In this document: one piece after another, positions 1 through 64,000 of the stretch
How positions within the stretch are numbered: the stretch's first letter is position 1
Layout: each line of letters opens with the position of its first letter
Assembly: GCA_039803205.1 (NCBI GenBank)
Contig: JBDRYB010000003.1
Location: 32,001 to 96,000 of the forward strand
Length of the DNA: 64,000 bases
Reading direction: 5' to 3'
DNA from: a candidate division WOR-3 bacterium
GTDB lineage: Bacteria > Hydrothermota > Hydrothermia > JBDRYB01
The notes under the pieces: generated by a model
What the model saw: the letters and a program-made list of their open reading frames with translations, nothing else
What the model was told of the DNA's origin: nothing
Databases searched by the model: none
Program-made: the position numbers and the translations under genes

Positions 1-434
1 GGATCAGCCCCCTCTGGCACGGGAACGCAGAGGTTCACTGGAACCGCGACCGTCTCCGCGTGATGGGCGAACTTCGTCCCCCCGCAAGCGACCCTCATGC
101 CTGGCATTATGCCTTCTACGCCCTGGCCTACGCCCACAACGATCCCCGAGAGGCTGTATCCAAGGGGTTTTGGCGACCGGGCTTTCTCGCTGAGCTTCTT
201 GTAAGAGGATACTGCCTTGCCCCGAATTAGGCTTTCCGCGGCTTTGAGGATGAGGGATGGATCTTGCCGAATGCGGCCGACCAGGGTAGGGGAGTGCGCC
301 GCGACCGTGCCCCTTTCGGTCCCTGAGCTCAAGAGAGAATACTCTGTCCTGACGAGAACCTCTCCCGGGCCCAGAAAAGGTTCAGGCACATCCACAACCT
401 CAACCCCCCCTGATCTGACTATGACCTTTCGCAT
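1..434 (-). CDS. Zinc-binding (MDR-type) dehydrogenase / bi-domain oxidoreductase, N-terminal part (runs off window)
   Basis: Manual translation from ATG at 434: MRKVIVRSGGVEVVDVPEPFLGPGEVLVRTEYSLLSSGTE...PLGYSLSGIVVGVG...GMRVACGG..AHHAETVAVPVNLCVPVPEG, a GroES-like MDR N-terminus typical of polysaccharide-locus oxidoreductases. Confidence 0.8.
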   Translation of the reverse strand, partial: MRKVIVRSGGVEVVDVPEPFLGPGEVLVRTEYSLLSSGTERGTVAAHSPTLVGRIRQDPSLILKAAESLIRGKAVSSYKKLSEKARSPKPLGYSLSGIVVGVGQGVEGIMPGMRVACGGTKFAHHAETVAVPVNLCVPVPEGAD

Positions 435-437
435 TCT

Positions 438-1148
438 TCAGAAATACGCGCCAGCGCCGAAATAAAGCCCCCAGAGGTTGGAGTGGGATGTCACGGTATC
501 ATCTCCGAACCTTGCGACCAGGCCCTGGCCCATAAAACCAAGGTTCAGGTATATTGGTTTATAGTGGTAAGAGAGCCCAATCTCTCCCGCGAAGCGCGCT
601 CCTTCGCCCTCATCCGTATCCGTAGTCTGTCCCCAAGGATGATTGACGATCGTCCTCCTCTCCCCAGTAAAATAACCAATAGCTCCCCAGAACTTCGGGG
701 AGAGGGCCATGTGCCGGGGCGGCATCTGATACCCAGCGGAAAAACCCAAGGAGTTCCCGTAGTGCCTGAATGTCAAGTTGCCCCACCACTGCTGGGATTC
801 CCATGTTTCGGAGTGATAGACGAAGAGAAGCCCCAAATAGAAGTCAGAGGGGTAGACCTTCCCTTCAAGCGCGAAATCCATTCTGTCAAGATCGGCCTCA
901 ACCTCTTCCACATCTCCTGTGTTGTGCTTGTGGACCTCCATAGAGGAAAAGCTCCCCGTGAGAAACTCAGCCCCTACGCCGAACATTCCAGAACGAAAGG
1001 AGCCATCAAATCCCCAAAGGGGGCCGGAGACCACTGCCCTGTCGTTGTCCTCCTGGTAAAAGCTCCACTCCGAGGGAACGACCGCTCGGAAGCCCCCTGA
1101 ACCCGAAATCTGAAGAGGGTTCTGTGAGATGATTAAGATAACAAGCAT
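438..1148 (-). CDS. Outer-membrane beta-barrel protein
   Basis: Short hydrophobic N-terminus, alternating amphipathic strands, C-terminal GLYFGAGAYF ending in Phe (BAM-type signal). Confidence 0.65.
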   Translation of the reverse strand: MLVILIISQNPLQISGSGGFRAVVPSEWSFYQEDNDRAVVSGPLWGFDGSFRSGMFGVGAEFLTGSFSSMEVHKHNTGDVEEVEADLDRMDFALEGKVYPSDFYLGLLFVYHSETWESQQWWGNLTFRHYGNSLGFSAGYQMPPRHMALSPKFWGAIGYFTGERRTIVNHPWGQTTDTDEGEGARFAGEIGLSYHYKPIYLNLGFMGQGLVARFGDDTVTSHSNLWGLYFGAGAYF

Positions 1149-1149
1149 C

Positions 1150-1959
1150 TCAACTCTCCTTTGTTATATCCGAGAGCGCGTGAGAGAGCTCTCTGAGCTC
1201 CCTAACGAGGCGCCTGAACCCGGCGAAATCCAAGGCCTGCGGACCGTCAGATAGCGCTTCATCAGGCCTCGGGTGAACCTCAACCATTACCCCGTCCGCG
1301 CCAGCCGCCAGCGCGGCCCTTGCCATTGGTATAACGAGGTTTCTGCGCCCTGTTCCGTGGCTCGGATCAACTATCACTGGGAGGAATGTTTTCTCCTTGA
1401 GCAAGGGCACAGCCGCCAGGTCCAAGAGATTCCTGGTTTCATTATCGAAACCCCTCACCCCTCGCTCGCAGAGGATTATCCTCTTCTCCCCAGAAAGCAT
1501 AACATATTCGGCTGACCAGAGAAACTCCTTCAAGCTTGCCATCATCCCTCTTTTGAGGAGAACGGGCTTGCCCGCCTTGCCCACATCCTCAAGGAGCCTG
1601 TAGTTGAACATGTTTCTAGAGCCGATCTGGAATATATCAATGACCGGGGCCAGGAGGGACATATCCTCACGGGACATGACCTCTGAGACGACCTGGAGCC
1701 CGAACCTTTGTTTTGCCTCCGCTATTATCGGCAGGGCATCCCCTCCAAGGCCCCTGAAAGAATACGGTGATGTCCTCGGCTTGAAGATCCCCGCGCGCAT
1801 TATCCTTATCCCTTCCTCGGAGATAAGCTGAGCTATCTCAATAAGGCTCTCACGGGACTCAACCGCGCACGGTCCGGCTATGACCGTGAAACCCTGGCCG
1901 AGGCTCCATCGGCCCTCGGATGAATGGCCTTTTCCGAGAACAAGCTCCGGTTCCTGCAA
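1150..1959 (-). CDS. aroF: 3-deoxy-7-phosphoheptulonate (DAHP) synthase, class I-beta, without regulatory domain
   Basis: IAGPCAVES, KPRTSPYSF, QIGSRNM, LLKRG, LCERG, VDPSHGTG, SDGPQ motifs. Confidence 0.93.
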   Translation of the reverse strand: MQEPELVLGKGHSSEGRWSLGQGFTVIAGPCAVESRESLIEIAQLISEEGIRIMRAGIFKPRTSPYSFRGLGGDALPIIAEAKQRFGLQVVSEVMSREDMSLLAPVIDIFQIGSRNMFNYRLLEDVGKAGKPVLLKRGMMASLKEFLWSAEYVMLSGEKRIILCERGVRGFDNETRNLLDLAAVPLLKEKTFLPVIVDPSHGTGRRNLVIPMARAALAAGADGVMVEVHPRPDEALSDGPQALDFAGFRRLVRELRELSHALSDITKES

Positions 1960-1992
1960 GAGGAAAATTATAAGGCCGTGCTGGGCGCTAAT

Positions 1993-3114
1993 TCAGCTTC
2001 GCCCAAAGGCAGACCATTTGACCGTATCCCTGAAGCTCGGGGGGAAAAGACCTTTGAATCCAGCCAGCAAGGCTGTCTCTGGGGATATGTAGCGCTCCAG
2101 GATCGCCTCCTCGGCTACCCTCGCTCCGCGAAACAGCTCCTCTATCTGGGAATCGGTGAGGTTTTTTGCCAGGCGCTCAACGGTGTCCCTCATGTCCAGG
2201 TTGATGATGAGCTCACCTGCGCCAGTCTTCATGACCCTCGCGTCCCGGAGAAGGGATGAGTAGACGGTCAAGAATGTCTCTGCGAGGCTCCTGTCTCTCC
2301 CTATGAAAGAGATGACATCAGCGATCGCTTCCCTATCGCCCAAGAGCACCGCGGCCGCTGACTTCCTAAGGAGCTGAGATTGTGGTCCGAGGAAACGTTT
2401 GGCCATGCCTATACTCCCTTCTGATAACCTGTGTAGGACGGGAATTGGGATCTCTCCCCCAAATGGGTAGCGAGAGAAGTCCTCCAGGCTGAGGGTAAAG
2501 AACCTTACCCTCCTTGCTCTGGAGAGTATCGTCGGGAGAATGAGCTTCGGGGACGAGGAGACCATCAGGAATGTGGTCCTGCCTCCCCCTCCCTCTTCAA
2601 GGGTTCTCAGGAATGCGTTCTGGGCCTCAGGTTTCATTGGGTCCATGAGATCGCCGTCAAGAATTACTATGAACCTGTGCTTTGCTTCAAATGGCGGTTT
2701 TTTTGCCTCCTCGCCAATCGCCCTTACTTGGTCTATGGTTATTTTGCTCTGCCAGGAGAAGTCATCGGGCCTTATGTGCGGCCTCCCGTAGAACCGGAGG
2801 GTGTATTCCCTATCCTCCTCCCTTCTGTTCCTCTCCTTATCAAGGCGCTCCTCGTATTCCTTGGGCAGGAGCACCATGAAATCCGGATGCGAGAACGAGA
2901 ACACCCTCTTGCAGTTCGTGCATTCTCGGCAAGGCCTTATCTCCTCGCTCTCGCAGAGCGCCGCAGCAACTACTTCGTGGGCCAGGGTTGCTTTGCCTAC
3001 CCCCAAAGGGCCCTCAAGGAGATACAGCGGGGTGTATGCCTCCTTCTCTATCACATTCGCGAATACCCTCTTCGGATAATCATTACCCAGGGTCCGAAAG
3101 AGTATCTGGGCCAC
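1993..3114 (-). CDS. holB: DNA polymerase III delta-prime subunit
   Basis: GPLGVGKAT P-loop, C..C..C..C zinc module, HPD, AQNAFLRTLEE, LPTILSR motifs. Confidence 0.88.
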   Translation of the reverse strand: MAQILFRTLGNDYPKRVFANVIEKEAYTPLYLLEGPLGVGKATLAHEVVAAALCESEEIRPCRECTNCKRVFSFSHPDFMVLLPKEYEERLDKERNRREEDREYTLRFYGRPHIRPDDFSWQSKITIDQVRAIGEEAKKPPFEAKHRFIVILDGDLMDPMKPEAQNAFLRTLEEGGGGRTTFLMVSSSPKLILPTILSRARRVRFFTLSLEDFSRYPFGGEIPIPVLHRLSEGSIGMAKRFLGPQSQLLRKSAAAVLLGDREAIADVISFIGRDRSLAETFLTVYSSLLRDARVMKTGAGELIINLDMRDTVERLAKNLTDSQIEELFRGARVAEEAILERYISPETALLAGFKGLFPPSFRDTVKWSAFGRS

Positions 3115-3195
3115 CCCAAATTATGGCGCATGCGTGGATACCCGTTCAAGGAATCCTCCTTGCGCACCAGCCCTCTTCGGGATTAAACTTTGCGT

Positions 3196-4101
3196 GTGAA
3201 AGTCTCTCTTCTCGTTCCCGCGTTCAACGAGGAGGAATGCCTTCCCCTCCTCGCGGAGGAGCTCAGGGATTTCATCGAGAGCAAGGGCGTCGCTGGGCAG
3301 ATTGAGTGCATAATAGTTGATGATGGCTCTTCTGACAGGACATACCGTGTCGGGCTTGAGCTGGCGGAGAAATACCCATTTATAAAGGTTGTAAGGCACT
3401 CCGCTAACCTCGGAAAGACTCAAGCCATCATAACCGGCGCGAGACGCGCTGAGGGGGATGTCCTCGTGATATTTGACGCGGACCTTCAATACTCCGTTGA
3501 GGACGCGTGGAGGCTCGCGGAGAGGGTGGCTGAGGGCTGGGACATAGCGGTTGGTTGGAAACAGGGGGATTACCAGAAGAAATTCGTCTCCTGGGTCTAC
3601 AACAGGCTCTCGCGGTGGCTCTTCTCCCTTCCGATACACGACATGAATTCAATGAAGGCAGTAAGGGCCGAGGTATTTCCGCACCTGGGCCTCAGGAGGG
3701 ACTGGCACAGGTATATGGTTCCTCTGGCGGTTGAGAAGGGTTTTACCGTGACAGAGGAGAAGGTGACCCTGAGGCCGCGCGCGGCCGGAAAGAGCAAATA
3801 CACGGGGTTCTGGCGCATAATCGTGGGTTTCGCTGACCTCCTCGCGGTTAAGTTCCAACTGACCATAATGCGCAAGCCCCTTCTTTATCTGGGAACGGCC
3901 GGGTTCGTTTCCGGCCTCACAGGGGTCGCAGTGGGCATCGCGGCTATCCTGATAAGATACATCGCCGGAATAGGCTACAGGCCCGTCCTCTACCTGGTTA
4001 TCCTGCTCGTTATATCCGGCCTCCTCTTGATAAGCATGGGCCTCGTTGGCGAGCTGGTTGCCGGGATCCAGGACCAGCTTGAGGCAAGGAACAGACCGTG
4101 A
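3196..4101 (+). CDS. Glycosyltransferase family 2 (polyprenol-phosphate glycosyltransferase, ArnC/DPM1-like)
   Basis: VPAFNEEE, VDDGSSD, DADLQ motifs and two C-terminal TM helices; GTG 3196 chosen over TTG 3190 because TAAACT lies 6 nt upstream. Confidence 0.9.
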   Translation: MKVSLLVPAFNEEECLPLLAEELRDFIESKGVAGQIECIIVDDGSSDRTYRVGLELAEKYPFIKVVRHSANLGKTQAIITGARRAEGDVLVIFDADLQYSVEDAWRLAERVAEGWDIAVGWKQGDYQKKFVSWVYNRLSRWLFSLPIHDMNSMKAVRAEVFPHLGLRRDWHRYMVPLAVEKGFTVTEEKVTLRPRAAGKSKYTGFWRIIVGFADLLAVKFQLTIMRKPLLYLGTAGFVSGLTGVAVGIAAILIRYIAGIGYRPVLYLVILLVISGLLLISMGLVGELVAGIQDQLEARNRP

Positions 4102-4129
4102 TCATCTGCTCTCCAGGCCCACGGACCAA

Positions 4130-5065
4130 ATGACCCTCCGCATCCTCCTCGCCCTTATCCTTCTTATCGTTCTTTTTGCCCTCGAGATCCTTCTCGGCCC
4201 CGGCGGGTTTCCGGATGGCCCTCTTTTTACCATCAGGCTCACGAGGGCACTTTTGGCCCTTTTTGTGGGAGCAAGCCTCTCGGTGTCGGGCTCGGCTTTG
4301 CAATCCCTTTTCCAGAACCCGCTTGCGGATCCGTATGTCCTTGGGACCGCTTCAGGCGCGGCTCTGGGATATGCTCTGGGGTTCTTCTTCGGCTTCAAAA
4401 ACCCCGGCGCCCTTTCTCTGCCAGCCGCGGGTGGCGCGGTTGGCTCGCTCTTCGTTGTCTATGCCCTCTCGTCTGTGCGTGGCAAACTATCGGGGACCAG
4501 AATGCTCCTTTCTGGGGTGATGGTTGGGTTTTTCGCGTCCGGTTTGGTTGCTGTTCTCATGATCCTGGCCAAGGCAGAGGCAATAAGGACCTTCTATGTG
4601 CTCTGGGGAAACCTCGGCGTTGTGATAACCCGCGGGGATGTTCCTTGGCTTGTGGCCATGGCCGCCGCGATCATCGCTGGGACGACCGCTCTTGTGATTC
4701 TCTCCAGAGAGCTGGATGCCCTGAGCCTCGGCGAGACAGAGGCTCTCTCTTTGGGGGTGAATGTCCAGGCTCTCAAAACGGCCGTCTTCATCACAACAGG
4801 CGTGATTGTCGGTATAGCGACATCCGTGGTTGGCGCGGTTGGCTTTGTTGGGCTTGTTGTCCCACATGCGGTGAGGAGGCTCCTTTCCCCCAGACACTCG
4901 GTCCTCCTCCCAGGCTCGGCTGTGGGCGGCGCGGCCCTGGTTCTCTCCTCCGATCTCCTCTTGCGGCTTCTTGGCTTTTATCAGCTTCCTGTTGGGGTGA
5001 TAACCAGCCTGGTCGGCGTTCCCTTCTTCCTATACATAATGAGGGCGAAGGCAGGAGAGAGCTGA
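4130..5065 (+). CDS. FecCD/BtuC-family iron/cobalamin ABC transporter permease
   Basis: QSLFQNPLADPYVLG, LGETEALSLGV (EAA loop), GFVGLVVPH, LPVGVITSLVGVPFF; start trimmed to ATG 4130. Confidence 0.9.
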   Translation: MTLRILLALILLIVLFALEILLGPGGFPDGPLFTIRLTRALLALFVGASLSVSGSALQSLFQNPLADPYVLGTASGAALGYALGFFFGFKNPGALSLPAAGGAVGSLFVVYALSSVRGKLSGTRMLLSGVMVGFFASGLVAVLMILAKAEAIRTFYVLWGNLGVVITRGDVPWLVAMAAAIIAGTTALVILSRELDALSLGETEALSLGVNVQALKTAVFITTGVIVGIATSVVGAVGFVGLVVPHAVRRLLSPRHSVLLPGSAVGGAALVLSSDLLLRLLGFYQLPVGVITSLVGVPFFLYIMRAKAGES

Positions 5066-5150
5066 ACCTTGCCCTCGCGCTGTCAACGGCTCCATAATTT
5101 CGGAGTGATGGGGATCTTCCCTATAAATCCACGAATCTTCCGACCCTTAT

Positions 5151-5597
5151 ATGGATAATCAAACCGTTTTCATGTCCCTGGCTCTTGAGGAGGCCAGAAA
5201 GGCCCTCTCGGAGGGAGAGGTTCCAGTAGGTTGCGTTATCGTTATTCATGGCGAGGTCATTGCCCGCGCCCACAACAGAACAGAATCCCTCCGAGACCCG
5301 ACCGCTCACGCGGAGATGCTCGCATTGCGAGAAGCGGCTGAAAGGCTTGGGGATTGGCGGCTTGAGGGTGCCAGCGTCTATGTCACCCTTGAGCCGTGCG
5401 TTATGTGCGCGGGCGCGCTGGTTCTGGCAAGAGTAAAGGAGGTGGTTTACGCGGCAGAGGACGAAAGGTTCGGCGCCATGAGCCTCTACGGCTTGCCTTC
5501 GGATCCCAGGTTGAACCACAGGTTTAGGCTGATAAAGGGCCCCTTGGGGGATGAGGCGCTGGAGGTCCTCAGAGGGTTCTTCCTAACGAGGAGATGA
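5151..5597 (+). CDS. tadA: tRNA adenosine(34) deaminase
   Basis: EVPVG, AHAE, TLEPCVMC, LNH motifs. Confidence 0.92.
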   Translation: MDNQTVFMSLALEEARKALSEGEVPVGCVIVIHGEVIARAHNRTESLRDPTAHAEMLALREAAERLGDWRLEGASVYVTLEPCVMCAGALVLARVKEVVYAAEDERFGAMSLYGLPSDPRLNHRFRLIKGPLGDEALEVLRGFFLTRR

Positions 5598-6882
5598 TCT
5601 CATCCAACTCCCTCTTCGCCCTCTCGGCTATGAACTCTCTTCTCGTTTTGCCCCTGAGGCCCTCCGGGACATCCCTGAAGAGGGCTATGTGCAGGTTCGT
5701 GGGCTGGTAATTCTCGGTGGGTGCGGCGGTTATCGCCCTGAAGAGCGTTCCTATTCCAGTATGGGCTGGGAATTCCAGAGCCTCCTCCCCTTTGGCGAGC
5801 CTCGCCGCGTTCAGGCCCGCCAGAAGCCCCCCTGCCGCGGCCTCCATGTATCCCTCTGTTCCAGAGAGCTGGCCGGCTACGAATATACCTGGTTTCGCTA
5901 TAAGCTCCAGGGTTGGTTTAAGTAGCGCTGGCGCGTTCAGGTAAGTGTTCCTGTGAACCGCGCCATATCTCAGGAATTCAGCCCTCTCAAGGCCCGGTAT
6001 CATCCTGAAAACCCTCTCCTGCTCAGGTATTCTCAGCTGGGTCTGGAATCCGACCAAAGAGAAGGCCGTGCGTTCAGCGTTCTCCGGCCTCAACTGCACG
6101 GCCGCGTATGGCTCCTTTCCTGTTGCGGGGTCCTTAAGGCCTGATGGCCTCATGGGGCCGTATATAAGGGTCTCTGGCCCTCGAGCGGCCATCACCTCTA
6201 TGGGAAGGCACCCTTCAAAGTATGGTATTCTCTCGTCAAAATGGGGCCTGTGGGTCTCGGCTGAGATGAGGGCCTCGTAAAACCTCGTGTATTCCTCTTT
6301 TGTCATGGGGGCATTGAGATATGCCTCCTGTTCCCAGCCGTGCCTGTCTGCCCAGAACATCCTGGAGAACTCCAGGCTCTCTCCGGAAACGATGGGGCTC
6401 AGCGCGTCGTAAAAATAGAGGAATTCCTGGCCTATGAGCTTGCTCATGGATTTGGCGAGCGCGTCAGATGTCAGCGGTCCTGTTGCTATTATCGCTATGG
6501 GTTCAGGCACATCCCGAACCTCCTCCCTCCTTATCTCAACATTCGGGTGATCCTCAAGCGCTTTGGTTATGTAGCTGGCAAAAGCCTTCCTATCAACGAC
6601 CAAGGCCTTCCCTCCCGGAATCGCGGATCGCTCCGCGGCCTCCATTATCAAAGAACCTAGCCGTTTCAACTCCTCTTTCAATATCCCTTGAGCCGAGAGG
6701 ATGTCCTTTGATTTAAGGGAATTGGAGCAGACAAGCTCCCCGAGGAGACCCGAGGAATGCGCGGGGGTCATCCTTCTGGGCCTCATCTCGTAAAGGATGG
6801 CCCTGATGCCTTGATTGGCGATTGTCCAAGCGGCCTCTGAGCCGGCAAGGCCTCCTCCGATGACCTTTACCCTTAGAGCCAT
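5569..6882 (-). CDS. trmFO: Methylenetetrahydrofolate--tRNA-(uracil-54) methyltransferase
   Basis: GGGLAGSEAA, ELVCSNSL, FEGCLPIE, VGFQT, HRNTY, AGQLSGTEGY motifs. Confidence 0.95.
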   Translation of the reverse strand: MALRVKVIGGGLAGSEAAWTIANQGIRAILYEMRPRRMTPAHSSGLLGELVCSNSLKSKDILSAQGILKEELKRLGSLIMEAAERSAIPGGKALVVDRKAFASYITKALEDHPNVEIRREEVRDVPEPIAIIATGPLTSDALAKSMSKLIGQEFLYFYDALSPIVSGESLEFSRMFWADRHGWEQEAYLNAPMTKEEYTRFYEALISAETHRPHFDERIPYFEGCLPIEVMAARGPETLIYGPMRPSGLKDPATGKEPYAAVQLRPENAERTAFSLVGFQTQLRIPEQERVFRMIPGLERAEFLRYGAVHRNTYLNAPALLKPTLELIAKPGIFVAGQLSGTEGYMEAAAGGLLAGLNAARLAKGEEALEFPAHTGIGTLFRAITAAPTENYQPTNLHIALFRDVPEGLRGKTRREFIAERAKRELDEIISSLGRTL

Positions 6883-6904
6883 TGTCCCTCAGTCTATGGC
6901 CGCG

Positions 6905-7159
6905 TTACTTTGATCCCCTCCAGAATTCCCTGAGCTTTCCGAAGGCCCCCTCAAGCCCCTCCGGCGCCGGTTTTTTCCCCGCGAAGATCTCCAAGATGCT
7001 TATGTCGTCAAGCTCAAGCAGGAGCTCAAATCCTACAAGCTCATCCTCGCTCATTTCCGGAGACACCCGCTCTGCAAATGGTCTCAGTAGTTCCTCGGCC
7101 TCAAGCTTTGAGCGCCTTGAAGCCCTGTATAGGATGCGGCGTTGACGCTCGCTGAGCAA
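6905..7159 (-). CDS. SdhE/Sdh5-like flavinylation assembly factor
   Basis: 84 aa, RRILYRASRRSKLEAEELL...FELLLELDD pattern resembles SdhE; RGxxE motif reads RSxxE. Confidence 0.6.
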   Translation of the reverse strand: MLSERQRRILYRASRRSKLEAEELLRPFAERVSPEMSEDELVGFELLLELDDISILEIFAGKKPAPEGLEGAFGKLREFWRGSK

Positions 7160-7165
7160 AGGTCC

Positions 7166-8773
7166 CTATTTGCCCCCCTTGCCCTTGCTACCCTTGGGTT
7201 TATCAGGCTCTTTTGGCTTCTTCCACGCCTTTGCGACCTCAAACACATTCAGATAGACCTTACCATCCGCAACCGCGTTGAAAGCGATGTATTTGCCATC
7301 GTGAGACAAGAGCATCCTGTCAAAAACGAAGTCATATTCCCCCTCAAGGGGTTTGCCGTCAACAACCACGAACTCCCTGTCGTTCTCTGGGTTCTGTGCT
7401 GTAAAGGAGAAATGCCTCCCCTCAGGGGATATGTTCAGGCTCTGTGGGAATATGTTATCGTAGCGCTCGGATTCCTTGTCGTTGCAAACCCCGAATACCT
7501 TGCCGGCCTCATAAGCGCCCTCGTTCCACTCGCCCCCCTCGGAAGCCAGAAAAGCAAACCCTATTGTATCCCCGAAGATAAGGGTCGTGGTGTTGATGTC
7601 CTCGTAGTCCTTGCTCACATTTCCCTTGTTGGGTATAACCGTGTATTTGCCGCCGGAATAGTAACCAGATGGGTCCCAGCGCCCGCCGGTTGAAACCACA
7701 TAGGCGTAGAGATCGCCCTTCTTTGAAACAACCGGATTGCTGATGTAGTTGTATGGTCCTATCCTCCTCTTGTTCTGGATGATGTAATAATCCCCTCCAA
7801 TGTAATTCTCCTCCTCCCAGTGCCCTCCCTCGCCAGCCACATACGCGACGGTTCCTGTTTTTGTCACCACGAGCCCCTTGACGAAGTCATGTTTCTTGCC
7901 TTCAGATTCGCCCGTGACGAGGAAATAGGTTCCGCCCACATAGTAGTTGTTCTGGTCCCATGCGCCGCCCGTGCCAGCGAGATAGAATATTGTGCCATCG
8001 GGGCCAAAGGAGATCTCCATCACCACAGGATACCTTTTCTTTGCTGGCTTGCCGTCAACAACCACAACACGCTCCCCGCCCATGTATTCGTTTCCAATCC
8101 ACTTTCCCTTTGAGCCCGCTATGTAGGCGAGGTGTTTTCCATCCGGAGAATATGTGAGACCGAAAAGCCAGTCGTATTTCTTATCCTCCTTCGCGCCCCT
8201 AACCACGAACATCTTGCCGCCCCTATAAGAACCATCCATGTTCCATTTCCCACCCTTGGAAGCCACATAGCTGATCTCAGAGCCGTCTGGAGAGAGCGTT
8301 AGGTTGTAGACATGGTCATACTCCTTGCCGGCCTTCCCGTCGTAGAAGACCGAGTATTTCCCGCCGTAGTAGTATCCCTCGTCGTTCCAGCTCCCGCCCT
8401 TGCCTATCTTGAAAGCGTAGTGCTCGCCATCCTCGGAGAGCACATACTCTCCTACATATTCATACGGGCCATAGGCCTTTGAGCCGAGCACGAAGAACAT
8501 CTTGTTGCTGTCATCCATGGCCACATAGGCAAGGTTCCCATCCGGGGCAAACCTCAGGTCCCATATGCTCGCGTAGGTTGCCTTTTCCTCGCCGTTCACT
8601 ATGAGCCTCATTTTGCCATCGTAGTAGGAGTATACCGAAACGGCAATCTGAGTCAGATCATCGGATTGCACCACTTCCGATATCTCCCCATCCGGGGCCT
8701 CCATCAGCGCGGTCTGGCCCAGCTTGTCCATGGGGAAGGCCGCGAACAGAGTGATAGCTATGAAGTTGTTCAT
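7166..8773 (-). CDS. Secreted WD40/PD40-like beta-propeller repeat protein
   Basis: Hydrophobic N-terminus, repeated SPDG..LAY(V/I)A..GG.W....Y.GGK units, Lys-rich tail; GGAGG RBS. Confidence 0.7.
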   Translation of the reverse strand: MNNFIAITLFAAFPMDKLGQTALMEAPDGEISEVVQSDDLTQIAVSVYSYYDGKMRLIVNGEEKATYASIWDLRFAPDGNLAYVAMDDSNKMFFVLGSKAYGPYEYVGEYVLSEDGEHYAFKIGKGGSWNDEGYYYGGKYSVFYDGKAGKEYDHVYNLTLSPDGSEISYVASKGGKWNMDGSYRGGKMFVVRGAKEDKKYDWLFGLTYSPDGKHLAYIAGSKGKWIGNEYMGGERVVVVDGKPAKKRYPVVMEISFGPDGTIFYLAGTGGAWDQNNYYVGGTYFLVTGESEGKKHDFVKGLVVTKTGTVAYVAGEGGHWEEENYIGGDYYIIQNKRRIGPYNYISNPVVSKKGDLYAYVVSTGGRWDPSGYYSGGKYTVIPNKGNVSKDYEDINTTTLIFGDTIGFAFLASEGGEWNEGAYEAGKVFGVCNDKESERYDNIFPQSLNISPEGRHFSFTAQNPENDREFVVVDGKPLEGEYDFVFDRMLLSHDGKYIAFNAVADGKVYLNVFEVAKAWKKPKEPDKPKGSKGKGGK

Positions 8774-8940
8774 GATTCCTCCGAACTCTTTGATATTATA
8801 AACCTCCCCTTTGGATGCCTACCACCATTCGCGCTCAGAGACAAATGTGGATTAGCTGGGGACTTGGCCCAATTTGAGGGGTCCCGGAAGGAGGAGATGT
8901 GGACACTATGCTATGGCGCACTATTGCCCTTGGAGGAGAC

Positions 8941-10041
8941 ATGCTTAATTTATTCGGCAAAAAGAGAAAAAAGAAGGGCCTGGGTTGGCTGAAGATCTTC
9001 TCCTTCCGGCTCACCGAGAGGGACAAGGACAACCCCTCTGAGCTCATAGATGGATACGAGGGCTTTATATTCGCGTGCGTGAACATCATCGCTTCCCGGG
9101 TCGCGGGCGCGAGGATGAGGCTCTTCGTGAGGGAGGGCGATTCCGAGAGGGAGATAGATGAGCATCCCCTCTTGGAGCTTCTGAGGGAGCCTAACCCCTA
9201 CATGACCCAATACTCTTTCCTATACCTGACCCAGGCCTGGATGGAGCTTGCGGGCAACGCTTATTGGGTAAGGGTCGGTCAGGAGCTCTGGCCACTTCCT
9301 CCCCAGTGGGTCAGGGTCGTTCCCGGCCCGTGGCCGAGGGTCATAGACGGATACATCTACAGCCCTCCCTGGGTCTCCGAGCCAATGGCGTTCTCAGACG
9401 GGGAGGTGATTCACTTCAAGCGCCCGAACCCGCAGGACCCATTTTATTACGGCGCTTCAACCCTCAGAGCGGCTTTCGGCGAGACCGAGTTCTGGCGGCT
9501 TGCTGGAGAATACAGGGCAAAACGCCTTGAGAACGGAGGGGTTCCCCCAGCCGCTATGATAATATCCGAGGAGGCCAACCCTGGGGACATAGACAGGATA
9601 AGGGCGGAGTTTGAGCGCCTTCACAGGGGAACGGCTAACGCAGGGAGGCCGGCCATTCTCCCGCCCGGAACGGATGTTAGGCTCCTGGAGGTCCCGGCTA
9701 TAGACAAGGAGTTCGCGGAGGCCCTCAGGCTCACGAGGGAAAACATCCTCGCCATATTCGGCGTTCCGGGTTCAAAGCTGGGACTGGTTCAGGATGTCAA
9801 TAGGGCGAACGCGGAGGCAAACGACCTCACATTCCTCAACGAGGTCATAAGGCCCCGCCTCCGGTTCCTTGAGGACATACTGAACTCTGAGATAACATAT
9901 CTCTTTGGGGATTCGCTCCTCTTGCGCTTTGATGACCCCCTCCCCAGGGACTGGGAGTTCACGCTCAGAAAGGTTGAGACCCTGGTCACCCTTGGGGTTA
10001 TGAGCGTAGACGAGGCGAGGAGGGAAATGGAGCTGGAGTAG
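8941..10041 (+). CDS. Phage portal protein, HK97 family
   Basis: FACVNIIASRVA, HPLLELLREPNPYMT, LAGNAY, LWPLPP, EVIHFK, G..NAGRPAIL, IFGVP, MSVDEARR motifs; start set to ATG 8941 after GGAGG. Confidence 0.9.
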   Translation: MLNLFGKKRKKKGLGWLKIFSFRLTERDKDNPSELIDGYEGFIFACVNIIASRVAGARMRLFVREGDSEREIDEHPLLELLREPNPYMTQYSFLYLTQAWMELAGNAYWVRVGQELWPLPPQWVRVVPGPWPRVIDGYIYSPPWVSEPMAFSDGEVIHFKRPNPQDPFYYGASTLRAAFGETEFWRLAGEYRAKRLENGGVPPAAMIISEEANPGDIDRIRAEFERLHRGTANAGRPAILPPGTDVRLLEVPAIDKEFAEALRLTRENILAIFGVPGSKLGLVQDVNRANAEANDLTFLNEVIRPRLRFLEDILNSEITYLFGDSLLLRFDDPLPRDWEFTLRKVETLVTLGVMSVDEARREMELE

Positions 10042-10102
10042 GAATTAAAAGCGCGAATCGTGTTAACTTTGTGTCAGATCTGCTTGTATTGTATATCAAG
10101 CT

Positions 10103-11632
10103 ATGTTTGGTATTGGAATCGTATTGTTCTCTGCTCTTTTCGCTAAGACATACGGAGGGACTTACTCGGAGGAAGGCTATTCTGTGATCCAGACCCAAGA
10201 AGGAGACTATATCTCGGTGGGATATGTTGTGGATGGCTATGTTGACTTTTCGGTCATCAGGTTTTCCTCCGATGGTTCTCTCTCTGATGCAAAGAGGTTC
10301 GGCGGGAGCGGTTGGGATGAGGCCTATTCCGTAGCCGCGACTCAAGACGGCGGGTTTGTTGTGGCAGGAGAAACTGGTAGTTTCGGGGTCAGTGGCTTTG
10401 ATTTTCTCGTTATGAGAATGGCTTCTGATGGCTCACTCATTTGGTCCAAGACTTACGGGGCCGCATACATGGAGCACCCATACTCAATAATCCAGAACTC
10501 AGACGGGGGTTATACCGTTGTGGGAGAGACGAACAGCATCGGCGCAGGTTTTTCCGATTTTCTGGTTCTCAGATTGGGATCCGACGGTTCAGTTCTCTGG
10601 GCAAGAACCTTCGGGGGCGAAAACGAAGAGGAGGCTTGGTCTGCAATTGAGACCCCGGATGGAAGGCTTGTTGTCGCGGGATGGACGGATAGCTATGGGG
10701 CTGGCAACGATGATCTGCTAATCCTCAAGCTGAACCCTGACGGCTCCCCCATTTGGACCAAGACCCTGGGTGGCATTGGAGATGAGCGCGCCTTTTCCGT
10801 AGCCCAAGCTCATGATGGCGGATATGTTGTTGCTGGATGGACAGGGAGCTTTGGCGCCGGCGGAACAGATTTCCTGGTCGTAAAGCTCGGCCAGGATGGT
10901 TCGCTCATTTGGGCAAAGACCTTTGGCGGAAACAGAAATGACTGGGCCCAATCCATAGTTGCCACATCCGACGGGGGTTATCTTGTTTCTGGGACGACAT
11001 TCTCCTTTGGGGCTGACTCATCGGATGCCCTGATGATCAAGCTTGGGCCGGATGGCTCACTCATCTGGGCCAGGAGGTTCGGGGGCCAGAGCTATGACTA
11101 TGCTTATTCCTCAACCCAGGCGCGGGACGGGGACTATGTTGTCGTTGGGACAACCTGGAGCTTTGGCGCTGGGGCATGGGATTTTCTCGTTATCAAGATC
11201 GGCCAAAACGGCGAGTATGCGAACTGCGTTCAGGCCTGCTATCCGGTTTCTACCAATGTGAACCCCACGACATCCTCTCCGCTGATGGGCTTCATCTGCA
11301 ATTTGGATGCCTCAAGCCCAACTCTGACACCAACCCCGCTCAATTTGATCGCATACGATATTTGCCCCACCCTGGCCTCTCAGGACACGAAAGGCTCTTC
11401 CGGAGGACCATGTTGCTTCGCTTTTTCGGAAGGCGCGGTGTTTTTCGCTCAGGAGCCGGGGAACCTCAGGCTGTATTCCACGGACGGAAGGCTTATATGC
11501 TGTAGGCACCTAGAAACTGGCTACAACAGGATAACCCTTAAGCCCGGCGTCTATATCTGGAGAGCGAGTTCAGAACCTACATCATCCAATTCAAGGGCAT
11601 GCACGGGAAGAATTGCCATCCCCTCTCGGTAA
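10103..11632 (+). CDS. Secreted beta-propeller protein with T9SS-like C-terminal domain (paralog of the 26-36 kb array)
   Basis: Repeats of W.KTFGG...D.A.S...T.DGG.VVAG.T.SFGAG..DFLV; C-terminal YSTDGRL...LKPGVYIW. Confidence 0.8.
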   Translation: MFGIGIVLFSALFAKTYGGTYSEEGYSVIQTQEGDYISVGYVVDGYVDFSVIRFSSDGSLSDAKRFGGSGWDEAYSVAATQDGGFVVAGETGSFGVSGFDFLVMRMASDGSLIWSKTYGAAYMEHPYSIIQNSDGGYTVVGETNSIGAGFSDFLVLRLGSDGSVLWARTFGGENEEEAWSAIETPDGRLVVAGWTDSYGAGNDDLLILKLNPDGSPIWTKTLGGIGDERAFSVAQAHDGGYVVAGWTGSFGAGGTDFLVVKLGQDGSLIWAKTFGGNRNDWAQSIVATSDGGYLVSGTTFSFGADSSDALMIKLGPDGSLIWARRFGGQSYDYAYSSTQARDGDYVVVGTTWSFGAGAWDFLVIKIGQNGEYANCVQACYPVSTNVNPTTSSPLMGFICNLDASSPTLTPTPLNLIAYDICPTLASQDTKGSSGGPCCFAFSEGAVFFAQEPGNLRLYSTDGRLICCRHLETGYNRITLKPGVYIWRASSEPTSSNSRACTGRIAIPSR

Positions 11633-11693
11633 AAACCGGACACGCCCGTGTGTTCTTGAATTTAACCTGCGTTAAAATTTAACATATTCCCGC

Positions 11694-14465
11694 TTGATAG
11701 AGGCCCTCGGGCCGCTTGAGGAGTTATCCCATCTGGACTCCCGTTGGCCATCCGGGTTCAAGAGCGTTATCCTGGCTCGGATCGCCCGGGAGCGTGGGGG
11801 TGTTTTTTATTCTCCAAAGGAGGACCCAACAGATGTCAAGGAAGAGCTCTCCTCCTTCGGGGTTGCCGCGGTGGGCACTCAAGAGGATTGGAGGGAGGCC
11901 ATTTCCCCTGGCAAGCCTCTCGTGTTCATCGGGCCCACGAGAGACATCCCCCGCACCTTAGAGAAGCTCGATTCCATGAGGTTCACCCGCATAGCGCCGG
12001 GCGCGCGGGTCTCGCCCGAGGACCTGATGCGCGCCCTCTCAGAAGGAGGCCTTGAGAGGGTTGATTTCGTTGAACTACCAGGAGAGTTCTCCAGGCGCGG
12101 CGGGATAATTGACCTTTTCCTTCACTCCCTGGCTTCCCCTGTCAGAATAGAGTTCGTAGGAAACAGGGTTGAGTCCATCCGAGAGTTCTCCGTCGTCACT
12201 CAGAGGTCAACCGGCGCGGCAGACGAGATCTGGGTTCCTGATCCCCGCGGCGCTCCGCTCGGCATCGGAGAATTGGTGCAATTGGGAGAGGAGCGCTCAA
12301 ACCCCTTGCCCTTTGATGTTCAGGCAACTCCGGAATTCAGAGGGGATGTGGCTTTGTTCTACAGCTCAGCAAAAGAACTCGCAGAAAGGGGCTACGAGAT
12401 CAATTTCTTCACCCTTGAGGAGTGGCGTTTCAGGAGGCTGAATGAGGTGGTCCCGTGCAGGTGGATTAAGGGAGAACTCAGGCACGGGTTCATCATCCCC
12501 CACCTCTCTCTCGTCGGAATGAGCTCGGGAGAGATAGTGCAAGTTGAACGCGCGGCTAGGCTTCCCGGCCCGAGGATAGAGAGCATAGAGGCGCTTGAGG
12601 AGGGTGACTATGTGGTTCACATTGATTACGGCATAGGGAGATACGCTGGGCTTGAGAGGGTTGAGATAGGAGGGGGGCTTTACGAGTGCGTGGTCGTTGA
12701 ATACGCTGATGGAAGGCTACTCGTTCCCTCACATGACCTCTCCCGGCTCTCCAGGTATGTTGGGCCAGAGGGTTTTAATCCCCCGCTATCCCAAATATCA
12801 AAACCAACCATGTGGCTCCGGCGGCGCAACCGGGCCGCGGCGGACGCGGCAAGGATAGCGAGAGAATTGGTCTTCACAGCCGCTATAAGGAAATCAAGGA
12901 GAGGCCACGCCTTTGGGCCGGACACCCCGGAGCAACGAGAGCTTGAAATGGCATTCCCATTTCCCGAGACCCCGGATCAGGAAAAGGCGATAGAGGATGT
13001 GAAGAGGGACATGGAATCCCCGAAGGTGATGGAGAGATTGGTCGCGGGCGAGGTCGGTTTCGGAAAGACGGAGGTCGCCCTCAGGGCATCTTTCAAGGCG
13101 GTAATGGATGGGAAGCAGGTTGCCATACTCGTTCCAACTACCCTGCTTGCCCTCCAGCACACCAGGACATTCCAGGAAAGGCTATCCAGGTTCCCAGTGA
13201 GGGTTGAGATGGTCTCGCGGCTGGTCTCCGGGAGGAAAATAAAAGATATCCTACAAGACCTCAAGTCCGGCAAGGTTGATATTGTCATAGGGACGCACAG
13301 GCTCCTTGCGAAGGATGTGGCTTTCAAGGACCTCGGCCTCCTGGTCATTGATGAGGAGCACAGGTTCGGCGTCAGGCAAAAGGAACGCCTGAAACGCCTG
13401 AAGATAACGGTTGATACCCTCCTCATGACAGCGACCCCTATCCCCAGAACGCTTTCCATGGCCCTCGGCAAGATAATGGACATGTCCGTAATTGAGACGC
13501 CGCCCATAGGGCGCCAGGAAACAGAGACATGGGTGGGCGAGTTCTCAGAGCGGGTGGTAAAGAACGCGATAAACCGGGAGCTAAACAGGAACGGTCAGGT
13601 CTTTTACATAAGAAACAGGATAGAAGGCCTCTCCGAGAGGGAAAGGAGCCTCAGGAGGATGTTCCCCGAAGCGAAGATAAGGGCTATTCACGGAAGGCTC
13701 AGGGGAAGAGAAATAGAGCGGGCTTTCCTGGATTTCTACGAGGGCAAGATAGATATACTCCTCTCAACAGCCATAGTTGAGTCCGGAATAGATTTCCCGA
13801 GGGCAAACACCCTTATCGTTGAGCAGGCTGAGCTCTTCGGCCTCTCAGAGCTTCACCAGCTCAGGGGGCGCGTTGGAAGGGGGAGCGTAAAGGCTTATGC
13901 GTTCTTCTTCACTGGAAAGGACATAGATAAAAAGCCGAAGGCAAAGCGCAGGCTCTCGGCTCTTGCCAGATACCACCACATCGGCTCAGGGATGAAGATA
14001 GCCCTGGCTGACCTCTCTATAAGAGGGGGAGGGGACCTCCTCGGCCTGGCTCAACACGGCCACGCGAGGGGTGTGGGATACACCCTTTATTTCAGCCTTA
14101 TAGATGAGGCCATAGAGAGCTTGACTTACGGTGGAACCAGGAGAGAGACCCTTCTTGAGATACACGCCCCCGCGCTCATTCCAGAGGCATACCTGGATGA
14201 TCCGACCCTCAGAATGGCTTATTACACGAGGCTTTCAGAGGCTAGAGCCATCTACGAGATAGACGAGACCGAGGACGAGATGAGGGACAGGTTCGGGCCT
14301 CTGCCGCCCGAGTTGGAAAACCTACTCAACGCTCACAGGGTGAGGTTATGGGCGGGAGAGCGCGGATACGAGAGGGTGATCTTCTCTCCGGATATTGTGC
14401 AGCTCAGACGCGAGGGAGAGGAGGAAACATTGCCGACTGAGGGGATACTGGGAGAGCTTATCTAG
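11694..14465 (+). CDS. mfd: Transcription-repair coupling factor
   Basis: UvrB-homology RGGIIDLF, CarD-like VVHIDYGIGRY, GEVGFGKT, DEEHRFG, TATPIPRT, QLRGRVGR, C-terminal TRCF domain. Confidence 0.93.
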   Translation: MIEALGPLEELSHLDSRWPSGFKSVILARIARERGGVFYSPKEDPTDVKEELSSFGVAAVGTQEDWREAISPGKPLVFIGPTRDIPRTLEKLDSMRFTRIAPGARVSPEDLMRALSEGGLERVDFVELPGEFSRRGGIIDLFLHSLASPVRIEFVGNRVESIREFSVVTQRSTGAADEIWVPDPRGAPLGIGELVQLGEERSNPLPFDVQATPEFRGDVALFYSSAKELAERGYEINFFTLEEWRFRRLNEVVPCRWIKGELRHGFIIPHLSLVGMSSGEIVQVERAARLPGPRIESIEALEEGDYVVHIDYGIGRYAGLERVEIGGGLYECVVVEYADGRLLVPSHDLSRLSRYVGPEGFNPPLSQISKPTMWLRRRNRAAADAARIARELVFTAAIRKSRRGHAFGPDTPEQRELEMAFPFPETPDQEKAIEDVKRDMESPKVMERLVAGEVGFGKTEVALRASFKAVMDGKQVAILVPTTLLALQHTRTFQERLSRFPVRVEMVSRLVSGRKIKDILQDLKSGKVDIVIGTHRLLAKDVAFKDLGLLVIDEEHRFGVRQKERLKRLKITVDTLLMTATPIPRTLSMALGKIMDMSVIETPPIGRQETETWVGEFSERVVKNAINRELNRNGQVFYIRNRIEGLSERERSLRRMFPEAKIRAIHGRLRGREIERAFLDFYEGKIDILLSTAIVESGIDFPRANTLIVEQAELFGLSELHQLRGRVGRGSVKAYAFFFTGKDIDKKPKAKRRLSALARYHHIGSGMKIALADLSIRGGGDLLGLAQHGHARGVGYTLYFSLIDEAIESLTYGGTRRETLLEIHAPALIPEAYLDDPTLRMAYYTRLSEARAIYEIDETEDEMRDRFGPLPPELENLLNAHRVRLWAGERGYERVIFSPDIVQLRREGEEETLPTEGILGELI

Positions 14466-15448
14466 ATCTTAACCAGCCTCCTCGTCCTCTGGCCGACCCT
14501 CATGATGTAGACCCCTGGTCTCAGTCCCCTCAGATCGTTGGTTCCCTCTCGGATTTTAACCACGGGAGCGCCTGATATGTCATAAAGCACGGCTTCGCTG
14601 ATCCCGTTTGGAAAACTAACCGTGAGAAAGTCCTCAACGGGATTCGGGGATACAACGAGCCTCTTCGGAGATGAAGGCGCCTCGCCCTCTCCGATTGGCT
14701 TACACGGTGGTGATGAGAGCCAGGCAAAGACATTCAATAGGAGCTCGTCGTTGTTGGGGCCATAGGAGAGGTATGTGTTATCCCACAGGTTTATGTCCGA
14801 AATCAGAATTACGCCCCCCTGACCATCCACGCATCGCCCAGCCATGGCTCCGTATCCGCCCATCCAGCCGATTATCTCTGAGGGAGCTGAGGCACCAACC
14901 GCCCCCGGAGCCGCCGTGCAGACCCCTTCTGGTGTTATCCCTGCGAATATCTGAGCGTAGGTCGGGTTAGAGGTGAAAGATGAATAACACTGCTGTGGGT
15001 CGCCGAGGCCGACGCTCATTCCAAGCCTGCTGACGACCTGCGCGAGGTTTCCGTTCGGGCATCCGGTGTTCTCGGACTGGATGAGAACAGAACCTCCCCT
15101 GGCAACGAAAGCGGCAAGGCTATCCGCCTCTGAGGCCGTATACGCGGAATACCAGTTTGAAGCCAGGTTTATCACCACTATCCTGTAGGGGCTCAGGTCC
15201 ATATTGTCAACCCCCGAGGAGGTGGTGCTCAGAGCGTAGCCGTTGGATGTCAATATGCTGGCCAGGGTTGAGTATTGACTGGTCAGGTCATAACAGTAGC
15301 CGGGGCAGAAAACCCCGTGGGTGTAGTCCCAGAGGACAGAGACATCCTTTGGGCTAGGGGGCGCGGGTGAAACGGGGTTTTCATGGTTGGAACCTGCACC
15401 CTCAAGGCCCGTGGTAGGATCAAATAGGCATATCAGCAGAATAAGCAT
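14462..15448 (-). CDS. Secreted protein with T9SS-like C-terminal domain (GATase-like alpha/beta core suspected)
   Basis: GGAGG then ATG 15448; C-terminal VSPNPV...LYDISG...LRPGVYIMRVG..TRRLVKI. Confidence 0.7.
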   Translation of the reverse strand: MLILLICLFDPTTGLEGAGSNHENPVSPAPPSPKDVSVLWDYTHGVFCPGYCYDLTSQYSTLASILTSNGYALSTTSSGVDNMDLSPYRIVVINLASNWYSAYTASEADSLAAFVARGGSVLIQSENTGCPNGNLAQVVSRLGMSVGLGDPQQCYSSFTSNPTYAQIFAGITPEGVCTAAPGAVGASAPSEIIGWMGGYGAMAGRCVDGQGGVILISDINLWDNTYLSYGPNNDELLLNVFAWLSSPPCKPIGEGEAPSSPKRLVVSPNPVEDFLTVSFPNGISEAVLYDISGAPVVKIREGTNDLRGLRPGVYIMRVGQRTRRLVKI

Positions 15449-15611
15449 AAAAACCTCCTGTGCCTTCATATTATAAAAGCACCAGTTGATCCCGCGCAAT
15501 AGGATCGCCCCCCGGTTTATGATCTCAAAGAAAGCATAAATGAGCCCTCATGGAAGAGCTCAACGAGACCGAGATAATGAAGAGGAACCCGAAGGACACT
15601 GAAACCAGGGA

Positions 15612-17051
15612 TCAGAACCTTCCTATGAGCCAGAGCTTTATCCCCTCAAACTCCGGCTCGGTCCTGCATATCCCCCCTGAGCAGATTACTCCGGCCGGCT
15701 GAGACCCATAGAAAACCATAGCGTCAAGGCGCTCGTTCAGGTGAACCGAGAGCTCAACCGATTGCCAGACCCCGAGCCTCTCTCCTCCGGTCTCCCTTCG
15801 CTCTGTCCTCCCGAACCAGAGAGAGCCCCAAGGTCCCCAGCCCACTCCCAGCTTGAGCTTCCCATCAAAGTAATCCAGGGTGTCAATGAGCTCAACCGTG
15901 TCAGCGTAATATGGGTAGATGTCTCGCCTAATCCTGTGATCGTAGGAGAGGGTAAGAGAGCCCTTGCCCATGAAATAGAGCACTGCCTCAGCCCCAGGGG
16001 TCATCTCGGCCCTCTTCGTGACCAGGGCCTCAAGGGAATCGTTGTATATCTCTCGGAGAACCCCGTTTACCAGGATGTGATCCAGCTTCGCTGTGGCGCG
16101 GAACAGCCCAGTGCGCCTGTAGCTGGCCAAAAAATAGTTCTCCTCAACCCGCTGGGAACCGATAGACCTCTCAGAAAGGCTCCTGTGGCCCGTCAGGGTC
16201 AGGCCCTCTATTGGGTTTGCGTTCAGGGTAATCCCATGGCCTGCCTCATCTATGCTGTCGGTGAGGTATACCCCATAGTGGTTTATGGGCGGAGGGTTAT
16301 TGAACCCATTCCCCAGGAGGTTGTAGTCCTTTGACTCAAGTAGGATGTTGAACCTGGGGAGGCCAAGGGATACCGCCGCGTAGTAGCTTGTGGTTGTGCT
16401 ATCCGGAGTGCTGTCCCCAGCATAATAATATGGCACATAGAAACCCTCTCGTCTGACCAATTCCCCATAGACGCTGACCAGCGAGGATGCCAGCTCTGCC
16501 GAGCCCGATATGAACTCCTGCTTGTATGTGCTGTCATACTGGGGCCAGTTGACGCGGGCGTATACGCCCGTTAGGTTTAGGTGAGGCAATCCCACAAAGG
16601 AAAGCCTGCCTGCCCTCAGGGTGTGTTCCTGATCTTTCTTGAAATCGTAATAATATATCTCTCTCTTTGTCCCCGATAGGAACTCACCCTCAAATGGGCC
16701 AAGCCTCGCCCTCACATCCCCTCCCTCAAGCCACCTGTCAAGCATCAGCTGATCGTCTCTGACGCTTGCGAGGACGAGGCCTCTGCCAAAAGAGGCATAG
16801 TAGCTCCCGCCCCTCGCGCTTATAGCATCAGAATTGTAGGCCGCATATCTCTGAGTCAGGTCCTCATACCTGGGGAAATTCGGCCTATTCGGCTGGAGAT
16901 AGAGGAACTTTCCGCCCACCTCCCAGCTCTCTAGGTAAAGCGCCGCGTCAAAGATGCTCTGAAGCCTTTCGTCATCCGAACTCCTCCACTTCCAGTATTG
17001 GATGTCCGTAGAACCAGTAAAAAATACCTGGGCGAGAATGAGGGTGACCAT
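15612..17051 (-). CDS. DUF6029-like outer-membrane beta-barrel protein
   Basis: C-terminal GVICSGGICRTEPEFEGIKLWLIGRF, YYASFGRGLVL motif, directly downstream of a TlpA gene. Confidence 0.7.
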   Translation of the reverse strand: MVTLILAQVFFTGSTDIQYWKWRSSDDERLQSIFDAALYLESWEVGGKFLYLQPNRPNFPRYEDLTQRYAAYNSDAISARGGSYYASFGRGLVLASVRDDQLMLDRWLEGGDVRARLGPFEGEFLSGTKREIYYYDFKKDQEHTLRAGRLSFVGLPHLNLTGVYARVNWPQYDSTYKQEFISGSAELASSLVSVYGELVRREGFYVPYYYAGDSTPDSTTTSYYAAVSLGLPRFNILLESKDYNLLGNGFNNPPPINHYGVYLTDSIDEAGHGITLNANPIEGLTLTGHRSLSERSIGSQRVEENYFLASYRRTGLFRATAKLDHILVNGVLREIYNDSLEALVTKRAEMTPGAEAVLYFMGKGSLTLSYDHRIRRDIYPYYADTVELIDTLDYFDGKLKLGVGWGPWGSLWFGRTERRETGGERLGVWQSVELSVHLNERLDAMVFYGSQPAGVICSGGICRTEPEFEGIKLWLIGRF

Positions 17052-17069
17052 GAGGCTCTCCTTTTCGTT

Positions 17070-17528
17070 CTACTGGCCCAGAAGCTCCTGAACCTTGTTC
17101 TTTATCTCCTCCTCTTGACCAGATGTGAAACCAACTCGCTGATACACTATTTCCATGTTCTTATCCACTATGACCGTCACCGGCACAGCCATTGCCTTGT
17201 ATTTCAAGGAGACCTTCTTGTCGGGGTCAAGGAGGACAGGGAACTTCCAGCCCCTGCCGTCTTTGGTGCTCTTGACCTCTGAGAGCTTTCTGGGGGAGTC
17301 CTGGCTTATCCCCAAAACCATAAGGCCCTTGTCCCTGTTGGCCTTGTATAGCTCGTTTGAGTAGTCCAATAGGTCCTTGCAGTTCGTGCACCATGTTGCC
17401 CAGAAAACCATGAGAACCGGCCCGGACTTAACCAGCTCCGAGAGAGTAAATGAGTTTCCGTCTGTATCCTCAAGGGTGAAGTCCGGCGCGGTCGCCGTCA
17501 TCAGGATTCCCATGAGAAGCCCTGTCAT
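17070..17528 (-). CDS. TlpA/ResA-family thiol-disulfide oxidoreductase
   Basis: APDFTL, FWATWCTNC, FPVLLD, cis-Pro VP motif. Confidence 0.9.
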   Translation of the reverse strand: MTGLLMGILMTATAPDFTLEDTDGNSFTLSELVKSGPVLMVFWATWCTNCKDLLDYSNELYKANRDKGLMVLGISQDSPRKLSEVKSTKDGRGWKFPVLLDPDKKVSLKYKAMAVPVTVIVDKNMEIVYQRVGFTSGQEEEIKNKVQELLGQ

Positions 17529-17538
17529 GTCAATCCTC

Positions 17539-18498
17539 CTATTTTATAAGCTTTGCAGTTTTCGTTCCAAACCCCGTCCTCGCGACGAGGATGTGGACCC
17601 CTTTGCCCAGGCCAGAGAGAGAAAACCCATGTTCTCCGGCCGAAAGTCTTCCGGAGACGAGCTCTCGCTCGGCCCTTCCAGCGGGATCATACGCGTCTAT
17701 TTTGACCCAGGTCTCTGATGGGATGTTCAGATACAGCGTTCCGGATGAGAGCCAGATGTCAAATCCTGGGGCTTTTGGGGTATCCTCATGGGCCCCTGAG
17801 CCGTAAACAACCTTTATCTGTTTTGATTGGTGGACCAGGTGAGTCTGGTAGCTCTGAACGAATATCGTCGCGTCAAGGGACTCTGGGTTCCATCCGGATA
17901 TGTTGAAGGTCCAAACGAACCGCTGGGTATCCCCTGCCTGTGAGACGAGGAGGCTGTCGCCTGTTGGCTTTGATATGATGTCCCTCATTATGAACCTGTT
18001 GTAGCGGCCATCCCCAAAGACATGCCGCTCAGTTATCACGCAGAAAACCCTGGGATCGGGCGCGGTGGGAGGGAGGGTTGTCTCAATCTTTATGAGGCAC
18101 TCAACGATCCCGGAGGTGGATGTGCATGTGGCACCAGCATCTATGATTATCGGCGAGACGACCCACTTCCAGTTGTTGACCCTGTTCTTGTAGCGGTTAT
18201 AGTCCCCGGTGGTGTCATCCGTGGAGCCCAGTTCGCGATCAACCCCCGTGAACCACACATCAGGCACCCCTGATACCCCATAAAAATTGAAGCGGTATGT
18301 GGCATCCGAGCCGGAAAGCCCTTGCATGTATTGTATGACGCTCACGGTATCCGAGAAATCCCTGGCTAGCCACTCGCAAGCCGCATTGGAAAACGGACAG
18401 TGAGGACATGTTGTGCTACTGAATGCCTCCACCAGAACGCTCCTCTGCGCGGCCCAAAGCAGTCCAACCAACCCCAAAAGCAAAAAGATCCTCTTCAT
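17539..18498 (-). CDS. Omp28-related thioredoxin-fold protein with T9SS-like C-terminal domain
   Basis: Signal peptide MKRIFLLLGLVGLLWA, VLVEAFSSTTCPHCP, YGVSGVP, C-terminal GTKTAKLIK. Confidence 0.78.
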   Translation of the reverse strand: MKRIFLLLGLVGLLWAAQRSVLVEAFSSTTCPHCPFSNAACEWLARDFSDTVSVIQYMQGLSGSDATYRFNFYGVSGVPDVWFTGVDRELGSTDDTTGDYNRYKNRVNNWKWVVSPIIIDAGATCTSTSGIVECLIKIETTLPPTAPDPRVFCVITERHVFGDGRYNRFIMRDIISKPTGDSLLVSQAGDTQRFVWTFNISGWNPESLDATIFVQSYQTHLVHQSKQIKVVYGSGAHEDTPKAPGFDIWLSSGTLYLNIPSETWVKIDAYDPAGRAERELVSGRLSAGEHGFSLSGLGKGVHILVARTGFGTKTAKLIK

Positions 18499-18587
18499 AG
18501 CTTGTAGATTATAGATCAAAAAAGGGGGTGCTTTCAACCCGGGGTAGCCCGAGAACCCACATTTTCCCATGCTGGATATGAGAGGGA

Positions 18588-19052
18588 CTATCTTCTGTGA
18601 AACAGCCCCTCCTCAGCGTGGCAGGACAGGCACTTCCCCCCTTTTCCCTTAAGATAAAGCCCATGATCAACCCTGGCCTGGGGGGTCATTGAGGGGGAGA
18701 GAAGCTCCCTGTGGCACCTGCGACACCCTTCATCCCTCACCGATAGGATTGCCCTCGCTTTTCTCTCTTCCTGAGGGGAATACCTGTGCACCATGTGTTT
18801 GAGAATGTTTGTCCCAGCCTCAAGCGCAGAATAGCCGTGGCAATCCGTGCAGATCGGGATTATTCCCTCTGATTGGGAGCCGTGAACTGATGACCTGAAA
18901 GATCCTGCTGGCTCGCGCATCTCGTGACAGATGGTGCAAAGCCCTTCCTCTGATCTCTGGAAATAGGCCACGCCAGAAAAAACAGCCGCTCCAAGGATCA
19001 GACCCAATCCTGTGAACGGGAGCCACCTCAGAGCATCTTCGCCTTTTGCCAC
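18588..19052 (-). CDS. Membrane-anchored tetraheme cytochrome c (NapC/NirT-like)
   Basis: N-terminal TM helix and four CxxCH motifs (CTICH, CTDCH, CRRCH, CLSCH); start uncertain, GTG 19052 assumed. Confidence 0.8.
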   Translation of the reverse strand: MAKGEDALRWLPFTGLGLILGAAVFSGVAYFQRSEEGLCTICHEMREPAGSFRSSVHGSQSEGIIPICTDCHGYSALEAGTNILKHMVHRYSPQEERKARAILSVRDEGCRRCHRELLSPSMTPQARVDHGLYLKGKGGKCLSCHAEEGLFHRR

Positions 19053-19756
19053 AGCTCTTCCATCTCCTCCAGGCTCATCTCCTCGAGAGCAAAGCCTTTG
19101 GCCGCCGCGAGCTCCCTCATCTTCCTGAACCTCGCGAGGAATCGCGCGTTCGCATCGCGGAGGCATTCCTCAGCCGAATAGCCCAATTTCCTGGCGAGCA
19201 TTGCCCCAGCAAACAGAATATCGCCGATCTCGTGCGCAACATCCGCATCAGCCGCGATAGCCTCGCGCAACTCCCTTATCTCCTCATCCAGCTTCCCGAG
19301 CACACCTTGGGCGCTTTCCCAGTCAAAACCGAGCCTCGCGGCCTTCCTGCCTATCTCGTCAGCGAGCATTAAGGCTGGCTGGCGCGTGTTGATCCCTTCT
19401 GGGAATTCCTCGCTTTTGCTCTTTTCCCACCTCTCAAGCACCTTTCCCATATCAGGGCTTTCCCCACCGAAAACATGCGGATGCCGGCCTTTCAGCTTCT
19501 CATATGCCCCTTCCAGAACCTCCTCAAGCTTGAAAATCCCCCTCTCCTCAGCTATTGCAACGAGCATGAGGATGACGATTATGGCGTCACCGAGCTCCTC
19601 AGAAAGCCCCTTACCGCTTTCAATTGCCTCAAGGACCTCGTAAGCCTCTGCCACAAGGGCTGTTCTCATGGATTCAAGGGTCTGCTCCCTGTCCCAAGGA
19701 CAACCATCCGGTTCCCTGAGGCGTTTTATCAGGGCATATAGGTCGCCCAGCTCCAT
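19028..19756 (-). CDS. mazG: Nucleoside triphosphate pyrophosphohydrolase
   Basis: GCPWDREQT, EELGD, RHPHVFG, GFDW, EIGDILF, EMEELWQKAK. Confidence 0.93.
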   Translation of the reverse strand: MELGDLYALIKRLREPDGCPWDREQTLESMRTALVAEAYEVLEAIESGKGLSEELGDAIIVILMLVAIAEERGIFKLEEVLEGAYEKLKGRHPHVFGGESPDMGKVLERWEKSKSEEFPEGINTRQPALMLADEIGRKAARLGFDWESAQGVLGKLDEEIRELREAIAADADVAHEIGDILFAGAMLARKLGYSAEECLRDANARFLARFRKMRELAAAKGFALEEMSLEEMEELWQKAKML

Positions 19757-19758
19757 AT

Positions 19759-21243
19759 CTAGAATATTATGGCCTTATCTCCTATGAAGTGCTCCCCGAA
19801 ACCTATGTGCCAGAAATATACGCCCGGCGAGATCAGCCCTGGGATGAACACGGAGTTCTTGCCCTCTCCGAATTCAGAAGTGAGGGAATAGACGAGCCTG
19901 CCGGAGGCATCGTATATCCTTATGGCCGTCTGACCGCTGGCCGGAAGGGTAAAGTGAATGGTCCTGCCGCTCATGTATCCGGCCAGTCCCTTCTGGCCCT
20001 CGGCTTCTTCAACCCCCACTACATCCACGGTGTAGAGAAAGCTGAGCTGAGGGGTCGTATTATACCAGTTTATGCAGACAGGCATCAGAACGAGGGTATC
20101 GTAATCAAGGGTTGGAACAGTGAAGGCCGCATATCCCTTATCGTCAGCCTCATGTTCATACACATCCGAAGGAACAGTTGGCCCTGACCTGTAGCCTATC
20201 ACGAGGACCTTCCATGTATAGTCATCCTCCCCGTCAAAGTAAAAGAAGAGGCTATCCGCAGAACCCCATGAATCAAAGACGATGCAGTCGCATCCCCCTG
20301 GCCCCCTTATCGGCAGTATTCCCTCGTTCCCTGAAGCGGGATAGGTATGGTGAGCTCTCAGGGTAAATATGGAGGCCCACAGGTTGGCCTCTGACCAGTG
20401 CCACTGATCCCAGTGGCCCCCCGTGAACCACCTCCAGGCCGCGTATTCTGTTAGGGCGTTCTCAAGGCTATCCCCGTAATCCCTCCTGAGAACGCCATCT
20501 ATGTCCCTCATGGTATGATTGCCCCAGTGAAGCCCGAGGGTATCCCAGATGGTTCTTATGATGTCCCTGTTGTTCTCCCAGAACATAAGGAAAAGGGGCC
20601 AGACCACGCCAGCGTATTCGTAGAGGTCGCTGGGGTTTGTCATGTGGGTTATTTCGTAATTGGGCCTTCTCAGGGGCCCTACGCCATTTATATAGCCTAT
20701 GTAGGTGTTGTCATCCGGATACACCATCTCCTCGGCCCACACCGCGCAGTTCTCAAAGAACCAAGTTCCATCCGAAACAGTGTATGAGAACTGGCAAGCG
20801 TGCATGAACTCGTGGCAGACCGTGCTCTTCATGTATCCGCCCAGGTTATCATCAACGGCTATGTAGGAATAAAAGTCCTCCTGATACGGGTCAGGGCCCT
20901 CTCCCTCTGGAGCGCAGTAGCCGAGAACACCTCCTGTAAGCCCGATTATGTGTATGTCATACCGGTTATCACCTCCGGCTCCGTTGTCAGGAGGGGGCGC
21001 ATCAAAGCCCAAAGAGTCAACCTCAATCTCCCAAGAATACTCAGCTATCTCCGCTATCTGCCTCGCGTAGTCCTCTGATACAGCATATGCGCCAGTTGTG
21101 TCGTAGTGGATCCTGAAGTGCGTCGTGTCGTATGTGGTCTGGTTTGCTGGGCGGGGCATCCTGATCCCGTGCTCAAGGATATGTGGCGTGCCACATATCC
21201 AATTTCCAAATAAACATAGTCCAAAAACCATGCCTGACATCAA
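19759..21243 (-). CDS. Secreted zinc metalloprotease (MXAN_6640-like) with T9SS-like C-terminal domain
   Basis: ICGT, HFRIHY, HEFMH zinc motif, WFFENCAVWAEE, C-terminal IYDASGRLV...PGVYFW. Confidence 0.8.
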   Translation of the reverse strand: MMSGMVFGLCLFGNWICGTPHILEHGIRMPRPANQTTYDTTHFRIHYDTTGAYAVSEDYARQIAEIAEYSWEIEVDSLGFDAPPPDNGAGGDNRYDIHIIGLTGGVLGYCAPEGEGPDPYQEDFYSYIAVDDNLGGYMKSTVCHEFMHACQFSYTVSDGTWFFENCAVWAEEMVYPDDNTYIGYINGVGPLRRPNYEITHMTNPSDLYEYAGVVWPLFLMFWENNRDIIRTIWDTLGLHWGNHTMRDIDGVLRRDYGDSLENALTEYAAWRWFTGGHWDQWHWSEANLWASIFTLRAHHTYPASGNEGILPIRGPGGCDCIVFDSWGSADSLFFYFDGEDDYTWKVLVIGYRSGPTVPSDVYEHEADDKGYAAFTVPTLDYDTLVLMPVCINWYNTTPQLSFLYTVDVVGVEEAEGQKGLAGYMSGRTIHFTLPASGQTAIRIYDASGRLVYSLTSEFGEGKNSVFIPGLISPGVYFWHIGFGEHFIGDKAIIF

Positions 21244-21270
21244 AGGCTCCTTTTAGAGCTGTAGCCCTCT

Positions 21271-22776
21271 TTATCTTATTACGGCCTTGCCCTGACGACT
21301 CTGACCAGCAAAGGAGAACTCCCAGAAATAGACGCCCCTGGCAATGGACCCTGGAAGAGAAAGCCTATTCTCGCCAGAGGGGAATTCTCCCACGAGATCA
21401 AAGGCCTTTCTGCCCGTGGCATCGTAGAGCCTCAGGGAAACCTCGCCTCCCCTCGGAAGGTTAAAGAGGAAGTCGCGGCCCGCGGAGGCCACTCTCAGGA
21501 ACTTATCAGGGACGCTCTCGTCCGCAGCAACGACATCAACCGTGTATTCAAAGTAAAGGTCTTGGGTATATGAACCATCAATCCAGTTGCAGACCACGGG
21601 AACCAAAATGAGGCTATCGTAATCCGCTGTGGGTATCTTGCTCGTGCCATAGCCGGTAATGTCGTCAACGGGTATTCTCATTGTATCGGATGGGTTCGCG
21701 GCCCCGGTCCTGTAGCCTATGACGAAGAGCTCCCAGTCATACCCATCAGAACCGTCAAAGTAGAAGTAAAGGGTGTCGTTGGGGTTGTAGTTGTAGAAAA
21801 CCACATAGTCGCACCCGCCAGCGCCTCTCGGGTAGAATATCCCTTGGTTGCCGGAGGCGGGATAGGAACCATGATACTTCACAACCGTAGCGGGTGGATA
21901 GAGGTTCGCCTCTGACCAGTGCCAATTATCCGCTCTCCCTCCGACGAACCATCTCCAAAGAGCGTAGTTCTCAAGGGCTGTCTTGAGATCGGTGCCGTAA
22001 TAGGTGGAAAGGACATAGTCTATATCCGAATAGGAATGCGCGCCGACATTCACCCCGTATCTGTGCCAAATCATCTCTATGATAGCTGTATCTTTCACCC
22101 AGAGCATCAGAAACAGGGCCCACACAACGCCGCCGTATTCGTAGAGATCGGTTGGATTGGTCATGTGGTTTATTTCGTAGTTGGGCCTCTTGAGGGGGCT
22201 TACCCCGTTCAGATAGCCCACATATTCGTTATCATTCGGGTAGCACATCTCCTCCCCCCACATGGCGCAGTTCTCCATGAACCATATGTTGGCCTGAGTT
22301 CCGAGTGAACGCTCGTATGCCATCTCGCAAGCGTGCATGAACTCGTGGACAACGGTTGCTCTGAGGACCGAAGCGTTCAGATTCTTGCCTATAACTATGT
22401 AGCTCGTGTAGCTCTGGGGGTAGTTGCCGCCAGGGCTTTCCGGAGCAGTGTATCCGAGGACGCCGCCTGTCAGATACTGGACATACATGTCATACAGGCT
22501 ATCCCCGCCCATAGACCCATCTGAAGGAGGCTTCTCAAAACCGAGCTGGGTCACATAGACACTCCACCCGTGCTCCGCATACATTGCTATGCTGTCCGCG
22601 TATGACTTCGGAACCGCGTGGGTCCCTGTTGTGTCATAGTGTATCTTGAAGTGGGTCGTGGTTATGTAGGTCTGGCAGGTTGGCCGGGCCTTCGGGCCCT
22701 TCTCATCAAACTCCTCTGCTATCTGAGCGGTGCCGCATATTCCCGGCACGCCAACGAGGGATAGTGCTATAAACAT
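21271..22776 (-). CDS. Secreted zinc metalloprotease (MXAN_6640-like), tandem paralog
   Basis: Same motifs (ICGT, HFKIHY, HEFMH, WFMENCAMWGEE), colinear with 19759-21243. Confidence 0.8.
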   Translation of the reverse strand: MFIALSLVGVPGICGTAQIAEEFDEKGPKARPTCQTYITTTHFKIHYDTTGTHAVPKSYADSIAMYAEHGWSVYVTQLGFEKPPSDGSMGGDSLYDMYVQYLTGGVLGYTAPESPGGNYPQSYTSYIVIGKNLNASVLRATVVHEFMHACEMAYERSLGTQANIWFMENCAMWGEEMCYPNDNEYVGYLNGVSPLKRPNYEINHMTNPTDLYEYGGVVWALFLMLWVKDTAIIEMIWHRYGVNVGAHSYSDIDYVLSTYYGTDLKTALENYALWRWFVGGRADNWHWSEANLYPPATVVKYHGSYPASGNQGIFYPRGAGGCDYVVFYNYNPNDTLYFYFDGSDGYDWELFVIGYRTGAANPSDTMRIPVDDITGYGTSKIPTADYDSLILVPVVCNWIDGSYTQDLYFEYTVDVVAADESVPDKFLRVASAGRDFLFNLPRGGEVSLRLYDATGRKAFDLVGEFPSGENRLSLPGSIARGVYFWEFSFAGQSRQGKAVIR

Positions 22777-22861
22777 GATCTACCTCCATTTCTGTTTTCC
22801 AAATTATAAAACATCTGGGTTCGGTTTTGCAACATGCAGGAGAGGTGGTTCGTGCTTGTCG

Positions 22862-24091
22862 CTAGACCCTTCTCCTCACCCTAATCCTCAGCCCCTTCAC
22901 CTCCTCAACGACGATGGTGTCGCCTTTGGATATGTCATCCGCGGCCTCCGCGAGCCACCTCTCTCCGTGGACGAAGACCTGGCCCTTCCCGCCGGCCCTT
23001 ATGTCCTCAAGCGCCTCGCCCTCCTCGCCTATGAGGCCCTCCTTTCCCGTAGTGGGGCGCCACAGCTGGGCACGGATGGCCTTTCCAATGACGAAGATAA
23101 ACAGGAGAAGGGTGAGGATGACGACAACGGAGATGGAAACCCAGCTTATCCTTAAATATGGGACATTTATGTCAAAAAGCATGATAGAGCCGAAGAGAAG
23201 GGAGAGAACCCCTCCGGTGCCGAGTATGCCGTGGGAGGTTATCTTCACCTCCGCGAGCATGAGGCCAACCCCGAGGATGATGAGAAGGACGCCCGCGTAG
23301 TTCACGGGAAGGAGTTGAAAGGAGTAAAAAGCGAGGATCAGCGAAACCGCGCCCGTAACCCCTGGGAATATGCCGCCCGGGTGAGCGAGCTCAAACAGCA
23401 GGCCGTAAAGCCCTATCATCAGGAGGATATACGCTATATTTGGGTTAGCCAGTAGGGCAAGGAGGCTGTCCCTGAAACTCATTTCCCTCTTTATCACTCG
23501 TGCGCTTGCAAGCTCAAGCGTTTTCCCTCTCACGGGTCTGCCATCAAGGGCTATGAGCAACTCTTCCGGGCTGCTGGCGACCAGGTCAGCTATCCCAGCG
23601 GCAACAGCGCTGTCAGCGGAGAGGCTTTTGGAGTGTCTGACGAACCTCTCTGCCCACTCAGCCGGCCTCCCCGTCTTCGCGTAGAGGGAGGCGAGGTAAG
23701 CAACGGCGTCGTTGGTGATTTTCTCAAGCATGACCGAATCAGCCTTCTCCCCCATGGACACAGGATGAGCGGCTCCAATGTTTGTTCCCGGAGCCATGGC
23801 CAAGAAGTCAGCGGCCCCAGCGATAAAAACACCGGCTGACGCGCACCTTCCGCCAGAAGGGTAAACGAAAACGCATATGGGAACCTCAGATGCTATCTCC
23901 TCCTTCACTATGGTTCTCATGGATTCATCAAGGCCCCCAGGGGTGTCCATGTTTATTAGGATGAGGTCAACATGCTCCGAGTTCGCCTTTCTAATTTCCC
24001 TGGCGAGGTATTCCGTAACAGGCGGCGAAATTGCCCCGGAAACCGTGAGCTGGACCACAGTAGCTGAGAGAAGTGCCGAGCAAAGGGTCAT
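22862..24091 (-). CDS. nfeD: NfeD family membrane-bound ClpP-class serine protease (long form)
   Basis: DTPGGL, ASAG, GTNIGAAHPV, TM region, C-terminal OB-fold G.V.VHGERW.A; start at ATG 24091. Confidence 0.9.
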   Translation of the reverse strand: MTLCSALLSATVVQLTVSGAISPPVTEYLAREIRKANSEHVDLILINMDTPGGLDESMRTIVKEEIASEVPICVFVYPSGGRCASAGVFIAGAADFLAMAPGTNIGAAHPVSMGEKADSVMLEKITNDAVAYLASLYAKTGRPAEWAERFVRHSKSLSADSAVAAGIADLVASSPEELLIALDGRPVRGKTLELASARVIKREMSFRDSLLALLANPNIAYILLMIGLYGLLFELAHPGGIFPGVTGAVSLILAFYSFQLLPVNYAGVLLIILGVGLMLAEVKITSHGILGTGGVLSLLFGSIMLFDINVPYLRISWVSISVVVILTLLLFIFVIGKAIRAQLWRPTTGKEGLIGEEGEALEDIRAGGKGQVFVHGERWLAEAADDISKGDTIVVEEVKGLRIRVRRRV

Positions 24092-24224
24092 GATTATATT
24101 ATAATCCACCCTTGGCGCGAGATTCACTACCTTGAAACGCTAACTCCCTAACCAGCTGGTTCTACTCCTCCCAGCAAAATTTCCAACCCGGAGGACGAAA
24201 CCGCCAAGGATCAAGGTTTTACGG

Positions 24225-25811
24225 CTATTCTCCGAAGGCTCTCTTTCTAAGTCTTCTGTAGTATTGCCTGTATTCATCAATGTAACGGTCATAAGGAAAT
24301 TCAGGCAAGAGATCGTCCACTGCTAGCTCCCGGGCCTTTGCCAGAAGCGATTCTTTTTCATCCTGCTCATGGGACGATTCGGATCTGACAACCAAGTTTT
24401 CCAGCTCGGAAAGGTCTGTCCAGACATCGCCCTCAAGCTGGTAAAAATCGTGCTTGTGCACAATGAGAACATTTCTATCAAGGACCCTCCTGGCAAAGGA
24501 TACTGCCTGATAAAGCAGTTCCCGGTTCTTCCTGTCATATCTCTTTCTAGGCCAGAGGAGGTAGAAGAGATGATCCGCAGCTATCCTGTGTTTTGAGGAC
24601 AGCAGGAGATAAATAAGAAACAAGGCTGATTTTCTGCTTCGCCATTCCAGAGGTTTTATTTCTTTCCCCTCCACATATATTCTTAGCTTTCCAATGAGAT
24701 AAGCCCTGATGCCCTTGTCTTTGTAGCTCTCTGATATTCCCGTCACCATAGGTTCCACCCTCAAGATGAACTCTCCGAGAATGGGGTCCTTTTTGGAATT
24801 AGGATATAGGGGGATGAGGTGGCCTATGAGTTTCAAAGATTTGGTAAAGACAGGGCTATCAGTTTCCCAGGCCAAATAGGCGGCAGTAAGGCCCGAGAAA
24901 AAGGCTTCTGTGTTCTGATAAGCCTTAATATAATTGTTCGTGGCCTCCAAAAGACCTTCTGCGGTTTCCAGATCACTTTCCTTAAGAAGTGCTTCGGCCT
25001 CTTGGGCCGCGGCTTGTTCAGCCCAGGCTCCCTTTCTTGCGAGTTTTATTGCTTTCCTTATGAGCGCTTTGGGCGGCGGCTCAAGTCCTGTAAGCCGAGA
25101 GATCTCAAGGGCCTTGGCCAGAGGGACAATTGCATAGACCGAACCAAAACTCAGATGCCCCTCAGCGGATTTCATAAAATAAACTATACTCTCGCGAAGC
25201 TCTCCTGCTATTCTCAAACAGATGGCTTTAATTTCCTCCAGGACGCAATAAAAGATGCCCTTCTTTTCACTTCTCATAAGCGCATCGGTCATCCTAATGG
25301 CTTTATGTGGGTTTCCGAAAAATAACTCATATATTATCAGATAATATTGAGCGGTTACGAGACGAATATCTCTGAGTTTCCCTTTGGATTTGATGCGGGA
25401 CACCTCACTAAAACAATCGCGGTATTTGCCTTTCATAAAAAGGATGTGGCAAAAAGCAAGAGAAATTGCGTCTTGTGAATCTTCATCACCCAGCTCTTGG
25501 GCGATATCTAGCGCTCTAAGATAATACCTTTCAGATAATTCCAGTTCTCCCAAATCTACATACGCGTTGCCCATCAACCTCAAAAGGTAAAGAGTTGAAG
25601 CAGGATCATCACTGAGACGACTGAGAAGCTGTTGACCCTTCTTGATGGTCTGAGTAAACATATTTTTGTTGATACATATCCCCACATTAGCCAAGGCAAA
25701 TGCTAAGGGATCATCCCTTTTGAGCCGCTCTAAATAGGCAACAAGCTTGTAGCTCATGCCTTCTAGCATGAACATCATGACAGCCTTCTTGGCCTTCTCG
25801 GCTCTGGTCAT
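24225..25811 (-). CDS. TPR-containing transcriptional regulator with C-terminal SARP-type winged-helix and partial BTAD domain
   Basis: TPR-like helices; C-terminal AYLIGKLRIYVEG...WRSRKS...IYLLL...LLWP...LYQAVSFARRVL...YQL...VWTDL...LLPEFPYD pattern of SARP/AfsR-like activators; visibly AT-rich. Confidence 0.72.
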   Translation of the reverse strand: MTRAEKAKKAVMMFMLEGMSYKLVAYLERLKRDDPLAFALANVGICINKNMFTQTIKKGQQLLSRLSDDPASTLYLLRLMGNAYVDLGELELSERYYLRALDIAQELGDEDSQDAISLAFCHILFMKGKYRDCFSEVSRIKSKGKLRDIRLVTAQYYLIIYELFFGNPHKAIRMTDALMRSEKKGIFYCVLEEIKAICLRIAGELRESIVYFMKSAEGHLSFGSVYAIVPLAKALEISRLTGLEPPPKALIRKAIKLARKGAWAEQAAAQEAEALLKESDLETAEGLLEATNNYIKAYQNTEAFFSGLTAAYLAWETDSPVFTKSLKLIGHLIPLYPNSKKDPILGEFILRVEPMVTGISESYKDKGIRAYLIGKLRIYVEGKEIKPLEWRSRKSALFLIYLLLSSKHRIAADHLFYLLWPRKRYDRKNRELLYQAVSFARRVLDRNVLIVHKHDFYQLEGDVWTDLSELENLVVRSESSHEQDEKESLLAKARELAVDDLLPEFPYDRYIDEYRQYYRRLRKRAFGE

Positions 25812-25896
25812 GGGAATAGTTTAGAGATAGAGAACGATCAGAATCAAGTCGGAGAAGCTCCTTCGTCCGCACTCAACATTAGATTTGCAGAGCATT

Positions 25897-25970
25897 CACA
25901 AGGAACGCACCGGTTCTGTTTCAGCTCTGTTTCAGTTGATTCCGTAAATATAGGCCCGTATGCACGGAGG
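25897..25970 (+). promoter_or_regulatory. Left copy of duplicated promoter with GTTTCAG-N4-GTTTCAG direct repeats and GGAGG RBS
   Basis: CACAAGGAACGCACCGGTTCTGTTTCAGCTCTGTTTCAGTTGATTCCGTAAATATAGGCCCGTATGCACGGAGG, near-identical to the reverse complement of 37952-38026. Confidence 0.75.
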
Positions 25971-25979
25971 CATAGAATA

Positions 25980-26187
25980 ATGCAGATAACCTTGTTGGCA
26001 GCTCCTCAGACATGGAACGGTTGATATGGCTCCAAACAAACATGTATGCCTCCACTGCCCCAAACGGAGCAATGGTAGGCTTGTTCACCCCTGCAATCTC
26101 GCGGCAAGCGAGAACGGGATAAGCTTTGACTCTGGCGTCTATCTCTGGCACGCAGGGCCATATAAAGGAAAGGCAGTAGTGAGATGA
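25980..26187 (+). pseudogene. Collapsed remnant of secreted cargo genes (N-terminal stub plus orphan C-terminal domain)
   Basis: 25980-26024 encodes MQITLLAAPQTWNG*, resembling the start of 36347-37945 (MIKIILLIAQTWAPG); 26026-26187 ends in SNGRLV...FDSGVYLWHAGPYKGKAVVR*, the array's shared C-terminus. Confidence 0.75.
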
Positions 26188-26285
26188 AAACTATAGACCG
26201 GCTCCGGAACCTGCTCACCTCCTATTATGCCGGAGCCGGCCTATTTTTCTTTGAAAACGAAAACAACCTGGAGATTTTATCATGA
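26184..26285 (+). CDS. 33-aa linker ORF / hairpin element (diverged copy)
   Basis: MKTIDRLRNLLTSYYAGAGLFFFENENNLEILS*; ATGA overlap at both ends; stem CCGGCTCCGG/CCGGAGCCGG with CACCTCC in the loop. Confidence 0.55.
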   Translation: MKTIDRLRNLLTSYYAGAGLFFFENENNLEILS

Positions 26286-27820
26286 ACAACTTGCTGTTAG
26301 CTGTCATGGTTTCGCAGAACCTCTTCGCGAAGACCTATGGAGGGACGGGTAAGGAGTATGCCTATTCGGTAGCCAGGACCTCGGATGGCGGATATATAGT
26401 CGCTGGGGGCACGGCCAGCTACGGTGCTGGACAGGATGACTTCCTGGTCATCAAGATCTCGCCCACAGGAACCCCTGAATGGACAAGGACCTTCGGGGGA
26501 ACAAATATGGATGCCGCCTATTCCATAATCCAGACAACCGATGGGGGATATATGGTTGCTGGGGAAACCCGCAGTTTCGTGGCGGGAACCGCTGCTAACA
26601 TTGATTTTCTTGCGCTGAAGATCTCATCCACCGGAAACCCTGAGTGGGCAAGGACCTTTGGAGGAGCAAATGAGGATTTCTGTCGATCCATAATCCAGAC
26701 ATCAGATGGGGGATACGCACTTGTAGGGTTCACCAGAAGCTATGGTGTTGGGCTGGATGACTTTTTGATCATCAAAATCTCGTCTGCTGGGGCCCTTGAA
26801 TGGGCAAAGACATTCGGCGGAACGAATTATGATAATGCCTTCTCCATAGTACAGACCATAGACGGTGGTTATGTCGTTTCGGGTAGCACCATGAGCTTCG
26901 GGGCCGGCTACTGGGACCTTCTCTTGCTAAAGCTGTCGCCCACGGGAACCCTTGAGTGGGCGAGAACCTACGGGGGAGAAAATAATGACTTTACTACCTT
27001 ACCCGTGATACATACCGCTGACAGTGGTTTCATGTTCACGGGGCACACGGAGAGCTTTGGGGCCGGTGAAGCGGATCTGCTTGTCATGGAACTTTCGTCC
27101 ACCGGGGCTCCGGAGTGGACAAGAACCTTCGGAGGAACCGACTTGGATTGCGCTCGCTCTATAACCAGAACCGGGGATGGAGGGTTCGCGCTCGCAGGAT
27201 GGACATTGAGTTTTGGGGCTGGTTCTTGTGATTTCTTCATGATAAAGATTTCGTCCGCAGGAAGCCTTGAATGGGCAAGGACTTTCGGAGGGGAAGGTTG
27301 GGACGATCCCTTCTCTATGATCCAGACTCAGGATGGCGCCTACACGGTTGCAGGATGGACAACGGGCAGTTTTGATGGAAGTGACCCTGGCGATTTCCTT
27401 GTGATCAGGCTTGACCAGAACGGCAATTACCTGGATTGCATTCAGAGCTGTTCTCCTACCACAGGGCCAGCTTCCATTTCAATATCATCCCCTGGCGCGG
27501 ACCTTATTCCCTGTAATCCTTCTATAACCAACCCGAATCCAAGCGTCACGACTCCCGGACTTCAGGTATATGATGTCTGTCCACCCAGTTCTATTGAGGA
27601 GCCAGACAAAGTCCAAACATGGCCCCAGATCATTTGCGTATCTGATATAAGAGGGGTTATTTTCCATGCTTCCGGGGAAATGGAGATAAAGATCTACTCA
27701 TCCGATGGAAGGCTGTTCTGCTCCGAACAACTGCAGAGGGGACAGACCTCCATTCCTCTTGGCCAAGGAGTCTATCTCTGGCAAGCAGGACCCTATAAAG
27801 GAAAGGCTGTTGTAAGATGA
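26282..27820 (+). CDS. Secreted beta-propeller protein with conserved C-terminal domain
   Basis: Repeats of W.RTFGG...D...SI.QT.DGGY...G.T.S.G...DFL; Ser/Pro/Thr linker; ends GVYLWQAGPYKGKAVVR. Confidence 0.85.
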   Translation: MNNLLLAVMVSQNLFAKTYGGTGKEYAYSVARTSDGGYIVAGGTASYGAGQDDFLVIKISPTGTPEWTRTFGGTNMDAAYSIIQTTDGGYMVAGETRSFVAGTAANIDFLALKISSTGNPEWARTFGGANEDFCRSIIQTSDGGYALVGFTRSYGVGLDDFLIIKISSAGALEWAKTFGGTNYDNAFSIVQTIDGGYVVSGSTMSFGAGYWDLLLLKLSPTGTLEWARTYGGENNDFTTLPVIHTADSGFMFTGHTESFGAGEADLLVMELSSTGAPEWTRTFGGTDLDCARSITRTGDGGFALAGWTLSFGAGSCDFFMIKISSAGSLEWARTFGGEGWDDPFSMIQTQDGAYTVAGWTTGSFDGSDPGDFLVIRLDQNGNYLDCIQSCSPTTGPASISISSPGADLIPCNPSITNPNPSVTTPGLQVYDVCPPSSIEEPDKVQTWPQIICVSDIRGVIFHASGEMEIKIYSSDGRLFCSEQLQRGQTSIPLGQGVYLWQAGPYKGKAVVR

Positions 27821-27872
27821 GATTCTCTACACCAGACCAAGAGGCGAGTAGCTTCCGGGATATGCTTTACAA

Positions 27873-29162
27873 TCATTCCCCTGGATTCAGGACGATCGTC
27901 CTCGTATCCACTATATTTCCATGAGATGAGAGGGCCAGGAAGCAAACGCCCTTACCTATGCCATCAAGGCTAATGGAGTGCCTTCCGGGTTCAAGAGACC
28001 AGGTTCTCAGTTCCCTGCCAATAGGATCATAAGCTGTCAGTTGGCCTGCCTTGGTAAGCCTGATTTCAACGGAAACAGTAGAGAGCATAACGATGCTGTT
28101 CTCCTTTGGCCCTGAACTCTCTCCAATCTCAAGGGGAGGGCATCCTCTGTGCGCGTAGTAGAGATCGCCAGACCTGTAATATGCTATCCTGGGGCAGTCA
28201 TCTGAGCCCACCTGAAGGCTCCTGTCTGTCATCCAGTAACCTGCCCATGTATTGGGGTCAGCAACCTCTATCGTCCAAGATGATCCATTCCACACAGCAT
28301 ATTTTAGCCTCTGGTTGGTCACATCGTAGTAGGCTATGTGCGGCCTGTCCTGGGAATCCAGGGCCAAAGAGGTATAACGCCCGACATCGCCCGCGGTGTC
28401 AACCGTCTGTATCTGCCAGGATGAGCCGTTCCAGTAGGCGTATTTGAGGTCCCGCTTGGCCGCTGATGAATCGTAGTAGGATATGTGGGGCCTGTCCTGG
28501 GAGTCAATAGCGATGGATGTCCAGAGGCCAACGGATCCAGCTGTGTCAACCTTCTGGGTCTGCCAGGATGAGCCATTCCAATAGGCGTATTTTAGATCAC
28601 GAGCACTGGCCCCGAAGCTGTAATAGGCTATGTGAGGCCTGTCTTGGGAATCCAGAGCCAAAGAGGTGCAAATCCCCAGTATATCTACCTGCTGTAGCAC
28701 CCATGCCGAGCCGTTCCAGTAGGCATACTGAATTATGCTGTAGCCATTATCAGAATAGGCTATGCACGGTCTATCCAGAGAATTAAGGGCCAGAGATGTC
28801 CAGAGCGTATTCCCTACGGTATCAACAGTCTGTCTCTGCCACGAGGAACCGTTCCAGTAAGCATACTTGAGATCCGAGTTCACGCCGTCTATCCAGTAGC
28901 TGTATGAGATGCACGGCCTATCCTGGGAATCCAGGTCCACAGAGACATAGCCACCAGAGGCGCTCCCTATGGTGTCAACCCTCTGCGTCTGCCACCCTGA
29001 GCCGGCCCATCTCGCGTATTTCACGCCATATGTTGTGAAATCGCAGTAGGCTATGTGCGGCCAGTCCTGAGAGTCCAGAGCCAGGGCCGCGTAGTAGCCA
29101 ACATCTCCAGGCGCGTCCACCTGGAGCCAGCTCCACTGAGCTAAAAAGAGCCATACCATCAT
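27873..29162 (-). CDS. Secreted beta-propeller repeat protein (second type) with C-terminal domain
   Basis: About six repeats of TSLALDSQDRPHIAYYD...LKYAYWNGSSWQ.QTVDT.G; start ATG 29162 after GGAGG. Confidence 0.8.
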   Translation of the reverse strand: MMVWLFLAQWSWLQVDAPGDVGYYAALALDSQDWPHIAYCDFTTYGVKYARWAGSGWQTQRVDTIGSASGGYVSVDLDSQDRPCISYSYWIDGVNSDLKYAYWNGSSWQRQTVDTVGNTLWTSLALNSLDRPCIAYSDNGYSIIQYAYWNGSAWVLQQVDILGICTSLALDSQDRPHIAYYSFGASARDLKYAYWNGSSWQTQKVDTAGSVGLWTSIAIDSQDRPHISYYDSSAAKRDLKYAYWNGSSWQIQTVDTAGDVGRYTSLALDSQDRPHIAYYDVTNQRLKYAVWNGSSWTIEVADPNTWAGYWMTDRSLQVGSDDCPRIAYYRSGDLYYAHRGCPPLEIGESSGPKENSIVMLSTVSVEIRLTKAGQLTAYDPIGRELRTWSLEPGRHSISLDGIGKGVCFLALSSHGNIVDTRTIVLNPGE

Positions 29163-29163
29163 C

Positions 29164-29358
29164 TTAAAAACCTCCTCGTTTAAGGTTTTTGTTTTCAAGG
29201 GAAACACGGGCTGACCGGAGGTCGTTCTGAAGAACGAGCCGTTCCGGCCGATACCCCTGTATTTTCTCGCACAGGGTCGCGGCAAACACGATCATTCCCA
29301 GCATAATCCCAGTATGAATTATCACGAATGGGTTTGCGAGCCTTTCCCTTATATTCAT
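29164..29358 (-). CDS. Extended (64-aa) linker ORF
   Basis: Starts by ATGA overlap with the upstream stop, carries the LENKN / TTGAAAACAAAAAC motif and a GC-rich hairpin with ACCTCC, stops 1 nt before the next ATG. Confidence 0.5.
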   Translation of the reverse strand: MNIRERLANPFVIIHTGIMLGMIVFAATLCEKIQGYRPERLVLQNDLRSARVSLENKNLKRGGF

Positions 29359-30881
29359 CTCACAACCGCCTTTCCTTTATATGGCCCTGCCTGCCATAGA
29401 TAGACGCCAGGATCAAGGGGGATGCGGGTTTGGCCCGCGATTAGATGTGTTGAAGAGGACAGGCGGCCATCCGGAGAATATATTTTCAATTCGGCCTCAG
29501 CTGTCGCATTGAAAATGAGAGCATGGGAAACTGGAAAACAGATCACTTCTGCGTCAAACCCGGCAGTCTCATCAACGCTTTCATAGACAGGGGCACAGAT
29601 ATTGACTGATAGTGGTGTAATTGGTGGCGTCACAGAAATACCGGGGGTTCCGGTGGAGTGAGTCCATGGGGATGGGGACACGGAAAGATTTGAGGTAGCA
29701 AAAGTGGGAGTGACGAGACCCGGAGATTGATCAAGCACACACCCAGAATAGGTTCCGTCTGCGGCTGTTCTAAGCAGAAACCCATCCCTTTGGTTAAAGT
29801 CAAAGGTGGTGCCAGCGATCGCAAGACTGCCATCCGGGAGCTGGAGGACAGAAAAAGCCCTCTCCCAACCTAAGGCATTGAATGTCTTTGTCCAAAACAA
29901 ACTCCCGTCGGCTGAGCTGAACTTCATGATCTGAGCCTCGTCCCCAAACGGAGGTAGAATTTTCGTTTTGCCCACGACCACGAACCCTTCATCTGCCGTT
30001 TGGATTATGGAGTTGCCAATTTCCTGTACGCCTGTCGTTGTTTTTGCCCAGGAAAGGTTTCCAAGAGAGTTTGTCCTGATAACCATAAGTCTTGGTATAT
30101 CCGCGAGATCAGGATCCGTCGCACCGGTTATGGCAAATCCACCATCCGAGGTTGGGACTACGGATAGGCCCACATCAAATATTGAATGATTTCCGTCAAC
30201 CATACCGTAGAAGGCTTTTGCTCTTCCTACGGATCCATCGGGGTTCAATACCAGTAACAGGGTGGCATTCTCTAAGGTAAAATCAATGTATTCCCCGGTA
30301 AAAACATAGCCGTCATCGTATGTCTGGGTCATGAATACATCCTGGGCCCGTGTATTGTATGACTTAGCCCAGCTTTCGTTTCCGGCCGCGGTAAGCTTGA
30401 GAAGCAGTATATTGGAATTATCAGACCCTCCTACTGCGTATCCCCCGACCCCTGGGGTCTCAATTACGGACCTGGCTTCTTCCCAACCCGAGGTTCCAAA
30501 GGTCTTCGCCCATGAAATATTTCCATCCTGATCCAGCCTCAGTACGAGCATATCTCTTGAACCAGCGCCGAAACTCTCTGTGTAACCAGCTATAACAAAG
30601 CCTCCGTCATCTGTGCATATCACAGACCAAGCGCCGTCATTATTTGCTCCTCCGTATGCCTTGGCCCATTGGATATTTTTGCCATCCGAGGTTAACACAA
30701 CGAGTAAAGCATCCGTGCCTCCGGCACCATAACTATTCGTTGTTCCCGCCAACGCAAAACCTCCACTGCCAGGCATCCGTGCCACGGAGTAGATGTATTC
30801 ATCACCCGTTGTCCAACCATAAGTTTTAGCAAATAGCGTCAAGGCCACAAGCACATCCATCATTATAAAGAGCCCTGTCAT
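29355..30881 (-). CDS. Secreted beta-propeller protein with conserved C-terminal domain
   Basis: Same repeat type; ends GQTRIPLDPGVYLWQAGPYKGKAVVR. Confidence 0.85.
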   Translation of the reverse strand: MTGLFIMMDVLVALTLFAKTYGWTTGDEYIYSVARMPGSGGFALAGTTNSYGAGGTDALLVVLTSDGKNIQWAKAYGGANNDGAWSVICTDDGGFVIAGYTESFGAGSRDMLVLRLDQDGNISWAKTFGTSGWEEARSVIETPGVGGYAVGGSDNSNILLLKLTAAGNESWAKSYNTRAQDVFMTQTYDDGYVFTGEYIDFTLENATLLLVLNPDGSVGRAKAFYGMVDGNHSIFDVGLSVVPTSDGGFAITGATDPDLADIPRLMVIRTNSLGNLSWAKTTTGVQEIGNSIIQTADEGFVVVGKTKILPPFGDEAQIMKFSSADGSLFWTKTFNALGWERAFSVLQLPDGSLAIAGTTFDFNQRDGFLLRTAADGTYSGCVLDQSPGLVTPTFATSNLSVSPSPWTHSTGTPGISVTPPITPLSVNICAPVYESVDETAGFDAEVICFPVSHALIFNATAEAELKIYSPDGRLSSSTHLIAGQTRIPLDPGVYLWQAGPYKGKAVVR

Positions 30882-30979
30882 GTTAAAGCCTCCGTATGGT
30901 TTTTGTTTTCAAAGCAAATGCAGGCCGGCCGGGTTTTAACGGGAGGTGCAGAGATCCCCGGCCGGCCCTTTGTTTTCAT
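30878..30979 (-). CDS. 33-aa linker ORF / hairpin element
   Basis: MKTKGRPGISAPPVKTRPACICFENKNHTEALT*; ATGA overlap at both ends; 11-bp stem GGCCGGCCGGG/CCCGGCCGGCC. Confidence 0.55.
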   Translation of the reverse strand: MKTKGRPGISAPPVKTRPACICFENKNHTEALT

Positions 30980-31057
30980 CTTACCACTGCCTTTCCTTTA
31001 TATGGCCCCGCTTGCCACAGATAGACGCCGGGATCAAGGGGGATGCGGGTTTGGCCC
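30878..31057 (-). repeat. ~180-bp direct repeat unit (3' end of cargo gene plus linker), copy 1
   Basis: Near-identical to 32487-32665 and 34108-34285; the gene-end part also recurs at 29355-29436. Confidence 0.9.
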
Positions 31058-32490
31058 TTCTTGAGCTCCCCGGAGTAAGCGAGACGGCCATCGGCTCCGT
31101 ATATCCTTAAATCAATATCTTCCCATAGGCTAAAAAGAAGGCCTCCGGAAACAAGAGAACAGGTTATCCTGTCTTTCAACACTGCGGCCTCGTTTTCTCG
31201 TGCGTCAAGGGGGGCACAGAGATCTGTCACAATGAGTGTGGGCGCAGTTATTACTGGGCTTGCAGCTCCCATGGACGGGATATAATTCACTCCCACAGAA
31301 CGGGAAGAAGTGTTCGGAGACCAGGCATTGATAGAGGGCGAACAAGAGCTCACACATCCAGGATAATCCCCATTACCGTCCACCTTTAGGAGGAGAAATC
31401 CTTGATCAACATACCCCATAATAGCAAGATCCCCATCCTGGGTTGGAATTATGCAATTAGCGCCATCATCGCTTGATGTCCCAAAGGTTCTGGCTCCCAA
31501 AAGGTTTCCAGAAGCATCCAGCTTGACAACGAAGAAATCCTCACCACCTATACCAAAACTCTTCGTACCTCCAGCGATCACGAGATCGCCATCCTGAGTC
31601 TGCATTATAGATCTCCCGTCATCGTCGTTCACGCCACCTATGGTTTTGGCCCAAGAAAGAGAACCATCCGAAGCTAGTTTGAGCACGAAGAGATCATGCC
31701 CTCCAACACCGGAGCTCTGTGTATGTCCTGTGATTACAAAGCCGCCGTCAAAGGTCTGGATTATAGCTGTGGGACAACCTGGCTCTTCATCGCTTGAACC
31801 CCCAAAGGTCCTAGCCCATATGGGAGAACCATTTGAGTTCAACCTGAGTATAAGTAAATCACTGCCGCCCACGGTAAAACTTCTTGTCCATCCTGCGACC
31901 GCAAAACCGCCATCTGTTGTTTGAACTATGGAGTGGGCTATGTCTTGATTTGTTCCCCCATAGGTCCAGGCCCACATAAAGTTCCCATTCGCATCCGTCT
32001 TGAGCACAAAGAAATCGTAACTCCCAGCGCCGGAACTGGAAGTGAATCCAGCCACCACAAGACCGTTGTCCGCAGTTAAGACTGCAGAGTGAGCCTGATC
32101 ATATCCGTCTCCGCCGAAGGTCTTATACCACTGAAGGTCGCCGCTGGAATTAAACTTGGAAATAAAGAGGTTCTCATCTCCAAAGCTATATGTCTCGCCC
32201 ACGATCGCGAACCCGTTGTCACTGGTCTGAACTATGCAGTGACTGTGATCGAATCTGGTCCCTTGTATTACCTGGGCCCAAGTTATGTTTCCGGATGGGT
32301 TCATTTTGAACACTAGGCAATCCGTACCATCTCCAAGCCCAAGATCAATCGGTCTCGTAACCAAGTAGCCACCATCAGTGGTTTGGATGACAGAGCCTGC
32401 GTAGTATTCAATGCCCGTCATGTCTTCTACAGACCTAGCGAACTTACCCTGCGCCAAGAGCGCGCTTGTGGTGATAAAAAAGCATGTCAT
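30976..32490 (-). CDS. Secreted beta-propeller protein with conserved C-terminal domain
   Basis: Same repeat type; ends GQTRIPLDPGVYLWQAGPYKGKAVVR. Confidence 0.85.
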   Translation of the reverse strand: MTCFFITTSALLAQGKFARSVEDMTGIEYYAGSVIQTTDGGYLVTRPIDLGLGDGTDCLVFKMNPSGNITWAQVIQGTRFDHSHCIVQTSDNGFAIVGETYSFGDENLFISKFNSSGDLQWYKTFGGDGYDQAHSAVLTADNGLVVAGFTSSSGAGSYDFFVLKTDANGNFMWAWTYGGTNQDIAHSIVQTTDGGFAVAGWTRSFTVGGSDLLILRLNSNGSPIWARTFGGSSDEEPGCPTAIIQTFDGGFVITGHTQSSGVGGHDLFVLKLASDGSLSWAKTIGGVNDDDGRSIMQTQDGDLVIAGGTKSFGIGGEDFFVVKLDASGNLLGARTFGTSSDDGANCIIPTQDGDLAIMGYVDQGFLLLKVDGNGDYPGCVSSCSPSINAWSPNTSSRSVGVNYIPSMGAASPVITAPTLIVTDLCAPLDARENEAAVLKDRITCSLVSGGLLFSLWEDIDLRIYGADGRLAYSGELKKGQTRIPLDPGVYLWQAGPYKGKAVVR

Positions 32491-32588
32491 GATGAAACCT
32501 CCGTATGGTTTTTGTTTTCAAGGCAAATGTGGGCCGGCCGGGTTTTAACGGGAGGTGCAGAGATTCCCGACCGGCCCTTGGTTTTCAT
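32487..32588 (-). CDS. 33-aa linker ORF / hairpin element
   Basis: MKTKGRSGISAPPVKTRPAHICLENKNHTEVSS*; ATGA overlap at both ends; stem carries a C>T change that keeps a G-U pair. Confidence 0.55.
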   Translation of the reverse strand: MKTKGRSGISAPPVKTRPAHICLENKNHTEVSS

Positions 32589-32665
32589 CTCACAACCGCC
32601 TTTCCTTTATATGGCCCTGCCTGCCATAGATAGACGCCAGAATCAAGGGGGATGCGGGTCTGACC
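32487..32665 (-). repeat. ~180-bp direct repeat unit, copy 2
   Basis: Direct comparison with 30878-31057 and 34108-34285. Confidence 0.9.
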
Positions 32666-34111
32666 TTTTTCCAGGTTATCTGAGATGGCCACGCGGCCAT
32701 CGGCCGAGTAGAGCTTTATGGGCAGGGCCTCGTTGGATACGAAGAGAACACCACCGGTGACCGGCGAACAGGTTATCCAGCCATGAGAGCCAGGATTGAT
32801 CTCCTCAACATGCTCGTAAAGGGGCTGGCAGACATCGGTTACTGTCGGCGCGGAAGCCGTAGTGATGAAATCCAGGTTTGTGGTGGTATGAGTCCAAGCG
32901 GGAGCAGAGATACTGAGATCTGGCGTCAGAAAATCGGGGGTCCCCAGGGGCGGCACCTGATCAACTACACAGTCGGAATAATCCCCGTTTCCGTCCATCT
33001 TCAGAAAAGCAATATCATGCTCTCCGACGGGAATGTTGAATGTGTTTCCCGCGACCGCGAACCCCCCGTCCGGTGTCAGAATTATGGACTGGGCGTGGTC
33101 ATCAACAGTCGCGTTGAAAGTCCTGGACCACAGGACGCCACCGGTTACATTGTCCATTTTCATGATCAGGAAATCATTGTTCATGGTTCTTGTGTGCCCT
33201 GCGGCCACGAGTCCCCCGTCCGAGGTCTGGACTATGGATGTGGCGTAATCGTGTATGCCTGTCGCTACCGTTGCCCAGGAGAGATCACCGTCGGAATCTG
33301 TTTTCATGACCATAAACATCGGCAGATCCCCCACGAAATTGCCTACTTCCGTTATGCCAGCGACCGTAAAACCCCCATCAGAGGTCTGGATTATGAAGTT
33401 GCCCTGATCAGCCCAGGTGTGAAGTCCGCCAACCATCCCAAAAAAGAACCTCGTCCAGAGGACAGACCCATCCGGATTCAGCCTAAGGATAGGGATGGCA
33501 TTATCGCTGTATATCGCGTCTTCATAGATCACCCCCGTGATAGCATATCCGCCATCGCTTGTTTGAACTATGGAATAGGCCTCTCCTAACCATCCCGGCC
33601 CATAATAATATCTTGCCCAGTTCGTATTTCCATCAGCGTCAAGCCTGAGGGCAATCAGGTTATTACCCCATGCCCCTATGGCATAGCCTCCGTCCGTGGT
33701 TCTGATTATGGAGCGCCCCTCCTCGTAGGTCGCTCCTGCTCCATAGGTCTTTGCCCAGGATAGGTCTCCGTCAGGTTCCAGCTTGAGAACCAATATGTTC
33801 CTTCTTGGGCCAGCATAACGCGTGGTGCCTCCGGTGACGACAAACCCGCCATCTGTCGCCTGGACTATGGAATATCCCACATCAACGCTTGTGTCGCCGT
33901 ATGCCTTGGCCCACACGAGGTTCCCGTTCGGATCCAGCCTGATGACCAAGACATCATCTCCACCAGCGCCAAACGCCTGCGTGGTTCCGGCGAGCGCGAA
34001 CCCGCCGTCCGTGGTCTGGACCACGGAGTAGATGTAGTCATCGCCTGTCCATCCATAGGTCTTCGCGAAAAGGTTCTGCGAGACCAGCACAGATACTATT
34101 AAGGTGTTCAT
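32585..34111 (-). CDS. Secreted beta-propeller protein with conserved C-terminal domain
   Basis: Same repeat type, closest to 29355-30881 (FAKTYGWT, GMV.G.H); ends GQTRIPLDSGVYLWQAGPYKGKAVVR. Confidence 0.85.
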   Translation of the reverse strand: MNTLIVSVLVSQNLFAKTYGWTGDDYIYSVVQTTDGGFALAGTTQAFGAGGDDVLVIRLDPNGNLVWAKAYGDTSVDVGYSIVQATDGGFVVTGGTTRYAGPRRNILVLKLEPDGDLSWAKTYGAGATYEEGRSIIRTTDGGYAIGAWGNNLIALRLDADGNTNWARYYYGPGWLGEAYSIVQTSDGGYAITGVIYEDAIYSDNAIPILRLNPDGSVLWTRFFFGMVGGLHTWADQGNFIIQTSDGGFTVAGITEVGNFVGDLPMFMVMKTDSDGDLSWATVATGIHDYATSIVQTSDGGLVAAGHTRTMNNDFLIMKMDNVTGGVLWSRTFNATVDDHAQSIILTPDGGFAVAGNTFNIPVGEHDIAFLKMDGNGDYSDCVVDQVPPLGTPDFLTPDLSISAPAWTHTTTNLDFITTASAPTVTDVCQPLYEHVEEINPGSHGWITCSPVTGGVLFVSNEALPIKLYSADGRVAISDNLEKGQTRIPLDSGVYLWQAGPYKGKAVVR

Positions 34112-34209
34112 GTTAAAGCCTCCGTATGGTTTTTGTTTTCAAACAAAATGCAGGCCGGCCGGGTTTTAACGGGAGGTGCAGAGATCCCCGGCCGGCCCTT
34201 TGTTTTCAT
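34108..34209 (-). CDS. 33-aa linker ORF / hairpin element
   Basis: MKTKGRPGISAPPVKTRPACILFENKNHTEALT*; ATGA overlap at both ends. Confidence 0.55.
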   Translation of the reverse strand: MKTKGRPGISAPPVKTRPACILFENKNHTEALT

Positions 34210-34285
34210 CTCACAACCGCCTTTCCTTTATATGGTCCCGCTTGCCAGAGATAGACGCCAGGATCAAGGGGGATGCGGGTTTGGC
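34108..34285 (-). repeat. ~180-bp direct repeat unit, copy 3
   Basis: Direct comparison with the other two copies. Confidence 0.9.
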
Positions 34286-36329
34286 TAGGTCCTAGGAGTC
34301 CGGAGAAAAATAACCTGCCATCAGGGAGATATAGTCTAAGGAGGCTCTCTTTTTCGGAGGCAAAGATTAGCCCACCGGATACAGGAATACAAGTTATCCC
34401 TCCGGGGTGGTTATACGGATCATCTTGATAGTAATCCATCGGGGAGCATATACTTAAGGTGCTTAGACTAACAGAAGTCATAGAGGGTGCTATCGTGACG
34501 ACATATGGTGTGTATGACTTTCCTGTGTTAACATTCTCATCTACGACAGGTATATTTGTGAGGGTAGCCTGTTGCCAGTCCATAATACAGCCCGCGTAAT
34601 CCTGACTCGCATTTACCTTTAGTACGAGCAGGTCGTAGCTAGAGGCATAGCTATTAGAGTATCCCAGAACAGCAAATCCTCCGTCGTCGGTTATAGATAT
34701 ACTCAAGGATATGTCCGAGTTTGCCCCACCAAGCTTTTTGACCCATAGGAGGTTGCCGCCGCCGTCGATCTTAATTATGAAGATGTCATCGCTAAGACCC
34801 GAGAAAGAGCCAGTTACTATAAGATTGTCACCGTCTACACTAGTAGACCCATACACATTGGTAGCAGAGAGATATTTTGCCCAGATGGGGTCACCCACGG
34901 CATTCGTTCTAAGTATAACCACATAAGGGCTTCCGGTATTCATCTCGCCGGTAAATATGTATCCCCCATCCGGCATCTGAGCTATATCCACCACGCCCTC
35001 TTGGTATGAGCCAAAATCATAAGTTTTTATCCATTCGGTAGCGCCAGATGAGCTAAGCTTAACCACGAAGAAGTTCCAGGGGTTCGAACCGAAATATCTC
35101 GTATATCCTCCGAGGATATAACCCCCGTCGCTTGTTTGCCTTATTCTCCATAGTCCATCGTGATTGCTTGATCCGAAGGCCCGAGCCCATTCTATATTGC
35201 TGTTTTGATCCGGCTTGTAGATAGCTCCATCCCAGCATCCGTAGCCCCAATCATCGGACCACACAGAACCGCCATCGCTGGTAAGGATAAGCGAGTTGCC
35301 GTTGCTTCCGCCCGTTGGCCCGAATACCTTTTTGCTCCATATGTGGTTCCCGGAAAGATCGTAACGGAAAAGCCAAGCATCCCATGTGCTCGTTGAAGTG
35401 TTCCAGAGATAACCGGCCGCTGTAAGATTTCCGTCAGAGGTTTGCACGATCCCCCTCACATAGTCCGCGCCAGCCGCGCCAAGAACCCTTGTCCAGATTT
35501 GATTTCCTGAGGCGTCAAACCTGGAGATCATTGCGTCGCCGTTTCCGACGCCCCAGCTATCGGTTCTGCATCCTACCACAAAGCCATCGTCTGATGTCCG
35601 AGTTACATTTGGAAAGATGTAGTCATCGTTTGGGCCCCCTATTGTTCTGTTCCAGAGCAGATTACCAGATTTGTCAAACCTGCAGATGAGGGTTTCCCAG
35701 CCTCCCGCACCTACTCCGGTTATACTACCGACAGCAACTACCCCGCTATCGGGTGTTGCTGCTATTCCGCGTCCTTCAGCTGCTTGGCCCGATAGGCCTA
35801 TACATCTCGTCCATTGATGGTTCCCTGCCGAGTCAAGCTTTACAACTATAAGGCTACTGAAGGTACTGGGACCAAAGCTCCACGAGCTCCCGACTATAGC
35901 AAAGCCATTATCGGCGGTTTTGATAATGCCACCCGCTTCATCAGCGTTAGTGCCTCCAATTGTTTTTGCCCAAAGAAGATTCCCGTTGGGATCAAGCTTG
36001 GCTATCAGAATATCGCGGTTGCCAGCACCCCATAAGGATGTGTAAGCGGTCACCGCAAAGCCGCCATCGGATGCTAGGGTCATGTATGAGCCCCAATCAT
36101 TTGGGCCACCCTCTATCATCCTGCTCCAAATATGATTTCCCAGGCTGTCAAACCTAGAGACTATGGAGCCATAGCCAAAGCTTATTGCGTGTCCGGATAA
36201 GGCGTAACCATTGTCAGGGGTCTGGACGACCGAGAATGCCCTATCGTAATTTGTCCCCCCGAGAACACTGATGAAGTTAACCTGTTGCGCTTGGCTTATC
36301 CCCGTAATGAACAGCATAACCTTTTTCAT
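34206..36329 (-). CDS. Long secreted beta-propeller protein with conserved C-terminal domain
   Basis: More repeats than its neighbours (707 aa); ends SQTRIPLDPGVYLWQAGPYKGKAVVR. Confidence 0.85.
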   Translation of the reverse strand: MKKVMLFITGISQAQQVNFISVLGGTNYDRAFSVVQTPDNGYALSGHAISFGYGSIVSRFDSLGNHIWSRMIEGGPNDWGSYMTLASDGGFAVTAYTSLWGAGNRDILIAKLDPNGNLLWAKTIGGTNADEAGGIIKTADNGFAIVGSSWSFGPSTFSSLIVVKLDSAGNHQWTRCIGLSGQAAEGRGIAATPDSGVVAVGSITGVGAGGWETLICRFDKSGNLLWNRTIGGPNDDYIFPNVTRTSDDGFVVGCRTDSWGVGNGDAMISRFDASGNQIWTRVLGAAGADYVRGIVQTSDGNLTAAGYLWNTSTSTWDAWLFRYDLSGNHIWSKKVFGPTGGSNGNSLILTSDGGSVWSDDWGYGCWDGAIYKPDQNSNIEWARAFGSSNHDGLWRIRQTSDGGYILGGYTRYFGSNPWNFFVVKLSSSGATEWIKTYDFGSYQEGVVDIAQMPDGGYIFTGEMNTGSPYVVILRTNAVGDPIWAKYLSATNVYGSTSVDGDNLIVTGSFSGLSDDIFIIKIDGGGNLLWVKKLGGANSDISLSISITDDGGFAVLGYSNSYASSYDLLVLKVNASQDYAGCIMDWQQATLTNIPVVDENVNTGKSYTPYVVTIAPSMTSVSLSTLSICSPMDYYQDDPYNHPGGITCIPVSGGLIFASEKESLLRLYLPDGRLFFSGLLGPSQTRIPLDPGVYLWQAGPYKGKAVVR

Positions 36330-36346
36330 ATTAGAACCTTTGAAAC

Positions 36347-37945
36347 CTACTTGCTTAAGGTGAAGCTTACTTTAAGTCTCTTGTTCTCATGCTCCACCAG
36401 GGCAACATAAAGCCCCTTTCTCAGCTCGAGGCTCAGCAAGTTCTCTCCCGGCGAAAGCCTCGTTTCCTTTGAGATAACTAGACAGCCAACGGGGTCATAT
36501 ATCCTTATCCTGGCTTCGCCGCCCCTCTGTGAAACAACATGAAGGTTGTTCCCAGAGAACCAAGCCTTTGGCCCGGATTCCAACTGAGGAGTCTCTTCTG
36601 ATTCTTCGTAAACTGGCCCACAGCCGGCTCCCGGTGCGTCTATGATCCACAGGTTTCTATTTGTTCCTGGGCCAGCCAGGGTTATCTCAGAACACCCGTC
36701 CCCATCCGTATCCCCTATGGTCACATCATGCCCATCAGAACAGTAGGGAGCCTCAACCTTCCACTGCTTCGCGCCGCTTTCCCCAGCGAGGCAATACACC
36801 CACCCCGGATATGTCTGAGCGATGACCTCCCAGCGTCCGTCGCCATCAATATCCGCAATAGCAACGCCCCTGTGGACATCTCCGGCCAGGGTATCCGAGC
36901 GCCAGATCACATTGCCATCATATCCCCTGAAGCAGTGAACGCGATCATAGAGGTCTGGAGCAGTGCTTGCTGATCCGCCTGACCCTATAACAACATCGAG
37001 CCAGCCATCGCCGTTCAGGTCAGCTATGCCCATTCCTTGCTTGTAGACACCACCGCCAGAAGGGACCCTCTGGCGCCAAAGGATACTGAAGCTTGTGCCC
37101 GATGGTTTCAGGCACCAGAGGGAGTCCGGGCTCACTCTGTATATGAAGACCTCCATTATTCCGTCTTTGTCCACATCCGCGATAGCAGGGGCTGATTTGG
37201 TGGTTCCGGCTCCCAGATATAGGCTGGCAAGCCTGACCCCTGTTTTAGCGTTCCATATTATCAGGGTATCATCCCCTGAAGTTGAGACCACCTCAGGGTC
37301 TCCGCCTGGCATAACCTGGCCAACAGCGGGCGCGTAATCCCCGTTAAGGGCCCGTGCGGACCAGAGCTTTGAACCGTTAACTGGGTTCAAGCACCAGAGA
37401 GAATCAAGCCTCTCGTCACCGAAAAGCACCTCAGTTTTGCCATCCCCATCCACATCGTAGAGGGTTGGGGAGGTTGGATTCAGGCCGTTGTAAGGGCCAT
37501 ACCATCCGGGCCAGTCGGTTTCCCCGGTTGCGGCATTCCTGCACCACATAGCGCCAACATCCTCGCTGGTATATATGTTTGCGTGGAGCATCTCAACTGT
37601 TCCGTCGTTGTCTATGTCCCAAACGGCAAAGGCAGTGCCCTGTGAGCGCGTATTGGCCAGAGGCCATGTCCAGGCCACCTGGTATGAACCCTGATACCTG
37701 ATCGCCCATATGCAGTCAGGATCTCCCCCCACATTGGCCAGGAATATGTAGGAGACTCCGCCTATAACTGCAATAGCCGGCCCCTCTGATTCCGTGGCCC
37801 CTCCCAGATCAATGGATGTAACGCTTGGTGGGATGCTCATCGCTCCGCGCAGGAGTTGGACCCTTGTGTGCTGTGCATCGCCACCATACATGGGCCACCA
37901 ACCAGGCGCCCATGTCTGGGCTATCAGCAGGATTATTTTTATCAT
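36347..37945 (-). CDS. Secreted FG-GAP/PQQ-like beta-propeller with T9SS-like C-terminal domain
   Basis: WPMYGGDAQHT, repeated D(I/V/L)DGDG..EV calcium-blade motifs, C-terminal IYDPVG...LRKGLYV. Confidence 0.8.
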   Translation of the reverse strand: MIKIILLIAQTWAPGWWPMYGGDAQHTRVQLLRGAMSIPPSVTSIDLGGATESEGPAIAVIGGVSYIFLANVGGDPDCIWAIRYQGSYQVAWTWPLANTRSQGTAFAVWDIDNDGTVEMLHANIYTSEDVGAMWCRNAATGETDWPGWYGPYNGLNPTSPTLYDVDGDGKTEVLFGDERLDSLWCLNPVNGSKLWSARALNGDYAPAVGQVMPGGDPEVVSTSGDDTLIIWNAKTGVRLASLYLGAGTTKSAPAIADVDKDGIMEVFIYRVSPDSLWCLKPSGTSFSILWRQRVPSGGGVYKQGMGIADLNGDGWLDVVIGSGGSASTAPDLYDRVHCFRGYDGNVIWRSDTLAGDVHRGVAIADIDGDGRWEVIAQTYPGWVYCLAGESGAKQWKVEAPYCSDGHDVTIGDTDGDGCSEITLAGPGTNRNLWIIDAPGAGCGPVYEESEETPQLESGPKAWFSGNNLHVVSQRGGEARIRIYDPVGCLVISKETRLSPGENLLSLELRKGLYVALVEHENKRLKVSFTLSK

Positions 37946-37951
37946 TCTGCA

Positions 37952-38026
37952 CCTCCGTGCTTACGGCCCTATATTTTAGGGAATCAACTGAAACAGAACT
38001 GAAACGGAACCGGCGCGTTCCTTGTG
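37952..38026 (-). promoter_or_regulatory. Right copy of duplicated promoter: GTTTCAG-N4-GTTTCAG, TAAAAT -10 box, GGAGG RBS
   Basis: Minus strand CACAAGGAACGCGCCGGTTCCGTTTCAGTTCTGTTTCAGTTGATTCCCTAAAATATAGGGCCGTAAGCACGGAGG upstream of ATG 37945. Confidence 0.78.
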
Positions 38027-38274
38027 GAGGCTTCATGAAGATAGCTTTGGGGGATGCATCCGGTTTTCGGGGCACTACTGGCCCGGATCTGGCCTTTGGG
38101 ATAGAATATGTTCCACCTCCTTTGAACCTACTTCCTGCCGAGTTTCAACCACGAGGGTTCAAGGGCTAAAGGGGTGGGATGATCTTTCTGGGGTTCTATT
38201 GCTCAGAAACCCCCCTCTGAGAGAGTCGAAAATGGTGTTTTCAGGGATGCAAACAAAACCTCCCCTTTTCCCTC

Positions 38275-38460
38275 ATGGAGGGTTTCTGTTCCCGAGTGGA
38301 GGTATATCGCATTCATGATCCTACCGAGAAAGAGGAATACATAGCCCGGGCGTGAGGACTTGCTTTTGGGGAGCTATCCCCGGAATTCCCATGTGATCGT
38401 TATGTTGACGAATACAGGTGGTATCACAACAGGCTGATGAAAAGGCTCTTCAGCGATAAC
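38275..38460 (+). pseudogene. Remnant of a second copy of the TPR-SARP regulator
   Basis: Frame reads HDPTEKEEYIARA*GLAFGELSPEFPCDRYVDEYRWYHNRLMKRLF versus HEQDEKESLLAKARELAVDDLLPEFPYDRYIDEYRQYYRRLRKRAF at the end of 24225-25811; in-frame TGA at 38353. Confidence 0.8.
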
Positions 38461-38530
38461 ACCACAGCAAAGTGGTTGAAACGCTCCAAGGCGTGCGTTT
38501 ATAATTTGTGAGCACAAGGAGCACCTCGCA

Positions 38531-39601
38531 ATGAAAAAGGAATCCCTTGATTTTTTGAAGAGGCTCATGGAGGCCCCGAGTCCATCCGGATACGAGGGCC
38601 CTGCGGCCGAGATATGGAGAGCCGAGGCAAAGAAATTCTCCGATCAAGTGAAAACAGACCTCCACGGCAACACAATCGCCGTCTTGAACAAAGGAGGCTC
38701 ACCACGGGTAATGCTCGCTGGCCACATAGATGAGATAGGCCTGATGATCCAATCCATAGATGAGAATGGTTTTGCCCGTTTCCAGGGCGTCGGAGGCTGG
38801 GACCCCCAGATACTCCCCGGCCAACGCGTTGTGTTTATTGGCAAAAAAGGTCCTGTAAAGGGAATAATCGGCAAGAAACCAGTGCATCTTATGGAGCAGG
38901 GGGAACGGACCAAGGCAGTAAAGATTGAGGAACTCTGGGTTGATTTTGGGACAGGTTCAAAGAAGGAGACCGAGGAGCTCATCTCAATTGGCGATGTGGG
39001 CGTAATTGATGTCGGCTTCCAGATCATTCATGGAAACAACGCAATAGCCCGCGGGTTTGACGACAGGATAGGCGCTTTTGTGGTGCTTGAGGCGCTCAGA
39101 CTCCTCTCAAAAATGAACATTAGTGCCGAGGTATATGCTGTGGCAACGGTCCAGGAGGAAATAGGGCTCCGCGGCGCACACACGGCGGCTTTCGGAATAG
39201 ACCCGAAGGTCGGGATAGCGGTTGATGTGACATTTGCCACGGACTATCCTGGGATGGGCTCCAAAGAAAAGGACATCTTTGGAAACATCAAGCTCGGCGG
39301 AGGCCCTGTTATTGCCCGGGGGCCAAACATAAACCACCGTGTTCACGAGCTTTTGGTCAAGACAGCCAAGGAAAAGAAAATTCCCTATGTGATAGAAGCA
39401 ATACCGAGGGGAACAGGGACGGACGCGAACGCCATACAGCTCTCTAGGGCAGGGGTTGCGGCAGGGCTCATATCGGTTCCCAACAGGAACATGCACACCC
39501 CTGTTGAAATGGTCAACCTGGAGGATGTTGAGGGCGCGTTCAGCCTGTTGGCGCACGCGGTAGCAAAGATAACGGATAAAACAAATCTGATCCCGTTCTA
39601 G
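38531..39601 (+). CDS. M42 family aminopeptidase
   Basis: SPSGYE, AGHIDEIG, FDDRIG, VQEEIGLRGA, AVDVT, GTDA, MHTPVE. Confidence 0.93.
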   Translation: MKKESLDFLKRLMEAPSPSGYEGPAAEIWRAEAKKFSDQVKTDLHGNTIAVLNKGGSPRVMLAGHIDEIGLMIQSIDENGFARFQGVGGWDPQILPGQRVVFIGKKGPVKGIIGKKPVHLMEQGERTKAVKIEELWVDFGTGSKKETEELISIGDVGVIDVGFQIIHGNNAIARGFDDRIGAFVVLEALRLLSKMNISAEVYAVATVQEEIGLRGAHTAAFGIDPKVGIAVDVTFATDYPGMGSKEKDIFGNIKLGGGPVIARGPNINHRVHELLVKTAKEKKIPYVIEAIPRGTGTDANAIQLSRAGVAAGLISVPNRNMHTPVEMVNLEDVEGAFSLLAHAVAKITDKTNLIPF

Positions 39602-39675
39602 GGTGTAAGGCCACTCTGCGAAACACTGCGTTAATCCCATACGCAGGAATTAAATATTTGGTGCCCAAAACGCGA

Positions 39676-40512
39676 TCAGCCCAAACTCACCATAAACGCT
39701 CCCAGAAACATGATTCCAGCGGCTATTAACCTCCTGAGAAGCCTCTTTTCTCCGAAGAAAAACCTACCGTATATGACGCCGAAGACCCCCGCCAATCTCT
39801 TCAGGGCTATCATGTAGGCGGCCTTCGTCAGGACTATGGCGGCCATGTGGCTAACCACCATTCCAGCGTGAAAGACCCCAGCAAAAACCAGATTAACTGA
39901 GAACTTGAGGGTTCGGCCCCTCCTTAGAAACGCTATTGGCGTGAATAAAACGGTCATGACGCCGAGATAATAAGCCGGAAAGAATGTGGGTGAGGATTCA
40001 GCTATGAGCATTTTCCCGAGGGCCGCGGTGATCGCGTAGATGAACGATACAGCGATCATGAGCCAGGGACCTTTTTCTTTCCTTATGGCGGAAAGGGGAA
40101 CCCAGGTCTCAGCTGATAATAGGTATCCGCCAAAGGTTATGAGAATAACCCCGAACCCGGCCAAAAGGCTTGGGGTTTCCCTCAGAGCTACAAAGCCGAT
40201 TAGGAGAAGGAAGGCAGGGGTCAGGGACAGAAATGGCAAGGTTAATGACAGGGGTGAGAGCCTGATGGCACGCATGTAGAGAAGGAGGGCTAAGATCTCA
40301 AGGGGAAAGGCGATAACCTGGAGCAAGAAGAATCTCGCTGAAAGATGCGGGATACCGAGAAGGAGAAGGGGAATGGCAAACGGGAGCGCGATCAGGTATT
40401 TTGCCCAGACCGCGGTAGCCTCATCCGCTTCCCCACGAGCCATTGCCCTCTTTGAGAACAGATCGGATGTCGCCCAGCTGAGAGCGCAGGCGAGCGAGAG
40501 GCCGACCCACAT
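39676..40512 (-). CDS. EamA/DMT family transporter
   Basis: Multiple TM helices in two repeats, SPLSLTLPFLSLTP motif; start trimmed to ATG 40512. Confidence 0.85.
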   Translation of the reverse strand: MWVGLSLACALSWATSDLFSKRAMARGEADEATAVWAKYLIALPFAIPLLLLGIPHLSARFFLLQVIAFPLEILALLLYMRAIRLSPLSLTLPFLSLTPAFLLLIGFVALRETPSLLAGFGVILITFGGYLLSAETWVPLSAIRKEKGPWLMIAVSFIYAITAALGKMLIAESSPTFFPAYYLGVMTVLFTPIAFLRRGRTLKFSVNLVFAGVFHAGMVVSHMAAIVLTKAAYMIALKRLAGVFGVIYGRFFFGEKRLLRRLIAAGIMFLGAFMVSLG

Positions 40513-40603
40513 GCCGAAAGCATAAGTCAGAAATGAGGATCCGGACAAGAAGCAGGGTCTCATGTCCGTGCAATAAGCGGTTTCAACCCATTATAATTTG
40601 CAT

Positions 40604-42334
40604 GTGAGCGGTATTTTCAGGCTTCTCTGGAAGAAGAAGTGGAAAATAGCCACGGGCATCTTCATATTGTTCGCGATTGATGCGGCGCAGCTTGTCGTTC
40701 CTCTCATACTCCGGAAGGCAATAGACGCCTTGGCGGTCGGATCCGCTACCCCTGGACTCATAACCACATACGCTCTTTGGCTCGTCGGCTTGGCGCTCTT
40801 CGTGGCCTTCTTTAGGTTTTTCTGGCGCTACTTTCTCATGGGCGCGGCGCGTGAGCTGGAACGGGATCTCAGGGACAGGATCTACGCTCATGTCATGCGC
40901 CTTCACCCTGGATTCTTCTCAGAAGCAAGGACAGGAGACATAATGGCGCTCGCTACAAACGACGCTGAGGCCGTCAGGATGGCAATAGGCATGGGAATAG
41001 TTGCCTCATCGGACGCGGCAATAATGGGGCTTTTTTCCCTGGGCGCTATGCTCTGGATATCCCCATCCCTGACCATATACACAGCCATTCCTCTTGCCGC
41101 TACCACAGCGGTTGTCCTGTTTTTCGGAAAGGCGATATACAAACGCTTCAAGGCTGTTCAAGAGGCATTCGCTGAGATAACCGAGCGCGTCAGGGAGACC
41201 ATCTCCGGAATAAGGATAATAAAGGCTTTTGTTCAGGAGGATGGCGAGAGGAGGTCATACCGGGAGCTGAACGAGGACTATGTCGCGAAGAACATGTCCC
41301 TCGTGAAGATATGGGGATTCTTTTGGCCCTTGGTGACCTTCTTCGCTGGCTCAGCGACCGCTCTGGTAATATGGCAAGGAGGCGCAAAGGCCATAACCGG
41401 AGCAATAAGCCTCGGGGATGTCGTGGCTTTCATGAACTACCTATGGATACTGGTTTGGCCCATGGTGGCCATAGGTTGGGTTACGAACCTCCTCCAACGC
41501 GGTTCTGCGTCCATGGCCAGGATCCAGGAACTCCTTGATACCAAACCCGAGATAGCTGATCCGCAAAGACCTCACAGGGCAAGAGTGAAGGGGAACATAG
41601 AATTCAGGGGACTTACATTCTCATATTCCGAGGATGGGGATCCGGTTCTCATAGATGTAGACCTTTCGGTTGAAGAGGGGATGGTCGTGGGCATAGTTGG
41701 GAGAACCGGCTCCGGAAAGACAACCCTCGTTTCTCTGGTCCCCAGGCTCTACGATCCGCCCCCAGGGACGGTCTTCGTTGACGGCGTTGATGTCAGGAAT
41801 TGGTCGCTTGAGGCTCTCAGGGGCGAAATAGGTTTCGTCCCTCAGGAGGCGTTCCTTTTCTCCGCGACCATAAGGGAGAACATAGCGTTCTTCAACCCTG
41901 ATGCGCCTGAGGAGGATGTGGTGGCCGCGGCAAATGCCGCTGACATCTGGCATGAGATAGAGGAGATGCCGGACGGGCTTGACACCGTGGTTGGCGAGAG
42001 GGGGATAACCCTCTCAGGCGGACAGCGCCAGCGCGTTGCCCTCGCTAGGGCAATAATAAAGGACCCTCGGATAATCATCCTGGACGACACGCTTTCAGCG
42101 GTTGATTTTGAGACAGAGGAAAGGATACTGGATAACCTGAAAAGGTTTTTGCCTGGAAGAACCGGCTTGATAATCTCCCACAGGCTATCCGCTGTTGCCC
42201 ACGCTGATCTGATAATCGTTCTTGAGGACGGGAGGGTGGTGGAGAAGGGAACGCATCAGGAGCTCCTCAGAATAGGGGGAATATACGCGAAGACATGGGA
42301 ACTTCAGCAACTGGAAAGGGCGGCCGCGACCTGA
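40604..42334 (+). CDS. ABC exporter, fused permease/ATPase (MdlA/YheI-like)
   Basis: TM domain, GRTGSGKT, LSGGQRQR, ILDD, ISHR; GTG 40604 lies 6 nt after TATAAT. Confidence 0.92.
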   Translation: MSGIFRLLWKKKWKIATGIFILFAIDAAQLVVPLILRKAIDALAVGSATPGLITTYALWLVGLALFVAFFRFFWRYFLMGAARELERDLRDRIYAHVMRLHPGFFSEARTGDIMALATNDAEAVRMAIGMGIVASSDAAIMGLFSLGAMLWISPSLTIYTAIPLAATTAVVLFFGKAIYKRFKAVQEAFAEITERVRETISGIRIIKAFVQEDGERRSYRELNEDYVAKNMSLVKIWGFFWPLVTFFAGSATALVIWQGGAKAITGAISLGDVVAFMNYLWILVWPMVAIGWVTNLLQRGSASMARIQELLDTKPEIADPQRPHRARVKGNIEFRGLTFSYSEDGDPVLIDVDLSVEEGMVVGIVGRTGSGKTTLVSLVPRLYDPPPGTVFVDGVDVRNWSLEALRGEIGFVPQEAFLFSATIRENIAFFNPDAPEEDVVAAANAADIWHEIEEMPDGLDTVVGERGITLSGGQRQRVALARAIIKDPRIIILDDTLSAVDFETEERILDNLKRFLPGRTGLIISHRLSAVAHADLIIVLEDGRVVEKGTHQELLRIGGIYAKTWELQQLERAAAT

Positions 42335-43392
42335 GAGCTCTCATCGTTGGTCCAGACATAAAAGGGGTCTCCGGAGAACCTACGCACATAAGAACCCTGC
42401 TTTCCTCACCCCTTTCCAAAGAGTTCTCCCTATCCTACTTTAGGGTTGGTGGAGGCGAACGAAGGGCAAGCCCAGAGAGCTTTCTGAGGAGGAACGCGGC
42501 CCGTTTCCTGTCGCCCATAGGGGTTGTCCTTAAGATCTTAACCCAGAGGCCCAGATTGGTTCACCTGAACAATACCTTCAACTTCAAGGGGCTTCTCAGG
42601 GATTGTAGCCTCCTTATTGCCGCTAAGCTCCTTGGCCGAAGGGTGATATTTGAGATGCACGGAGGCCACCCCGAGAGCTGGCTCTCCAGGCACAGGATAA
42701 TGAAACCTTTCGTCCTTTCAGCCCTGAGCCGGGCTGACAAGATAATAGCCCTCTCGGCCGAGCAGGAGAGGTTCCTTTCTGGGTTCCTGCCCAGAGGCCG
42801 GTTCAGGCGCATCCCAAACATGGTTGACCCCACCCAGTTCACCCCCTCTGTTCCTGTTGACCCACCTGCTCTTCTCTACATGGGCAGGTTGCACGAGCCA
42901 AAGGGGATATTCGTCCTACTAGAGGCCTTTGAAATGCTCAAGAGGGACTGTGAGCTCTGGTTTGCTGGGGACGGGCCTGACAGACCGAGGCTTGAGAGCA
43001 CGATCAGAGACAAAGGGGTTTCGGAAAGGGTAAAGATCCTGGGATTTGTCCTCGGCGAGGAGAAGAAAAGGGTCCTCTCCTCGGCCTATGCCTTGGTTCT
43101 ACCCTCTTTCCACGAGGGAATCCCCTACGCTATACTTGAGGCACTCGCCTCAGCCTTGCCCGTTGTGGCCACTGCCGTCGGAGGGGTTCCGGAGGTCGTG
43201 AGGGAAGGCCAGGAGGGTTTTCTCGTGCCACCAGGAAACCCTGTTGCCCTCGCGGAGGCCATAAAGAGATTGCTTTTGGATAGGGGTCTCAGGGATAATA
43301 TGGCCGTGAAGGCTCGCGAGCGCTCTTTTGATTTCTCTGTGGAGCGCGTATCAGCGCAGTATATTGAGGTTTATAGGGAGGTAGTGAGATGA
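42295..43392 (+). CDS. Glycosyltransferase family 4
   Basis: GRLHEPKG, AGDGP, PSFHEGIPYAILEA, VGGVPEVV; start uncertain. Confidence 0.9.
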   Translation: MGTSATGKGGRDLRALIVGPDIKGVSGEPTHIRTLLSSPLSKEFSLSYFRVGGGERRASPESFLRRNAARFLSPIGVVLKILTQRPRLVHLNNTFNFKGLLRDCSLLIAAKLLGRRVIFEMHGGHPESWLSRHRIMKPFVLSALSRADKIIALSAEQERFLSGFLPRGRFRRIPNMVDPTQFTPSVPVDPPALLYMGRLHEPKGIFVLLEAFEMLKRDCELWFAGDGPDRPRLESTIRDKGVSERVKILGFVLGEEKKRVLSSAYALVLPSFHEGIPYAILEALASALPVVATAVGGVPEVVREGQEGFLVPPGNPVALAEAIKRLLLDRGLRDNMAVKARERSFDFSVERVSAQYIEVYREVVR

Positions 43393-44069
43393 AGGGCACC
43401 AAGAATGATAAGGAGCGTGAGCTCCGCGAACGCTTAAGCGCGAACCCGGAAGACTTCGGTGCGCACTATGAGCTTGGCGTTCTGCTTTCGGAACAGGGTA
43501 AGTATCCAGAGGCCGCGAAGGAGTTCCGAGAGGCGATACGAATAAGGCCCGAATATGCCGAGGCCCACAACGAGCTGGGGACAGTGCTTTTTGAGATGAG
43601 ACACGACGAAGAGGCTCTGGATGAGTTCATTAAGGCGATAGAGATAAATCCAGAATTTGTTGAGGCTCACCTGAACCTGGGATACGCAGTTTTTTATTTG
43701 GAACCTGATCGGTGGGAAGCTGAGGAGGAATTCCGAAGAGCTATAAGCATAGAACCGGATAATTCCCGGGCCCATTATGGTCTGGGTCTTGTGCTTTCTT
43801 ACGGAATCCGGGAAGGCGAATTTTCGGATTTCTCGGAGGAGGAAAAACGAGAGTACGCGAGGGAAGCTGAGAAAGAGTTCCGGGAGGTGATAAGGCTAGA
43901 CCCTGAATTTGCCGAAGCTTATCTCAGCTTGGGCGAACTGCTGTCTGAACTGGGTAAATTTAAAAAGGCGCGTAAAGAGATTGAGAAAGCCATAGAGCTC
44001 TTTGAAAAGAAGGGCCGAAAAGAGGACGCGAAGAAGGCCAGGGAGCTCCTGAGAGGGTTGCCGAAATAG
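43389..44069 (+). CDS. Tetratricopeptide repeat protein
   Basis: Consecutive AEAH..LG...A..EF..AI.I.P repeats. Confidence 0.88.
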   Translation: MKGTKNDKERELRERLSANPEDFGAHYELGVLLSEQGKYPEAAKEFREAIRIRPEYAEAHNELGTVLFEMRHDEEALDEFIKAIEINPEFVEAHLNLGYAVFYLEPDRWEAEEEFRRAISIEPDNSRAHYGLGLVLSYGIREGEFSDFSEEEKREYAREAEKEFREVIRLDPEFAEAYLSLGELLSELGKFKKARKEIEKAIELFEKKGRKEDAKKARELLRGLPK

Positions 44070-44071
44070 AA

Positions 44072-44452
44072 ATGGAAAGGACTGATGGCGCGGACAAGCA
44101 CAGGAGGCTGGCTGACCACCTCGTCCACGAGGCCTGGTATGACATGGCTGAGGAGGAATACCGGAAGGCCATTGAGATGAACCCCATGGATGCCGAGGCC
44201 CACTACAACCTGGGGGTTTTGCTTTATAACCAAGGCAGATACGAGGAGGCCGAGAAGGAATTCCGGGAGGCAATACGGATAAAACCGGACTATGCCGGGG
44301 CACACCTCAGTCTGGGGCTTTTGCTTGCTGACTTACAGAGGTTTCCAGAAGCCAGGGCCGAGCTAGAAAATGCCATAGTGCTCTTTGAAAGGAAGGGCCG
44401 AAAAGAGGAAGCGGAGAATGTGAGGGATCTCTTGAGAAGATTGCTGGGATAA
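44072..44452 (+). CDS. Tetratricopeptide repeat protein (short paralog of upstream gene)
   Basis: TPR repeats; shared C-terminus AI.LFE.KGRKE.A...R.LLR.L. Confidence 0.85.
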   Translation: MERTDGADKHRRLADHLVHEAWYDMAEEEYRKAIEMNPMDAEAHYNLGVLLYNQGRYEEAEKEFREAIRIKPDYAGAHLSLGLLLADLQRFPEARAELENAIVLFERKGRKEEAENVRDLLRRLLG

Positions 44453-44473
44453 GGTGGCCCAGGATTACCGTTC

Positions 44474-44938
44474 TCATTCCAGGCCGAGCTTTTGGAGGAG
44501 GCCTGTTGTTGAATAACCCTCGAGATAAGGGACGATAACAACCTCTCCGCCTCTGGATCTCACAAACTCAGCGCCAACTATCTCATCCTCCCGCCAGTCC
44601 CCTCCCTTTACCAGGACATCCGGTCTTATTGCCTCTATGAGCTCCAAAGGGGTGTCTTCGGAAAAGGGGATCACATGGTCAACATAGCGTATTGCTGATA
44701 AAACCTCGGCCCTTGCCTCTAGGGGGTTTATGGGCCTCTCAGGGCCCTTTAGCCTTCTGACCGAACCATCATCGTTGAGGCCAACCAAAAGGACATCCCC
44801 TAGGCTTTTGGCAGTCCTAAGAAGGTGAATGTGGCCCGGGTGCACTATGTCAAAACACCCGTTCGTGAAAACGATTATCTTGCCGAGGCCCCTCATTTCA
44901 TCAGCGAGGGACGCGGCCTCGTTCGCAGAAAGGATCAT
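44474..44938 (-). CDS. rfaE2: D-glycero-beta-D-manno-heptose 1-phosphate adenylyltransferase
   Basis: [37 protein letters not shown]. Confidence 0.92.
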
Positions 44939-45435
44939 GGCTCCCTTCTCAGCGCAAAATAGAGTAATGCCACAGCGAGGTCGTGGAGGTCAAGCCTGCC
45001 ATCCATGTTCGGATCAGGCGAATCCAGGGTTCCCTGGGTGAGGTGTATCTGGTAGGCCAGTTTCAGAAAAGCGAACATCGCCTCACGGGGAATGTCTTCA
45101 AGCCTCGGGTGCCACTCAAGAACATCCCTCTCGCCCATCGCGGATACGCATTCCTCGCATGTGGGGACCAGGTTGTCCTTGCCCCTCAGGATGTGGAGGA
45201 GGCGCTGGTCCCCCCCAGCCCTCTGCGGCGGGATAACCGGCCAAGGCCTCACTCCCTCGGTCCTGCCGCAATAGACGCAGGAAACCTTTGTGCCTAACAA
45301 CTCTTCATCCTCACGGGTTAATCGTTTCCACTGGTGCGGAAACCTCACGAATGCTTCTAGATCAGGGCCATCAAGGCCCCGGACATACTTGCCGTAGAGA
45401 AAATGTATCAGCTCCCTGATGTTCCTGGGGTTCAT
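44935..45435 (-). CDS. HNH-fold zinc-binding protein, probably catalytically degenerate, with C-terminal EF-hand/dockerin-like loop
   Basis: CVYCG...VIPP..AGG...[10 protein letters not shown] and [13 protein letters not shown]. Confidence 0.55.
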
Positions 45436-45908
45436 CCGGGCCTTATGAGAAACAGAACCTGCCCGTATTCAACCGGCTGAGCGTTCTCAACAAGTATCTT
45501 CACCACCTCGCCGTCCACATCCGATTCTATCTCGTTCATAACCTTCATGGCCTCAACTATGCAGAGGGTTTGTCCCTTCCGAACCCTCTTGCCCACATCC
45601 GTGAAAGGCTCTGCGCCCGGCGCCGGCGCCCTGTAGAATGTCCCGACAATGGGGGAGCGGATGGGATGCAATCCCTCTGGTATCTCCTCTGCCTCCTCGG
45701 GTTTGGGCTTCTCGGCGGCCTCAACCGGACGAGCTGTCCCAGGGACCGGCTGTTGCAGGACTGGCGCCGAGAGCACCTGGGCAGGGGCTTCTGGCTTTGG
45801 TTTTGAAAGATAGACCCTGAAATCCCTCGTTTCTATCTCAAGTTCAGCGAGGCCTGATCCCTCCAGGAGCGCGATGAGTTCCTTTATCAGCTCTCTGTCC
45901 AGTTTCAA
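45432..45908 (-). CDS. accB: Acetyl-CoA carboxylase biotin carboxyl carrier protein
   Basis: SPIVGTFYRAP, VEAMKVMNEI, VEYGQ. Confidence 0.93.
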   Translation of the reverse strand: MKLDRELIKELIALLEGSGLAELEIETRDFRVYLSKPKPEAPAQVLSAPVLQQPVPGTARPVEAAEKPKPEEAEEIPEGLHPIRSPIVGTFYRAPAPGAEPFTDVGKRVRKGQTLCIVEAMKVMNEIESDVDGEVVKILVENAQPVEYGQVLFLIRPG

Positions 45909-45910
45909 CG

Positions 45911-46459
45911 CTATACCCTCTCTATGTAGCGGTCATCCCGGGTGTCTATTCTGACCGTGTCCCCAACCTCTATGAATAGAGGAACCTGGATTATGAGGCC
46001 CGTTTCAAGCTTGGCTGGTTTTGAGCCGCCTGAGGCTGTGTCCCCCTTAACACCAGGGGTGGTTTCTATTACCTTGAGCTCAACGAAGTTCGGAGGCTCA
46101 ACGCTCGCTGGAGAGTTGTCTATGTAAAGAAGGTTGACCTCGGTTCCCTCCTTGATGTATGGGAGGATTGAGCTGATGGCAGACCTCGGGAACCTCACCT
46201 CCTCGTATGTCTCGTTGTTGAAGAAGACCATGTCCTCTCCGGCCGCGTAAGAGAAAACCCCTGGAAACCGCTCAACCCTGAGCTCCTCAAACTCATCCGA
46301 TTCCCTTATGGTAACCTCCCTGACTGCTCCGGTGAGGAGGTTGCGCAATTTCGCTGTCATGGTAGCCCCGCCTCTGCCCTTGTGGGTGTGTTTGAATGAC
46401 ATAACGATCCAGGTCTCGCCCTGCCACCTCAGAGCCATCCCAGTTCTTATCTCAGGCAT
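45911..46459 (-). CDS. efp: Elongation factor P
   Basis: PGVKGDTASGGSKPAKLETG, QVPLFI, IDTR; tip loop HKGRGGA. Confidence 0.95.
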   Translation of the reverse strand: MPEIRTGMALRWQGETWIVMSFKHTHKGRGGATMTAKLRNLLTGAVREVTIRESDEFEELRVERFPGVFSYAAGEDMVFFNNETYEEVRFPRSAISSILPYIKEGTEVNLLYIDNSPASVEPPNFVELKVIETTPGVKGDTASGGSKPAKLETGLIIQVPLFIEVGDTVRIDTRDDRYIERV

Positions 46460-46549
46460 ACCGAGATTTTAATCTAGACGAACAAAGGGTTTCAACCTCG
46501 TTGTTCCGAATGAGACTATATCCTGGGCTCCAATTGGTAATCCGACCCC

Positions 46550-47305
46550 TTATTTTACCCCTGGCCCCAGGGTGTATCCGAACCAGGTTCCAACGCCTCC
46601 ATAGGAGGAAGCGTCAGCGTCCTCAGCGCCCCAAATCATGCCGTTTGCCCAGGAGAGGCTCATTCCGTGGAAGGTATCCTTCAGCTTGAGTGTTCCGAGC
46701 TGGTTGCCCTTCTTGTCAAGGACATAGACCGTCCCTTCCTCATCCCAAGTGAAAAGGTAATCCTTGCTCGCGGCAATAGTGCAGCTGTAAGGAAATTCTC
46801 CGCACGGTATCCCCCCTATTGTCTCTATTACCTCCATGGATGGAAAATTCATCACATATAGGGTTCCATCAACAAGCTCGTAGATCCTTTTCCCAGAGGG
46901 ATCAAGCGCCGGGGAGCTTTGGTTATCGTTGAAGATCCCTTCGGCCACTACGCTCACATCCCCTGTTTTGGGGTTATAGACGAGGAGGTCCCTCATGTAG
47001 CTCTTTATGTATATCTTGCCGTCGTAGGGGTTGTAGAATATTGCCCTACCGTCAACCTGCACATCCGAGGAGCTCACGAGATTGCCCTCGGCATCGTATC
47101 TGTTGACCTTTCCGTATCCCTCGTTACCTCCGTTGATGGTGTAATAATACTTGCCGTCAAAGGTTATCCCTACATTGTGGAAGAAGACCTCGTCCGAGAT
47201 CTTCATGGCCAACGAAGGCTGGAGTCCCGTTTCCGGCAAGGAAACTGCCCTCGGGGCGCAAGCACAGAACATCAAAAAAGCTGTAGTTAAAGAAAGCTTT
47301 TTCAT
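46550..47305 (-). CDS. Lipoprotein with small beta-propeller fold
   Basis: MKKLSLTTAFLMFCAC lipobox-like signal; GITFDG, beta-rich repeats. Confidence 0.6.
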   Translation of the reverse strand: MKKLSLTTAFLMFCACAPRAVSLPETGLQPSLAMKISDEVFFHNVGITFDGKYYYTINGGNEGYGKVNRYDAEGNLVSSSDVQVDGRAIFYNPYDGKIYIKSYMRDLLVYNPKTGDVSVVAEGIFNDNQSSPALDPSGKRIYELVDGTLYVMNFPSMEVIETIGGIPCGEFPYSCTIAASKDYLFTWDEEGTVYVLDKKGNQLGTLKLKDTFHGMSLSWANGMIWGAEDADASSYGGVGTWFGYTLGPGVK

Positions 47306-47479
47306 ATGCCCTTAAATTATAAGGCCGAGGGTTGGGGGAGAGAAACTTGAGGATCGGCCTGAGATCTCAGCTTTTCCATCCCCCAAAACCCTTATCCTGC
47401 AAACCGAAGCTCGGAAGCCTTGAGGCAATAATGACCCGAGATGGCCCTAATAGATGAGAATATTCCGCGGCCCCAAGGA

Positions 47480-47770
47480 GGAAGGGCCGGGAAAGGAGAA
47501 AAAATATGACCCTTTCTCCATAAGTATCAAGCAAGCTGAAGCTCTGGCTCAAGTCCATGGGGGCCAAAGAGGGTCTCGTCCTGGGCAAGGTGCGCATCTA
47601 GGCAATTGAGTATTCCCCCTCAAGCCTCGCATGGTGGGAGGCAAAGTCTGAGGTCAAAAGGGCTTCCTCAGGGGATACATGGATGCGATGAACCTCGTGA
47701 TATACCTGCAAGGACATGGACAGCGCGGATGAGGATATGTTCCTTTCCCAACTGACCATAACTGACCGAA
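47480..47770 (+). pseudogene. Possible decayed tyrosine-integrase fragment with arm-type direct repeats
   Basis: Broken frames RKGRERRKNMTLSP*VSSKLKLWLKSMGAKEGLVLG and GFLRGYMDAMNLVIY loosely resemble integrase C-terminal boxes; AACTGACC twice at 47750-47767. Confidence 0.3.
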
Positions 47771-47834
47771 AATGGGGTATTTTTCACGCTTTTTCGTTAG
47801 GGAACAAAATCTTGGAAACCCGCATAAAATAAAG

Positions 47835-47882
47835 TGGGCTGTGAAGGAGTTGAACCTTCGGCACCCGGATTAAAAATCGGGC
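47835..47882 (-). pseudogene. 3' half of a tRNA (Lys-TTT-like); probable att-site remnant
   Basis: Minus strand CCCGATTTTTAATCCGGGTGCCGAAGGTTCAACTCCTTCACAGCCCA: anticodon loop with TTT, T-arm GAAGG-TTCAACT-CCTTC, acceptor 3' strand; no matching 5' acceptor strand or D-arm. Confidence 0.7.
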
Positions 47883-48237
47883 CTTTGGGTGTTATAATCC
47901 TTGTCCCGTGATGAGTTCAGAGATCGCCCCTGTTTGAGTGTGCGCGATGCGCGCGCGGACACCGGATGAACCAATCGCACCCATGCTAACCAGTTCGCTA
48001 TCATTCAACTTCATGTCCCCAGAAGCCATGAGGACTTGGTGATATAGGCTTCCCGAAGAGAAGAAAAGCGTCGAGGAGTAAAGAGCCTCTGGATATGGCA
48101 AAGGGTTGGCCACCCTCGGCCAAAATCCCTCCCCCAAACCCTGGAATCCCCTCCGGGAGCCAGAATCCGATCAGCTTGCACGGAGGGAGGGCCGTCTGTA
48201 TTATAATATGGGCCTATCTGTAAAGGAGGCTTGAGAC

Positions 48238-49485
48238 ATGGGAAAGGACGAGAAGATGAGAACCCTCTTGAGGGGGTTGGGGATGGTGGTGGCCTTGGTT
48301 GTGGGGGCGGGGTGGATGGGAATGGGAGCAAGCTGCGGGCCTGTGGCGCGTGGGCCATACATGGGCGTAGAACATCCGCCAGGAATAGCAGGAGATTCAG
48401 CCAGGATATATATTGACAAAGTGTTGGCCGAGTACGATTCCGTGGTCTATGTGGCTATAGTAGCTTCAGACAGCAGTGGTTCGGCTGGTTTGAGAGTTCA
48501 ATGGGTTTGGTTTGATTGGGATGATCCCGCGGATCCGCCGGTTGATCCCAACGATAATCCTCCATGGCATTGGGGTAATGATAACTACGCACCACCAGGA
48601 GGAGACGCGAGTTTCGGAGATATAGAGACCACCCTTAGCCAAAATGGAATCGCCAGAATAACTTGGGATTTTAAGGACCTTTCTTACATTCACCCCTGCC
48701 TGGGCAATAATTACCTAATAGAGGCTGAAATTCAATATGACGAACCGCAAAAAGCTGAATTAGAAGTATTCTACTGGAAGCGCATACGAATGGAAGTGGA
48801 CAAGTTGAACCTGGACGGCCATGTTTATGATTTTACGAGTAAGAAGGTTTATCCTAAAGCGGGAGAATACTTTCGGGGCAATGATGACCCTAATTTTAAC
48901 ACCTACATTGAATTTGACTCAACAACAAAAGCTTCTGGTAAACCGAGATGGTATCTGATAGAGGATGATATTGTGACAGATGATGAACTCAGGAATCATG
49001 ATCCAATGCTGTATCCTCCTGCTGATCCAGTGGAAGATCCGAATGCGTGGAAGGTTCAAGCAGAAGAATTACAGGAGCTTTATCGCGACTACGATGGATG
49101 GGAGGTTGGCCCTAAGGATGAGTGTATAGCTTACGCATTCCTTTTTGATGAAGTTCCTGGTCGCCCCAGCGTGAAGGGCGCAACACTCTGCGGTTCCGGA
49201 GTACCCATTGATAACCGAATTTTATGTGTATACTTAAAGGTTATTCCAGGCGATAACGATCCTGTAGAGTTTTTAGAAGCTCTGGCGCTGACACATGAGC
49301 TAGGACACTTTCTCTATGATCTTGATGATGTCAGTGGATCTACAAAGTGCATAATGAATCCCGTTTTCTTCTATGCCTGGGATCTTTATTATGATTGCCA
49401 TTTCCACACTGATTATATTATTCAAATTCGGCACGGTAATTTTCAGATTTTTAAGAATAACGAAAAAAAGGAGGTCAGAAGATGA
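48238..49485 (+). CDS. Lipoprotein with C-terminal metzincin-like zinc metalloprotease motif
   Basis: Hydrophobic leader ending GASC; THELGH followed by KCIMNP (Met-turn-like); more AT-rich than flanks. Confidence 0.65.
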   Translation: MGKDEKMRTLLRGLGMVVALVVGAGWMGMGASCGPVARGPYMGVEHPPGIAGDSARIYIDKVLAEYDSVVYVAIVASDSSGSAGLRVQWVWFDWDDPADPPVDPNDNPPWHWGNDNYAPPGGDASFGDIETTLSQNGIARITWDFKDLSYIHPCLGNNYLIEAEIQYDEPQKAELEVFYWKRIRMEVDKLNLDGHVYDFTSKKVYPKAGEYFRGNDDPNFNTYIEFDSTTKASGKPRWYLIEDDIVTDDELRNHDPMLYPPADPVEDPNAWKVQAEELQELYRDYDGWEVGPKDECIAYAFLFDEVPGRPSVKGATLCGSGVPIDNRILCVYLKVIPGDNDPVEFLEALALTHELGHFLYDLDDVSGSTKCIMNPVFFYAWDLYYDCHFHTDYIIQIRHGNFQIFKNNEKKEVRR

Positions 49486-50438
49486 TCCTTTTGCTTCTCT
49501 CGCAGATAACCATGAGTTGTCAGGTGCTGAATCCCCGGGAATCCTATTACTCGGTTGGCTTATTGGGGGAGGATGAACCTCTTCTAGTCGCGATAACCTA
49601 TAAGAATACAGGGGATAGCACTATATACCTTGCAGCCTGGCCCTATGGTTTCGTGGGGGCAGTTTTGGGTTCTCCATGCATTATAGCCCAAGACGCAAAG
49701 GGCAACGAGATTCCGTGGACTAGTCCTGTAAGGGCGCTCTATGTCCCAACAGAACCATTACCCCATAAGACCATGGGGATTTATCTTCATCCCGGAGAAT
49801 CGTTGATCTCGGTAGACAATGTCTTAGAATTTTTGGATATCCGGAAAGCTCATCCCCCTATTACCCTTCTAGGGGTTAAATACTCTGGTATCTATGCAGG
49901 AAAACCTCTCTGTGAGATATGTTGGGATGGTTCAGCAGAAGCATATCTAACTAACCCTTTTGTGTTCTCTCTGGATACTGCGAAACCTTCTGAGGAAGAG
50001 TTTTACCGGACCAATGCATTGGCTTGGTCACGGCATATTAGCGATTCCATAACAGCTGCTACCGCGTTTTCCCCAGAAGAGAAGTTTAGATTAAGAATGG
50101 CAATCGGCTACCGTTCCTGCAAAAGGATTTTAGCCATAGAGGAAGCGGCTCCCTATGCTTACTATTTCCTTCTGTATCTTCTTGTTTCTAATTACTGGAC
50201 AATGAATCCTTCTGTTCTGGGCTATACTCCCTATGCCCTCCTTGATTCCCTCCGAGCCGAATTTCCGGATCATCCTTACCTTTCTGACGAATACTGGTGG
50301 TGGCTTCCAAGGATAATAGATTACAAAATTGAATATTCCGAAAGCTGCCTGAAGAACCCTAAGTATTCCAGGTACTCCGATATCTTCATCAGTGCGCACG
50401 AATGGCACAATCTTATGAAAAAGGAGGGAAGGGAATGA
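49482..50438 (+). CDS. Secreted hypothetical protein, translationally coupled to the metalloprotease gene
   Basis: ATGA overlap, GGAGG RBS, MILLLLSQ leader. Confidence 0.7.
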   Translation: MILLLLSQITMSCQVLNPRESYYSVGLLGEDEPLLVAITYKNTGDSTIYLAAWPYGFVGAVLGSPCIIAQDAKGNEIPWTSPVRALYVPTEPLPHKTMGIYLHPGESLISVDNVLEFLDIRKAHPPITLLGVKYSGIYAGKPLCEICWDGSAEAYLTNPFVFSLDTAKPSEEEFYRTNALAWSRHISDSITAATAFSPEEKFRLRMAIGYRSCKRILAIEEAAPYAYYFLLYLLVSNYWTMNPSVLGYTPYALLDSLRAEFPDHPYLSDEYWWWLPRIIDYKIEYSESCLKNPKYSRYSDIFISAHEWHNLMKKEGRE

Positions 50439-50991
50439 GCCTGGCGCTTTGTTTGCTACTAATCGTGGACTACTTCCGGCAGATCCCATTAGTTAACGAG
50501 CCAGAGCTTACCATCTGGCGGTTCAACAAGGCCGGGCCCACGAATACTTTGGCTCGGACAAGGACCTTTCTCAAGATAGGCCGCCAGAACCTCGGCACTT
50601 TTCGGCCCAGAACCTCCCTTCCGTGAACCTTGAAATCCCGGAATCGGCTCCGGGACTGGAAATCCCGATCCTTACCCGACCCACTTTCAACCCCTTCTAA
50701 GTCCTTGGCTGGCAAAGACTCAGGCCGAAGTGCCGATGGCCCAAGAACTTAGCTGAGCTAAAATGCGAAATTCTCTGATTACATCGGGAATATCTGGATT
50801 GATGGTTTTGGGGTTCCGGGGGCCAAAAATGCCGGTTTCCGGCCCAGCTAAGGGCCAAAACAGGGAAAAATATACTGATCAGATCAGGGTATCGTGGATG
50901 CAGTGAAGCTTAAGGGGCATTATAAGGACGAGAGCTTGACCGGCCATAAGTAATGGCTTATAATTTTCAGAACCTTAAAGGGAGGTTTGCG

Positions 50992-53706
50992 ATGAGGTAT
51001 ATCATAGGAGCCATGATAGGGGTTCCCCTGATGGCGGGAACCATAATGCCATCGCTGGAAAAGGTGATGAACGAGTCCGAGCCCGGGGAGCGGATAGCGA
51101 TCCTGGTTCACCTGAAGGATAAGCCTGTTTTCAGGATCAACAAGACGACCGCTGAGAAAGCCGCATATATAGATTACCTGAAGGACTTCTGCTCAAAGAG
51201 CCAGGCGCCGGTCATCTCCTTCGCGGAGGGAATAGGCGTCCAGAAGATCCAGAGCTACTGGGTTTTCAATGGTTTCTACGCGGAGGCAACCCCCGAGCAG
51301 ATACGCTCCCTTGCTGAAAGGCCAGAAATAGAATACATCATAGAGGATTTCGTGATAACCCTTCCCAAGGATGAGGTTATAACGCCAGCAGACGGGTCAA
51401 AGGCTGTGGCCTGGGGCGTTGACACAATCCAAGCGGACAGGGTTTGGACCGAGCTCGGGTTCACGGGCGCCGGGATCGTCGTTGCCAACATGGATACCGG
51501 TGTTGATGTGAGCCACCCTGCCTTTGGCGGGAGGTGGCGCTCGGATAATGGCTGGTATGATGCCGTGAACGGCCAACCTAGCCCCTACGATGACCACGGC
51601 CACGGAACCCATACCATGGGGACCATATGCGGAGGCGATGGTCCGGGCCCGTTCGCGCAGGACATAGGCGTTGCCCCCGGAGCGACATTCATAGCGGCGA
51701 AGGCCTTCAACTCTGGCGGCAGTGGCTCAACATCGGACATACACGAGTGCTTCCAGTGGTTTGCTGGCCTGGCCTCGTCCGGAAAGGAGCCGGATCTGGT
51801 CTCAAACTCTTGGGGTTCTACTTCAACCACAAGCCTTGAATACTGGAACGATGTCCAGACATGGCGCTCTCTGGGCATTCACCCCATATTCTCAATAGGA
51901 AACAACGGTTCATCTCCTGGAACTGCCGGCACACCCGGCAATTTCCCCCTTGTCATAGGGGTTGGTGCCACGGATAATTCCGATGTTATAGCCAGCTTCT
52001 CCTCCCGCGGCCCAGCGCCCAACCAGAACCCCTGGAATGACCCGGCTAACTGGCTCAGATCGGACTGGAACCTCATAAAGCCCGATATATCAGCGCCCGG
52101 AGTTAGCGTCTATTCAGCCCTTCCCGGCGGCGGATACGGAACCATGGACGGAACATCTATGGCCTGCCCGCATGTTGCCGGAACCGTTGCGCTCATGCTT
52201 GAGAAGAACTCCACGCTGGACATATATACGATATACGATATCCTCCTGAACACGGCTGTGTGGAAGGGCCACATGGGCACGAGGCCCAACAACAACTATG
52301 GCTGGGGAAGGGTTAACGCCTATGATGCCGTGAGCAATGTTCCCGGGACCAACATGCCCAATGTGGTAATCCAGTCCACTGCCCTGAGCGAGCCTTCCGG
52401 CAACGGGCTTTGGGACCCAAACGAGCAGGTATCTTTCGTGGTGACGCTGAGGAACACGGGCATAAGCGTTCAGAATGTGAATGCGACCCTGTCCGGCTCG
52501 GACAGCTATGTCAGCCTCCTTGACTCGGTAGCGAGCTATGGGGATATCGCGCAGGGCCAGAGCAAAGACAACGCCTCAGACCCTTATGATGCCTTTGCCA
52601 GCTCCTCAACACCATGCGGATACAACAAGAACTTCAACATGCACATAACCGGCACGAACCCAGCATACAGCGTTGATAGGAGCCTCAGCTTCACCATAGG
52701 GGTGGCCCCTGGCCAGCAGTTCAATTCCTTTGACGGCCCGTCCTCAGGCGATTATTACCTCTATGGAGCCGCTTTTGATGGCAACAACCTTTGGGTCGTC
52801 TATTTCCTCGGAACGAGCCTATACAAGCTGAATCCGGACAACGGCTCTCTGAGGGGAACCATAACCGCTCCGAACGATTCCATCACCGACATAGCTTGGG
52901 ACCCAACGAGGAAGTGCCTCTGGCTCCACGACTGTAGCAGGAAGTTGATTTACAGGATAGATACCCTCGGCAACCTCCAGGGCTCGTTCTCATCCCCGGC
53001 CACGACATACCCAACTGGCCTCACTTATGATCCGCTCCAAGACATAATCTATGTTGCTGACAGGGACAACTACATGATATACAAGGTAAACCCAAACACG
53101 GGCGCGACCATATCCTCCCACAATGTTAATTTCGGCGGCCAGTATGGCCCGAGGTGTCTGGCAGTGGAGCCTCGCGGCTCAGGAGGCTCTGGAACCCTCA
53201 TCTTCATGTATACCTTCTTCAATGCCGGTGGCACCCTGGATTCAACGGTTCTCTATGAGCTCAGCAAGACCGACTGCTCAAGAACCGGCAAGAGCTACAA
53301 CTTCGGCGCGGCTAACCTAAGGGGAATTGAGTATGATTCCAGGAAGGGGCTCTACTGGATAACATACATGCAGGATGACATCATAGCGGAGATAGGCGGG
53401 TTCTACTGCGAGTCTGGGACCGGAGTGGTCGGCCAGAAGCCCTTTATACCCCTTACAATAGAAGGGCCTTGGCCCTCTGTTTGCAGAGGGGATTACAGCC
53501 TGCTCCTTGCCCTTCCTTCGGATGCCCTCGTCAGGGTATCTGCCTACGATATAACCGGGAGGCTAGTTGAGAGGGTCTTCACTGGGAAGCTGGGTTCCGG
53601 CATCCACACCCTGAATGTGAGCACGAACCTCGGCTCAGGGGTCTATATCCTGAGGGCTGAGATAGGGAATGAGTCCTTCATCAGGAAGCTCATCATAGAG
53701 AAATAG
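50992..53706 (+). CDS. S8 subtilase (bacillopeptidase F-like) with propeptide, beta-propeller and T9SS-like C-terminal domain
   Basis: Catalytic triad motifs MDTG, HGTHTMG, GTSMACPH; start at ATG 50992 after GGAGG; ends GSGVYILR...IRKLIIEK. Confidence 0.92.
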   Translation: MRYIIGAMIGVPLMAGTIMPSLEKVMNESEPGERIAILVHLKDKPVFRINKTTAEKAAYIDYLKDFCSKSQAPVISFAEGIGVQKIQSYWVFNGFYAEATPEQIRSLAERPEIEYIIEDFVITLPKDEVITPADGSKAVAWGVDTIQADRVWTELGFTGAGIVVANMDTGVDVSHPAFGGRWRSDNGWYDAVNGQPSPYDDHGHGTHTMGTICGGDGPGPFAQDIGVAPGATFIAAKAFNSGGSGSTSDIHECFQWFAGLASSGKEPDLVSNSWGSTSTTSLEYWNDVQTWRSLGIHPIFSIGNNGSSPGTAGTPGNFPLVIGVGATDNSDVIASFSSRGPAPNQNPWNDPANWLRSDWNLIKPDISAPGVSVYSALPGGGYGTMDGTSMACPHVAGTVALMLEKNSTLDIYTIYDILLNTAVWKGHMGTRPNNNYGWGRVNAYDAVSNVPGTNMPNVVIQSTALSEPSGNGLWDPNEQVSFVVTLRNTGISVQNVNATLSGSDSYVSLLDSVASYGDIAQGQSKDNASDPYDAFASSSTPCGYNKNFNMHITGTNPAYSVDRSLSFTIGVAPGQQFNSFDGPSSGDYYLYGAAFDGNNLWVVYFLGTSLYKLNPDNGSLRGTITAPNDSITDIAWDPTRKCLWLHDCSRKLIYRIDTLGNLQGSFSSPATTYPTGLTYDPLQDIIYVADRDNYMIYKVNPNTGATISSHNVNFGGQYGPRCLAVEPRGSGGSGTLIFMYTFFNAGGTLDSTVLYELSKTDCSRTGKSYNFGAANLRGIEYDSRKGLYWITYMQDDIIAEIGGFYCESGTGVVGQKPFIPLTIEGPWPSVCRGDYSLLLALPSDALVRVSAYDITGRLVERVFTGKLGSGIHTLNVSTNLGSGVYILRAEIGNESFIRKLIIEK

Positions 53707-53728
53707 GAATATACTCTGAGAAAACAGG

Positions 53729-53755
53729 GCCCCTCCTTTTTGGAGGGGCTTTTTT
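53729..53755 (+). terminator. Intrinsic terminator
   Basis: GCCCCTCC-TTTTT-GGAGGGGC followed by six T, between convergent genes. Confidence 0.85.
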
Positions 53756-53760
53756 AATTC

Positions 53761-54660
53761 TCAGTCCGAGGTTCCGGCCATGAGCCTTAGCCTCTTTCTG
53801 GCCACTTCAATAACCCTATCTCTCCCCCTGCCCAAGTATTTCCTGGGATCAAACTCTCGGGGATTATCCCTGATGTAGCGCAGTATCCCAGCGAGGAAGG
53901 CCAGCCTCAGATCCGTATCAACATTAACCTTCATGACCCCGCGCGCTATCGCTTCGGCTATCTGATCATCCGGAACCCCCCTCGCGCCCTCAAGCTCAAT
54001 GCCCATCGCCATAAGCTCAGCTATAAGATCCTGGGGAACCCCGGACGCGCCGTGAAGGACAAGGGGTATTTTGACCTTATCCCTTATCGCCTCCAGCCTC
54101 TTGAGGTCCAAACTTGGTTCACCCTTGAACTTGTAAGCGCCGTGTGATGTGCCAACAGCAACGGCCAGGGCATCAACACCGGTCTCCTCAACGAACCTAT
54201 AGGCCTCATCTGGGTCCGTCAAAAGCGCCCTATCAGATGAGGCAGAATCCTCAATTCCTCTTAGAACCCCTATTTCCCCCTCACAGGTAGCGCCGCGCTC
54301 GTGGGCCAAGCGTGCGGCTTCGGCTGTAAGCCTTACATTCTCGTCAAATGGGAGATGCGAGCCATCAAACATCACGGAGGAAAATCCAGCGTCAAGAGCG
54401 ATTTTTATCGCGTCCAGGCTCTTTCCGTGGTCAAGGTGTAGGGCAACCCTTATCCCCTTTTCCTCTGAGACAGCCCTGACCATTGCCACCAGGGTCCTTG
54501 GCCCAACATAGGCCAGCGCTCCCTCGGTAGCGGCAACGATCGCGGGTCTCTTCTCCTCACGCGCGGCCTCGCAGACAGCCTGGATGAACTCCAGGTTGTT
54601 GACATTGAAGGCAGGACAAGGGCCCTCAGAGAACACATCATTCAGCGTTAGGAAACCCAT
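53761..54660 (-). CDS. fba: Class II fructose-1,6-bisphosphate aldolase
   Basis: PAFNVNN, LHLDHG, SSVMFDGS, GTSHGAYK, VLHGASG, KVNVDTD. Confidence 0.95.
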   Translation of the reverse strand: MGFLTLNDVFSEGPCPAFNVNNLEFIQAVCEAAREEKRPAIVAATEGALAYVGPRTLVAMVRAVSEEKGIRVALHLDHGKSLDAIKIALDAGFSSVMFDGSHLPFDENVRLTAEAARLAHERGATCEGEIGVLRGIEDSASSDRALLTDPDEAYRFVEETGVDALAVAVGTSHGAYKFKGEPSLDLKRLEAIRDKVKIPLVLHGASGVPQDLIAELMAMGIELEGARGVPDDQIAEAIARGVMKVNVDTDLRLAFLAGILRYIRDNPREFDPRKYLGRGRDRVIEVARKRLRLMAGTSD

Positions 54661-54739
54661 TTGAGAGAAATGATAACTCGCCCTAATGGGGTTGTTCAAC
54701 CCCCTTGTCCCCGAATAAGGGGGCGCACCAGGCCTTACC

Positions 54740-55024
54740 TCAATCGCCGCACTTCAATAATCCCAATAGCCACTCCAAAAGCCTGTCCGCTCCACGCTCA
54801 AGGTCCCTTATCTTTAAGGCTATTTCCGCTCGTTGTGCCATGAGCCTTGAATAGAGAGCGCCCGCGCGAGCATCGCCCTCAAGGGCCTGCTCCTCAATCC
54901 TCCCGAGGACAGCATCAATCCTACTCAGAGTATCCCTCAGAACCCCCACTGGGTCCAGAGGTTCTCCTTCACGAATTCCTCTAGAGCTCGGCATTTCTCT
55001 TCGCCGAAGTGTCTCTTGGCCCAA
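54740..55024 (-). CDS. Small helical protein, possible phage terminase small subunit
   Basis: ALEGDARAGALYSRLMAQRAEI resembles the A..GD..A......RA motif I recall from phage small-terminase-like proteins; start uncertain. Confidence 0.35.
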   Translation of the reverse strand: MGQETLRRREMPSSRGIREGEPLDPVGVLRDTLSRIDAVLGRIEEQALEGDARAGALYSRLMAQRAEIALKIRDLERGADRLLEWLLGLLKCGD

Positions 55025-55146
55025 GCCCAGCTCCGCCTCTCATAGACAATGGCCTCAGCCAGCTCGGTGAGATCCGGCCTCAGCGCTTCAAGCCTGTCCA
55101 GGAGAAGGTTTCCCTTTTCGGCGAGGATGAACCCTTCAGATAGCAT
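54937..55146 (-). CDS. Small protein resembling a degenerate sigma region 4
   Basis: LDRLEALRPDLTELAEAIVYERRSW resembles the L..LP...R......EG.S pattern; start overlaps the end of the upstream sigma-region-2 ORF. Confidence 0.35.
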   Translation of the reverse strand: MLSEGFILAEKGNLLLDRLEALRPDLTELAEAIVYERRSWAWAKRHFGEEKCRALEEFVKENLWTQWGF

Positions 55147-55483
55147 AGTCTTCCTCCAATTCGTCTAAGGACACGAAGATCATTCGCGTCGCCTTTTTCT
55201 TGAGCTTCCAAAGGTGCTTCTTCATCGCGGCAATGTAATATTGCCTGAATTCTCTGGCCTTGCCAGGGGCCCAAGACGACAAGACCTTGAAGAGGAGGAG
55301 CCTGAGCTCCTGGGCCACATCCTCCTGTTCCGTGCCGTCCATGAAGTTAGCTGAGGCTCTCAGGATGTAGCGTTCCAGAAAGGAATGCAGGCGGACAAAG
55401 GCTTCAGGGTCACCCATTTTGGCCTCTATGGCGGCTTTGTCTATTTCCTTGCCAGAGGGGTTCATGTTATTTAGTGAGCCCAT
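55136..55483 (-). CDS. Sigma-70 region 2-like protein (ECF/phage type), lacking region 4
   Basis: AKMGDPEAFVRL...EQEDVAQE...LFKVLSSW...FRQY...VSLDEL; GGAGG RBS. Confidence 0.65.
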   Translation of the reverse strand: MGSLNNMNPSGKEIDKAAIEAKMGDPEAFVRLHSFLERYILRASANFMDGTEQEDVAQELRLLLFKVLSSWAPGKAREFRQYYIAAMKKHLWKLKKKATRMIFVSLDELEEDYAI

Positions 55484-55559
55484 TTTTGTCCTCCGTCGTG
55501 AATAGTGTTGATTTGATCCGGGCTCAGCCCTTGCTTTATGCTTTTGAGGTTCACCATGA

Positions 55560-55599
55560 TCCGTTAAATATTATAACGGAAAACCGTGATGAAGATCAA
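55560..55599 (-). promoter_or_regulatory. Leftward sigma70 promoter overlapped by palindromic operator candidates
   Basis: Minus strand TTGATC-N18-TATAAT; inverted repeats TCCGTTA-N7-TAACGGA (55560-55580) and ACGG-AAAA-CCGT (55576-55587). Confidence 0.65.
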
Positions 55600-55612
55600 G
55601 TAGCTAACTAAT

Positions 55613-56248
55613 ATGCGTGATAAAGGGGAAACGATCGGCGCCCGTATAAAGAGGGCCAGGGAGCACCGGGGCATGTCTCAGCTCAGGCTTGCCAGACAAA
55701 TAGGGGTGCCTTTCCAGCGCATCTCCGAGTGGGAGAGGGGCCTGGTTTCCCCATCCGCTCGTTACCTTAAGGCAATAGCTGATTCGCTTTCCGTTTCATT
55801 GGATTGGCTTCTTTCAGGGATGGGCCCGATGGAGAGGCCTGAAAGAAGCGATGCAATATTCCCTGTGCATCAGGTTCCTGTTTACGGCACGGTCCCAGGG
55901 GGGCCTCCGTATGACCCAGGTGACCCCGGAGTCATGGAGGTAATAGGGGTTCCTGCGGAATACTCGGGAAGGGATGTTTTTGGCCTCGTTGTGAAGGGTG
56001 ATTCCATGTCTCCAACCCTCGTGGATGGGGACAGGGTGCTGGTCGCGAGGGATATTAGGCCCAGAGATGGGCTTATCGTTGTGGTAAAAATGAACCAAGG
56101 CGAATATACCGTCAAGCGCATGAGGAGGCAAGGGGATCTCCTCATACTCATGCCTGATAATCCCAACTTTCAGCCCATTGTTCTTGCCCCTGATGATGAG
56201 GGAGAGATAGTTGGCGTCGTGGTTGAGGTGATAAGGAGGCTATTGTGA
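55613..56248 (+). CDS. CI/LexA-like repressor (XRE HTH plus S24 peptidase)
   Basis: IGARIKRAR..GMSQ..LA..IGV....ISEWERG, VPVYGTVPGG, VKGDSM, TVKR, LMPDNP. Confidence 0.9.
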   Translation: MRDKGETIGARIKRAREHRGMSQLRLARQIGVPFQRISEWERGLVSPSARYLKAIADSLSVSLDWLLSGMGPMERPERSDAIFPVHQVPVYGTVPGGPPYDPGDPGVMEVIGVPAEYSGRDVFGLVVKGDSMSPTLVDGDRVLVARDIRPRDGLIVVVKMNQGEYTVKRMRRQGDLLILMPDNPNFQPIVLAPDDEGEIVGVVVEVIRRLL

Positions 56249-57327
56249 TAAGGGCTGAGATGACAAGATGGCCAGAGGGAAGGACTCCGGCCTTCCTCAT
56301 GATTGACGATGTTGGCGATCTCGTTGTGGGGGATACTCAGGAAGGAGATTGGGGAGGCCTTGGAATAGGCCCAAACTCCACATGGGAGTTCTTCACGGAA
56401 ACATACAGGCGTGCTGTCCCGAGGCTCAGGGCCGTGTTTTTTGTTTCTCCTGGCCAGTTCCTAAACGCGCGCCTCGTGCCGGGCATCAAGATTCAGAGGC
56501 AAGGCAAGATTGTTGAATTGTTGGAGGTAATTGCCAGAGCACGTTGGGCCGAGATAGGTTTTCACGGTATGGATCACACTAGGCTGGATGGGAGGCCGGA
56601 ATGCTCAGGGCTTGAAGACCCAAAAATGTGGCTCGCGAGGGGAAAGTCTGCCCTTGAGGAGCTGACTGGGGCCAAGGTTCTCGGTGGGAAGTGCCCTGGT
56701 TATGAGGGATACGAGCTCGTGGAGAAATACCTCACAGAAGCAGGGTTTCGGTGGTGGGCTGATGCCTGGACACCAGTAAGGGGAGGAAGGGGCTGTTTTC
56801 ACGGGGGAAGAGGCGTTATCACGAACCAGAGGGGGGTGAGATTATTCCCAAGCAACATCGGCGCATACACGGGGCTTTATCGGAGGGGCCGCTCCGTTAT
56901 TGAGAGGCTCTTCATGAAAAGGAGGATGGCCAGACTGTTCGCTAGGGCAAGGTTCCTCGTTGAAAAGGGGATTCCCGTTACCATCCAAACGCACTACGCG
57001 GCGTTGCGCCCCGATGGGGCCAGGCAGGTCTACAACCTATACGATGACAGGCCCTTGCTCCTTCCTCTTCTTACGGGGCTTGACGATCTGGTTTGGTGGG
57101 CTTTGCCAAGAGAGATATGCGATTACCTTGATACCGTTGAATCCATGAGCTTCCTCGTTGATGGCTTTAAGCTGATAATCAACTCTGAGCGGCCGCGCTG
57201 GGATGTCTCGTTTAGGATTCACCCTTGCCCCTCGTATCTCATGGCGCCTGAGGGCTACAGGGTCTATCCGAAAAAAGGGCTCTTCACCTTCCTCCCTAAG
57301 CCTGGGGCATACGAGGCGGTTTTCTAG
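56245..57327 (+). CDS. Polysaccharide deacetylase-like (NodB/CE4 fold) protein
   Basis: LMIDD, EIGFHGMDH metal motif; GTGA overlap with the repressor stop. Confidence 0.65.
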   Translation: MIRAEMTRWPEGRTPAFLMIDDVGDLVVGDTQEGDWGGLGIGPNSTWEFFTETYRRAVPRLRAVFFVSPGQFLNARLVPGIKIQRQGKIVELLEVIARARWAEIGFHGMDHTRLDGRPECSGLEDPKMWLARGKSALEELTGAKVLGGKCPGYEGYELVEKYLTEAGFRWWADAWTPVRGGRGCFHGGRGVITNQRGVRLFPSNIGAYTGLYRRGRSVIERLFMKRRMARLFARARFLVEKGIPVTIQTHYAALRPDGARQVYNLYDDRPLLLPLLTGLDDLVWWALPREICDYLDTVESMSFLVDGFKLIINSERPRWDVSFRIHPCPSYLMAPEGYRVYPKKGLFTFLPKPGAYEAVF

Positions 57328-58345
57328 CCCATGCCCCAACCATCCTCATCCTAAAGGTTGGCAAGGGAAGGGCCAGGGCCCTGTTCATAGTGTATCCCGT
57401 TGACCATATCCTCTTGTAATCCTCATCCCCTCGCATGAAGTTGAACTCCGCAAGTCCAGCATCAGCGCACCACCTGATTGCGTGCGCCAGATGGACCTTT
57501 CCGGGGGACAGCTCAAAGAGCCCGGGATCGTATGATGTGTTCCAATCCCAGAATATCCCGTCCCGAAGAAAACCGAGCCTGTATGAGATCAGAGAGCTGT
57601 CCGCCCTCATGGTAAAGATGAGCAGTCTTCCTTTGGCCTGGCTCTCTCGTATCATCCTTAAGGTAAAATCAGCCCTCTTTCCGATAAATGGGCTTCTCCT
57701 CTCCCTTCTCTTGGCGTTCAGGTTTACCATTTCCGATATAAGGGCCTCATCAGCCTCCTTAAGGACATCGTATCTTACCTCAAAATTCTCCCTGAGCTTT
57801 CGCTCCTTCTTGTGGATGTCCCTCCTCGCGTTCCTCCCGGCACCGCGCCAGAGCGCTTCGTATCCAACCCTGAGATCGGCGAAATAAACCCTAACCCAAT
57901 CCTGGAGTTTAACCCCAAAGGCATCTGAGAGAGGCGACGCGAACGCGGAAGATCCCGGGAACTGCTCAAGCCTTATCTCGTCCACTTTGGGAACCCCCTT
58001 AAGGGCCTCAGCGAAGGCGCGCGCGACATCCCCCGGTTTTACATCAGGGCAAGCCAAGATATCTGAGAAGTCCGTGGGCCCCTGGGAGAGGAATGTTAGG
58101 ATGCGCTTTTTGATCAATCCTCGCAAGGCCAAAGAGGCCTCCCTCCTCTCAAAGAAACCGCAGGCTAGGATGTCATTCCCCTCCCTGAGAACTATAGCAA
58201 AAGGCCTTTGGGCCAGGGTTTCAAGCCAGGGTAGGAGCCACCAGGATTCCATCTGTATCCCACATGGGTGCGCCCGTGCCAAACGCTCAGCCATCCGGAT
58301 GAGCTCGGCTATTTCATCGGGATTCTCAACCCTCTCCTTCCTCAA
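57296..58345 (-). CDS. GNAT acetyltransferase, CelD/BcsL-like
   Basis: TDFSDIL, SYDP....LSPG, FNFMRGDEDYK..W. Confidence 0.85.
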   Translation of the reverse strand: MRKERVENPDEIAELIRMAERLARAHPCGIQMESWWLLPWLETLAQRPFAIVLREGNDILACGFFERREASLALRGLIKKRILTFLSQGPTDFSDILACPDVKPGDVARAFAEALKGVPKVDEIRLEQFPGSSAFASPLSDAFGVKLQDWVRVYFADLRVGYEALWRGAGRNARRDIHKKERKLRENFEVRYDVLKEADEALISEMVNLNAKRRERRSPFIGKRADFTLRMIRESQAKGRLLIFTMRADSSLISYRLGFLRDGIFWDWNTSYDPGLFELSPGKVHLAHAIRWCADAGLAEFNFMRGDEDYKRIWSTGYTMNRALALPLPTFRMRMVGAWARKPPRMPQA

Positions 58346-60224
58346 GTTTCCTCCTCCATGTGAATGTGATGCCGAATATCTTTATGCCCGCGACCCTGGC
58401 CACGGGCCTGAATCCAGCGTTTCTGAAGGCCTTCATTGATGCCTCATTGCCTTCAAGCACGATTGCCTCGGCAACCGTGAGTCCTGCTTTCCTTGCGTCC
58501 TGCCAGATCGTTTCCAGGACACCCGTGTATATGCCAAGGCCCCTGAACTCAGGGAGAGTCAAAGAATCAAATACATAAGCAACACCAGGACTCGCTTTGT
58601 AGCCTGTTCTCGGTTCACGCTCGCCACCAGTGGCTACCCAGGTTATGTGTGCTGGTTCGCCATTCCAAAAGCCAACATAGCAGGCAACACCCCTATTGTG
58701 TCTCTCCTCGTAGACCCCTTCTCTGTCCTTTCTAAAGACTCGGATCAGCTCTGGATCCGAGACCTTCTCAACCACGAGCCCGCCTGGGATCAGGAACGCC
58801 TCGCCGCTGTTCAAAGACCTTCTGACCAGAAAACCTTTGGTTATTCCAAAGAGACTCTTCCTGTAAAGATAAACACCCACAGTAGAAAAACCAATAGCGA
58901 GAACCACCCTCCACCAGACCCTCTGAGACATCAGCGAGGCGGCCGCAATTATCCCTGCCCAAACGGCTATGGCAACCAGCTTCTTCCACTCGTATTTTAC
59001 CGGGAATTTTCTCTGTGAGGCTACCAGAGTGAATACGGAAATGAAGAGAAACGATATGAGGGTTGCCCATGCCGCGCCCATCATTCCGAAGAGGGGAATG
59101 AGAAGGAGGTTGAGAGCCATGTTGAGGAGGGCTCCGATGATGAAAGCGACCGATATGGGCCACGGTTTCTTTATTATGTGCAATCCGGCGCCGGTTATCC
59201 AGCCCGAACCAAGGACGACATAGGATAATGCAACGAGGCCAACCACATCCAGAGCGCCCCAGTATTGCTTCGTGGCCATCGCCTTCAGTATGGCGGGCGC
59301 GAGGAGAAAAAGCCCAAGGGTGACCCACAGCCCGAAGAAGGAGTAAAGGGTTGCTATTCGGGATATTGAGCTCTTTGCCCTTTCGTGATCCCCCGCCTCC
59401 GCGTAAATTAGGGGTGGCCAAGCGAGCCTGAAAGGCTTCACGAGGCCTATTTCCGAAAGCTGGCCTATTCTGTATCCGACCGAGTAAAGACCGACCTGCG
59501 TCATATCAGAGAGCGCCTGAAGGAAATACCTGTCAGACATGTTAAGAACCCAGGCCGCTAGGTTTCCGGGTTCAAGCGCTATCCCGAACTTGGTTATCTC
59601 TTTTAGCTTTCTCCAGGAGAAAGAGGGCTTTCTGTTCCAAAGGCCAACTGGGGCCAAGAGGGCGAGTATGGCGATGTTGGAGATTATTCCTGCCTCAAGT
59701 ATTCCCGCGACCCCCCTGAGGAAACCAACCACAAAGAGAATGTTCAGGCCCAGCCTGAGCGCAAAACCCCCGAGGTTCGCGATCGTGTAGAGCAGGGGCC
59801 TTTCCTGTGCCCTCATGAGGTTCTGAAGCACTACAACCCAGGAGCCCGTCGCGAAGCCGAGCGCTGTTAGGCTAACAAGGTAAGGGCCGCCGGAAACAGG
59901 GGCCAAAAAGCGCGAAAGGGGTCCCGCGAGGGCCATCATGAGGGTCGCGCCCGAGGAGCTCAGGACAACGACGGCACCAAGAGAGGAGTATATGACCTCG
60001 TTTCTCTCCCTTTCCTCAGGGTAAAACCTGAGCATTCCGGAGGGTATGCCGAGGCAGAAGGCTATGGTAAGAAGGCCTGATGTGACCGATAGAACCGATA
60101 GGACGCCGTAATCAGCAGGGGTAAGGAACCTGGTATATACGGGCAGAAGCACAAAACCAACCAGAGGCGAGAGCAGTGTGCCCAGGCCGTATATGAGGGT
60201 ATCCACGAGGAGGCGTCGGATCAC
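58326..60224 (-). CDS. Wzx-type polysaccharide flippase fused to a C-terminal GNAT domain
   Basis: LLPVYTRFLTPADYG, SDRYFL, VGLYSVG, FGMMGAAWAT; C-terminal TLPEFRGLGIY...NEASMKAFRNAGF. Confidence 0.85.
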   Translation of the reverse strand: MIRRLLVDTLIYGLGTLLSPLVGFVLLPVYTRFLTPADYGVLSVLSVTSGLLTIAFCLGIPSGMLRFYPEERERNEVIYSSLGAVVVLSSSGATLMMALAGPLSRFLAPVSGGPYLVSLTALGFATGSWVVVLQNLMRAQERPLLYTIANLGGFALRLGLNILFVVGFLRGVAGILEAGIISNIAILALLAPVGLWNRKPSFSWRKLKEITKFGIALEPGNLAAWVLNMSDRYFLQALSDMTQVGLYSVGYRIGQLSEIGLVKPFRLAWPPLIYAEAGDHERAKSSISRIATLYSFFGLWVTLGLFLLAPAILKAMATKQYWGALDVVGLVALSYVVLGSGWITGAGLHIIKKPWPISVAFIIGALLNMALNLLLIPLFGMMGAAWATLISFLFISVFTLVASQRKFPVKYEWKKLVAIAVWAGIIAAASLMSQRVWWRVVLAIGFSTVGVYLYRKSLFGITKGFLVRRSLNSGEAFLIPGGLVVEKVSDPELIRVFRKDREGVYEERHNRGVACYVGFWNGEPAHITWVATGGEREPRTGYKASPGVAYVFDSLTLPEFRGLGIYTGVLETIWQDARKAGLTVAEAIVLEGNEASMKAFRNAGFRPVARVAGIKIFGITFTWRRKLEEGEG

Positions 60225-60330
60225 TTAGTTTTATAATTTTAACACGAGACTTCGACCGAAAGCATTCATGTTGCGGGGAACTGCTCAAACTGAATTATAA
60301 TTTAAAGCCTGGTTCTAAGGGAGCAAAACC

Positions 60331-61455
60331 ATGAGAAGGTTATTTGTGCTGTTCTTGTTCTTCTCAGCCTGCGCCCCTAGGCAAGCCGGAAGGGAATCGG
60401 GTTCTGGCCCCCTGAGCGTCATGCCGGAGGATGTCCTCCTTCCCAATCCGGACAGCGTCCTCCGTGAGGCTCAGGACGCCTATAACCGAAAGGACTACCC
60501 GAGAGCGGCCTCAGCCTATCTTGACTATGTTAGCCGCAACAATCAGAACGCTATTGCCCTGTATAATCTCGCGTGCTGTTTCGGGCTTATGGGGGATTCC
60601 ATCAGGGCATCCGCCTTTCTAAGAGCCGCTTGGGACGCTGGATACAGGGACACCCTGCACATTCTGAGAGATCTGGATTTTGAACCGGTCAGGGGATCGC
60701 TGGCTTTCAAGAGCACGATGGATGGGATCATGGCCGAGGCCACCAGGGGAACCGAGGGGAAAAACAAGGTCTACCTCTCCGTTGGAACCCTGCTCCCCTG
60801 CTATGTTGTGGTGCCGGAGGATTACGATGCGCAGGAGCGCTACCCCTTGGTTATTGGCCTCCACGGCTACGGGTCGGACCCAAAGCAGTTCTCAGACCTG
60901 TTCCGGAGACCATACAAAACGGACACAACGAAAAAGTCAATGAAGATCAGCTTCATCTACGCGGTCCCATGCGCGCCCTATCCGGTGAGCCTTGGCGGGA
61001 AGCCCGGCTATTCCTGGACCCCTCCGGAGGGCGAAATAGGCAAAAGGGCTATATGGATGGACGCGGACTACATAACCTCCTTGCCTCGTGAGCTCCTCAA
61101 GTCCTACAACATTGATACCACCCGGGTCTATCTCCTTGGTTTCTCCCAGGGAGCGAGCATGGCATACACAATAGGGCTCAACAACTACAAGCGCTTTAAG
61201 GGGATAATCGCGTTCGCGGGATGGTTTGATACCACAATGGTGTCCCTTGAGTCCATAAGAAAGGCAAAGGCAGAGGGCATGAAGGTATTCATAGCCCACG
61301 GGAAATACGACCAATCGGTGCCGGTGACCGCGAGCATGGGGGCATACAAGTTTCTGAAGGAGATCTATCTTGATGTCTGGATATCGCAGTTTGAGGGCGG
61401 GCACGAGGTTCCGATGGAGACCCTTGAGTTCGCCATAAAGTGGATGGGGTTATGA
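60331..61455 (+). CDS. Lipoprotein with TPR domain and alpha/beta-hydrolase (esterase) domain
   Basis: FSAC lipobox, YNLACC TPR, LHGYG, GFSQG nucleophile elbow, HGKYD, GGHE. Confidence 0.85.
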   Translation: MRRLFVLFLFFSACAPRQAGRESGSGPLSVMPEDVLLPNPDSVLREAQDAYNRKDYPRAASAYLDYVSRNNQNAIALYNLACCFGLMGDSIRASAFLRAAWDAGYRDTLHILRDLDFEPVRGSLAFKSTMDGIMAEATRGTEGKNKVYLSVGTLLPCYVVVPEDYDAQERYPLVIGLHGYGSDPKQFSDLFRRPYKTDTTKKSMKISFIYAVPCAPYPVSLGGKPGYSWTPPEGEIGKRAIWMDADYITSLPRELLKSYNIDTTRVYLLGFSQGASMAYTIGLNNYKRFKGIIAFAGWFDTTMVSLESIRKAKAEGMKVFIAHGKYDQSVPVTASMGAYKFLKEIYLDVWISQFEGGHEVPMETLEFAIKWMGL

Positions 61456-61863
61456 GAGATGTTCTTGCTCACCCCTGCCAGATGCCCCCTTCATTCCCTC
61501 AAAAGCCATTACGAGGAGCCCAGCGCCCCTCATCACATCCGAAGCCGACATCCGTGCGAGCTTCTCCCGGAGCCTCTCAATCCTCCTCCTTGCCCTCCGG
61601 TAATCCGAGCACCTTTTATCCGTTGAGACATCAAGGATGGCCAGGATGTGGACGAGTCGCTCAACCGATGGCTCATCCTCCATAAGGGGAGCGAATGCCT
61701 CCTCAACCGAGCCAAATACCGCCTGTAGCCAGATTAGGGTGAGGGCGGTTGCTGGGCGAACCCTTGCGGGGCCAACCCGACCGAGCTCGCCCCTGAGAAA
61801 ACCCAGGGCCAGGGCCTTCCCCCTTTCTGCCTGAACCTTTGCCTTCTTTATCAGCTCTTTCAT
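61450..61863 (-). CDS. Hypothetical phage-operon protein (tail assembly chaperone position)
   Basis: ATGA-coupled to the upstream gene; helical, 137 aa; assigned by gene order only. Confidence 0.4.
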   Translation of the reverse strand: MKELIKKAKVQAERGKALALGFLRGELGRVGPARVRPATALTLIWLQAVFGSVEEAFAPLMEDEPSVERLVHILAILDVSTDKRCSDYRRARRRIERLREKLARMSASDVMRGAGLLVMAFEGMKGASGRGEQEHLS

Positions 61864-62567
61864 TCTGAGACTATCCTCTCGCGTGTTATGAACCCATCCT
61901 CGTCAGAGAGAAGGATAAAACTGAGCTTCATTAGGGTTTCCCTCCCTGAGAGGAATTCCTCTGACCAAGAGGAGAGGACAGCCCTCCTCGCCTCTATTAC
62001 CCTGAATGCCTGGCCCTCGGAAGACGAACGCCCCAAGGCAGGGAAAACGAGGATGAGGGCAAAATCTCTGCAAAGATAATAACGATCCTCATCCTCCCCG
62101 TATGCGTATGAAACCAAAACCTCCTGTCCGGCGTCCTCCTCCGCAAAATAAAGAGCCCTCTCACCGGGGTCATATGAAAAGAAACCAGCCGAAGGGCGTT
62201 CTGCCATATCAAAAACATCCCCTGAGGGAGTCTCCACGATCAGGCTCTCCGGAGCCGGCTCATCCGGAAGCCTCAGCTTGAAAGGGGACTCATCGGGAAC
62301 CGTGAGCCTCAGGTCCCTCTTGAATGCCCTGGCCCCTCCGGCTCCGGTGATCGGGTTTGGGTCAAAGATCACCCTAGCAACGCACGAGACGGTTCCGCTA
62401 CCAGGGCCAGGCACAGCCGCGACGGGGAACTCATCCCTTTCGGAGTAAATGGGCCTCATAGAGTAATCAAGAAGGATGCTGACCTCCTCTAGATCAGCTA
62501 TCTTCAGAGCTTGTCTCCCGCGGAGAAGGAGTTCCCCAACGCCTCCACTGTAATACCTTCTCTTCAC
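61860..62567 (-). CDS. Putative phage tail tube protein
   Basis: Beta-rich, N-terminal YSGGVGEL...IADLEEVSI.LDYS...FPVA pattern; follows the neck genes. Confidence 0.45.
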   Translation of the reverse strand: MKRRYYSGGVGELLLRGRQALKIADLEEVSILLDYSMRPIYSERDEFPVAAVPGPGSGTVSCVARVIFDPNPITGAGGARAFKRDLRLTVPDESPFKLRLPDEPAPESLIVETPSGDVFDMAERPSAGFFSYDPGERALYFAEEDAGQEVLVSYAYGEDEDRYYLCRDFALILVFPALGRSSSEGQAFRVIEARRAVLSSWSEEFLSGRETLMKLSFILLSDEDGFITRERIVSE

Positions 62568-62576
62568 GATACCCCC

Positions 62577-62921
62577 TTAGAAAAAGCACCTCGCTGTGAG
62601 CCTCACCACAGCCCTTTCTCCCTCCCCCAAGGAAGTAGCGGAACACTCCGATAGCCGCATCCCTAGCCCAGCTGAGAGCGCCTGTCTTGCGTTCTCTGCA
62701 ACGGCCATTGCATCAGAAAGGCAGGAATCTACAGCGATCAGCTCAAACCTGAGGAGGCCGTGCTCGTGGTCCGCTGAGCAAAGGAAGACCCTCTCCCACC
62801 TGGCCGTGTAATAGAGGCCTGGTTCTCTCGGCTCGCTCATGCTGGAATCCAGCGGTATTGCGGGACACCCTTGATTCTCAAGGATCTCAAGCACCTCTTG
62901 GATGTAGTCAACCAGCCTCAC
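62577..62921 (-). CDS. Putative tail terminator / tail completion protein
   Basis: 114 aa alpha/beta pattern (RFELIAV...DAMAVAENARQAL) and position in the head-tail operon. Confidence 0.45.
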   Translation of the reverse strand: MRLVDYIQEVLEILENQGCPAIPLDSSMSEPREPGLYYTARWERVFLCSADHEHGLLRFELIAVDSCLSDAMAVAENARQALSAGLGMRLSECSATSLGEGERAVVRLTARCFF

Positions 62922-63253
62922 CTTATCTCAAACCTCCCATTGTATTCCTCAAGCAGAAGCTCCCAGTGATCCGTCCCGAATCCGGAAAACCGCCTCACCT
63001 CTTTTACCGCAAAAGCCCTCCCCGCGCGTTCAACCCAGCGTGGTTCCTCGCTTAGGGGAGGGGTGATAGCGATGGCGCGCTCTCTCGTTTCACGGCCGTA
63101 GGGGTCATCCTCTGCCCTAAAGGAGGCCCTTCCCCAACCGCATTGAACCCTGTTCCCTCTCGTGAAGATAGCGAGTTCAGAGCCGAGGGCATCCCTTTCG
63201 CCTACTAGATGAAGGATGTAAATGCTGTCCCTCATGAGAAATCCAAAGGCCAT
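62918..63253 (-). CDS. Putative head-closure / head-tail adaptor protein
   Basis: ERDALG, GRAFAVKEV, HWELLL patterns typical of SPP1 gp16-like proteins; TGATG coupling at 63253. Confidence 0.55.
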   Translation of the reverse strand: MAFGFLMRDSIYILHLVGERDALGSELAIFTRGNRVQCGWGRASFRAEDDPYGRETRERAIAITPPLSEEPRWVERAGRAFAVKEVRRFSGFGTDHWELLLEEYNGRFEIR

Positions 63254-63774
63254 CAGAGAAACCTCCTCCTGTGCGCGTATCTTATGAGGACCCACCGGAC
63301 ATCATCCGAGAGAAGAGGGTTTTCCCGGAAATCTATGCCAGTCTCTCCGGATCTGAATCCGGAGATGTCCGGCCTCGGCCCCGCTAGGATCCTCGCGGCA
63401 ACTCGGGCCACTGTTCTGGCAACATCATCCGGGACAGGATCCTTCGGATCGTTGTAGTAATACACCACATCAACAGGCCTTCCGGTCTCAACCCTCATCT
63501 CGCCTATGCGTTGATTGAGCCACTCCCAGGCAACATCATTGCCCTTGTCATCCTTGACCGAGACTACGCTGTGAACAGGCCAGTGGCTGAGAAGCACCCA
63601 GAACCTGATGGGATTGTGCCTCTCGGAAGCCGGTTCAGCCCTGAAATGCCTGCCCGTGAAGGCATCAATGATGTCGGAGGCCTGGCATATAGCGAGGCTT
63701 ATCTCCTCATCGGTCCTATCCTGCTCCCCCAAGAGTCCCAACTCGGCCCTCACATCGCTTATTTCGCAATACAT
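63253..63774 (-). CDS. Phage head-tail connector (gp6/gp15-like)
   Basis: YCEISDVRAELG, AI.QASDIIDAFTGRHF, WPVHSVVSV, VPDDV, WVLIRY. Confidence 0.75.
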   Translation of the reverse strand: MYCEISDVRAELGLLGEQDRTDEEISLAICQASDIIDAFTGRHFRAEPASERHNPIRFWVLLSHWPVHSVVSVKDDKGNDVAWEWLNQRIGEMRVETGRPVDVVYYYNDPKDPVPDDVARTVARVAARILAGPRPDISGFRSGETGIDFRENPLLSDDVRWVLIRYAHRRRFL

Positions 63775-63792
63775 GGCTTTTTCCCTTTAATT

Positions 63793-63813
63793 AAAAGGGG
63801 CCTTTCGGCCCCT
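63793..63813 (-). terminator. Intrinsic terminator after the capsid gene
   Basis: Minus strand AGGGGCC-GAAA-GGCCCCT followed by a T run. Confidence 0.8.
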
Positions 63814-63817
63814 CATC

Positions 63818-64000
63818 TCACTGGCCAAGGTTCTCTGCCTTGACAAAGGGGGTTATCCCTCCATCCGTGTCCCAGGCCAGCTTGCCATCTATCCGCTCCG
63901 TTATCGTTATCAGAACCTCATCCTTGAGAGCGAGGTCCTCGTCCTCCGTTATGACCCTGAGCTCAAGCCCGTTCCGTTCAAAGATGTGGTAGAACCTCAT
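63818..64000 (-). CDS. C-terminus of a probable HK97-fold major capsid protein (runs off window)
   Basis: KDEVLITITERIDGKLAW....ITPFVK resembles HK97-family capsid C-termini; followed by a terminator and the head-tail connector. Confidence 0.6.
   Translation of the reverse strand: MRFYHIFERNGLELRVITEDEDLALKDEVLITITERIDGKLAWDTDGGITPFVKAENLGQ

Follow-up and report, generated by a model that had tools for sequence, protein, structure and literature searches.

In the gene transfer agent (GTA) RcGTA, one gene cluster runs from the terminase to the tail, and only accessory loci lie elsewhere. Defective prophages of the PBSX type are contiguous chromosomal islands, and so are the cf-PICI; the latter have an integrase and genes for replication but none for tails, and they travel with a helper phage. 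In phage T4, the truncated sigma factor gp55 reads late promoters that consist of a -10 box only. According to a published account (PMC11841831), the genes of a GTA typically occupy several loci, some with just one or two genes, and GTAs originated more than once, each time from another phage; they are difficult to distinguish from dead prophages and have been firmly established in only a handful of lineages. For RcGTA, another account (PMC9638019) describes a contiguous head-tail cluster and one dedicated activator with sigma-like features, GafA, that turns on all the loci; BaGTA of Bartonella is presented, in a preprint (bioRxiv 10.1101/2024.11.20.624540), as a set of loci of phage origin that are integrated by antitermination.

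Here we describe head, tail and DNA-packaging genes of phage type that reside, dispersed, in the chromosome of a bacterium from a genus in candidate division WOR-3 (the phylum name used by the sources of its homologues), known from a metagenome assembly of 50 contigs (2.3 Mb, 95.9% complete) from hot-spring metagenomes. The portal, large terminase (TerL), prohead protease, capsid and head-tail adaptor were identified by family matches. The window, that is, the whole stretch of 64,000 nucleotides analysed, forms part of contig C3 and holds a portal gene, a regulatory switch and the 3' part of a head-tube operon (Table 1). An earlier note had reported scattered islands of phage genes among ordinary host genes; the islands are real, the neighbours of the portal and of the head-tube operon are host genes, and the set is larger than proposed, with further units outside the window. 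On C3, the portal lies at 40941 and TerL at 138757, with the switch and the head-tube operon at the C3 positions given in Table 1; TerL, the portal and the head operon are 41-52 kb apart. Contigs C5 and C3 overlap, the former with its end and the latter with its start, so the tail-tip-like operon described below is contiguous with the remaining C3 units; five units thus extend over ~141 kb of this joined sequence, and contig C4 carries a sixth. Given how large HK97-like heads usually are, such a spread would exceed head capacity, so the set is not plausibly packaged as one phage genome.

Table 1. Features of the dispersed phage-derived system inside the window
Feature	Position in the window	Strand	Evidence or remark
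Promoter-like motif CACTATT-N6-G of portal	8919..8932	+	followed by GGAGGAG and ATG at 8941
HK97-type portal, single-gene locus	8941..10041	+	PF04860 E 5.5e-61
Regulatory switch	54740-57327 (C3:86740-89327)	repressor +, sigma-like -	divergent
94-aa conserved helical ORF, third in sigma-like operon	54740..55024	-	77-83% identical in G001/G002
69-aa conserved ORF, second in sigma-like operon	54937..55146	-	
115-aa predicted sigma factor reduced to region 2	55136..55483	-	candidate activator of CACTATT promoters
CACTATT-N6-G motif ahead of sigma-like gene	55494..55507	-	kept in G001 and G002
Palindrome CCGTTA-N7-TAACGG, candidate operator	55561..55579	.	overlaps TATAAT box between divergent repressor and sigma-like genes
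CI/LexA-type self-cleaving repressor, HTH_3 plus Peptidase_S24	55613..56248	+	phrog_4 3.1e-46
360-aa ORF, start overlaps repressor stop	56245..57327	+	conserved with module, 66-67% identical in G001/G002
Protease-capsid-adaptor-neck-tube operon	61450 to beyond 64000 (C3:93450-97352)	-	3' part in window
137-aa helical ORF, last of operon, tail-assembly-chaperone position	61450..61863	-	position only; 68-72% identical in G001/G002
235-aa tail tube-like protein	61860..62567	-	Atlas lead; 62% identical in G001/G002
114-aa ORF, neck or tail-terminator position	62577..62921	-	position only; 68-71% identical in G001/G002
125-aa ORF, head-closure position	62918..63295	-	position only; 62% identical in G002
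Head-tail adaptor	63253..63774	-	phrog_442 2.1e-12, phrog_2377 7.8e-11; 72% identical in G002
Major capsid 3' end, HK97 family	63818..64000	-	PF05065 6.2e-45; phrog_10 1.3e-49

The portal is the sole PF04860 match in the genome, and a scan of the genome_contigs set with the portal alignment yielded one distant match only. Positions 8899-10041 of the window match Pfam Phage_portal (E 5.5e-61) and the PHROG portal families (1.9e-64); the layout of promoter and Shine-Dalgarno sequence sets the start at 8941, and the flanking genes are those of the host (TrmFO/GidA, a PD40/WD40 protein, a DUF5122 propeller and Mfd), so that the intact, solitary portal ORF of the earlier note stands unchanged. The orthologues in the two other species of the genus available for comparison (G001 and G002, which make three with this genome) are 86-88% identical, and no gene of the system is more conserved than the portal (pN/pS 0.10-0.13). 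The promoter layout is repeated in G002; G001 has the variant AATATT.

Of the capsid gene, just the last 183 nt fall inside the window, and the remainder lies beyond base 64000, as does the adjoining prohead protease gene (PF04586 1.6e-6; phrog_80 4e-25); the two genes and their CACTATT promoter extend to C3:97378. With the PF04860 portal, the S78 prohead protease (PF04586) and the PF05065 capsid, the HK97-like head module is complete for these three marks. In a search of PDB sequences, the best solved-structure relatives of the portal and the capsid are those of RcGTA, Rcc01684 (E 1.5e-17) and Rcc01687 (E 7.3e-9), respectively, but this likeness is at the level of distant families only; the adaptor had no meaningful match in the same search. 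The Atlas clusters nearest to the 235-aa tube-like ORF are viral, some of them YomU_Tube, with scores of 0.96-0.97, which we treat as a lead only, and the ORF has no Pfam, PHROG or PDB sequence match. The 137-aa, 114-aa and 125-aa ORFs gave no match in the Pfam and PHROG searches, and in all 4 of the 9 genes of the operon are without a family match. Thus, in the operon as the earlier note had read it, the capsid and the adaptor are backed by families and the tube by the Atlas lead, with the closure, terminator and chaperone labels following gene position. No tape measure gene follows the 137-aa ORF; a convergent esterase gene abuts it. The host genes around the switch and this operon encode an aldolase, a GNAT protein, polysaccharide synthesis, the esterase, a methyltransferase, a rubrerythrin and chorismate synthase. 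In agreement with the earlier note, the GC and GC3 values of the phage-type genes are inside the host range, and no integrase, replication or lysis gene was found in the window.

TerL lies alone 41 kb past the head-tube operon (Terminase_6N plus 6C; phrog_2 6.6e-42) and is followed by an LTXXQ gene in the same unit; the TerL families PF03354 and PF20441 have no match in the genome. The 215-aa ORF directly upstream of TerL was considered as a small terminase and rejected, given its lipoprotein-type N-terminus, its TATAAT promoter and its different location in G001 and G002. Located 36 kb before the portal, the tail-tip-like operon (C5:112382 to C3:4953) consists of six genes, most of them without a family match, whose products are only 42-59% identical between species and hence evolve fast. 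For its first protein, of 227 aa, the structural model (pLDDT 52.6) is confident in the C-terminal beta domain only, the Atlas scores (0.79) are below use, and PDB sequence searches with this protein and the 1054-aa protein gave no meaningful match; the homologues of the 227-aa, 115-aa and 1054-aa proteins are all 52-97% identical, lack Pfam domains and include five that their source names WOR-3 or Hydrothermia. The unit on C4 is a tape-measure-like gene of 118 aa with a weak match (phrog_9696, E 0.005). The genome-wide search that the earlier note proposed yielded a lone TerL and a protease next to the capsid gene, and for the tape measure and the holin weak candidates only, the latter an 86-aa protein (phrog_689, 1.3e-4). 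For the tape measure family PF10145, this 95.9%-complete genome gave no match, and neither a clear tape measure nor a small terminase or an endolysin was recognised in it.

All these units, that is, the portal, TerL, the sigma-like gene, the protease, the tail operon and the 118-aa gene, begin with the motif CACTATT-N6-G. Of its 36 copies in the genome, 8 are located 0-21 nt before a start codon, compared to ~0.85 expected by chance, and 6 of these 8 belong to the system, with the others preceding a strain-specific Rep gene and the host gene nrfH. Although non-coding, the motif is kept ahead of each unit in all three species; the G at +7 is present in 17 of the 17 aligned instances, with no common -35 box. 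Variants with one mismatch occur at 24 gene starts, about the chance level, and show no pattern.

The candidate reader of this motif is the 115-aa product of the switch. In an hhalign comparison, it aligned with an ECF sigma factor over 93 columns (probability 93%, E 2.9e-7); the target carries Sigma70_r2 plus r4_2, the matched part is region 2, and the protein ends after that region, at 115 aa, and so lacks region 4. Its Pfam matches are below threshold (HTH_16, 0.003; Sigma70_r2, 0.014), its model consists of four helices (pLDDT 69), a Foldseek search gave no match at E <= 0.001 (region 2 of SigC appeared only at E 1.2), and its VIA fold matches (Z <= 8.6) are within helical-bundle noise. 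It has 12 homologues, 69-84% identical, for two of which the source gives the name candidate division WOR-3. A sigma factor reduced to region 2 and a promoter with a -10 box only fit each other, and the co-occurrence of the two suggests that the mini-sigma reads the CACTATT motif, including, probably, the copy ahead of its own gene. The possibility that the 69-aa ORF supplies the missing region 4 was rejected (hhalign probability 0.1%). The 94-aa ORF has no family match in the Pfam or PHROG searches (best E 0.067); of the module delineated in the earlier note (54740-56248), the repressor and the sigma-like gene are supported, and its possible small terminase is not. The repressor is the sole S24 protein of the genome and is 78-79% identical in G001 and G002; the 360-aa ORF after it has no family match in a profile search. 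The candidate operator is kept in all three species, and among its 3 strict matches in the genome, the copy in the switch alone adjoins gene starts. In the sequence, the signs of the predicted co-regulation are the motif at all units and the conserved repressor/mini-sigma switch.

Both G001 and G002 carry the portal, TerL, the head-tube operon, the regulatory module, the tail-tip operon and the 118-aa gene, with every compared ORF intact, and in both species host genes again separate the units, which occupy different places and have different neighbours. Present in all three species of the genus, the set appears to be vertically inherited and is subject to purifying selection. The pN/pS values are far below 1, ranging from 0.10 to 0.55 among the system ORFs, with a median of 0.18 (0.179) for the head core and a value of 0.23 for TerL compared to a host median of 0.21, although, with dS saturated, the omega values are rough. 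Over all 26 system pairs and 70 host pairs, the median pS values are 0.670 and 0.637, respectively (p 0.09), so that synonymous divergence is like that of the host; the median pN/pS values are 0.277 and 0.211 (p 0.002), so the system genes are somewhat less constrained.

We consider it probable that these genes constitute a domesticated, co-regulated, phage-derived GTA-like (viriform) particle system retained by the host lineage. Under this reading, an HK97-like tailed phage would have been acquired before the three known species diverged, and rearrangement, frequent in the genus, would have cut it into at least six transcription units among host genes, namely, the tail-tip-like operon, the lone portal, the switch, the head-tube operon, TerL with the LTXXQ gene, and the 118-aa tape-measure-like gene. 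Each unit would have kept a private CACTATT promoter consisting of a -10-type box only, with transcription starting 7 nt downstream, at the G. The repressor, encoded back-to-back with the mini-sigma, would hold an ordinary TATAAT promoter through the palindromic operator until DNA damage or another signal inactivated it; this would allow synthesis of the mini-sigma, which would raise the expression of its own gene through the CACTATT box there and turn on all units together. A T4-type terminase would fill heads through the portal, and the heads, joined to short tails, would be released. Particle production, the DNA cargo, the inducing signal and the factor reading the motif are predictions. 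The further, joint reading, that this is a true GTA of independent origin with a lone portal and a lone terminase, its fragments united by a region-2-only sigma that reads a -10-only promoter, is put forward tentatively, as a possibility with somewhat less than even chances.

All the evidence of domestication, selection and motif alike, would fit equally well a particle retained for a purpose other than gene transfer, such as killing or defence, release of DNA or interference with infecting phages, which we regard as unlikely; genes and regulation would be as above, with another selected benefit. What known GTAs do is itself a matter of debate (PMC11841831), and the fast evolution of the tail-tip genes (42-59% identity) resembles that of receptor-binding parts in an arms race. 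However, the strong conservation of the portal and the near-host constraint on TerL argue that DNA packaging itself is under selection. Moreover, killing particles of the tailocin type, to our knowledge, contain neither a head nor a terminase.

Less likely still is that the units are inert debris of an old prophage, dispersed by rearrangement and not yet eroded. Prophage remnants are common, the tape measure, small terminase and endolysin are missing or unrecognised, and average constraint is slightly weaker on the system genes than on those of the host; yet synonymous sites are saturated (pS about 0.67) with all compared ORFs intact at the pN/pS values given above, the motif persists before each unit in three species, and single genes retained their own promoters after relocation. 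Very improbable, finally, are an artefact, with the islands as misassembled pieces of one intact prophage, and a live mobile element, with the islands as parts of a satellite that a helper phage mobilises. The genome is, indeed, a 50-contig metagenome assembly, and an element with an integrase and a Rep gene that carries the same motif lies beside tRNA-Ser. Against this, phage genes are joined to host genes in three independent assemblies; moreover, a 39-kb contig that spans the whole portal stretch and contigs of three further runs, four runs in all, join the portal to its flanks, their depth is even, and no ends come loose at the island borders. DNA and protein searches of G001 and G002 did not recover the integrase and Rep element, which therefore falls outside the conserved set, for which it had been considered; in the phage collections no close relative turned up (isolate phage genomes reach <=31% identity), nor did IMG/VR scans with the mini-sigma, tube and capsid give a match. 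Thus, none of the three observations that the earlier note had named as speaking against its host-maintained, GTA-like system, concerning relatives, selection and misassembly, was made, and at the level of genes that proposal is supported.

The predicted system resembles RcGTA and its relatives, including CcGTA, in that both are HK97-type head-tail systems, chromosomal, encoded at several loci, vertically inherited and under purifying selection; one dedicated sigma-like activator serves all loci there and is predicted to do so here. By contrast, the portal and the terminase are single-gene loci here, so that no contiguous cluster of the RcGTA type is present, and the tube protein is, as a lead, of another type. 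The predicted control is by a region-2-only sigma and a CI/LexA-type repressor instead of GafA, CtrA and quorum sensing, and the host phylum differs. With BaGTA, VSH-1, Dd1 and VTA, the system would share independent domestication of a tailed phage; unlike in BaGTA, neither a run-off replication module nor an antiterminator was observed, and a shared promoter and the mini-sigma would take their place. T4 late transcription offers an apparent parallel, a sigma without region 4 and extended -10 promoters without a -35 box that drive morphogenesis genes, but the motif differs, and no co-activator like gp33 or the clamp was recognised here. As with cf-PICI and PBSX, chromosomal head and packaging genes are present that alone are incapable of making a complete infectious phage; unlike in cf-PICI, the genes are scattered, include a tube gene and a tail-tip-like operon and adjoin no integrase.

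In the literature searched, 'gene transfer agent' was not linked with WOR-3, Hydrothermae, Stahlbacteria or Hydrothermia, and the main text of a survey of 181 WOR-3 genomes (PMC12542636) does not contain phage, prophage, virus, capsid or gene transfer. If the joint reading is true, this would be the first GTA of candidate phylum WOR-3 and the first of a lineage from hot springs, and, with its portal and terminase as lone genes, it would exceed every GTA described so far in fragmentation; the integrase and Rep element, which is strain-specific, would be a mobile element that times its replication to GTA induction and rides in the particles. A private motif at every scattered unit, a neighbouring mini-sigma and a set kept across rearranged genomes amount to a genomic signature of domestication. 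Confirmation would extend GTA-like gene exchange to an uncultured thermophilic phylum, provide a natural regulon held together after extreme fragmentation and suggest a search rule for other lineages, namely, a common -10-only motif ahead of orphan phage structural genes. Among 272 genomes of the phylum, close orthologues of the portal and the sigma-like protein are present in 3, all within the genus; in a prophage of another family, found in genome G030, TerL adjoins the portal.

The three chromosomal islands of phage morphogenesis genes described in the earlier note were confirmed and extended to at least six co-marked units when 58 ORFs of the window were compared with Pfam, those left unexplained were compared with PHROGs, and the rest of the genome (assembly of 2.32 Mb, 50 contigs, 95.9% complete, 0.05% contaminated) was searched. 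The lone HK97-type portal stands as described: it matches the whole PF04860 profile (E 5.5e-61) as well as phrog_2662 (1.9e-64), is flanked by the host genes TrmFO/GidA, a PD40/WD40 protein, a DUF5122 propeller and Mfd, and is the only portal of the genome. The genome search that the note proposed for the large terminase (TerL) and the prohead protease located both, the former as one lone, full gene 41 kb past the head operon and the latter beside the capsid gene. On one side TerL is bordered by MglA/MglB and two-component genes, on the other by an LTXXQ gene and NFACT; no match to the PF03354 or PF20441 terminases was detected in the genome. The LTXXQ gene is found 3' of TerL in all three species of the genus, the rest of the surroundings being different, and may be part of the terminase transcription unit. 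The DUF5122 beta-propeller is one of five paralogues in the window, and several proteins neighbouring these propellers have type IX secretion sorting domains.

Features of the phage-derived units and of their surroundings (window coordinates unless a contig, C, or a fetched locus, L, is named; the window is C3:32001-96000)
Feature	Location	Strand or orientation	Match or basis
Head-tube operon	61450-64000, extending past the window	minus	
Prohead protease	first in head-tube operon, beyond window	minus	PF04586 1.6e-6; phrog_80 4e-25
HK97-family capsid	second in operon	minus	PF05065 6.2e-45; phrog_10 1.3e-49
Adaptor	third in operon	minus	phrog_442 2.1e-12
Two neck-position ORFs, 125 and 114 aa	3' of adaptor	minus	position
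235-aa ORF	3' of neck-position ORFs	minus	nearest Atlas clusters viral, partly YomU_Tube, scores 0.96-0.97 (lead only)
137-aa ORF	end of operon	minus	
TerL	C3:138757-140046		Terminase_6N + 6C; phrog_2 6.6e-42
LTXXQ gene	C3:140111-140536 (L011:14111-14536)		LTXXQ/Metal_resist (Spy/CpxP-like)
Repressor	55613-56248	divergent from small ORFs	HTH_3 + Peptidase_S24; phrog_4 3.1e-46
Small conserved ORF, 115 aa (mini-sigma)	55136-55483	divergent from repressor	
Small conserved ORF	54937-55146	divergent from repressor	
Small conserved ORF	54740-55024	divergent from repressor	
360-aa ORF	56245-57327		no family match
227-aa protein	tail-tip operon, C5 end into C3		
129-aa protein	tail-tip operon		
86-aa coiled-coil + transmembrane protein	tail-tip operon		weak holin match, phrog_689 1.3e-4
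367-aa protein	tail-tip operon		weak LamG and PKD matches
1054-aa protein	tail-tip operon		no match
195-aa protein	tail-tip operon		phrog_1128 2.8e-19
tRNA-Ser, tyrosine integrase, RepO-like gene	C11:48206-51138 (L033:4206-7138)		
DUF5122 propellers, five of ~505 aa	26282-34111 and 10103-11632		

The head-tube operon, read through C3:93001-113000, is preceded by genes for a methyltransferase, rubrerythrin, SpoIID and chorismate synthase and followed by a convergent esterase gene; no tape measure gene is present at the locus 3' of the 137-aa ORF. A further operon emerged at a contig boundary: the ~80 bases at the end of C5 (113.7 kb) are repeated in the ~130 bases that start C3 (144.9 kb; 144,884 bp), so that the two contigs can be joined and the C5 operon continues into C3. 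The proteins it encodes are only 42-62% identical between species, and such fast evolution is typical of host-recognition parts. From this rate, the promoter of the operon and its viral nearest neighbours, we infer tail-tip roles for these proteins.

Comparison of the DNA upstream of the portal, TerL, protease and sigma-like genes in the three species yielded a common promoter-like motif, CACTATT with a G seven bases on. The next element is a Shine-Dalgarno box or, for TerL, the GTG start codon. All 17 aligned instances from the three species carry G at +7, and no -35 element is common to them. CACTATT occurs 113 times in the genome and CACTATT-N6-G 36 times; eight of these 36 are located 0-21 nt before a start codon, compared to ~0.85 expected from the genome share of such positions; the 24 matches to one-mismatch variants are without pattern. 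Four of these eight precede the portal, TerL, protease and sigma-like genes, and the others open the tail-tip operon at the C5 end and precede a 118-aa gene on C4 with a weak tape-measure match (phrog_9696, E 0.005), a RepO-like gene on C11 that neighbours an integrase and tRNA-Ser, and the host nrfH gene, a number of host genes that fits the chance expectation. Neither sister species yielded the C11 genes, which therefore look like a strain-specific integrative element that may listen to the same regulator as the particle genes. In one of the sister species (G001:C199, L027), a ~40-nt stretch before the TerL motif is present twice, ~120 nt apart, and the upstream copy ends in GAATATT, not CACTATT.

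The 115-aa protein shows sub-threshold Pfam matches to HTH_16 (0.003) and Sigma70_r2 (0.014) that cover one common stretch, and a search of other phylum genomes with a profile of 12 homologues retrieved ECF sigma factors. Its hhalign alignment with one of these, which contains Sigma70_r2 and Sigma70_r4_2, has a probability of 93% and an E-value of 2.9e-7 over 93 columns, all in region 2, and the protein stops where region 2 stops. Four helices make up the AlphaFold model (pLDDT 69), which fold searches did not place above noise. The adjacent ORF was considered as a source of region 4 and rejected, having no region-4 likeness. A putative sigma factor reduced to region 2 fits a promoter reduced to the -10 box, much as the truncated sigma gp55 of phage T4 is paired with a -10-only late promoter. 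The divergent repressor is the sole S24 protein of the genome, and a palindrome, CCGTTA-N7-TAACGG, overlaps a TATAAT box between the divergent genes and is kept in all three species; the genome has just two further strict matches, neither of them at gene starts. Together, these features speak for a dedicated switch and against a global SOS regulator. The 360-aa ORF that overlaps the stop codon of the repressor accompanies it in all three species, with 66-67% identity.

Dispersal of this kind could be produced by misassembly. However, window 6001-13000 has even depth in contigs from four runs of one study, two of which possibly yielded this DNA; a 39-kb contig covers the whole of this segment and a 10.7-kb contig covers 6001-11696, without joints or loose ends at island borders, and the portal is joined to the downstream host gene in contigs of two variant-strain runs. 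The public runs that contain this DNA are hot-spring metagenomes and include no RNA run, and sources of close homologues give candidate division WOR-3 or Candidatus Hydrothermia as the organism name. Moreover, the three species, which are separate assemblies, agree: in both congeners, G001 and G002, TerL again has LTXXQ as its neighbour, the head-tube and tail-tip operons recur along with the regulatory module and the 118-aa gene, and the motif is present wherever a contig reaches its position. The host neighbours of the units vary among the species, such that the G001 portal adjoins the NFACT gene, which adjoins TerL in the present genome, and the G002 portal is found among genes that here occupy four other contigs. 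Since host genes are equally shuffled, rearrangement is characteristic of the genus, and an unusually high rate of it probably caused the scattering. Across the loci compared (L012, L013, L024, L027-L030 and L039-L042), gene order is broken every few genes, and the proteins are 65-95% identical.

Of 41 related genomes, four contain the portal: those of the three congeneric species, at 100, 88 and 86% identity, and one from a different family, at 31%. In the last of these, TerL directly precedes the portal, as is ordinary for prophages. Within the 272 phylum genomes searched, the portal and the mini-sigma have close orthologues in the three species of the genus only. Clusters of homologues hint at roughly 8-12 more populations of the genus, and a WOR-3 bacterium has been isolated in culture (PMC12285271). 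Portal-like regions (E 1e-34 to 1e-39) also occur within open frames of 662-673 aa in three genomes that belong to two genera within a single further family of the phylum (G246:C58, G229:C21 and G244:C112; L048-L050), which may be portals fused to another domain.

Selection was assessed by the Nei-Gojobori method on 26 system pairs and 70 host pairs from the fetched loci, host pairs below 100 codons being dropped. The median pS is similar for system and host genes (0.670 and 0.637, p 0.09), so divergence of the phage-derived genes goes back as far as that of the host genes; the median pN/pS is 0.277 and 0.211, respectively (p 0.002). For the portal, TerL, protease, capsid and adaptor, this median is 0.179, and all medians are far below 1, which bears out purifying selection; the Jukes-Cantor omega values (portal 0.055-0.067, capsid 0.094, TerL 0.10) are rough because dS is saturated. 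Neutral decay would not have left intact frames at such divergence. The host-like composition mentioned in the earlier note also holds, GC and GC3 of the system genes being inside the host range.

Thus, the host-maintained, GTA-like system proposed there passed every computational refutation test that the note named, and we predict such a system on sequence grounds. The search for lysis and tape measure genes gave the weak holin and tape-measure matches, and no endolysin, small terminase or tape measure family match was detected in the genome. The layout is the one described in PMC11841831 as typical of GTAs, which resemble remnant prophages in occupying several loci, some with one or two genes. 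In the account of PMC9638019, the RcGTA regulator GafA has tentative sigma-like DNA-binding regions, may be an alternative sigma factor, and activates the core cluster along with remote head-spike, tail-fibre and lysis loci. The best sequence matches of the capsid and portal among solved structures are those of RcGTA, the likeness being distant, whereas TerL matches the Thermus phage and T4 terminases. The system lacks the contiguous cluster of the RcGTA type, and its tube type, regulator and host phylum are not those of RcGTA, so the natural reading is that it arose independently.

Follow-up and report, generated by a model that had tools for sequence, protein, structure and literature searches.

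A hairpin behind beta-propeller genes of a candidate division WOR-3 bacterium and the short open reading frames that may bridge it

Genes of one repeated family in a candidate division WOR-3 bacterium are separated by spacers that can be read from end to end as 33-codon open reading frames (ORFs), each overlapping both the gene before it and the gene after it. What such a mini-ORF is kept for, be it its peptide, its translation or something else in the spacer, is the question taken up here for a 64,000-nucleotide stretch of contig JBDRYB010000003.1 (positions 32,001 to 96,000; assembly GCA_039803205.1), called the window below. We give slightly better than even credence to the reading that the spacer is the intercistronic version of a genus-specific, terminator-derived hairpin, with the mini-ORF bridging the genes for coupling.

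Spacers and genes in the window

The original prediction described four spacers of 102 nt from ATG to TGA, and the ORF list confirmed their positions and strands, one on the plus strand (26184..26285) and three on the minus strand (30878..30979, 32487..32588, and 34108..34209). The coordinates of the neighboring ORFs also bore out the overlap claimed for both ends, each 33-codon ORF having 4 nt (ATGA) in common with the preceding ORF and with the following one. The plus-strand mini-ORF overlaps a relic tail ORF (26026-26187) and the propeller gene downstream of it (26282-27820); on the minus strand, 30878..30979 joins genes 30976-32490 and 29355-30881, 32487..32588 joins 32585-34111 and 30976-32490, and 34108..34209 joins 34206-36329 and 32585-34111. 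The predicted peptides are MKTKGRPGISAPPVKTRPACICFENKNHTEALT (two close variants) and MKTIDRLRNLLTSYYAGAGLFFFENENNLEILS.

The minus-strand mini-ORFs lie in a five-gene, same-strand chain (27873..36329; genes 34206-36329, 32585-34111, 30976-32490, 29355-30881, and 27873-29162), of which four genes are of the delta-60/SBBP/DUF5122 beta-propeller type and share the terminal sequence ..GVYLWQAGPYKGKAVVR, and the last (27873-29162) is BNR-like. A longer fifth version (29164..29358, minus strand) was likewise found open as predicted; its 64 codons start inside the AGATGA stop of gene 29355-30881 and end with TAA 1 nt before the ATG (29162) of gene 27873-29162. This ORF may specify a small membrane protein, since its N-terminal half is a conserved hydrophobic segment. 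A remodeled hairpin and an A-rich/Shine-Dalgarno (SD) stretch occupy its 3' part (about 29181-29256), and the fifth version gave no CM match at an E value of ≤0.01.

The leader of the plus-strand unit (25915..26187), laid out partly by reading the ORF tiling off the sequence, contains two TCTGTTTCAG boxes 11 bp apart (25915-25935), a −10-like TAAATAT (about 25945-25951), GGAGG (25966-25970), and a 14-codon ORF (ATG 25980-25982 to TGA 26022-24). One nucleotide later begins a 53-codon relic of a propeller-gene tail (26026-26187), which leads into the linker ORF via ATGA, and three consecutive ORFs with gaps of ≤1 nt tile the decayed 300-nt leader up to the gene.

A covarying hairpin in two contexts

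The conserved core of the spacer had been overlooked. It is a 12-bp GC hairpin with strong covariation, a 21- to 28-nt loop carrying the anti-SD sequence (G)CACCTCC(CG), and an A-tract and a T-tract on either side of the stem, the A-tract 3' of the upstream stop pairing with the T-tract 3' of the stem. In an alignment of 24 copies, 95.1% of the cells at the 12 pairs were paired and 10 of the 12 pairs showed changes on both sides; none of 500 shuffles matched the observed covariation, and slid registers of the same alignment reached at most 53.6% paired cells. MFE folds gave the single hairpin plus its A/U extension and nothing else. The plus-strand copy (26193..26249; stem CCGGCTCCGG/CCGGAGCCGG, loop ..CTCACCTCCTA..; CM R1, 52.5 bits; −23.5 kcal/mol at 37°C) has a stem that is compensatory relative to the remaining copies; the minus-strand copies lie at 30915..30970 (stem GGCCGGCCGGG/CCCGGCCGGCC, loop ..TGCACCTCCCGTT..; CM, 64.9 bits; −28.6 kcal/mol), 32524..32579 (61.8 bits), and 34145..34200 (67.2 bits). 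An Rfam scan of the window returned no match at the gathering score, with chance-level matches only (E values, 1.7 to 8) in region 26000-34400, and the hairpin family is an undescribed RNA motif.

The same nucleotide motifs account for the peptide ends that had been read as conserved in the plus-strand copy. These ends are present as described, but their basis is in the nucleotides: "MKT" translates the A-tract, whose pairing partner is the T-tract 3' of the stem; "FENKN" translates an A-rich stretch, conserved as nucleotides, that precedes the SD; and the ATG is supplied by AGA-TGA, the Arg codon and stop that close a conserved protein tail.

An nhmmer profile of tail plus spacer had about 35 additional matches in this 2.3-Mb genome, where the CM search found 33 sense-strand copies and three weak antisense echoes; two other genomes of the genus held 13 and 8 CM copies, and the element was found in this one genus only. 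The genus consists of hot-spring bacteria. The sequencing runs in which this sequence occurs are all of DNA. Nearly all copies follow beta-propeller genes with a T9SS-like tail, 2 to 15 nt 3' of the stop, and a homemade tail HMM found 216 tail-bearing ORFs in the 2.3-Mb genome. The profile TIGR04183 (T9SS type A sorting domain) matched two of the five proteins scanned, below its cutoff (E value, 0.007; 16 bits versus 23), and a Pfam scan left the propeller-protein tail without a match.

Repeated, palindromic GC arms at the borders of paralogous gene cassettes, together with an 8-nt AGATGAAA duplication on either side of an extra 71-codon ORF in L180, could also suggest an element acting as DNA (a recombination site, mobile miniature repeat, or uptake signal). 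We consider this highly unlikely: orientation relative to the preceding gene is always the same, the antisense strand scores 22 to 31 bits versus 35 to 69 for the sense strand, G-U pairs are tolerated on the sense strand, the distance from the stop codon is fixed with A- and U-tracts at the flanks, and none of the copies seen lay away from gene ends.

The hairpin also occurs without any ORF. Such terminal copies follow a TAA or TAG stop, have no ATG, and run at once into T's; their position, either where convergent genes end or upstream of a promoter, makes them look like terminators. Among 15 terminal copies in the genome, 7 end within 18 nt of the stop of a convergent ORF, and 6 have their next gene 74 to 101 nt on, behind a TATAAT-like box, whereas behind linker copies the next gene starts 14 to 41 nt further on. 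The T-run is mostly directly at the stem end in terminal copies and often displaced in linkers, with 6.6 (n = 30) versus 5.3 (n = 22) T's in the 10 nt 3' of the stem (P = 0.0016). We infer that a hairpin at the end of a transcription unit terminates transcription.

Intrinsic (Rho-independent) terminators, including bidirectional ones, resemble the element in their A-tract, GC-rich stem, and U-tract a few bases past the stop; here too a GC stem (95% paired) precedes a U-run (6.6 T's in terminal copies), terminal copies likewise lie at convergent gene ends or before promoters, and ordinary terminators of this genome have the same GCCCCGGC..GCCGGGGCTTTT stem, with a loop of 3 to 6 nt. Intrinsic terminators have loops of 3 to 8 nt, in contrast to the 21 to 28 nt with a conserved CACCUCC(C) seen here, and a simple consensus terminator scan (loops of 3 to 8 nt) picked up none of the hairpins. 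The element also differs from them in being tied to one gene family and one genus, and in its linker copies, which have a weakened U-run and an ORF through the hairpin.

The ATG within the stop follows this division. It is present at 28 of 32 linker hairpins, there as AGATGA, versus 4 of 31 terminal hairpins; among junctions of the same tail family that lack the hairpin, the count is 16 of 80 (Fisher test for linker versus terminal, 1.4e-9, counting copies without regard to relatedness and with the terminal class taken as 4/32, which includes one hairpin recognized by eye only). The four linkers without it are C16:40826, C1:61156, C4:122183, and C14:44583; of the four terminal hairpins with ATGA, three are decayed linkers and one follows a 71-codon ORF. 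Context prevails even among near-identical hairpins, L021:529 having ATGA and a linker remnant, and L022:569 and L023:495, both terminal, having ATAG/ATAA.

The reading frame across the hairpin

When homologous linkers were compared, the frame set by the ATG was open across the hairpin in 28 of 28 ATGA linkers, versus 17/28 and 10/28 for the other two frames, the former being the frame of the upstream gene. The proposal that translatability rather than peptide sequence is kept was thus supported, with unrelated peptides whose conserved residues are only those forced by nucleotide motifs, and with a reading frame through the hairpin that varies among copies. The exact 102-nt length did not hold up as a conserved property and neither length nor frame is fixed, the ORF ranging from 27 to 42 codons (33 codons in 13/28) and the gap from stop to hairpin spanning 2 to 27 nt (the hairpin begins 5 nt past the UGA in most linkers).

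The ATG frame stays open to ≤12 nt from the next start in all 28. It ends in an exact ATGA on that start in 18 linkers and within 7 nt of it in another 8 (26/28 in total), and it overshoots in two (44 and 65 nt). Where the hairpin is missing, ATGA junctions with a separate start land that close in only three of seven cases. Stops in both nongene frames at −12 to +4 accompany 11/28 starts behind linkers, the background being 145/1,546 SD-bearing starts. Between the close paralogues L191 and L193, one-base indels simply shift the landing, which changes from ATGA to a TGA that precedes the ATG by 1 nt. Because the frame is open in 28 of 28 linkers despite indels and lands near the next start, translatability appears to be conserved. 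Under a random-frame null, P was 0.015 for nine very conservatively merged lineages among the first 18 linkers and, calculated by hand, about 1.4e-4 with those 18 taken as independent and lower by a further factor of about 0.0065 from 10 metagenome copies; all P values overstate the case, since the copies are paralogues sharing descent.

The ORF could instead be a by-product, a less probable though far from negligible reading in which the hairpin is a terminator, attenuator, or 3'-end stabilizer that was copied along whenever the gene was duplicated, the ATG arises by chance from the Arg-stop pair, and each downstream gene uses its own SD. The absence of stops from the GC stem and C-rich loop would then explain the open frame, and stops provided by the AT-rich spacer and by ATGA starts would explain why it ends close to the start of the next gene. 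Several observations fit. The linker is stop-poor in any frame, a second frame being open in 17/28; the three minus-strand linkers of the window are 88 to 98% identical among themselves; and AGATGA also follows 20 of 186 hairpin-less tail genes. A GGAG-type SD at normal spacing precedes 25 of the 28 downstream genes, which are therefore translatable without a relay. Landing near the start is also partly expected, since the AT-rich spacer from SD to ATG commonly contains stops and ATGA makes up 27% of all SD-bearing starts in the genome. Against a by-product stand the open ATG frame in 28/28 copies that differ by indels and hairpin frame, the way the ATG in the stop follows context even between near-identical hairpins and in the counts for linker, terminal, and hairpin-less junctions, the looser landing of hairpin-less ATGA junctions, and two linkers (C1:364063, with a double ATGA, and L030) that keep the landing without a recognizable SD for the next gene.

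The UGA with its closely following hairpin might also serve recoding (readthrough, selenocysteine, or frameshifting, giving extended or fused propeller proteins), or the mini-ORF might encode a functional peptide; both seem scarcely credible. At C5:43984 and L031, the upstream frame does run open past the UGA into the next gene, and the 5-nt distance in most linkers would suit a recoding signal. The upstream frame is closed within the linker in 11/28, however (at +6 in the plus-strand copy of the window), which largely refutes recoding, and terminal copies stop with TAA or TAG; a functional peptide is opposed by the lack of shared residues beyond motif-forced ones and by the varying hairpin frame. 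A bacterial SECIS or stop-codon readthrough signal was rejected on the same closed frames.

A possible relay and the role of the loop

The element preferred here would comprise an A-tract, a 12-bp GC stem, a large loop with the anti-SD-like CACCUCC, and a U-rich tail. At the end of a unit, a TAA or TAG stop with an immediate U-run would let transcription terminate; where a gene follows directly, the upstream stop would read AGA-UGA, so that an AUG overlaps it. Ribosomes leaving the upstream gene would re-initiate at the AUG in AGAUGA, translate the 27- to 42-codon frame through the hairpin, melting it, stop on or a few bases from the next AUG, usually in a second AUGA, and re-initiate there. 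By this melting and re-initiation at both ends, the mini-ORF would form a bridge for translational coupling past a structure that scanning ribosomes could not cross, and its translation would probably block termination or attenuation at the hairpin while the upstream gene is being translated. Judged from sequence, the mini-ORF is most likely a relay keeping translation, and perhaps transcription, going across the hairpin; we infer three things, namely translation of the mini-ORF, termination at the hairpin, and the importance of coupling.

Relays of this kind have partial relatives. In pyrBI-type attenuation, a leader ORF runs through the attenuator. In Escherichia coli, passages of PMC4824070 describe a terminator a few base pairs behind a translated gene as almost fully repressed by the ribosome (the tR2 position effect). 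Both are alike in that a translated frame covers or closely precedes the terminator hairpin, by which a ribosome can prevent it from forming; the bridge proposed here differs in lying between two long genes rather than in a 5' leader, in having a stop/start overlap as both entrance and exit, and in recurring at about 18 junctions per genome. A short ORF over a terminator hairpin is also the mark of leader-peptide attenuators (trp/his/pyrBI type), but neither sensing or regulatory codons in the bridging peptides nor an alternative antiterminator in the MFE folds were found. Coupling by overlap (ATGA, TAATG) shares the 4-nt ATGA junctions, found upstream in 28/32 and downstream in 18/28.

In the synthetic "bicistronic design" attributed to Mutalik et al. 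in 2013, the stop of a short leader ORF reportedly falls on the start of the target gene. The likeness lies in a downstream SD inside a short ORF whose product is irrelevant and whose translation unfolds local structure; the junctions here, in contrast, are natural, overlapped at both ends, and span a very stable conserved hairpin, and the mini-ORF would be entered by re-initiation without a promoter-proximal SD of its own. Intercistronic stabilizer hairpins and REP elements are known from junctions of the malE-malF type, and stable, repeated hairpins within operons could protect the upstream message here as there. To our knowledge, REPs occur genome-wide, lie at varying distances from the stop, and lack both a bridging ORF and a conserved loop, in contrast to the bridging ORF, conserved loop, and set stop distance of this element.

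The relay mechanism assigns no role to the loop motif, the most conserved feature. CACCTCC is exact in 46 of 52 copies (29/30 terminal copies and 17/22 linkers), the stems meanwhile having been rewritten, and pairing with SD sequences is our best guess for its role. We tentatively entertain a fuller version, a natural, modular ribosome bridge in which the terminator hairpin would have become a conditional gene connector and a mini-ORF without a product would make both read-through of the hairpin and initiation of the next gene depend on translation of the previous gene. A single base, AGATGA versus AGATAA, would make one and the same hairpin either a link between two genes or the end of the operon, and the exposed loop would additionally serve as an SD mask or sponge for the propeller gene family.

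A further reading, less probable though far from negligible, is that the loop itself is the working part, an anti-SD mimic that represses initiation by pairing. In linkers, its partner would be the next gene's SD, freed from masking when the mini-ORF is translated; in terminal copies, it would pair from the 3' end with its own mRNA or with others. The conserved motif is complementary to the GGAGG(TG) SDs used throughout the genome and, in L032, matches by eye the SD of the gene behind over 11 nt. C-rich-loop small RNAs also present an SD-complementary C-rich motif in a hairpin. In the icaR mRNA of Staphylococcus aureus, as passages of PMC3868564 describe it, such a motif (UCCCC) is exposed in a 3'-proximal hairpin and pairs with the mRNA's own SD; the motif here is instead a generic anti-SD, in about 30 copies per genome on one gene family, and neither partner-specific complementarity nor covariation of loop and downstream SD was found. 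The loop is kept at C1:364063 and L030, where the next gene has no SD, and has lost its motif at L021:2138 and L166, where GGAGG is retained; the motif is best kept in terminal copies with no downstream gene. Outside the generic SD core, complementarity shows no enrichment (the dinucleotide after GGAGGTG is CA in 43 cases, mid-rank among the 16 dinucleotides, many of these cases being the hairpins' own antisense).

If the relay is true, it would be a compact natural way to keep translational and transcriptional coupling past a stable RNA structure that serves other needs, with a one-base switch between "terminator" and "connector"; the bicistronic junction of synthetic biology would be a similar device for the same purpose. 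For annotation, the caution follows that a short ORF may be conserved solely for being translated. The anti-SD-loop hairpin sits on about 30 genes of a hugely expanded secreted-protein family, which points to posttranscriptional control of that family in an uncultured thermophile.

Linker ORFs, their hairpin, and the gene chain of the window

The open reading frame (ORF) listing of the window bore out the four predicted 33-codon ORFs (26184-26285 on the plus strand; 30878-30979, 32487-32588, and 34108-34209 on the minus strand), each sharing ATGA with the preceding and the following ORF. The longer fifth version was also confirmed, as a 64-codon ORF (29164-29358, minus strand) whose start lies within the AGATGA stop of gene 29355-30881 and whose TAA stop is separated by one base from the ATG of gene 27873-29162. 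The minus-strand chain comprises five genes (34206-36329, 32585-34111, 30976-32490, 29355-30881, and 27873-29162), the first four encoding delta-60/SBBP/DUF5122-type beta-propeller proteins and the fifth a BNR-like protein. The four propeller genes share a C-terminal end (..GVYLWQAGPYKGKAVVR), which resembled the T9SS type A sorting domain below threshold only (E = 0.007).

The original prediction overlooked an inverted repeat in the spacer, which was exposed by alignment of the copies. Minus-strand copies carry the stem GGGCCGGCCGGG...CCCGGCCGGCCC and the diverged plus-strand copy CCGGCTCCGG...CCGGAGCCGG; since the arms differ and still pair, the stem has been kept by compensatory change. In all of these copies (G)CACCTCC(CG) occupies the hairpin loop. 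Searching the 2.3-Mb genome with a tail-plus-spacer profile (nhmmer) gave many further places, and 24 copies were aligned. The stem was predicted from this alignment with RNAalifold; 95.1% of cells in the 12-pair helix were paired and both sides had changed in 10/12 pairs, values reached by 0/500 shuffles, while slid registers gave at most 53.6% paired. At 37°C the hairpins are stable, with −23.5 to −28.6 kcal/mol; at 70°C the values are −10.4 to −16.2 kcal/mol. The MKT(K) end of the mini-ORF, pointed out as a kept peptide feature, is present, but its coding bases, the first after the stop (ATGAAAACAAAG), make up an A-tract, and this tract pairs with T-rich sequence past the stem. The GCCCCGGC..GCCGGGGCTTTT stem recurs in the genome's ordinary terminators, there with a loop of 3 to 6 nt; given this stem and the A/T-tract pairing, the family looks like a terminator with a 21- to 28-nt loop insert. 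A simple terminator scan did not recognize the family hairpins because of their large loops. The propeller gene on the plus strand has an AGATGA end as well, with a 35-codon ORF (27817-27924, plus strand) that lacks a hairpin, has no downstream gene behind it, and is convergent with gene 27873-29162; AGATGA alone is thus not diagnostic of a linker.

In the 64-codon ORF, the N-terminal half consists of a conserved hydrophobic segment (ER..P..I.HT.I..G....A), matched by a 66-amino-acid database protein (P0002; 67% identity, E = 7.6e-20) and by a 71-codon ORF that occupies this junction in metagenome contigs (locus L180, 192-404, minus strand; 35% identity, local match E = 2e-7). The 64-codon ORF may genuinely encode a small membrane protein and double as a bridge. 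A remodelled hairpin (−27.9 kcal/mol), unrecognized by the covariance model (CM) of the family, lies in its 3′ part. At L180, the same 8 nt (AGATGAAA) occur at the propeller-gene end and at the small-ORF end, flanking the extra 71-codon ORF, which looks, from its sequence, as if it had been inserted into an ATGA junction with a short duplication.

Instead of joining two intact genes, the plus-strand linker copy belongs to a 5′ leader. Upstream of it, two TCTGTTTCAG boxes with 11 bp between them (25915-25935, plus strand) precede a −10-like TAAATAT and then GGAGG, a 14-codon ORF (25980-26024, plus strand), and, 1 nt after that ORF, the 53-codon relic of the tail of a propeller gene (26026-26187, plus strand). 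An ATGA leads from this relic into the 33-codon linker ORF, and another ATGA from there into the propeller gene. This leader (25915-26187, plus strand), which lies between a divergent TPR regulator gene (24225-25811, minus strand) and the propeller gene, is a decayed propeller gene with start and tail retained and the middle lost. As the order of its ORFs indicates, it is still tiled by frames handing over within ≤1 nt; this is a single case, consistent with selection to keep translation unbroken as far as the hairpin and over it.

Distribution and contexts of the hairpin family

The CM found 33 sense-strand copies in the genome of the window (G000), plus 3 weak antisense echoes; the genus is represented by two more genomes (G001 and G002), which contained 13 and 8. 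No copies were found in 57 other genomes of the class, one 30-bit match aside, or in the 149 other phylum genomes sampled (76 genera), and no Rfam family matched the hairpin. A pattern scan of genome contigs (stem, loop, stem) gave, among the matches listed, single chance matches, mostly in high-GC actinobacteria; of 80 of its loci checked with the CM, no more than 2 matched, and these weakly (23 bits), adding nothing beyond the CM searches. With a 508-amino-acid propeller protein as query, no relative was found in metagenome contigs. A degenerate tail pattern admitting AGATGA-type and TAA-type stops yielded 33 metagenome loci, 19 of them with the hairpin (14 distinct: 10 linkers, all ATGA; 3 terminal copies with TAA; and 1 behind a 71-codon ORF itself ending AGATGA). 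The run search listed five DNA runs containing the sequence, all labelled hot-springs metagenome, and no RNA runs; assemblies from the five runs break at the repeated linkers.

In nearly every copy the hairpin begins 2 to 15 nt past the stop of a ~500-amino-acid tail gene, with two related tail types (..YKGKAVVR and ..GGTKTLKIVR). A tail HMM built from 29 hairpin-associated genes (E ≤ 1e-3, ORFs of at least 120 codons counted) identified 216 ORFs in G000, and for a genome of 2.3 Mb this expansion is very large; the hairpin stands behind 30 of these ORFs.

Contexts were surveyed for 55 copies in the three genomes of the genus: 22 were linkers (next same-strand gene 19 to 41 nt past the model match) and 33 were not. 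Among the 15 nonlinker copies of G000, 7 adjoin a convergent ORF stop within 18 nt, 6 have a gene 74 to 101 nt beyond, behind a TATAAT-like box, 1 has a gene lacking a Shine-Dalgarno sequence (SD) at +40, and 1 is a decayed linker. The 10 nt directly after the stem held more T in terminal copies, those at putative unit ends (mean, 6.6; n = 30), than in linkers (5.3; n = 22; P = 0.0016), and the exact CACCTCC was present in 29/30 versus 17/22. The upstream stop read AGATGA, so that an ATG overlaps it, in 18/22 linkers; the exceptions were C16:40826 (GTG overlapping the stop, frame continuing into the next gene), C1:61156 (TAA stop), and C4:122183 and C14:44583 (both lacking a tail gene immediately upstream). 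Behind a tail gene (n = 27), 24 terminal copies had TAA/TAG without ATG and 3 had ATGA, all 3 retaining an A-rich/SD remnant of a lost downstream gene.

With the metagenome loci included, an ATG overlapped the stop at 28/32 linker hairpins, 4/31 terminal hairpins, and 16/80 junctions of this tail family that have no hairpin but a next gene close by. The difference between linker and terminal hairpins gave P = 1.4e-9 (Fisher; kinship of copies ignored; terminal copies taken as 4/32 because locus L164 was included, its hairpin seen by eye only), and that between linkers and hairpin-less junctions P = 3e-11 (kinship likewise ignored).

Two further arrangements were observed. At four G001 loci (L022, 491-626; L023, 495-630; L025, 509-640; L021, 407-587), two family hairpins stand in tandem, ~80 nt apart, behind a single gene, the first stem being of the GGGCCGGCC type and the second of the CCCCGGCC type with a T-run. 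In the C5:81056 region of G000 and at L165 and L189, an SD-less gene lies at +39/+40 behind a terminal hairpin, and the mRNA there may be leaderless, given a TATCATAAC-like box directly before the ATG.

Mini-ORF frame and landing

Frequent stops or frame-breaking indels in homologous linkers would have refuted the original prediction. In 28/28 ATGA linkers the ATG frame stays open until no more than 12 nt separate it from the next start; the upstream-gene frame was open in 17/28 and the third frame in 10/28. Of the predicted conservation of frame and length, only the openness of the frame held, since mini-ORFs landing at the next start span 27 to 42 codons; the gap from stop to hairpin is 2 to 27 nt. 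As had been proposed, the peptide sequence is not the conserved thing: peptides are unrelated and the frame through stem and loop varies by copy, and a functional peptide was rejected on these grounds. The mini-ORF ends as ATGA on the next start in 18/28 linkers and ≤7 nt from it in 8/28 more (offsets −7 to +4), and it runs 44 and 65 nt past the start in the remaining 2/28. Among control junctions, which have ATGA and a distinct downstream start but no hairpin, only 3/7 landed within 7 nt. Three tandem paralogues on one contig (L191, L192, and L193) differ by 1-nt indels, which move the landing point off the ATGA and onto a stop codon lying 1 nt ahead of the ATG.

The rival explanation is that the ORF is a by-product of stop-poor sequence inherited through duplication; one other frame is open in those 17/28 linkers, the majority of next genes come with an SD of their own, and the copies are related to one another. 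Assuming the ATG frame to be a random one of three, the chance of its being open throughout was 0.015 for the first 18 copies, very conservatively merged into 9 lineages, ~1.4e-4 if those 18 are independent, and ~0.0065 for the 10 metagenome copies (the latter two being hand products). ATGA starts stand behind 25/28 linkers versus 420/1,546 in the background, and stops in both nongene frames within −12 to +4 at 11/28 linker starts versus 145/1,546 (P = 3e-5, uncorrected), where a wrong-frame ribosome in either frame would consequently be released at the start. Two linkers lack a recognizable SD on the next gene: C1:364063, which retains the double ATGA, and L030, whose ORF ends 4 nt beyond the next ATG.

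In 2/28 linkers (G000 C5:43975 and G002 L031), the upstream frame is open past the UGA through the linker and in frame with the next gene, so that readthrough would fuse two propeller proteins. A readthrough/SECIS reading of the UGA-hairpin arrangement was rejected, 11/28 linkers having a stop in the upstream-gene frame. A DNA-level repeat was rejected as well, the hairpin keeping a single orientation relative to the preceding gene. Short hairpin-less junctions of this gene family (G000 C14:45984, C1:196135, and C30:11310; L171 and L172) carry 7- to 9-codon ORFs from the ATGA stop to 1 to 5 nt from the next start.

Proposed role of the linker

The coordinates and overlaps of the original prediction were confirmed, and its interpretation was supported in part, through the open frame, with a by-product origin still a rival. 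In the best-supported reading, tandem genes have retained a terminator-type hairpin between them, and ribosomes cross it by way of the mini-ORF. An elongating ribosome would unwind the stem, which a scanning or reinitiating ribosome could not, and, past the hairpin, would be released at the next AUG. A ribosome sitting on the hairpin would also hinder termination; in Escherichia coli, termination at a terminator placed a few base pairs behind a gene is reported to be hindered by the ribosome (PMC4824070). The one-base difference between AGATGA and AGATAA would then decide between connector and terminator. We infer that the mini-ORF is translated, that the hairpin terminates, and that the next gene depends on the relay.

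No feature is better conserved than the loop motif, which terminal copies keep best. Its sequence is that of the generic anti-SD, and pairing with SDs is conceivable, for which the icaR 3′-UTR offers a precedent (PMC3868564). The assembly yielded no 16S rRNA 3′ end, and the anti-SD assignment therefore rests on the universal CCUCC and the genome's GGAGG SDs. Loop and downstream SD did not covary (two linkers have the loop without an SD and two an SD with a degenerate loop), and extended complementarity (GGAGGTGCA) beyond the SD core was not enriched; a specific pairing partner thus found no support in covariation or extended complementarity.

The element would be a variant combining known kinds, namely, the intrinsic terminator, stop/start coupling, and attenuation by an ORF over a terminator. 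It pairs a hairpin family outside Rfam with a comparatively well-supported bridging ORF that would have no product of its own.

What the first reader, a model, noticed from the sequence alone, without database searches (positions are those of the whole stretch)
30923..30967. Linker hairpin covaries and presents an anti-Shine-Dalgarno loop: candidate pseudoknot or attenuator RNA motif
Seen: stem GGCCGGCCGGG/CCCGGCCGGCC with a 23-nt loop here and in the 34.1 kb copy, a G-U-compatible variant in the 32.5 kb copy, and a compensated stem CCGGCTCCGG/CCGGAGCCGG at 26198-26239. All four loops keep CACCTCC, complementary to the GGAG(G) RBS of the next gene. The stem is followed by a T-rich tract and flanked by direct TGAAAAC repeats. 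Inference: loop-RBS pairing blocks independent initiation, or the stem plus T tract terminates transcription, unless a ribosome crossing the linker ORF melts it.
Basis: partly seen in the sequence, partly recalled or inferred. Interest (0 to 1): 0.75.

Follow-up and report, generated by a model that had tools for sequence, protein, structure and literature searches.

The report
Anti-SD-loop hairpin inside relay ORF
A GC-rich RNA hairpin that displays a copy of the ribosome's own anti-Shine-Dalgarno sequence sits right after the stop codons of about 30 secreted-protein genes in this hot-spring bacterium, and where two such genes are neighbours a tiny throw-away reading frame runs straight through it, so it most likely gates expression of the next gene.

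Summary
All four window copies (30.9, 32.5, 34.1 and 26.2 kb) are hairpins with an 11-13 bp GC stem and a 22-23 nt loop holding CACCTCC, which is identical to the 3' end of this genome's 16S rRNA.

They belong to a family of at least 32 copies in this genome. It also occurs in the two other genomes of the genus and in 13 metagenome loci. No true member was found in about 210 other genomes of the phylum, and Rfam has no match.

- **Stem:** it covaries strongly, and G.U outnumbers A.C, so it acts as sense-strand RNA.
- **Position:** 31 of 32 copies lie 1-33 nt after the stop of a gene with a C-terminal sorting-like tail.
- **Terminal copies:** TAA stop, then T4-7. They look like terminators.
- **Linker copies:** the stop is embedded in ATGA. 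A 29-42 codon ORF of unconserved sequence crosses the hairpin and ends at the next gene's start in 17 of 18 cases.

Best reading: a terminator-derived hairpin that blocks read-through and independent initiation unless relay ribosomes melt it. Loop pairing with the next ribosome-binding site is plausible but not specifically supported, because terminal copies keep the loop too.

This scan had already noted the family on another piece of this genome (e1-363658).

The parts
30922..30968 (-). Hairpin copy 1 (the finding): 12-pair GC stem including one G.U, 23-nt loop
   Evidence: MFE shows the stem; CM R1 hit at 69.4 bits
30942..30948 (-). Loop core CACCUCC, identical to 7 nt of the 16S rRNA 3' end (anti-SD)
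30878..30979 (-). Relay ORF, 33 codons. Its ATG overlaps the TGA of the upstream gene, and its TGA overlaps the ATG of the downstream gene.
30889..30895 (-). Shine-Dalgarno region ACGGAGG of the downstream gene (29355-30881)
32531..32577 (-). Hairpin copy 2 (G.U variant)
32487..32588 (-). Relay ORF of copy 2, 33 codons, ATGA at both ends
34152..34198 (-). Hairpin copy 3
34108..34209 (-). Relay ORF of copy 3, 33 codons, ATGA at both ends
26198..26239 (+). Hairpin copy 4 with compensated stem; followed by cctatttttc
26184..26285 (+). Relay ORF of copy 4, 33 codons, ATGA at both ends
26026..26187 (+). 53-codon remnant ORF keeping only the C-terminal tail ...GVYLWHAGPYKGKAVVR. It feeds into relay ORF 4, so copy 4 lies in the 5' leader of gene 26282-27820.
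34206..36329 (-). 707-aa beta-propeller gene with a sorting-like tail; upstream partner of copy 3
32585..34111 (-). 508-aa paralogue
30976..32490 (-). 504-aa paralogue; upstream partner of copy 1
29355..30881 (-). 508-aa paralogue; downstream partner of copy 1
26282..27820 (+). 512-aa paralogue downstream of copy 4
29164..29358 (-). 64-codon relay-like ORF between genes 29355-30881 and 27873-29285. It starts in ATGA at the upstream stop and ends in TAA 1 nt before the ATG. It holds a divergent hairpin (about 29213-29249) with CCUCC in its 3' arm.

Best explanation
This is one member of a lineage-specific family of cis-acting mRNA hairpins. Each has a very stable GC stem of 10-15 pairs and an enlarged loop of 19-32 nt. 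The loop holds, unpaired, the sequence (G)CACCUCC(CG), a copy of the anti-Shine-Dalgarno end of 16S rRNA.

The family sits directly behind the stop codons of genes for exported proteins with a C-terminal sorting-like tail.

**At the end of a transcription unit.** The stem is followed at once by a U-run and acts as an intrinsic terminator.

**Between two tandem genes.**
- The same hairpin has lost much of its U-run and lies inside a short relay ORF.
- Ribosomes finishing the upstream gene restart at the overlapping ATGA, translate through and melt the hairpin, and stop on the ATGA of the next gene, where they restart again.
- Without that traffic the hairpin forms. It stops or pauses RNA polymerase where a U-run remains.
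- It also offers its anti-SD loop to a Shine-Dalgarno sequence, either that of the next gene about 45 nt downstream or that of its own mRNA. Free ribosomes then cannot start there.
- The net effect is that downstream paralogues are expressed only in step with the upstream one.

**What is shown**
- the structure and its RNA sense
- its position behind these genes
- the two contexts
- conservation of the relay frame
- loop exposure in the folded models

**What is inferred**
- translation of the relay ORF
- termination at the hairpin
- any loop-SD pairing
For: **Structure and strand**
- Stem covariation is strong.
- G.U outnumbers A.C by 15 to 3 cells, so the sense RNA is what folds.
- Mean MFE is -28 kcal/mol at 37 C and -16.5 at 65 C, with CCUCC 93% unpaired.

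**Family size and position**
- There are 32 sense copies in the genome.
- 31 of 32 lie 1-33 nt behind the stop of an ORF with the sorting-like tail.
- Such ORFs are only 137 of 1785 long ORFs.
- The carrier genes fall into 4 unrelated N-terminal families, with 14, 11, 2 and 1 members.

**Context split**
- 16 of 17 copies with a downstream start within 42 nt use TGA.
- 13 of 14 copies without one use TAA.
- Genome-wide, TGA is 47% and TAA 21% of stops.

**ATGA overlap**
- 14 of the 16 TGA linkers have ATGA.
- Their last codon is AGA in 13 and AAA in 1. AGA is only 18% of Arg codons in the genome.

**Relay frame**
- It ends within 7 nt of the next start in 17 of 18 linkers, and in an exact ATGA overlap in 12.
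- The +2 control frame does so in 2 of 18.
- The exact overlaps occur at five different linker lengths (86, 95, 98, 101, 107 nt), all equal to 2 mod 3.
- The peptides are unconserved and all three phases across the loop motif are used.
- Three of 4 metagenome linkers keep the frame despite a 21-24 nt insertion in two of them.

**Terminator features**
- A T-run of 4 or more follows 13 of 14 terminal copies and 8 of 18 linkers.
- Terminal copies are followed by the next unit's repeat boxes and TATAAT.
- Ordinary terminators in this genome use the same GCCCCGGCC-type stem with 3-8 nt loops. Of 36 such hairpins, 0 hold CCTCC, against 13 of 28 with 17-32 nt loops.

**Precedents read**
- The icaR 3'UTR UCCCCUG motif pairs with its own SD (PMC3868564, passages).
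- aSD-like 8-mers repress from hundreds of nt away (PMC12697547, abstract).
- A short ORF in integron attC sites relieves a stem-loop block by termination-reinitiation (PMC8876359, passages).
Against: - There are no expression data of any kind, so termination, relay translation and loop pairing are all untested.
- The loop core is kept equally in copies with no downstream gene. Its function therefore cannot be only to pair with the next RBS.
- Loop/next-SD duplexes are no better than the same loops against random SD-bearing starts (-7.6 against -8.4 kcal/mol).
- Loops of 19-32 nt are untypical for intrinsic terminators.
- Many tandem genes of the same families are joined by plain 12-35 nt junctions with no hairpin. 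Of the 137 tail-bearing ORFs, 109 have no hairpin behind them. The element is therefore optional.
- Copies are related by descent and the joints evolve in concert, so the counts overstate the number of independent events.
- One linker (C5:43980) has a relay frame that runs 65 nt into the next gene.
Confidence: 0.55

Rival explanations
1. The loop is a tag read in trans. The hairpins could be binding sites for a dedicated RNA-binding protein. Alternatively, after processing, they could act as 3'UTR-derived anti-SD small RNAs that pair with SD regions of other mRNAs. Either way they would form a post-transcriptional regulon of exported tail-bearing proteins.
For: - The loop core is invariant in both contexts, while the loop flanks and the stem vary.
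- The element is shared by 4 unrelated protein families that have only the tail in common.
- The loop pairs as well with SDs of random genes as with the next gene's SD.
- C-rich loops of S. aureus sRNAs act this way, as described in the passages of PMC3868564.
Against: - No partner was found. The exact 10-nt complement occurs 7 times outside the hairpins, near the roughly 4 expected by chance (my estimate), and only one lies in a 5' leader.
- No RNA data exist.
- A trans role does not explain the relay ORF.
Confidence: 0.15
2. It is a small mobile palindromic element of REP or MITE type. It inserts behind stop codons at a TGAAAAC-like target, and its internal ORF lets it sit inside operons without harm, as proposed for mycobacterial MIRUs.
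For: - TGAAAAC direct repeats flank all four window copies.
- Paralogous junctions exist with and without the hairpin. At C14 about 45970-46013 the junction reads AGATGAAAACAAAACC...ATGA, which is what one repeat copy would leave, whereas the related C16:41783 junction holds the hairpin.
- MIRUs carry an ORF coupled to the neighbouring gene (PMC12548453, passage).
Against: - 31 of 32 copies lie behind one class of genes, and none is dispersed elsewhere.
- The direct repeat is absent at terminal copies and degenerate in most linkers.
- Stems differ by compensated changes from copy to copy and tolerate G.U. This fits RNA selection in place rather than copying of an active element.
- The one Y1 transposase gene in the genome (C13:5325-5945) is flanked by arrays of a different palindromic repeat.
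Confidence: 0.12
3. The conserved joint works at the DNA level as a recombination site. The joint comprises the tail codons, the hairpin linker and the first codons of the next gene. It would drive duplication, deletion and shuffling of propeller-gene cassettes, and the hairpin itself would be incidental.
For: - Joints are 88-100% identical while gene bodies are 27-72% identical.
- Collapsed genes leave only a tail between two hairpins (window 26026-26187; G001 locus L061).
- Searching G001 and G002 with a joint plus 400-500 nt of each neighbouring gene body matched mostly the joints, so the arrays turn over fast.
Against: - Homologous recombination at any conserved stretch explains the mosaics without a dedicated site.
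- attC-type features are missing. The stems are perfect with no extrahelical bases, and here the loop is conserved while the stem varies, the opposite of attC.
- The G.U against A.C asymmetry and the relay-frame conservation point to function at the RNA level.
Confidence: 0.08
4. The 29-42 residue relay peptide is itself the functional product.
For: The frame is kept open and its ends are conserved.
Against: - Peptide sequences are unconserved.
- The same nucleotides are read in all three phases in different copies: SAPP, CTSR and LHLPF across the loop motif.
- Terminal copies have no ORF.
Confidence: 0.03

Closest known systems
Intrinsic (Rho-independent) transcription terminators
   Same: - GC-rich stem directly after a stop codon.
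- A U-run at the stem foot in 13 of 14 terminal copies.
- The same stem consensus as the genome's ordinary terminators.
   Different: - Loop of 19-32 nt with an invariant 7-10 nt core, instead of 3-8 nt.
- Linker copies have weak or displaced U-runs and are embedded in an ORF.
icaR mRNA 3'UTR anti-SD motif (S. aureus; PMC3868564) and aSD-like long-range repressors (B. subtilis; PMC12697547)
   Same: A pyrimidine-rich anti-SD-like motif lies downstream of the coding sequence and is complementary to SD regions of the same mRNA.
   Different: - Here the motif sits in the loop of the hairpin immediately after the stop.
- It is repeated about 30 times per genome.
- It is identical to the 16S rRNA end over 7 nt.
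- No pairing has been shown.
Short ORFs across integron attC stem-loops (review PMC8876359, section 3.2)
   Same: Tandem genes are separated by a stem-loop that hinders ribosomes. A short ORF starts at the upstream stop, prevents stem formation and hands ribosomes to the next gene by termination-reinitiation.
   Different: - No attC signature (no R/L boxes, no extrahelical bases).
- No integron context was seen.
- Here the loop is the conserved part, not the stem foot.
- The genes are chromosomal paralogues with their own SD.
MIRUs, mycobacterial interspersed repetitive units (as described in review PMC12548453)
   Same: A repeated intergenic unit holds an ORF whose ends overlap the neighbouring genes' stop and start (4-nt overlaps), so operon translation is kept.
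   Different: - MIRUs are dispersed among unrelated operons and vary as tandem repeats.
- This element is tied to one class of genes.
- It is dominated by a covarying hairpin with a conserved loop.
REP/BIME elements stabilising upstream mRNA in operons (recalled from memory: malE-malF of E. coli)
   Same: Intercistronic GC-rich palindromes could protect the upstream message from 3' exonucleases and set relative expression.
   Different: - REPs have small loops, occur in hundreds of dispersed copies and have a cognate RAYT.
- The RAYT-like gene of this genome is flanked by a different repeat.

Membership tests
Any Rfam 15 family | Score at or above the family's gathering threshold | tested here: not met
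   0 hits on the whole window. The best sub-threshold hit on 30860-31000 is 20.1 bits against a cut-off of 60, E 0.38.
Intrinsic terminator | GC-rich stem directly followed by a U-run | tested here: met
   Terminal copies: 13 of 14 have a T-run of 4 or more within 12 nt. Linker copies: only 8 of 18. For the finding's own copy the tail is tgcatttgcttt, so the feature is weak there.
Intrinsic terminator | Short loop (about 3-8 nt) | tested here: not met
   Loops are 19-32 nt. The window scan with a 3-8 nt loop rule does not call them.
Intrinsic terminator | RNA 3' ends form at the U-run | not testable with these tools
   Needs Term-seq or in vitro transcription.
Integron attC site | Imperfect inverted repeats with R/L boxes (GTTRRRY core, recalled from memory and from PMC8876359) and extrahelical bases; the central part is variable | tested here: not met
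   Stems pair in 95% of cells with no bulges, no GTTRRRY core appears at the stem foot, and the central loop is the conserved part.
Integron attC site | Integron integrase and attI next to the array | not tested
   No integrase search was run. The Pfam scan of 16 neighbouring proteins showed none.
REP / RAYT system | The cognate Y1 transposase (RAYT) is flanked by the same palindromes; copies are dispersed in many intergenic regions | tested here: not met
   The single PF01797 gene is flanked by arrays of a different repeat of about 60 nt. 31 of 32 copies lie behind one gene class.
MITE | Terminal inverted repeats plus target-site duplication at each copy | tested here: inconclusive
   The stem arms could count as TIRs. 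TGAAAAC repeats flank the 4 window copies but are degenerate or missing elsewhere. One empty-site-like junction exists.
MIRU-like coupled intergenic unit | Internal ORF overlapping the stop and start of the flanking genes | tested here: met
   12 of 18 linkers have exact ATGA overlaps at both ends, and 17 of 18 end within 7 nt. This is a likeness of working only, with no sequence relation and a different distribution.
icaR-type 3'UTR anti-SD element | A 3'UTR motif complementary to the SD of the same mRNA, with pairing shown by compensatory mutation | tested here: inconclusive
   Complementarity exists, since own-gene SDs include GGAGGTG and GGAGGTGC, but it is generic. Pairing cannot be tested here.
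T9SS type A sorting domain (TIGR04183 / PF18962) on the carrier proteins | Score above the curated cut-off | tested here: not met
   The best hit is 16.4 bits against a cut-off of 23, for one of five window paralogues. PF18962 scores 22.8 against 27 on another neighbour. I therefore call it a 'sorting-like tail' only.

The most novel reading that the evidence does not exclude
The anti-SD loop is a shared address label. About 30 mRNAs for exported tail-bearing proteins from four unrelated families would carry the same 3' hairpin. One trans-acting partner could then switch the translation or stability of the whole secreted repertoire together. That partner could be a dedicated protein. It could instead be the SD regions of other mRNAs, with processed hairpins acting as anti-SD small RNAs. 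The relay ORFs would be a secondary adaptation that lets the label sit inside operons.
Probability: 0.12. Interest if true: 0.8.

Novelty: new variant of a known kind. Interest (0 to 1): 0.58.

Why it matters
It would be a natural, multi-copy case in which three known tricks are built into one compact module of about 100 nt:
- a terminator hairpin
- an anti-SD decoy
- a throw-away relay ORF with ATGA overlaps at both ends

This module chains paralogous genes for exported proteins. It gives a clean comparative system with about 60 natural variants across genomes and metagenomes. With it one could ask how translation of a short ORF controls both read-through of a hairpin and restart on the next gene. 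One could also ask whether an exposed copy of the 16S rRNA 3' end in an mRNA acts on ribosome-binding sites.

The family is not in Rfam. Among the genomes searched it was seen only in one uncultured hot-spring genus. Its practical reach is therefore narrow, but it offers a portable design for strict translational coupling at high temperature.

Tried and rejected
- **Loose hairpin scans.** They were too permissive, and one regex was mis-specified. One search replaced them.
- **MAFFT alignment of all 28 copies.** It put short-stem copies out of register, and RNAalifold then found only 5 pairs. I used long-stem subsets with a hand-checked structure instead. Twelve short-stem or irregular own-genome copies were left out of A2.
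- **Expression data.** No RNA holder was listed for the stretch.
- **Weak CM hits outside the genus.** The hits in G009, G014, G029, G091 and G159 were read and are plain hairpins, or no hairpin, without the loop motif.
- **Orthologous junctions in G001 and G002.** The search mostly matched the joints and found no orthologous junction, so no presence/absence comparison was possible.
- **Loop/SD duplex energies.** They gave no specificity. My loop extraction there was also uneven, because the MFE adds inner pairs.
- **Search for a G-rich partner.** Counts were at chance level. One hit lies in the 5' leader of a TonB-dependent receptor gene.
- **First T-tail count.** It was flawed because A-U pairs swallowed the T-run. 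One search replaced it.
- **Selenocysteine, read-through or frameshift signal at the UGA.** Considered from the sequence and set aside. Terminal copies use TAA, and no slippery site or conserved extension frame was seen.
- **An SD on the opposite strand.** The complement GGGAGGTG has no start codon at a usable distance (read).

Full report
**1. What is at the coordinates**

The genes around the finding run on the minus strand. They are a 707-aa gene (34206-36329) followed by paralogues of 508, 504 and 508 aa (32585-34111, 30976-32490, 29355-30881). A further paralogue lies on the plus strand at 26282-27820.

- All are beta-propeller proteins (DUF5122 / delta-60 / SBBP repeats).
- All end in the same tail...GVYLWQAGPYKGKAVVR.
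- The tail resembles a type IX secretion sorting domain only below threshold, so I call it a sorting-like tail.

Read in the sense of the genes, the 95-nt spacer behind gene 30976-32490 runs as follows:
- AGATGA
- AAACAAAG
- stem arm GGCCGGCCGGG
- 23-nt loop gaucucuGCACCUCCCGuuaaaa
- stem arm CCCGGCCGGCC
- ugcauuugcuuUGAAAACAAAAACCAUACGGAGGcuuuaacAUGA

The copies at 34.1 and 32.5 kb are the same apart from a few changes, one of which gives a G.U pair. The 26.2 kb copy has a different but compensated stem.

The 16S rRNA of this genome ends GGAUCACCUCCUUUUAC. The loop core CACCUCC is thus a 7-nt copy of the anti-Shine-Dalgarno sequence.

**2. Is it more than chance?**

The three tandem copies cannot be counted as independent. 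Their joints (the last 80 nt or so of the gene, the spacer and the first codons) are 88-100% identical, while the gene bodies are 27-72% identical. That pattern indicates concerted evolution of the joints.

The evidence comes from the wider family.
- BLAST and a hairpin scan of the whole genome found many more copies.
- A covariance model built from 16 of them gave 38 matches in the genome.
- I dropped 6 antisense echoes and 2 hairpins without the loop motif, and added 2 copies seen only. This leaves 32 sense copies. A 33rd, degenerate copy is visible.
- On the 16-copy alignment, 95.7% of cells pair and 8 of 13 pairs change on both sides. No shuffle out of 500 reached the observed pairing or covariation score, and slid registers pair only 24-56%.
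- Adding 11 copies from two related genomes gives 94.9%, 8 of 13 and 0 of 500.
- G.U cells outnumber A.C cells 15 to 3. The sense-strand RNA is therefore what is selected, not double-stranded DNA and not the opposite strand.
- 28 of 32 copies keep CACCTCC exactly.
- In partition-function folds, CCUCC is 93% unpaired at both 37 and 65 C. The hairpins remain stable at 65 C, with mean MFE -16.5 kcal/mol.

**3. Distribution**
- The model finds the family in both other genomes of the genus: G001 with 15 matches and G002 with 9, antisense echoes included.
- Among 61 relatives and 151 phylum-wide genomes (sets that overlap; 213 genomes searched in all), no true member was found outside the genus. The five weak outside hits were read and lack the motif.
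- A strict pattern scan of metagenome contigs returned 13 loci, all with the same layout.
- Rfam 15 has no match at gathering level, and nothing meaningful below it.
- A full-text search for related architectures listed no description of this element. That is a search of open-access text only.

**4. Where the copies sit**
- 31 of 32 copies begin 1-33 nt after the stop codon of an ORF that ends in the sorting-like tail.
- Two of these ORFs are collapsed remnants of 65-66 codons, measured stop to stop.
- The exception, C4:122184, lies in the 5' leader of a family gene.
- Tail-bearing ORFs number 137 of 1785 long ORFs, and 28 of the 137 were matched to a hairpin.
- The carriers fall into four groups with unrelated N-terminal parts: 14, 11, 2 and 1 members. 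The link is therefore to the tail class rather than to one paralogue family.
- Many tandem family genes are joined by plain 12-35 nt junctions without a hairpin. The element is optional.

**5. Two contexts**

*Terminal copies* (14; 13 of them with a TAA stop):
- shorter stem of the type CCCCGGCCGG
- a T-run of 4 or more in 13 of 14, mostly starting at the stem foot
- often followed by the next unit's 11-nt repeat boxes and a TATAAT
- stem consensus the same as the genome's ordinary terminators, which have 3-8 nt loops

*Linker copies* (18):
- a downstream gene start 20-42 nt after the model end
- TGA stop in 16 of the 17 that follow a tail ORF
- a T-run of 4 or more in only 8 of 18

Genome-wide, TGA is 47% and TAA 21% of stops.

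**6. The relay ORF**
- In 14 of the 16 TGA linkers the stop is part of ATGA.
- The last codon is AGA in 13 and AAA in 1, although AGA is only 18% of Arg codons here and AGG is 52%.
- From that ATG a frame of 29-36 codons in this genome runs through the hairpin.
- In 18 ATGA linkers with an intact downstream gene (14 here, 4 in G001 and G002), it stops within 7 nt of the downstream start in 17. In 12 of them the stop is an exact ATGA overlap.
- The +2 control frame does so in 2 of 18.
- The exact overlaps occur at five different linker lengths, all 2 mod 3.
- Three of four metagenome linkers keep the arrangement, two of them with an extra 21-24 nt before the hairpin (relay ORFs of 39 and 42 codons).
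- The peptides share little beyond their ends. The loop motif is read in all three phases in different copies (...SAPP......CTSR......LHLPF...).

What is conserved is therefore the act of translation across the hairpin, not a product.

The whole window array is chained in this way.
- The junction between 29355-30881 and 27873-29285 has a 64-codon ORF. It starts in ATGA and ends 1 nt before the next ATG.
- The plus-strand copy lies in a leader in which a 14-codon ORF, a 53-codon tail remnant and the relay ORF follow each other without gaps. All of this lies downstream of two 11-nt-spaced repeat boxes.

**7. How it most likely works**

Shown:
- a stable sense-RNA hairpin
- an exposed anti-SD copy
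- placement at stops
- terminator features at unit ends
- a conserved relay frame between genes

Inferred:
- The element began as the terminator of a single-gene unit.
- After tandem duplication, the copies caught between genes lost part of their U-run and acquired a relay ORF.
- Ribosomes leaving the upstream gene then restart, melt the hairpin and are delivered to the next start.
- When upstream translation is low the hairpin forms. It ends or pauses transcription where a U-run remains, and its loop can occupy an SD.

This matches the RNA-unfolding and reinitiation models of coupling (PMC12548453, passages). It also matches the short ORFs that relieve attC stem-loops in integrons (PMC8876359).

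The loop cannot serve only the next gene, because terminal copies keep it. Pairing with the mRNA's own SD is possible. Own-gene SDs such as GGAGGTG(C) were seen, and there are precedents in icaR and in aSD-like long-range repression. A trans-acting partner is equally possible. I found no specificity and no partner.

**8. Rivals**
- **Mobile REP/MITE-like origin.** It is suggested by the TGAAAAC repeats and by one empty-site-like junction. It is weakened by the strict gene association, the copy-specific compensated stems, and the fact that the genome's only Y1 transposase is flanked by a different repeat.
- **DNA-level recombination joint.** It explains the mosaic identity and the collapsed genes, but not the RNA-type signals.
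- **Functional peptide.** This is unlikely.

**9. Novelty and verdict**

Each ingredient is known. The combination, as a conserved multi-copy family with an invariant 16S-like loop, is not in Rfam or in the papers found.

This scan had already described the hairpin family on another piece of the same genome (e1-363658) and noted the linker ORF on this window (e1-7659361). My results agree with both and join them:
- the hairpin and the relay ORF are one module
- the stop-codon choice, the U-run and the presence of the ORF all split by context

I rate it a new variant of a known kind, of moderate to good interest. The mechanism is still inferred, because no expression data exist.

Noticed in passing
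window 29164-29358 (-): The junction between genes 29355-30881 and 27873-29285 holds a 64-codon ORF. It starts in ATGA at the upstream stop and ends TAA-G-ATG at the next start. It contains a hydrophobic stretch (GIMLGMIVFAATL) and a divergent hairpin whose 3' arm contains CCUCC. Its C-terminal ...ENKN... resembles the 33-codon relay ORFs.
   Followed up: partly
window 25915-26285 (+): This is the leader of gene 26282-27820. Two TCTGTTTCAG boxes are spaced 11 nt apart (25915-25935). A GGAGG plus a 14-codon ORF follows (25980-26024). Then come the 53-codon tail remnant (26026-26187) and the relay ORF, all abutting. The neighbouring divergent gene 24225-25811 is a TPR regulator-like protein, and earlier notes of this scan call such genes SARP-like activators.
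   Followed up: partly
G000 contig C13:5100-6250: A Y1 transposase (PF01797, RAYT-like, 206-codon open frame at 5325-5945) is flanked on both sides by tandem arrays of a repeat of about 60 nt holding the palindrome CCCAGGGC-ACAGG-GGCCCTGGG. It looks like a REP/BIME system unrelated to the hairpin studied here.
   Followed up: partly
G000 C1:239413-239470; also downstream of C21_+_9402 and C16_-_2897, G002 L054, metagenome L197/L200: A recurrent motif, CAAC(C/T)TTGACAC(C/T)(A/T)AAACCCTGAT..., follows the last hairpin or gene of several arrays. It contains TTGACA and may be a promoter region of the next unit.
   Followed up: no
G000 C7:18187-18214: A TonB-dependent receptor gene (663 aa) has a leader that starts, just after a TATAAT, with CGGGAGGTGC. 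That is the exact 10-nt complement of the hairpin loop core, and it lies ahead of the gene's own GAAGGAGG. It is one of 7 such 10-mers outside the hairpins, so it may be chance.
   Followed up: partly
G000 C14 about 45970-46013: A hairpin-less junction, AGATGAAAACAAAACCACTAAGGAGATTTTATCATGA, joins the same two gene types that are joined by a hairpin linker at C16:41783-41841. This is a presence/absence pair whose direction (insertion or deletion) I could not tell.
   Followed up: partly
G001 loci L053, L058, L061, L065: Long-stem and short-stem hairpins occur in tandem 20-80 nt apart. In L061 only the last codons of a tail (...YKGKAVVR) remain between them, so a whole gene was deleted between two joints.
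   Followed up: partly
whole genome G000: 137 of 1785 long ORFs (7.7%) end in the sorting-like tail. That is a very large share for a 2.3 Mb genome.
   Followed up: partly
G000 C2:134970-135028: One hairpin copy lies between two convergent tail-bearing genes and could serve both, as a bidirectional terminator.
   Followed up: no
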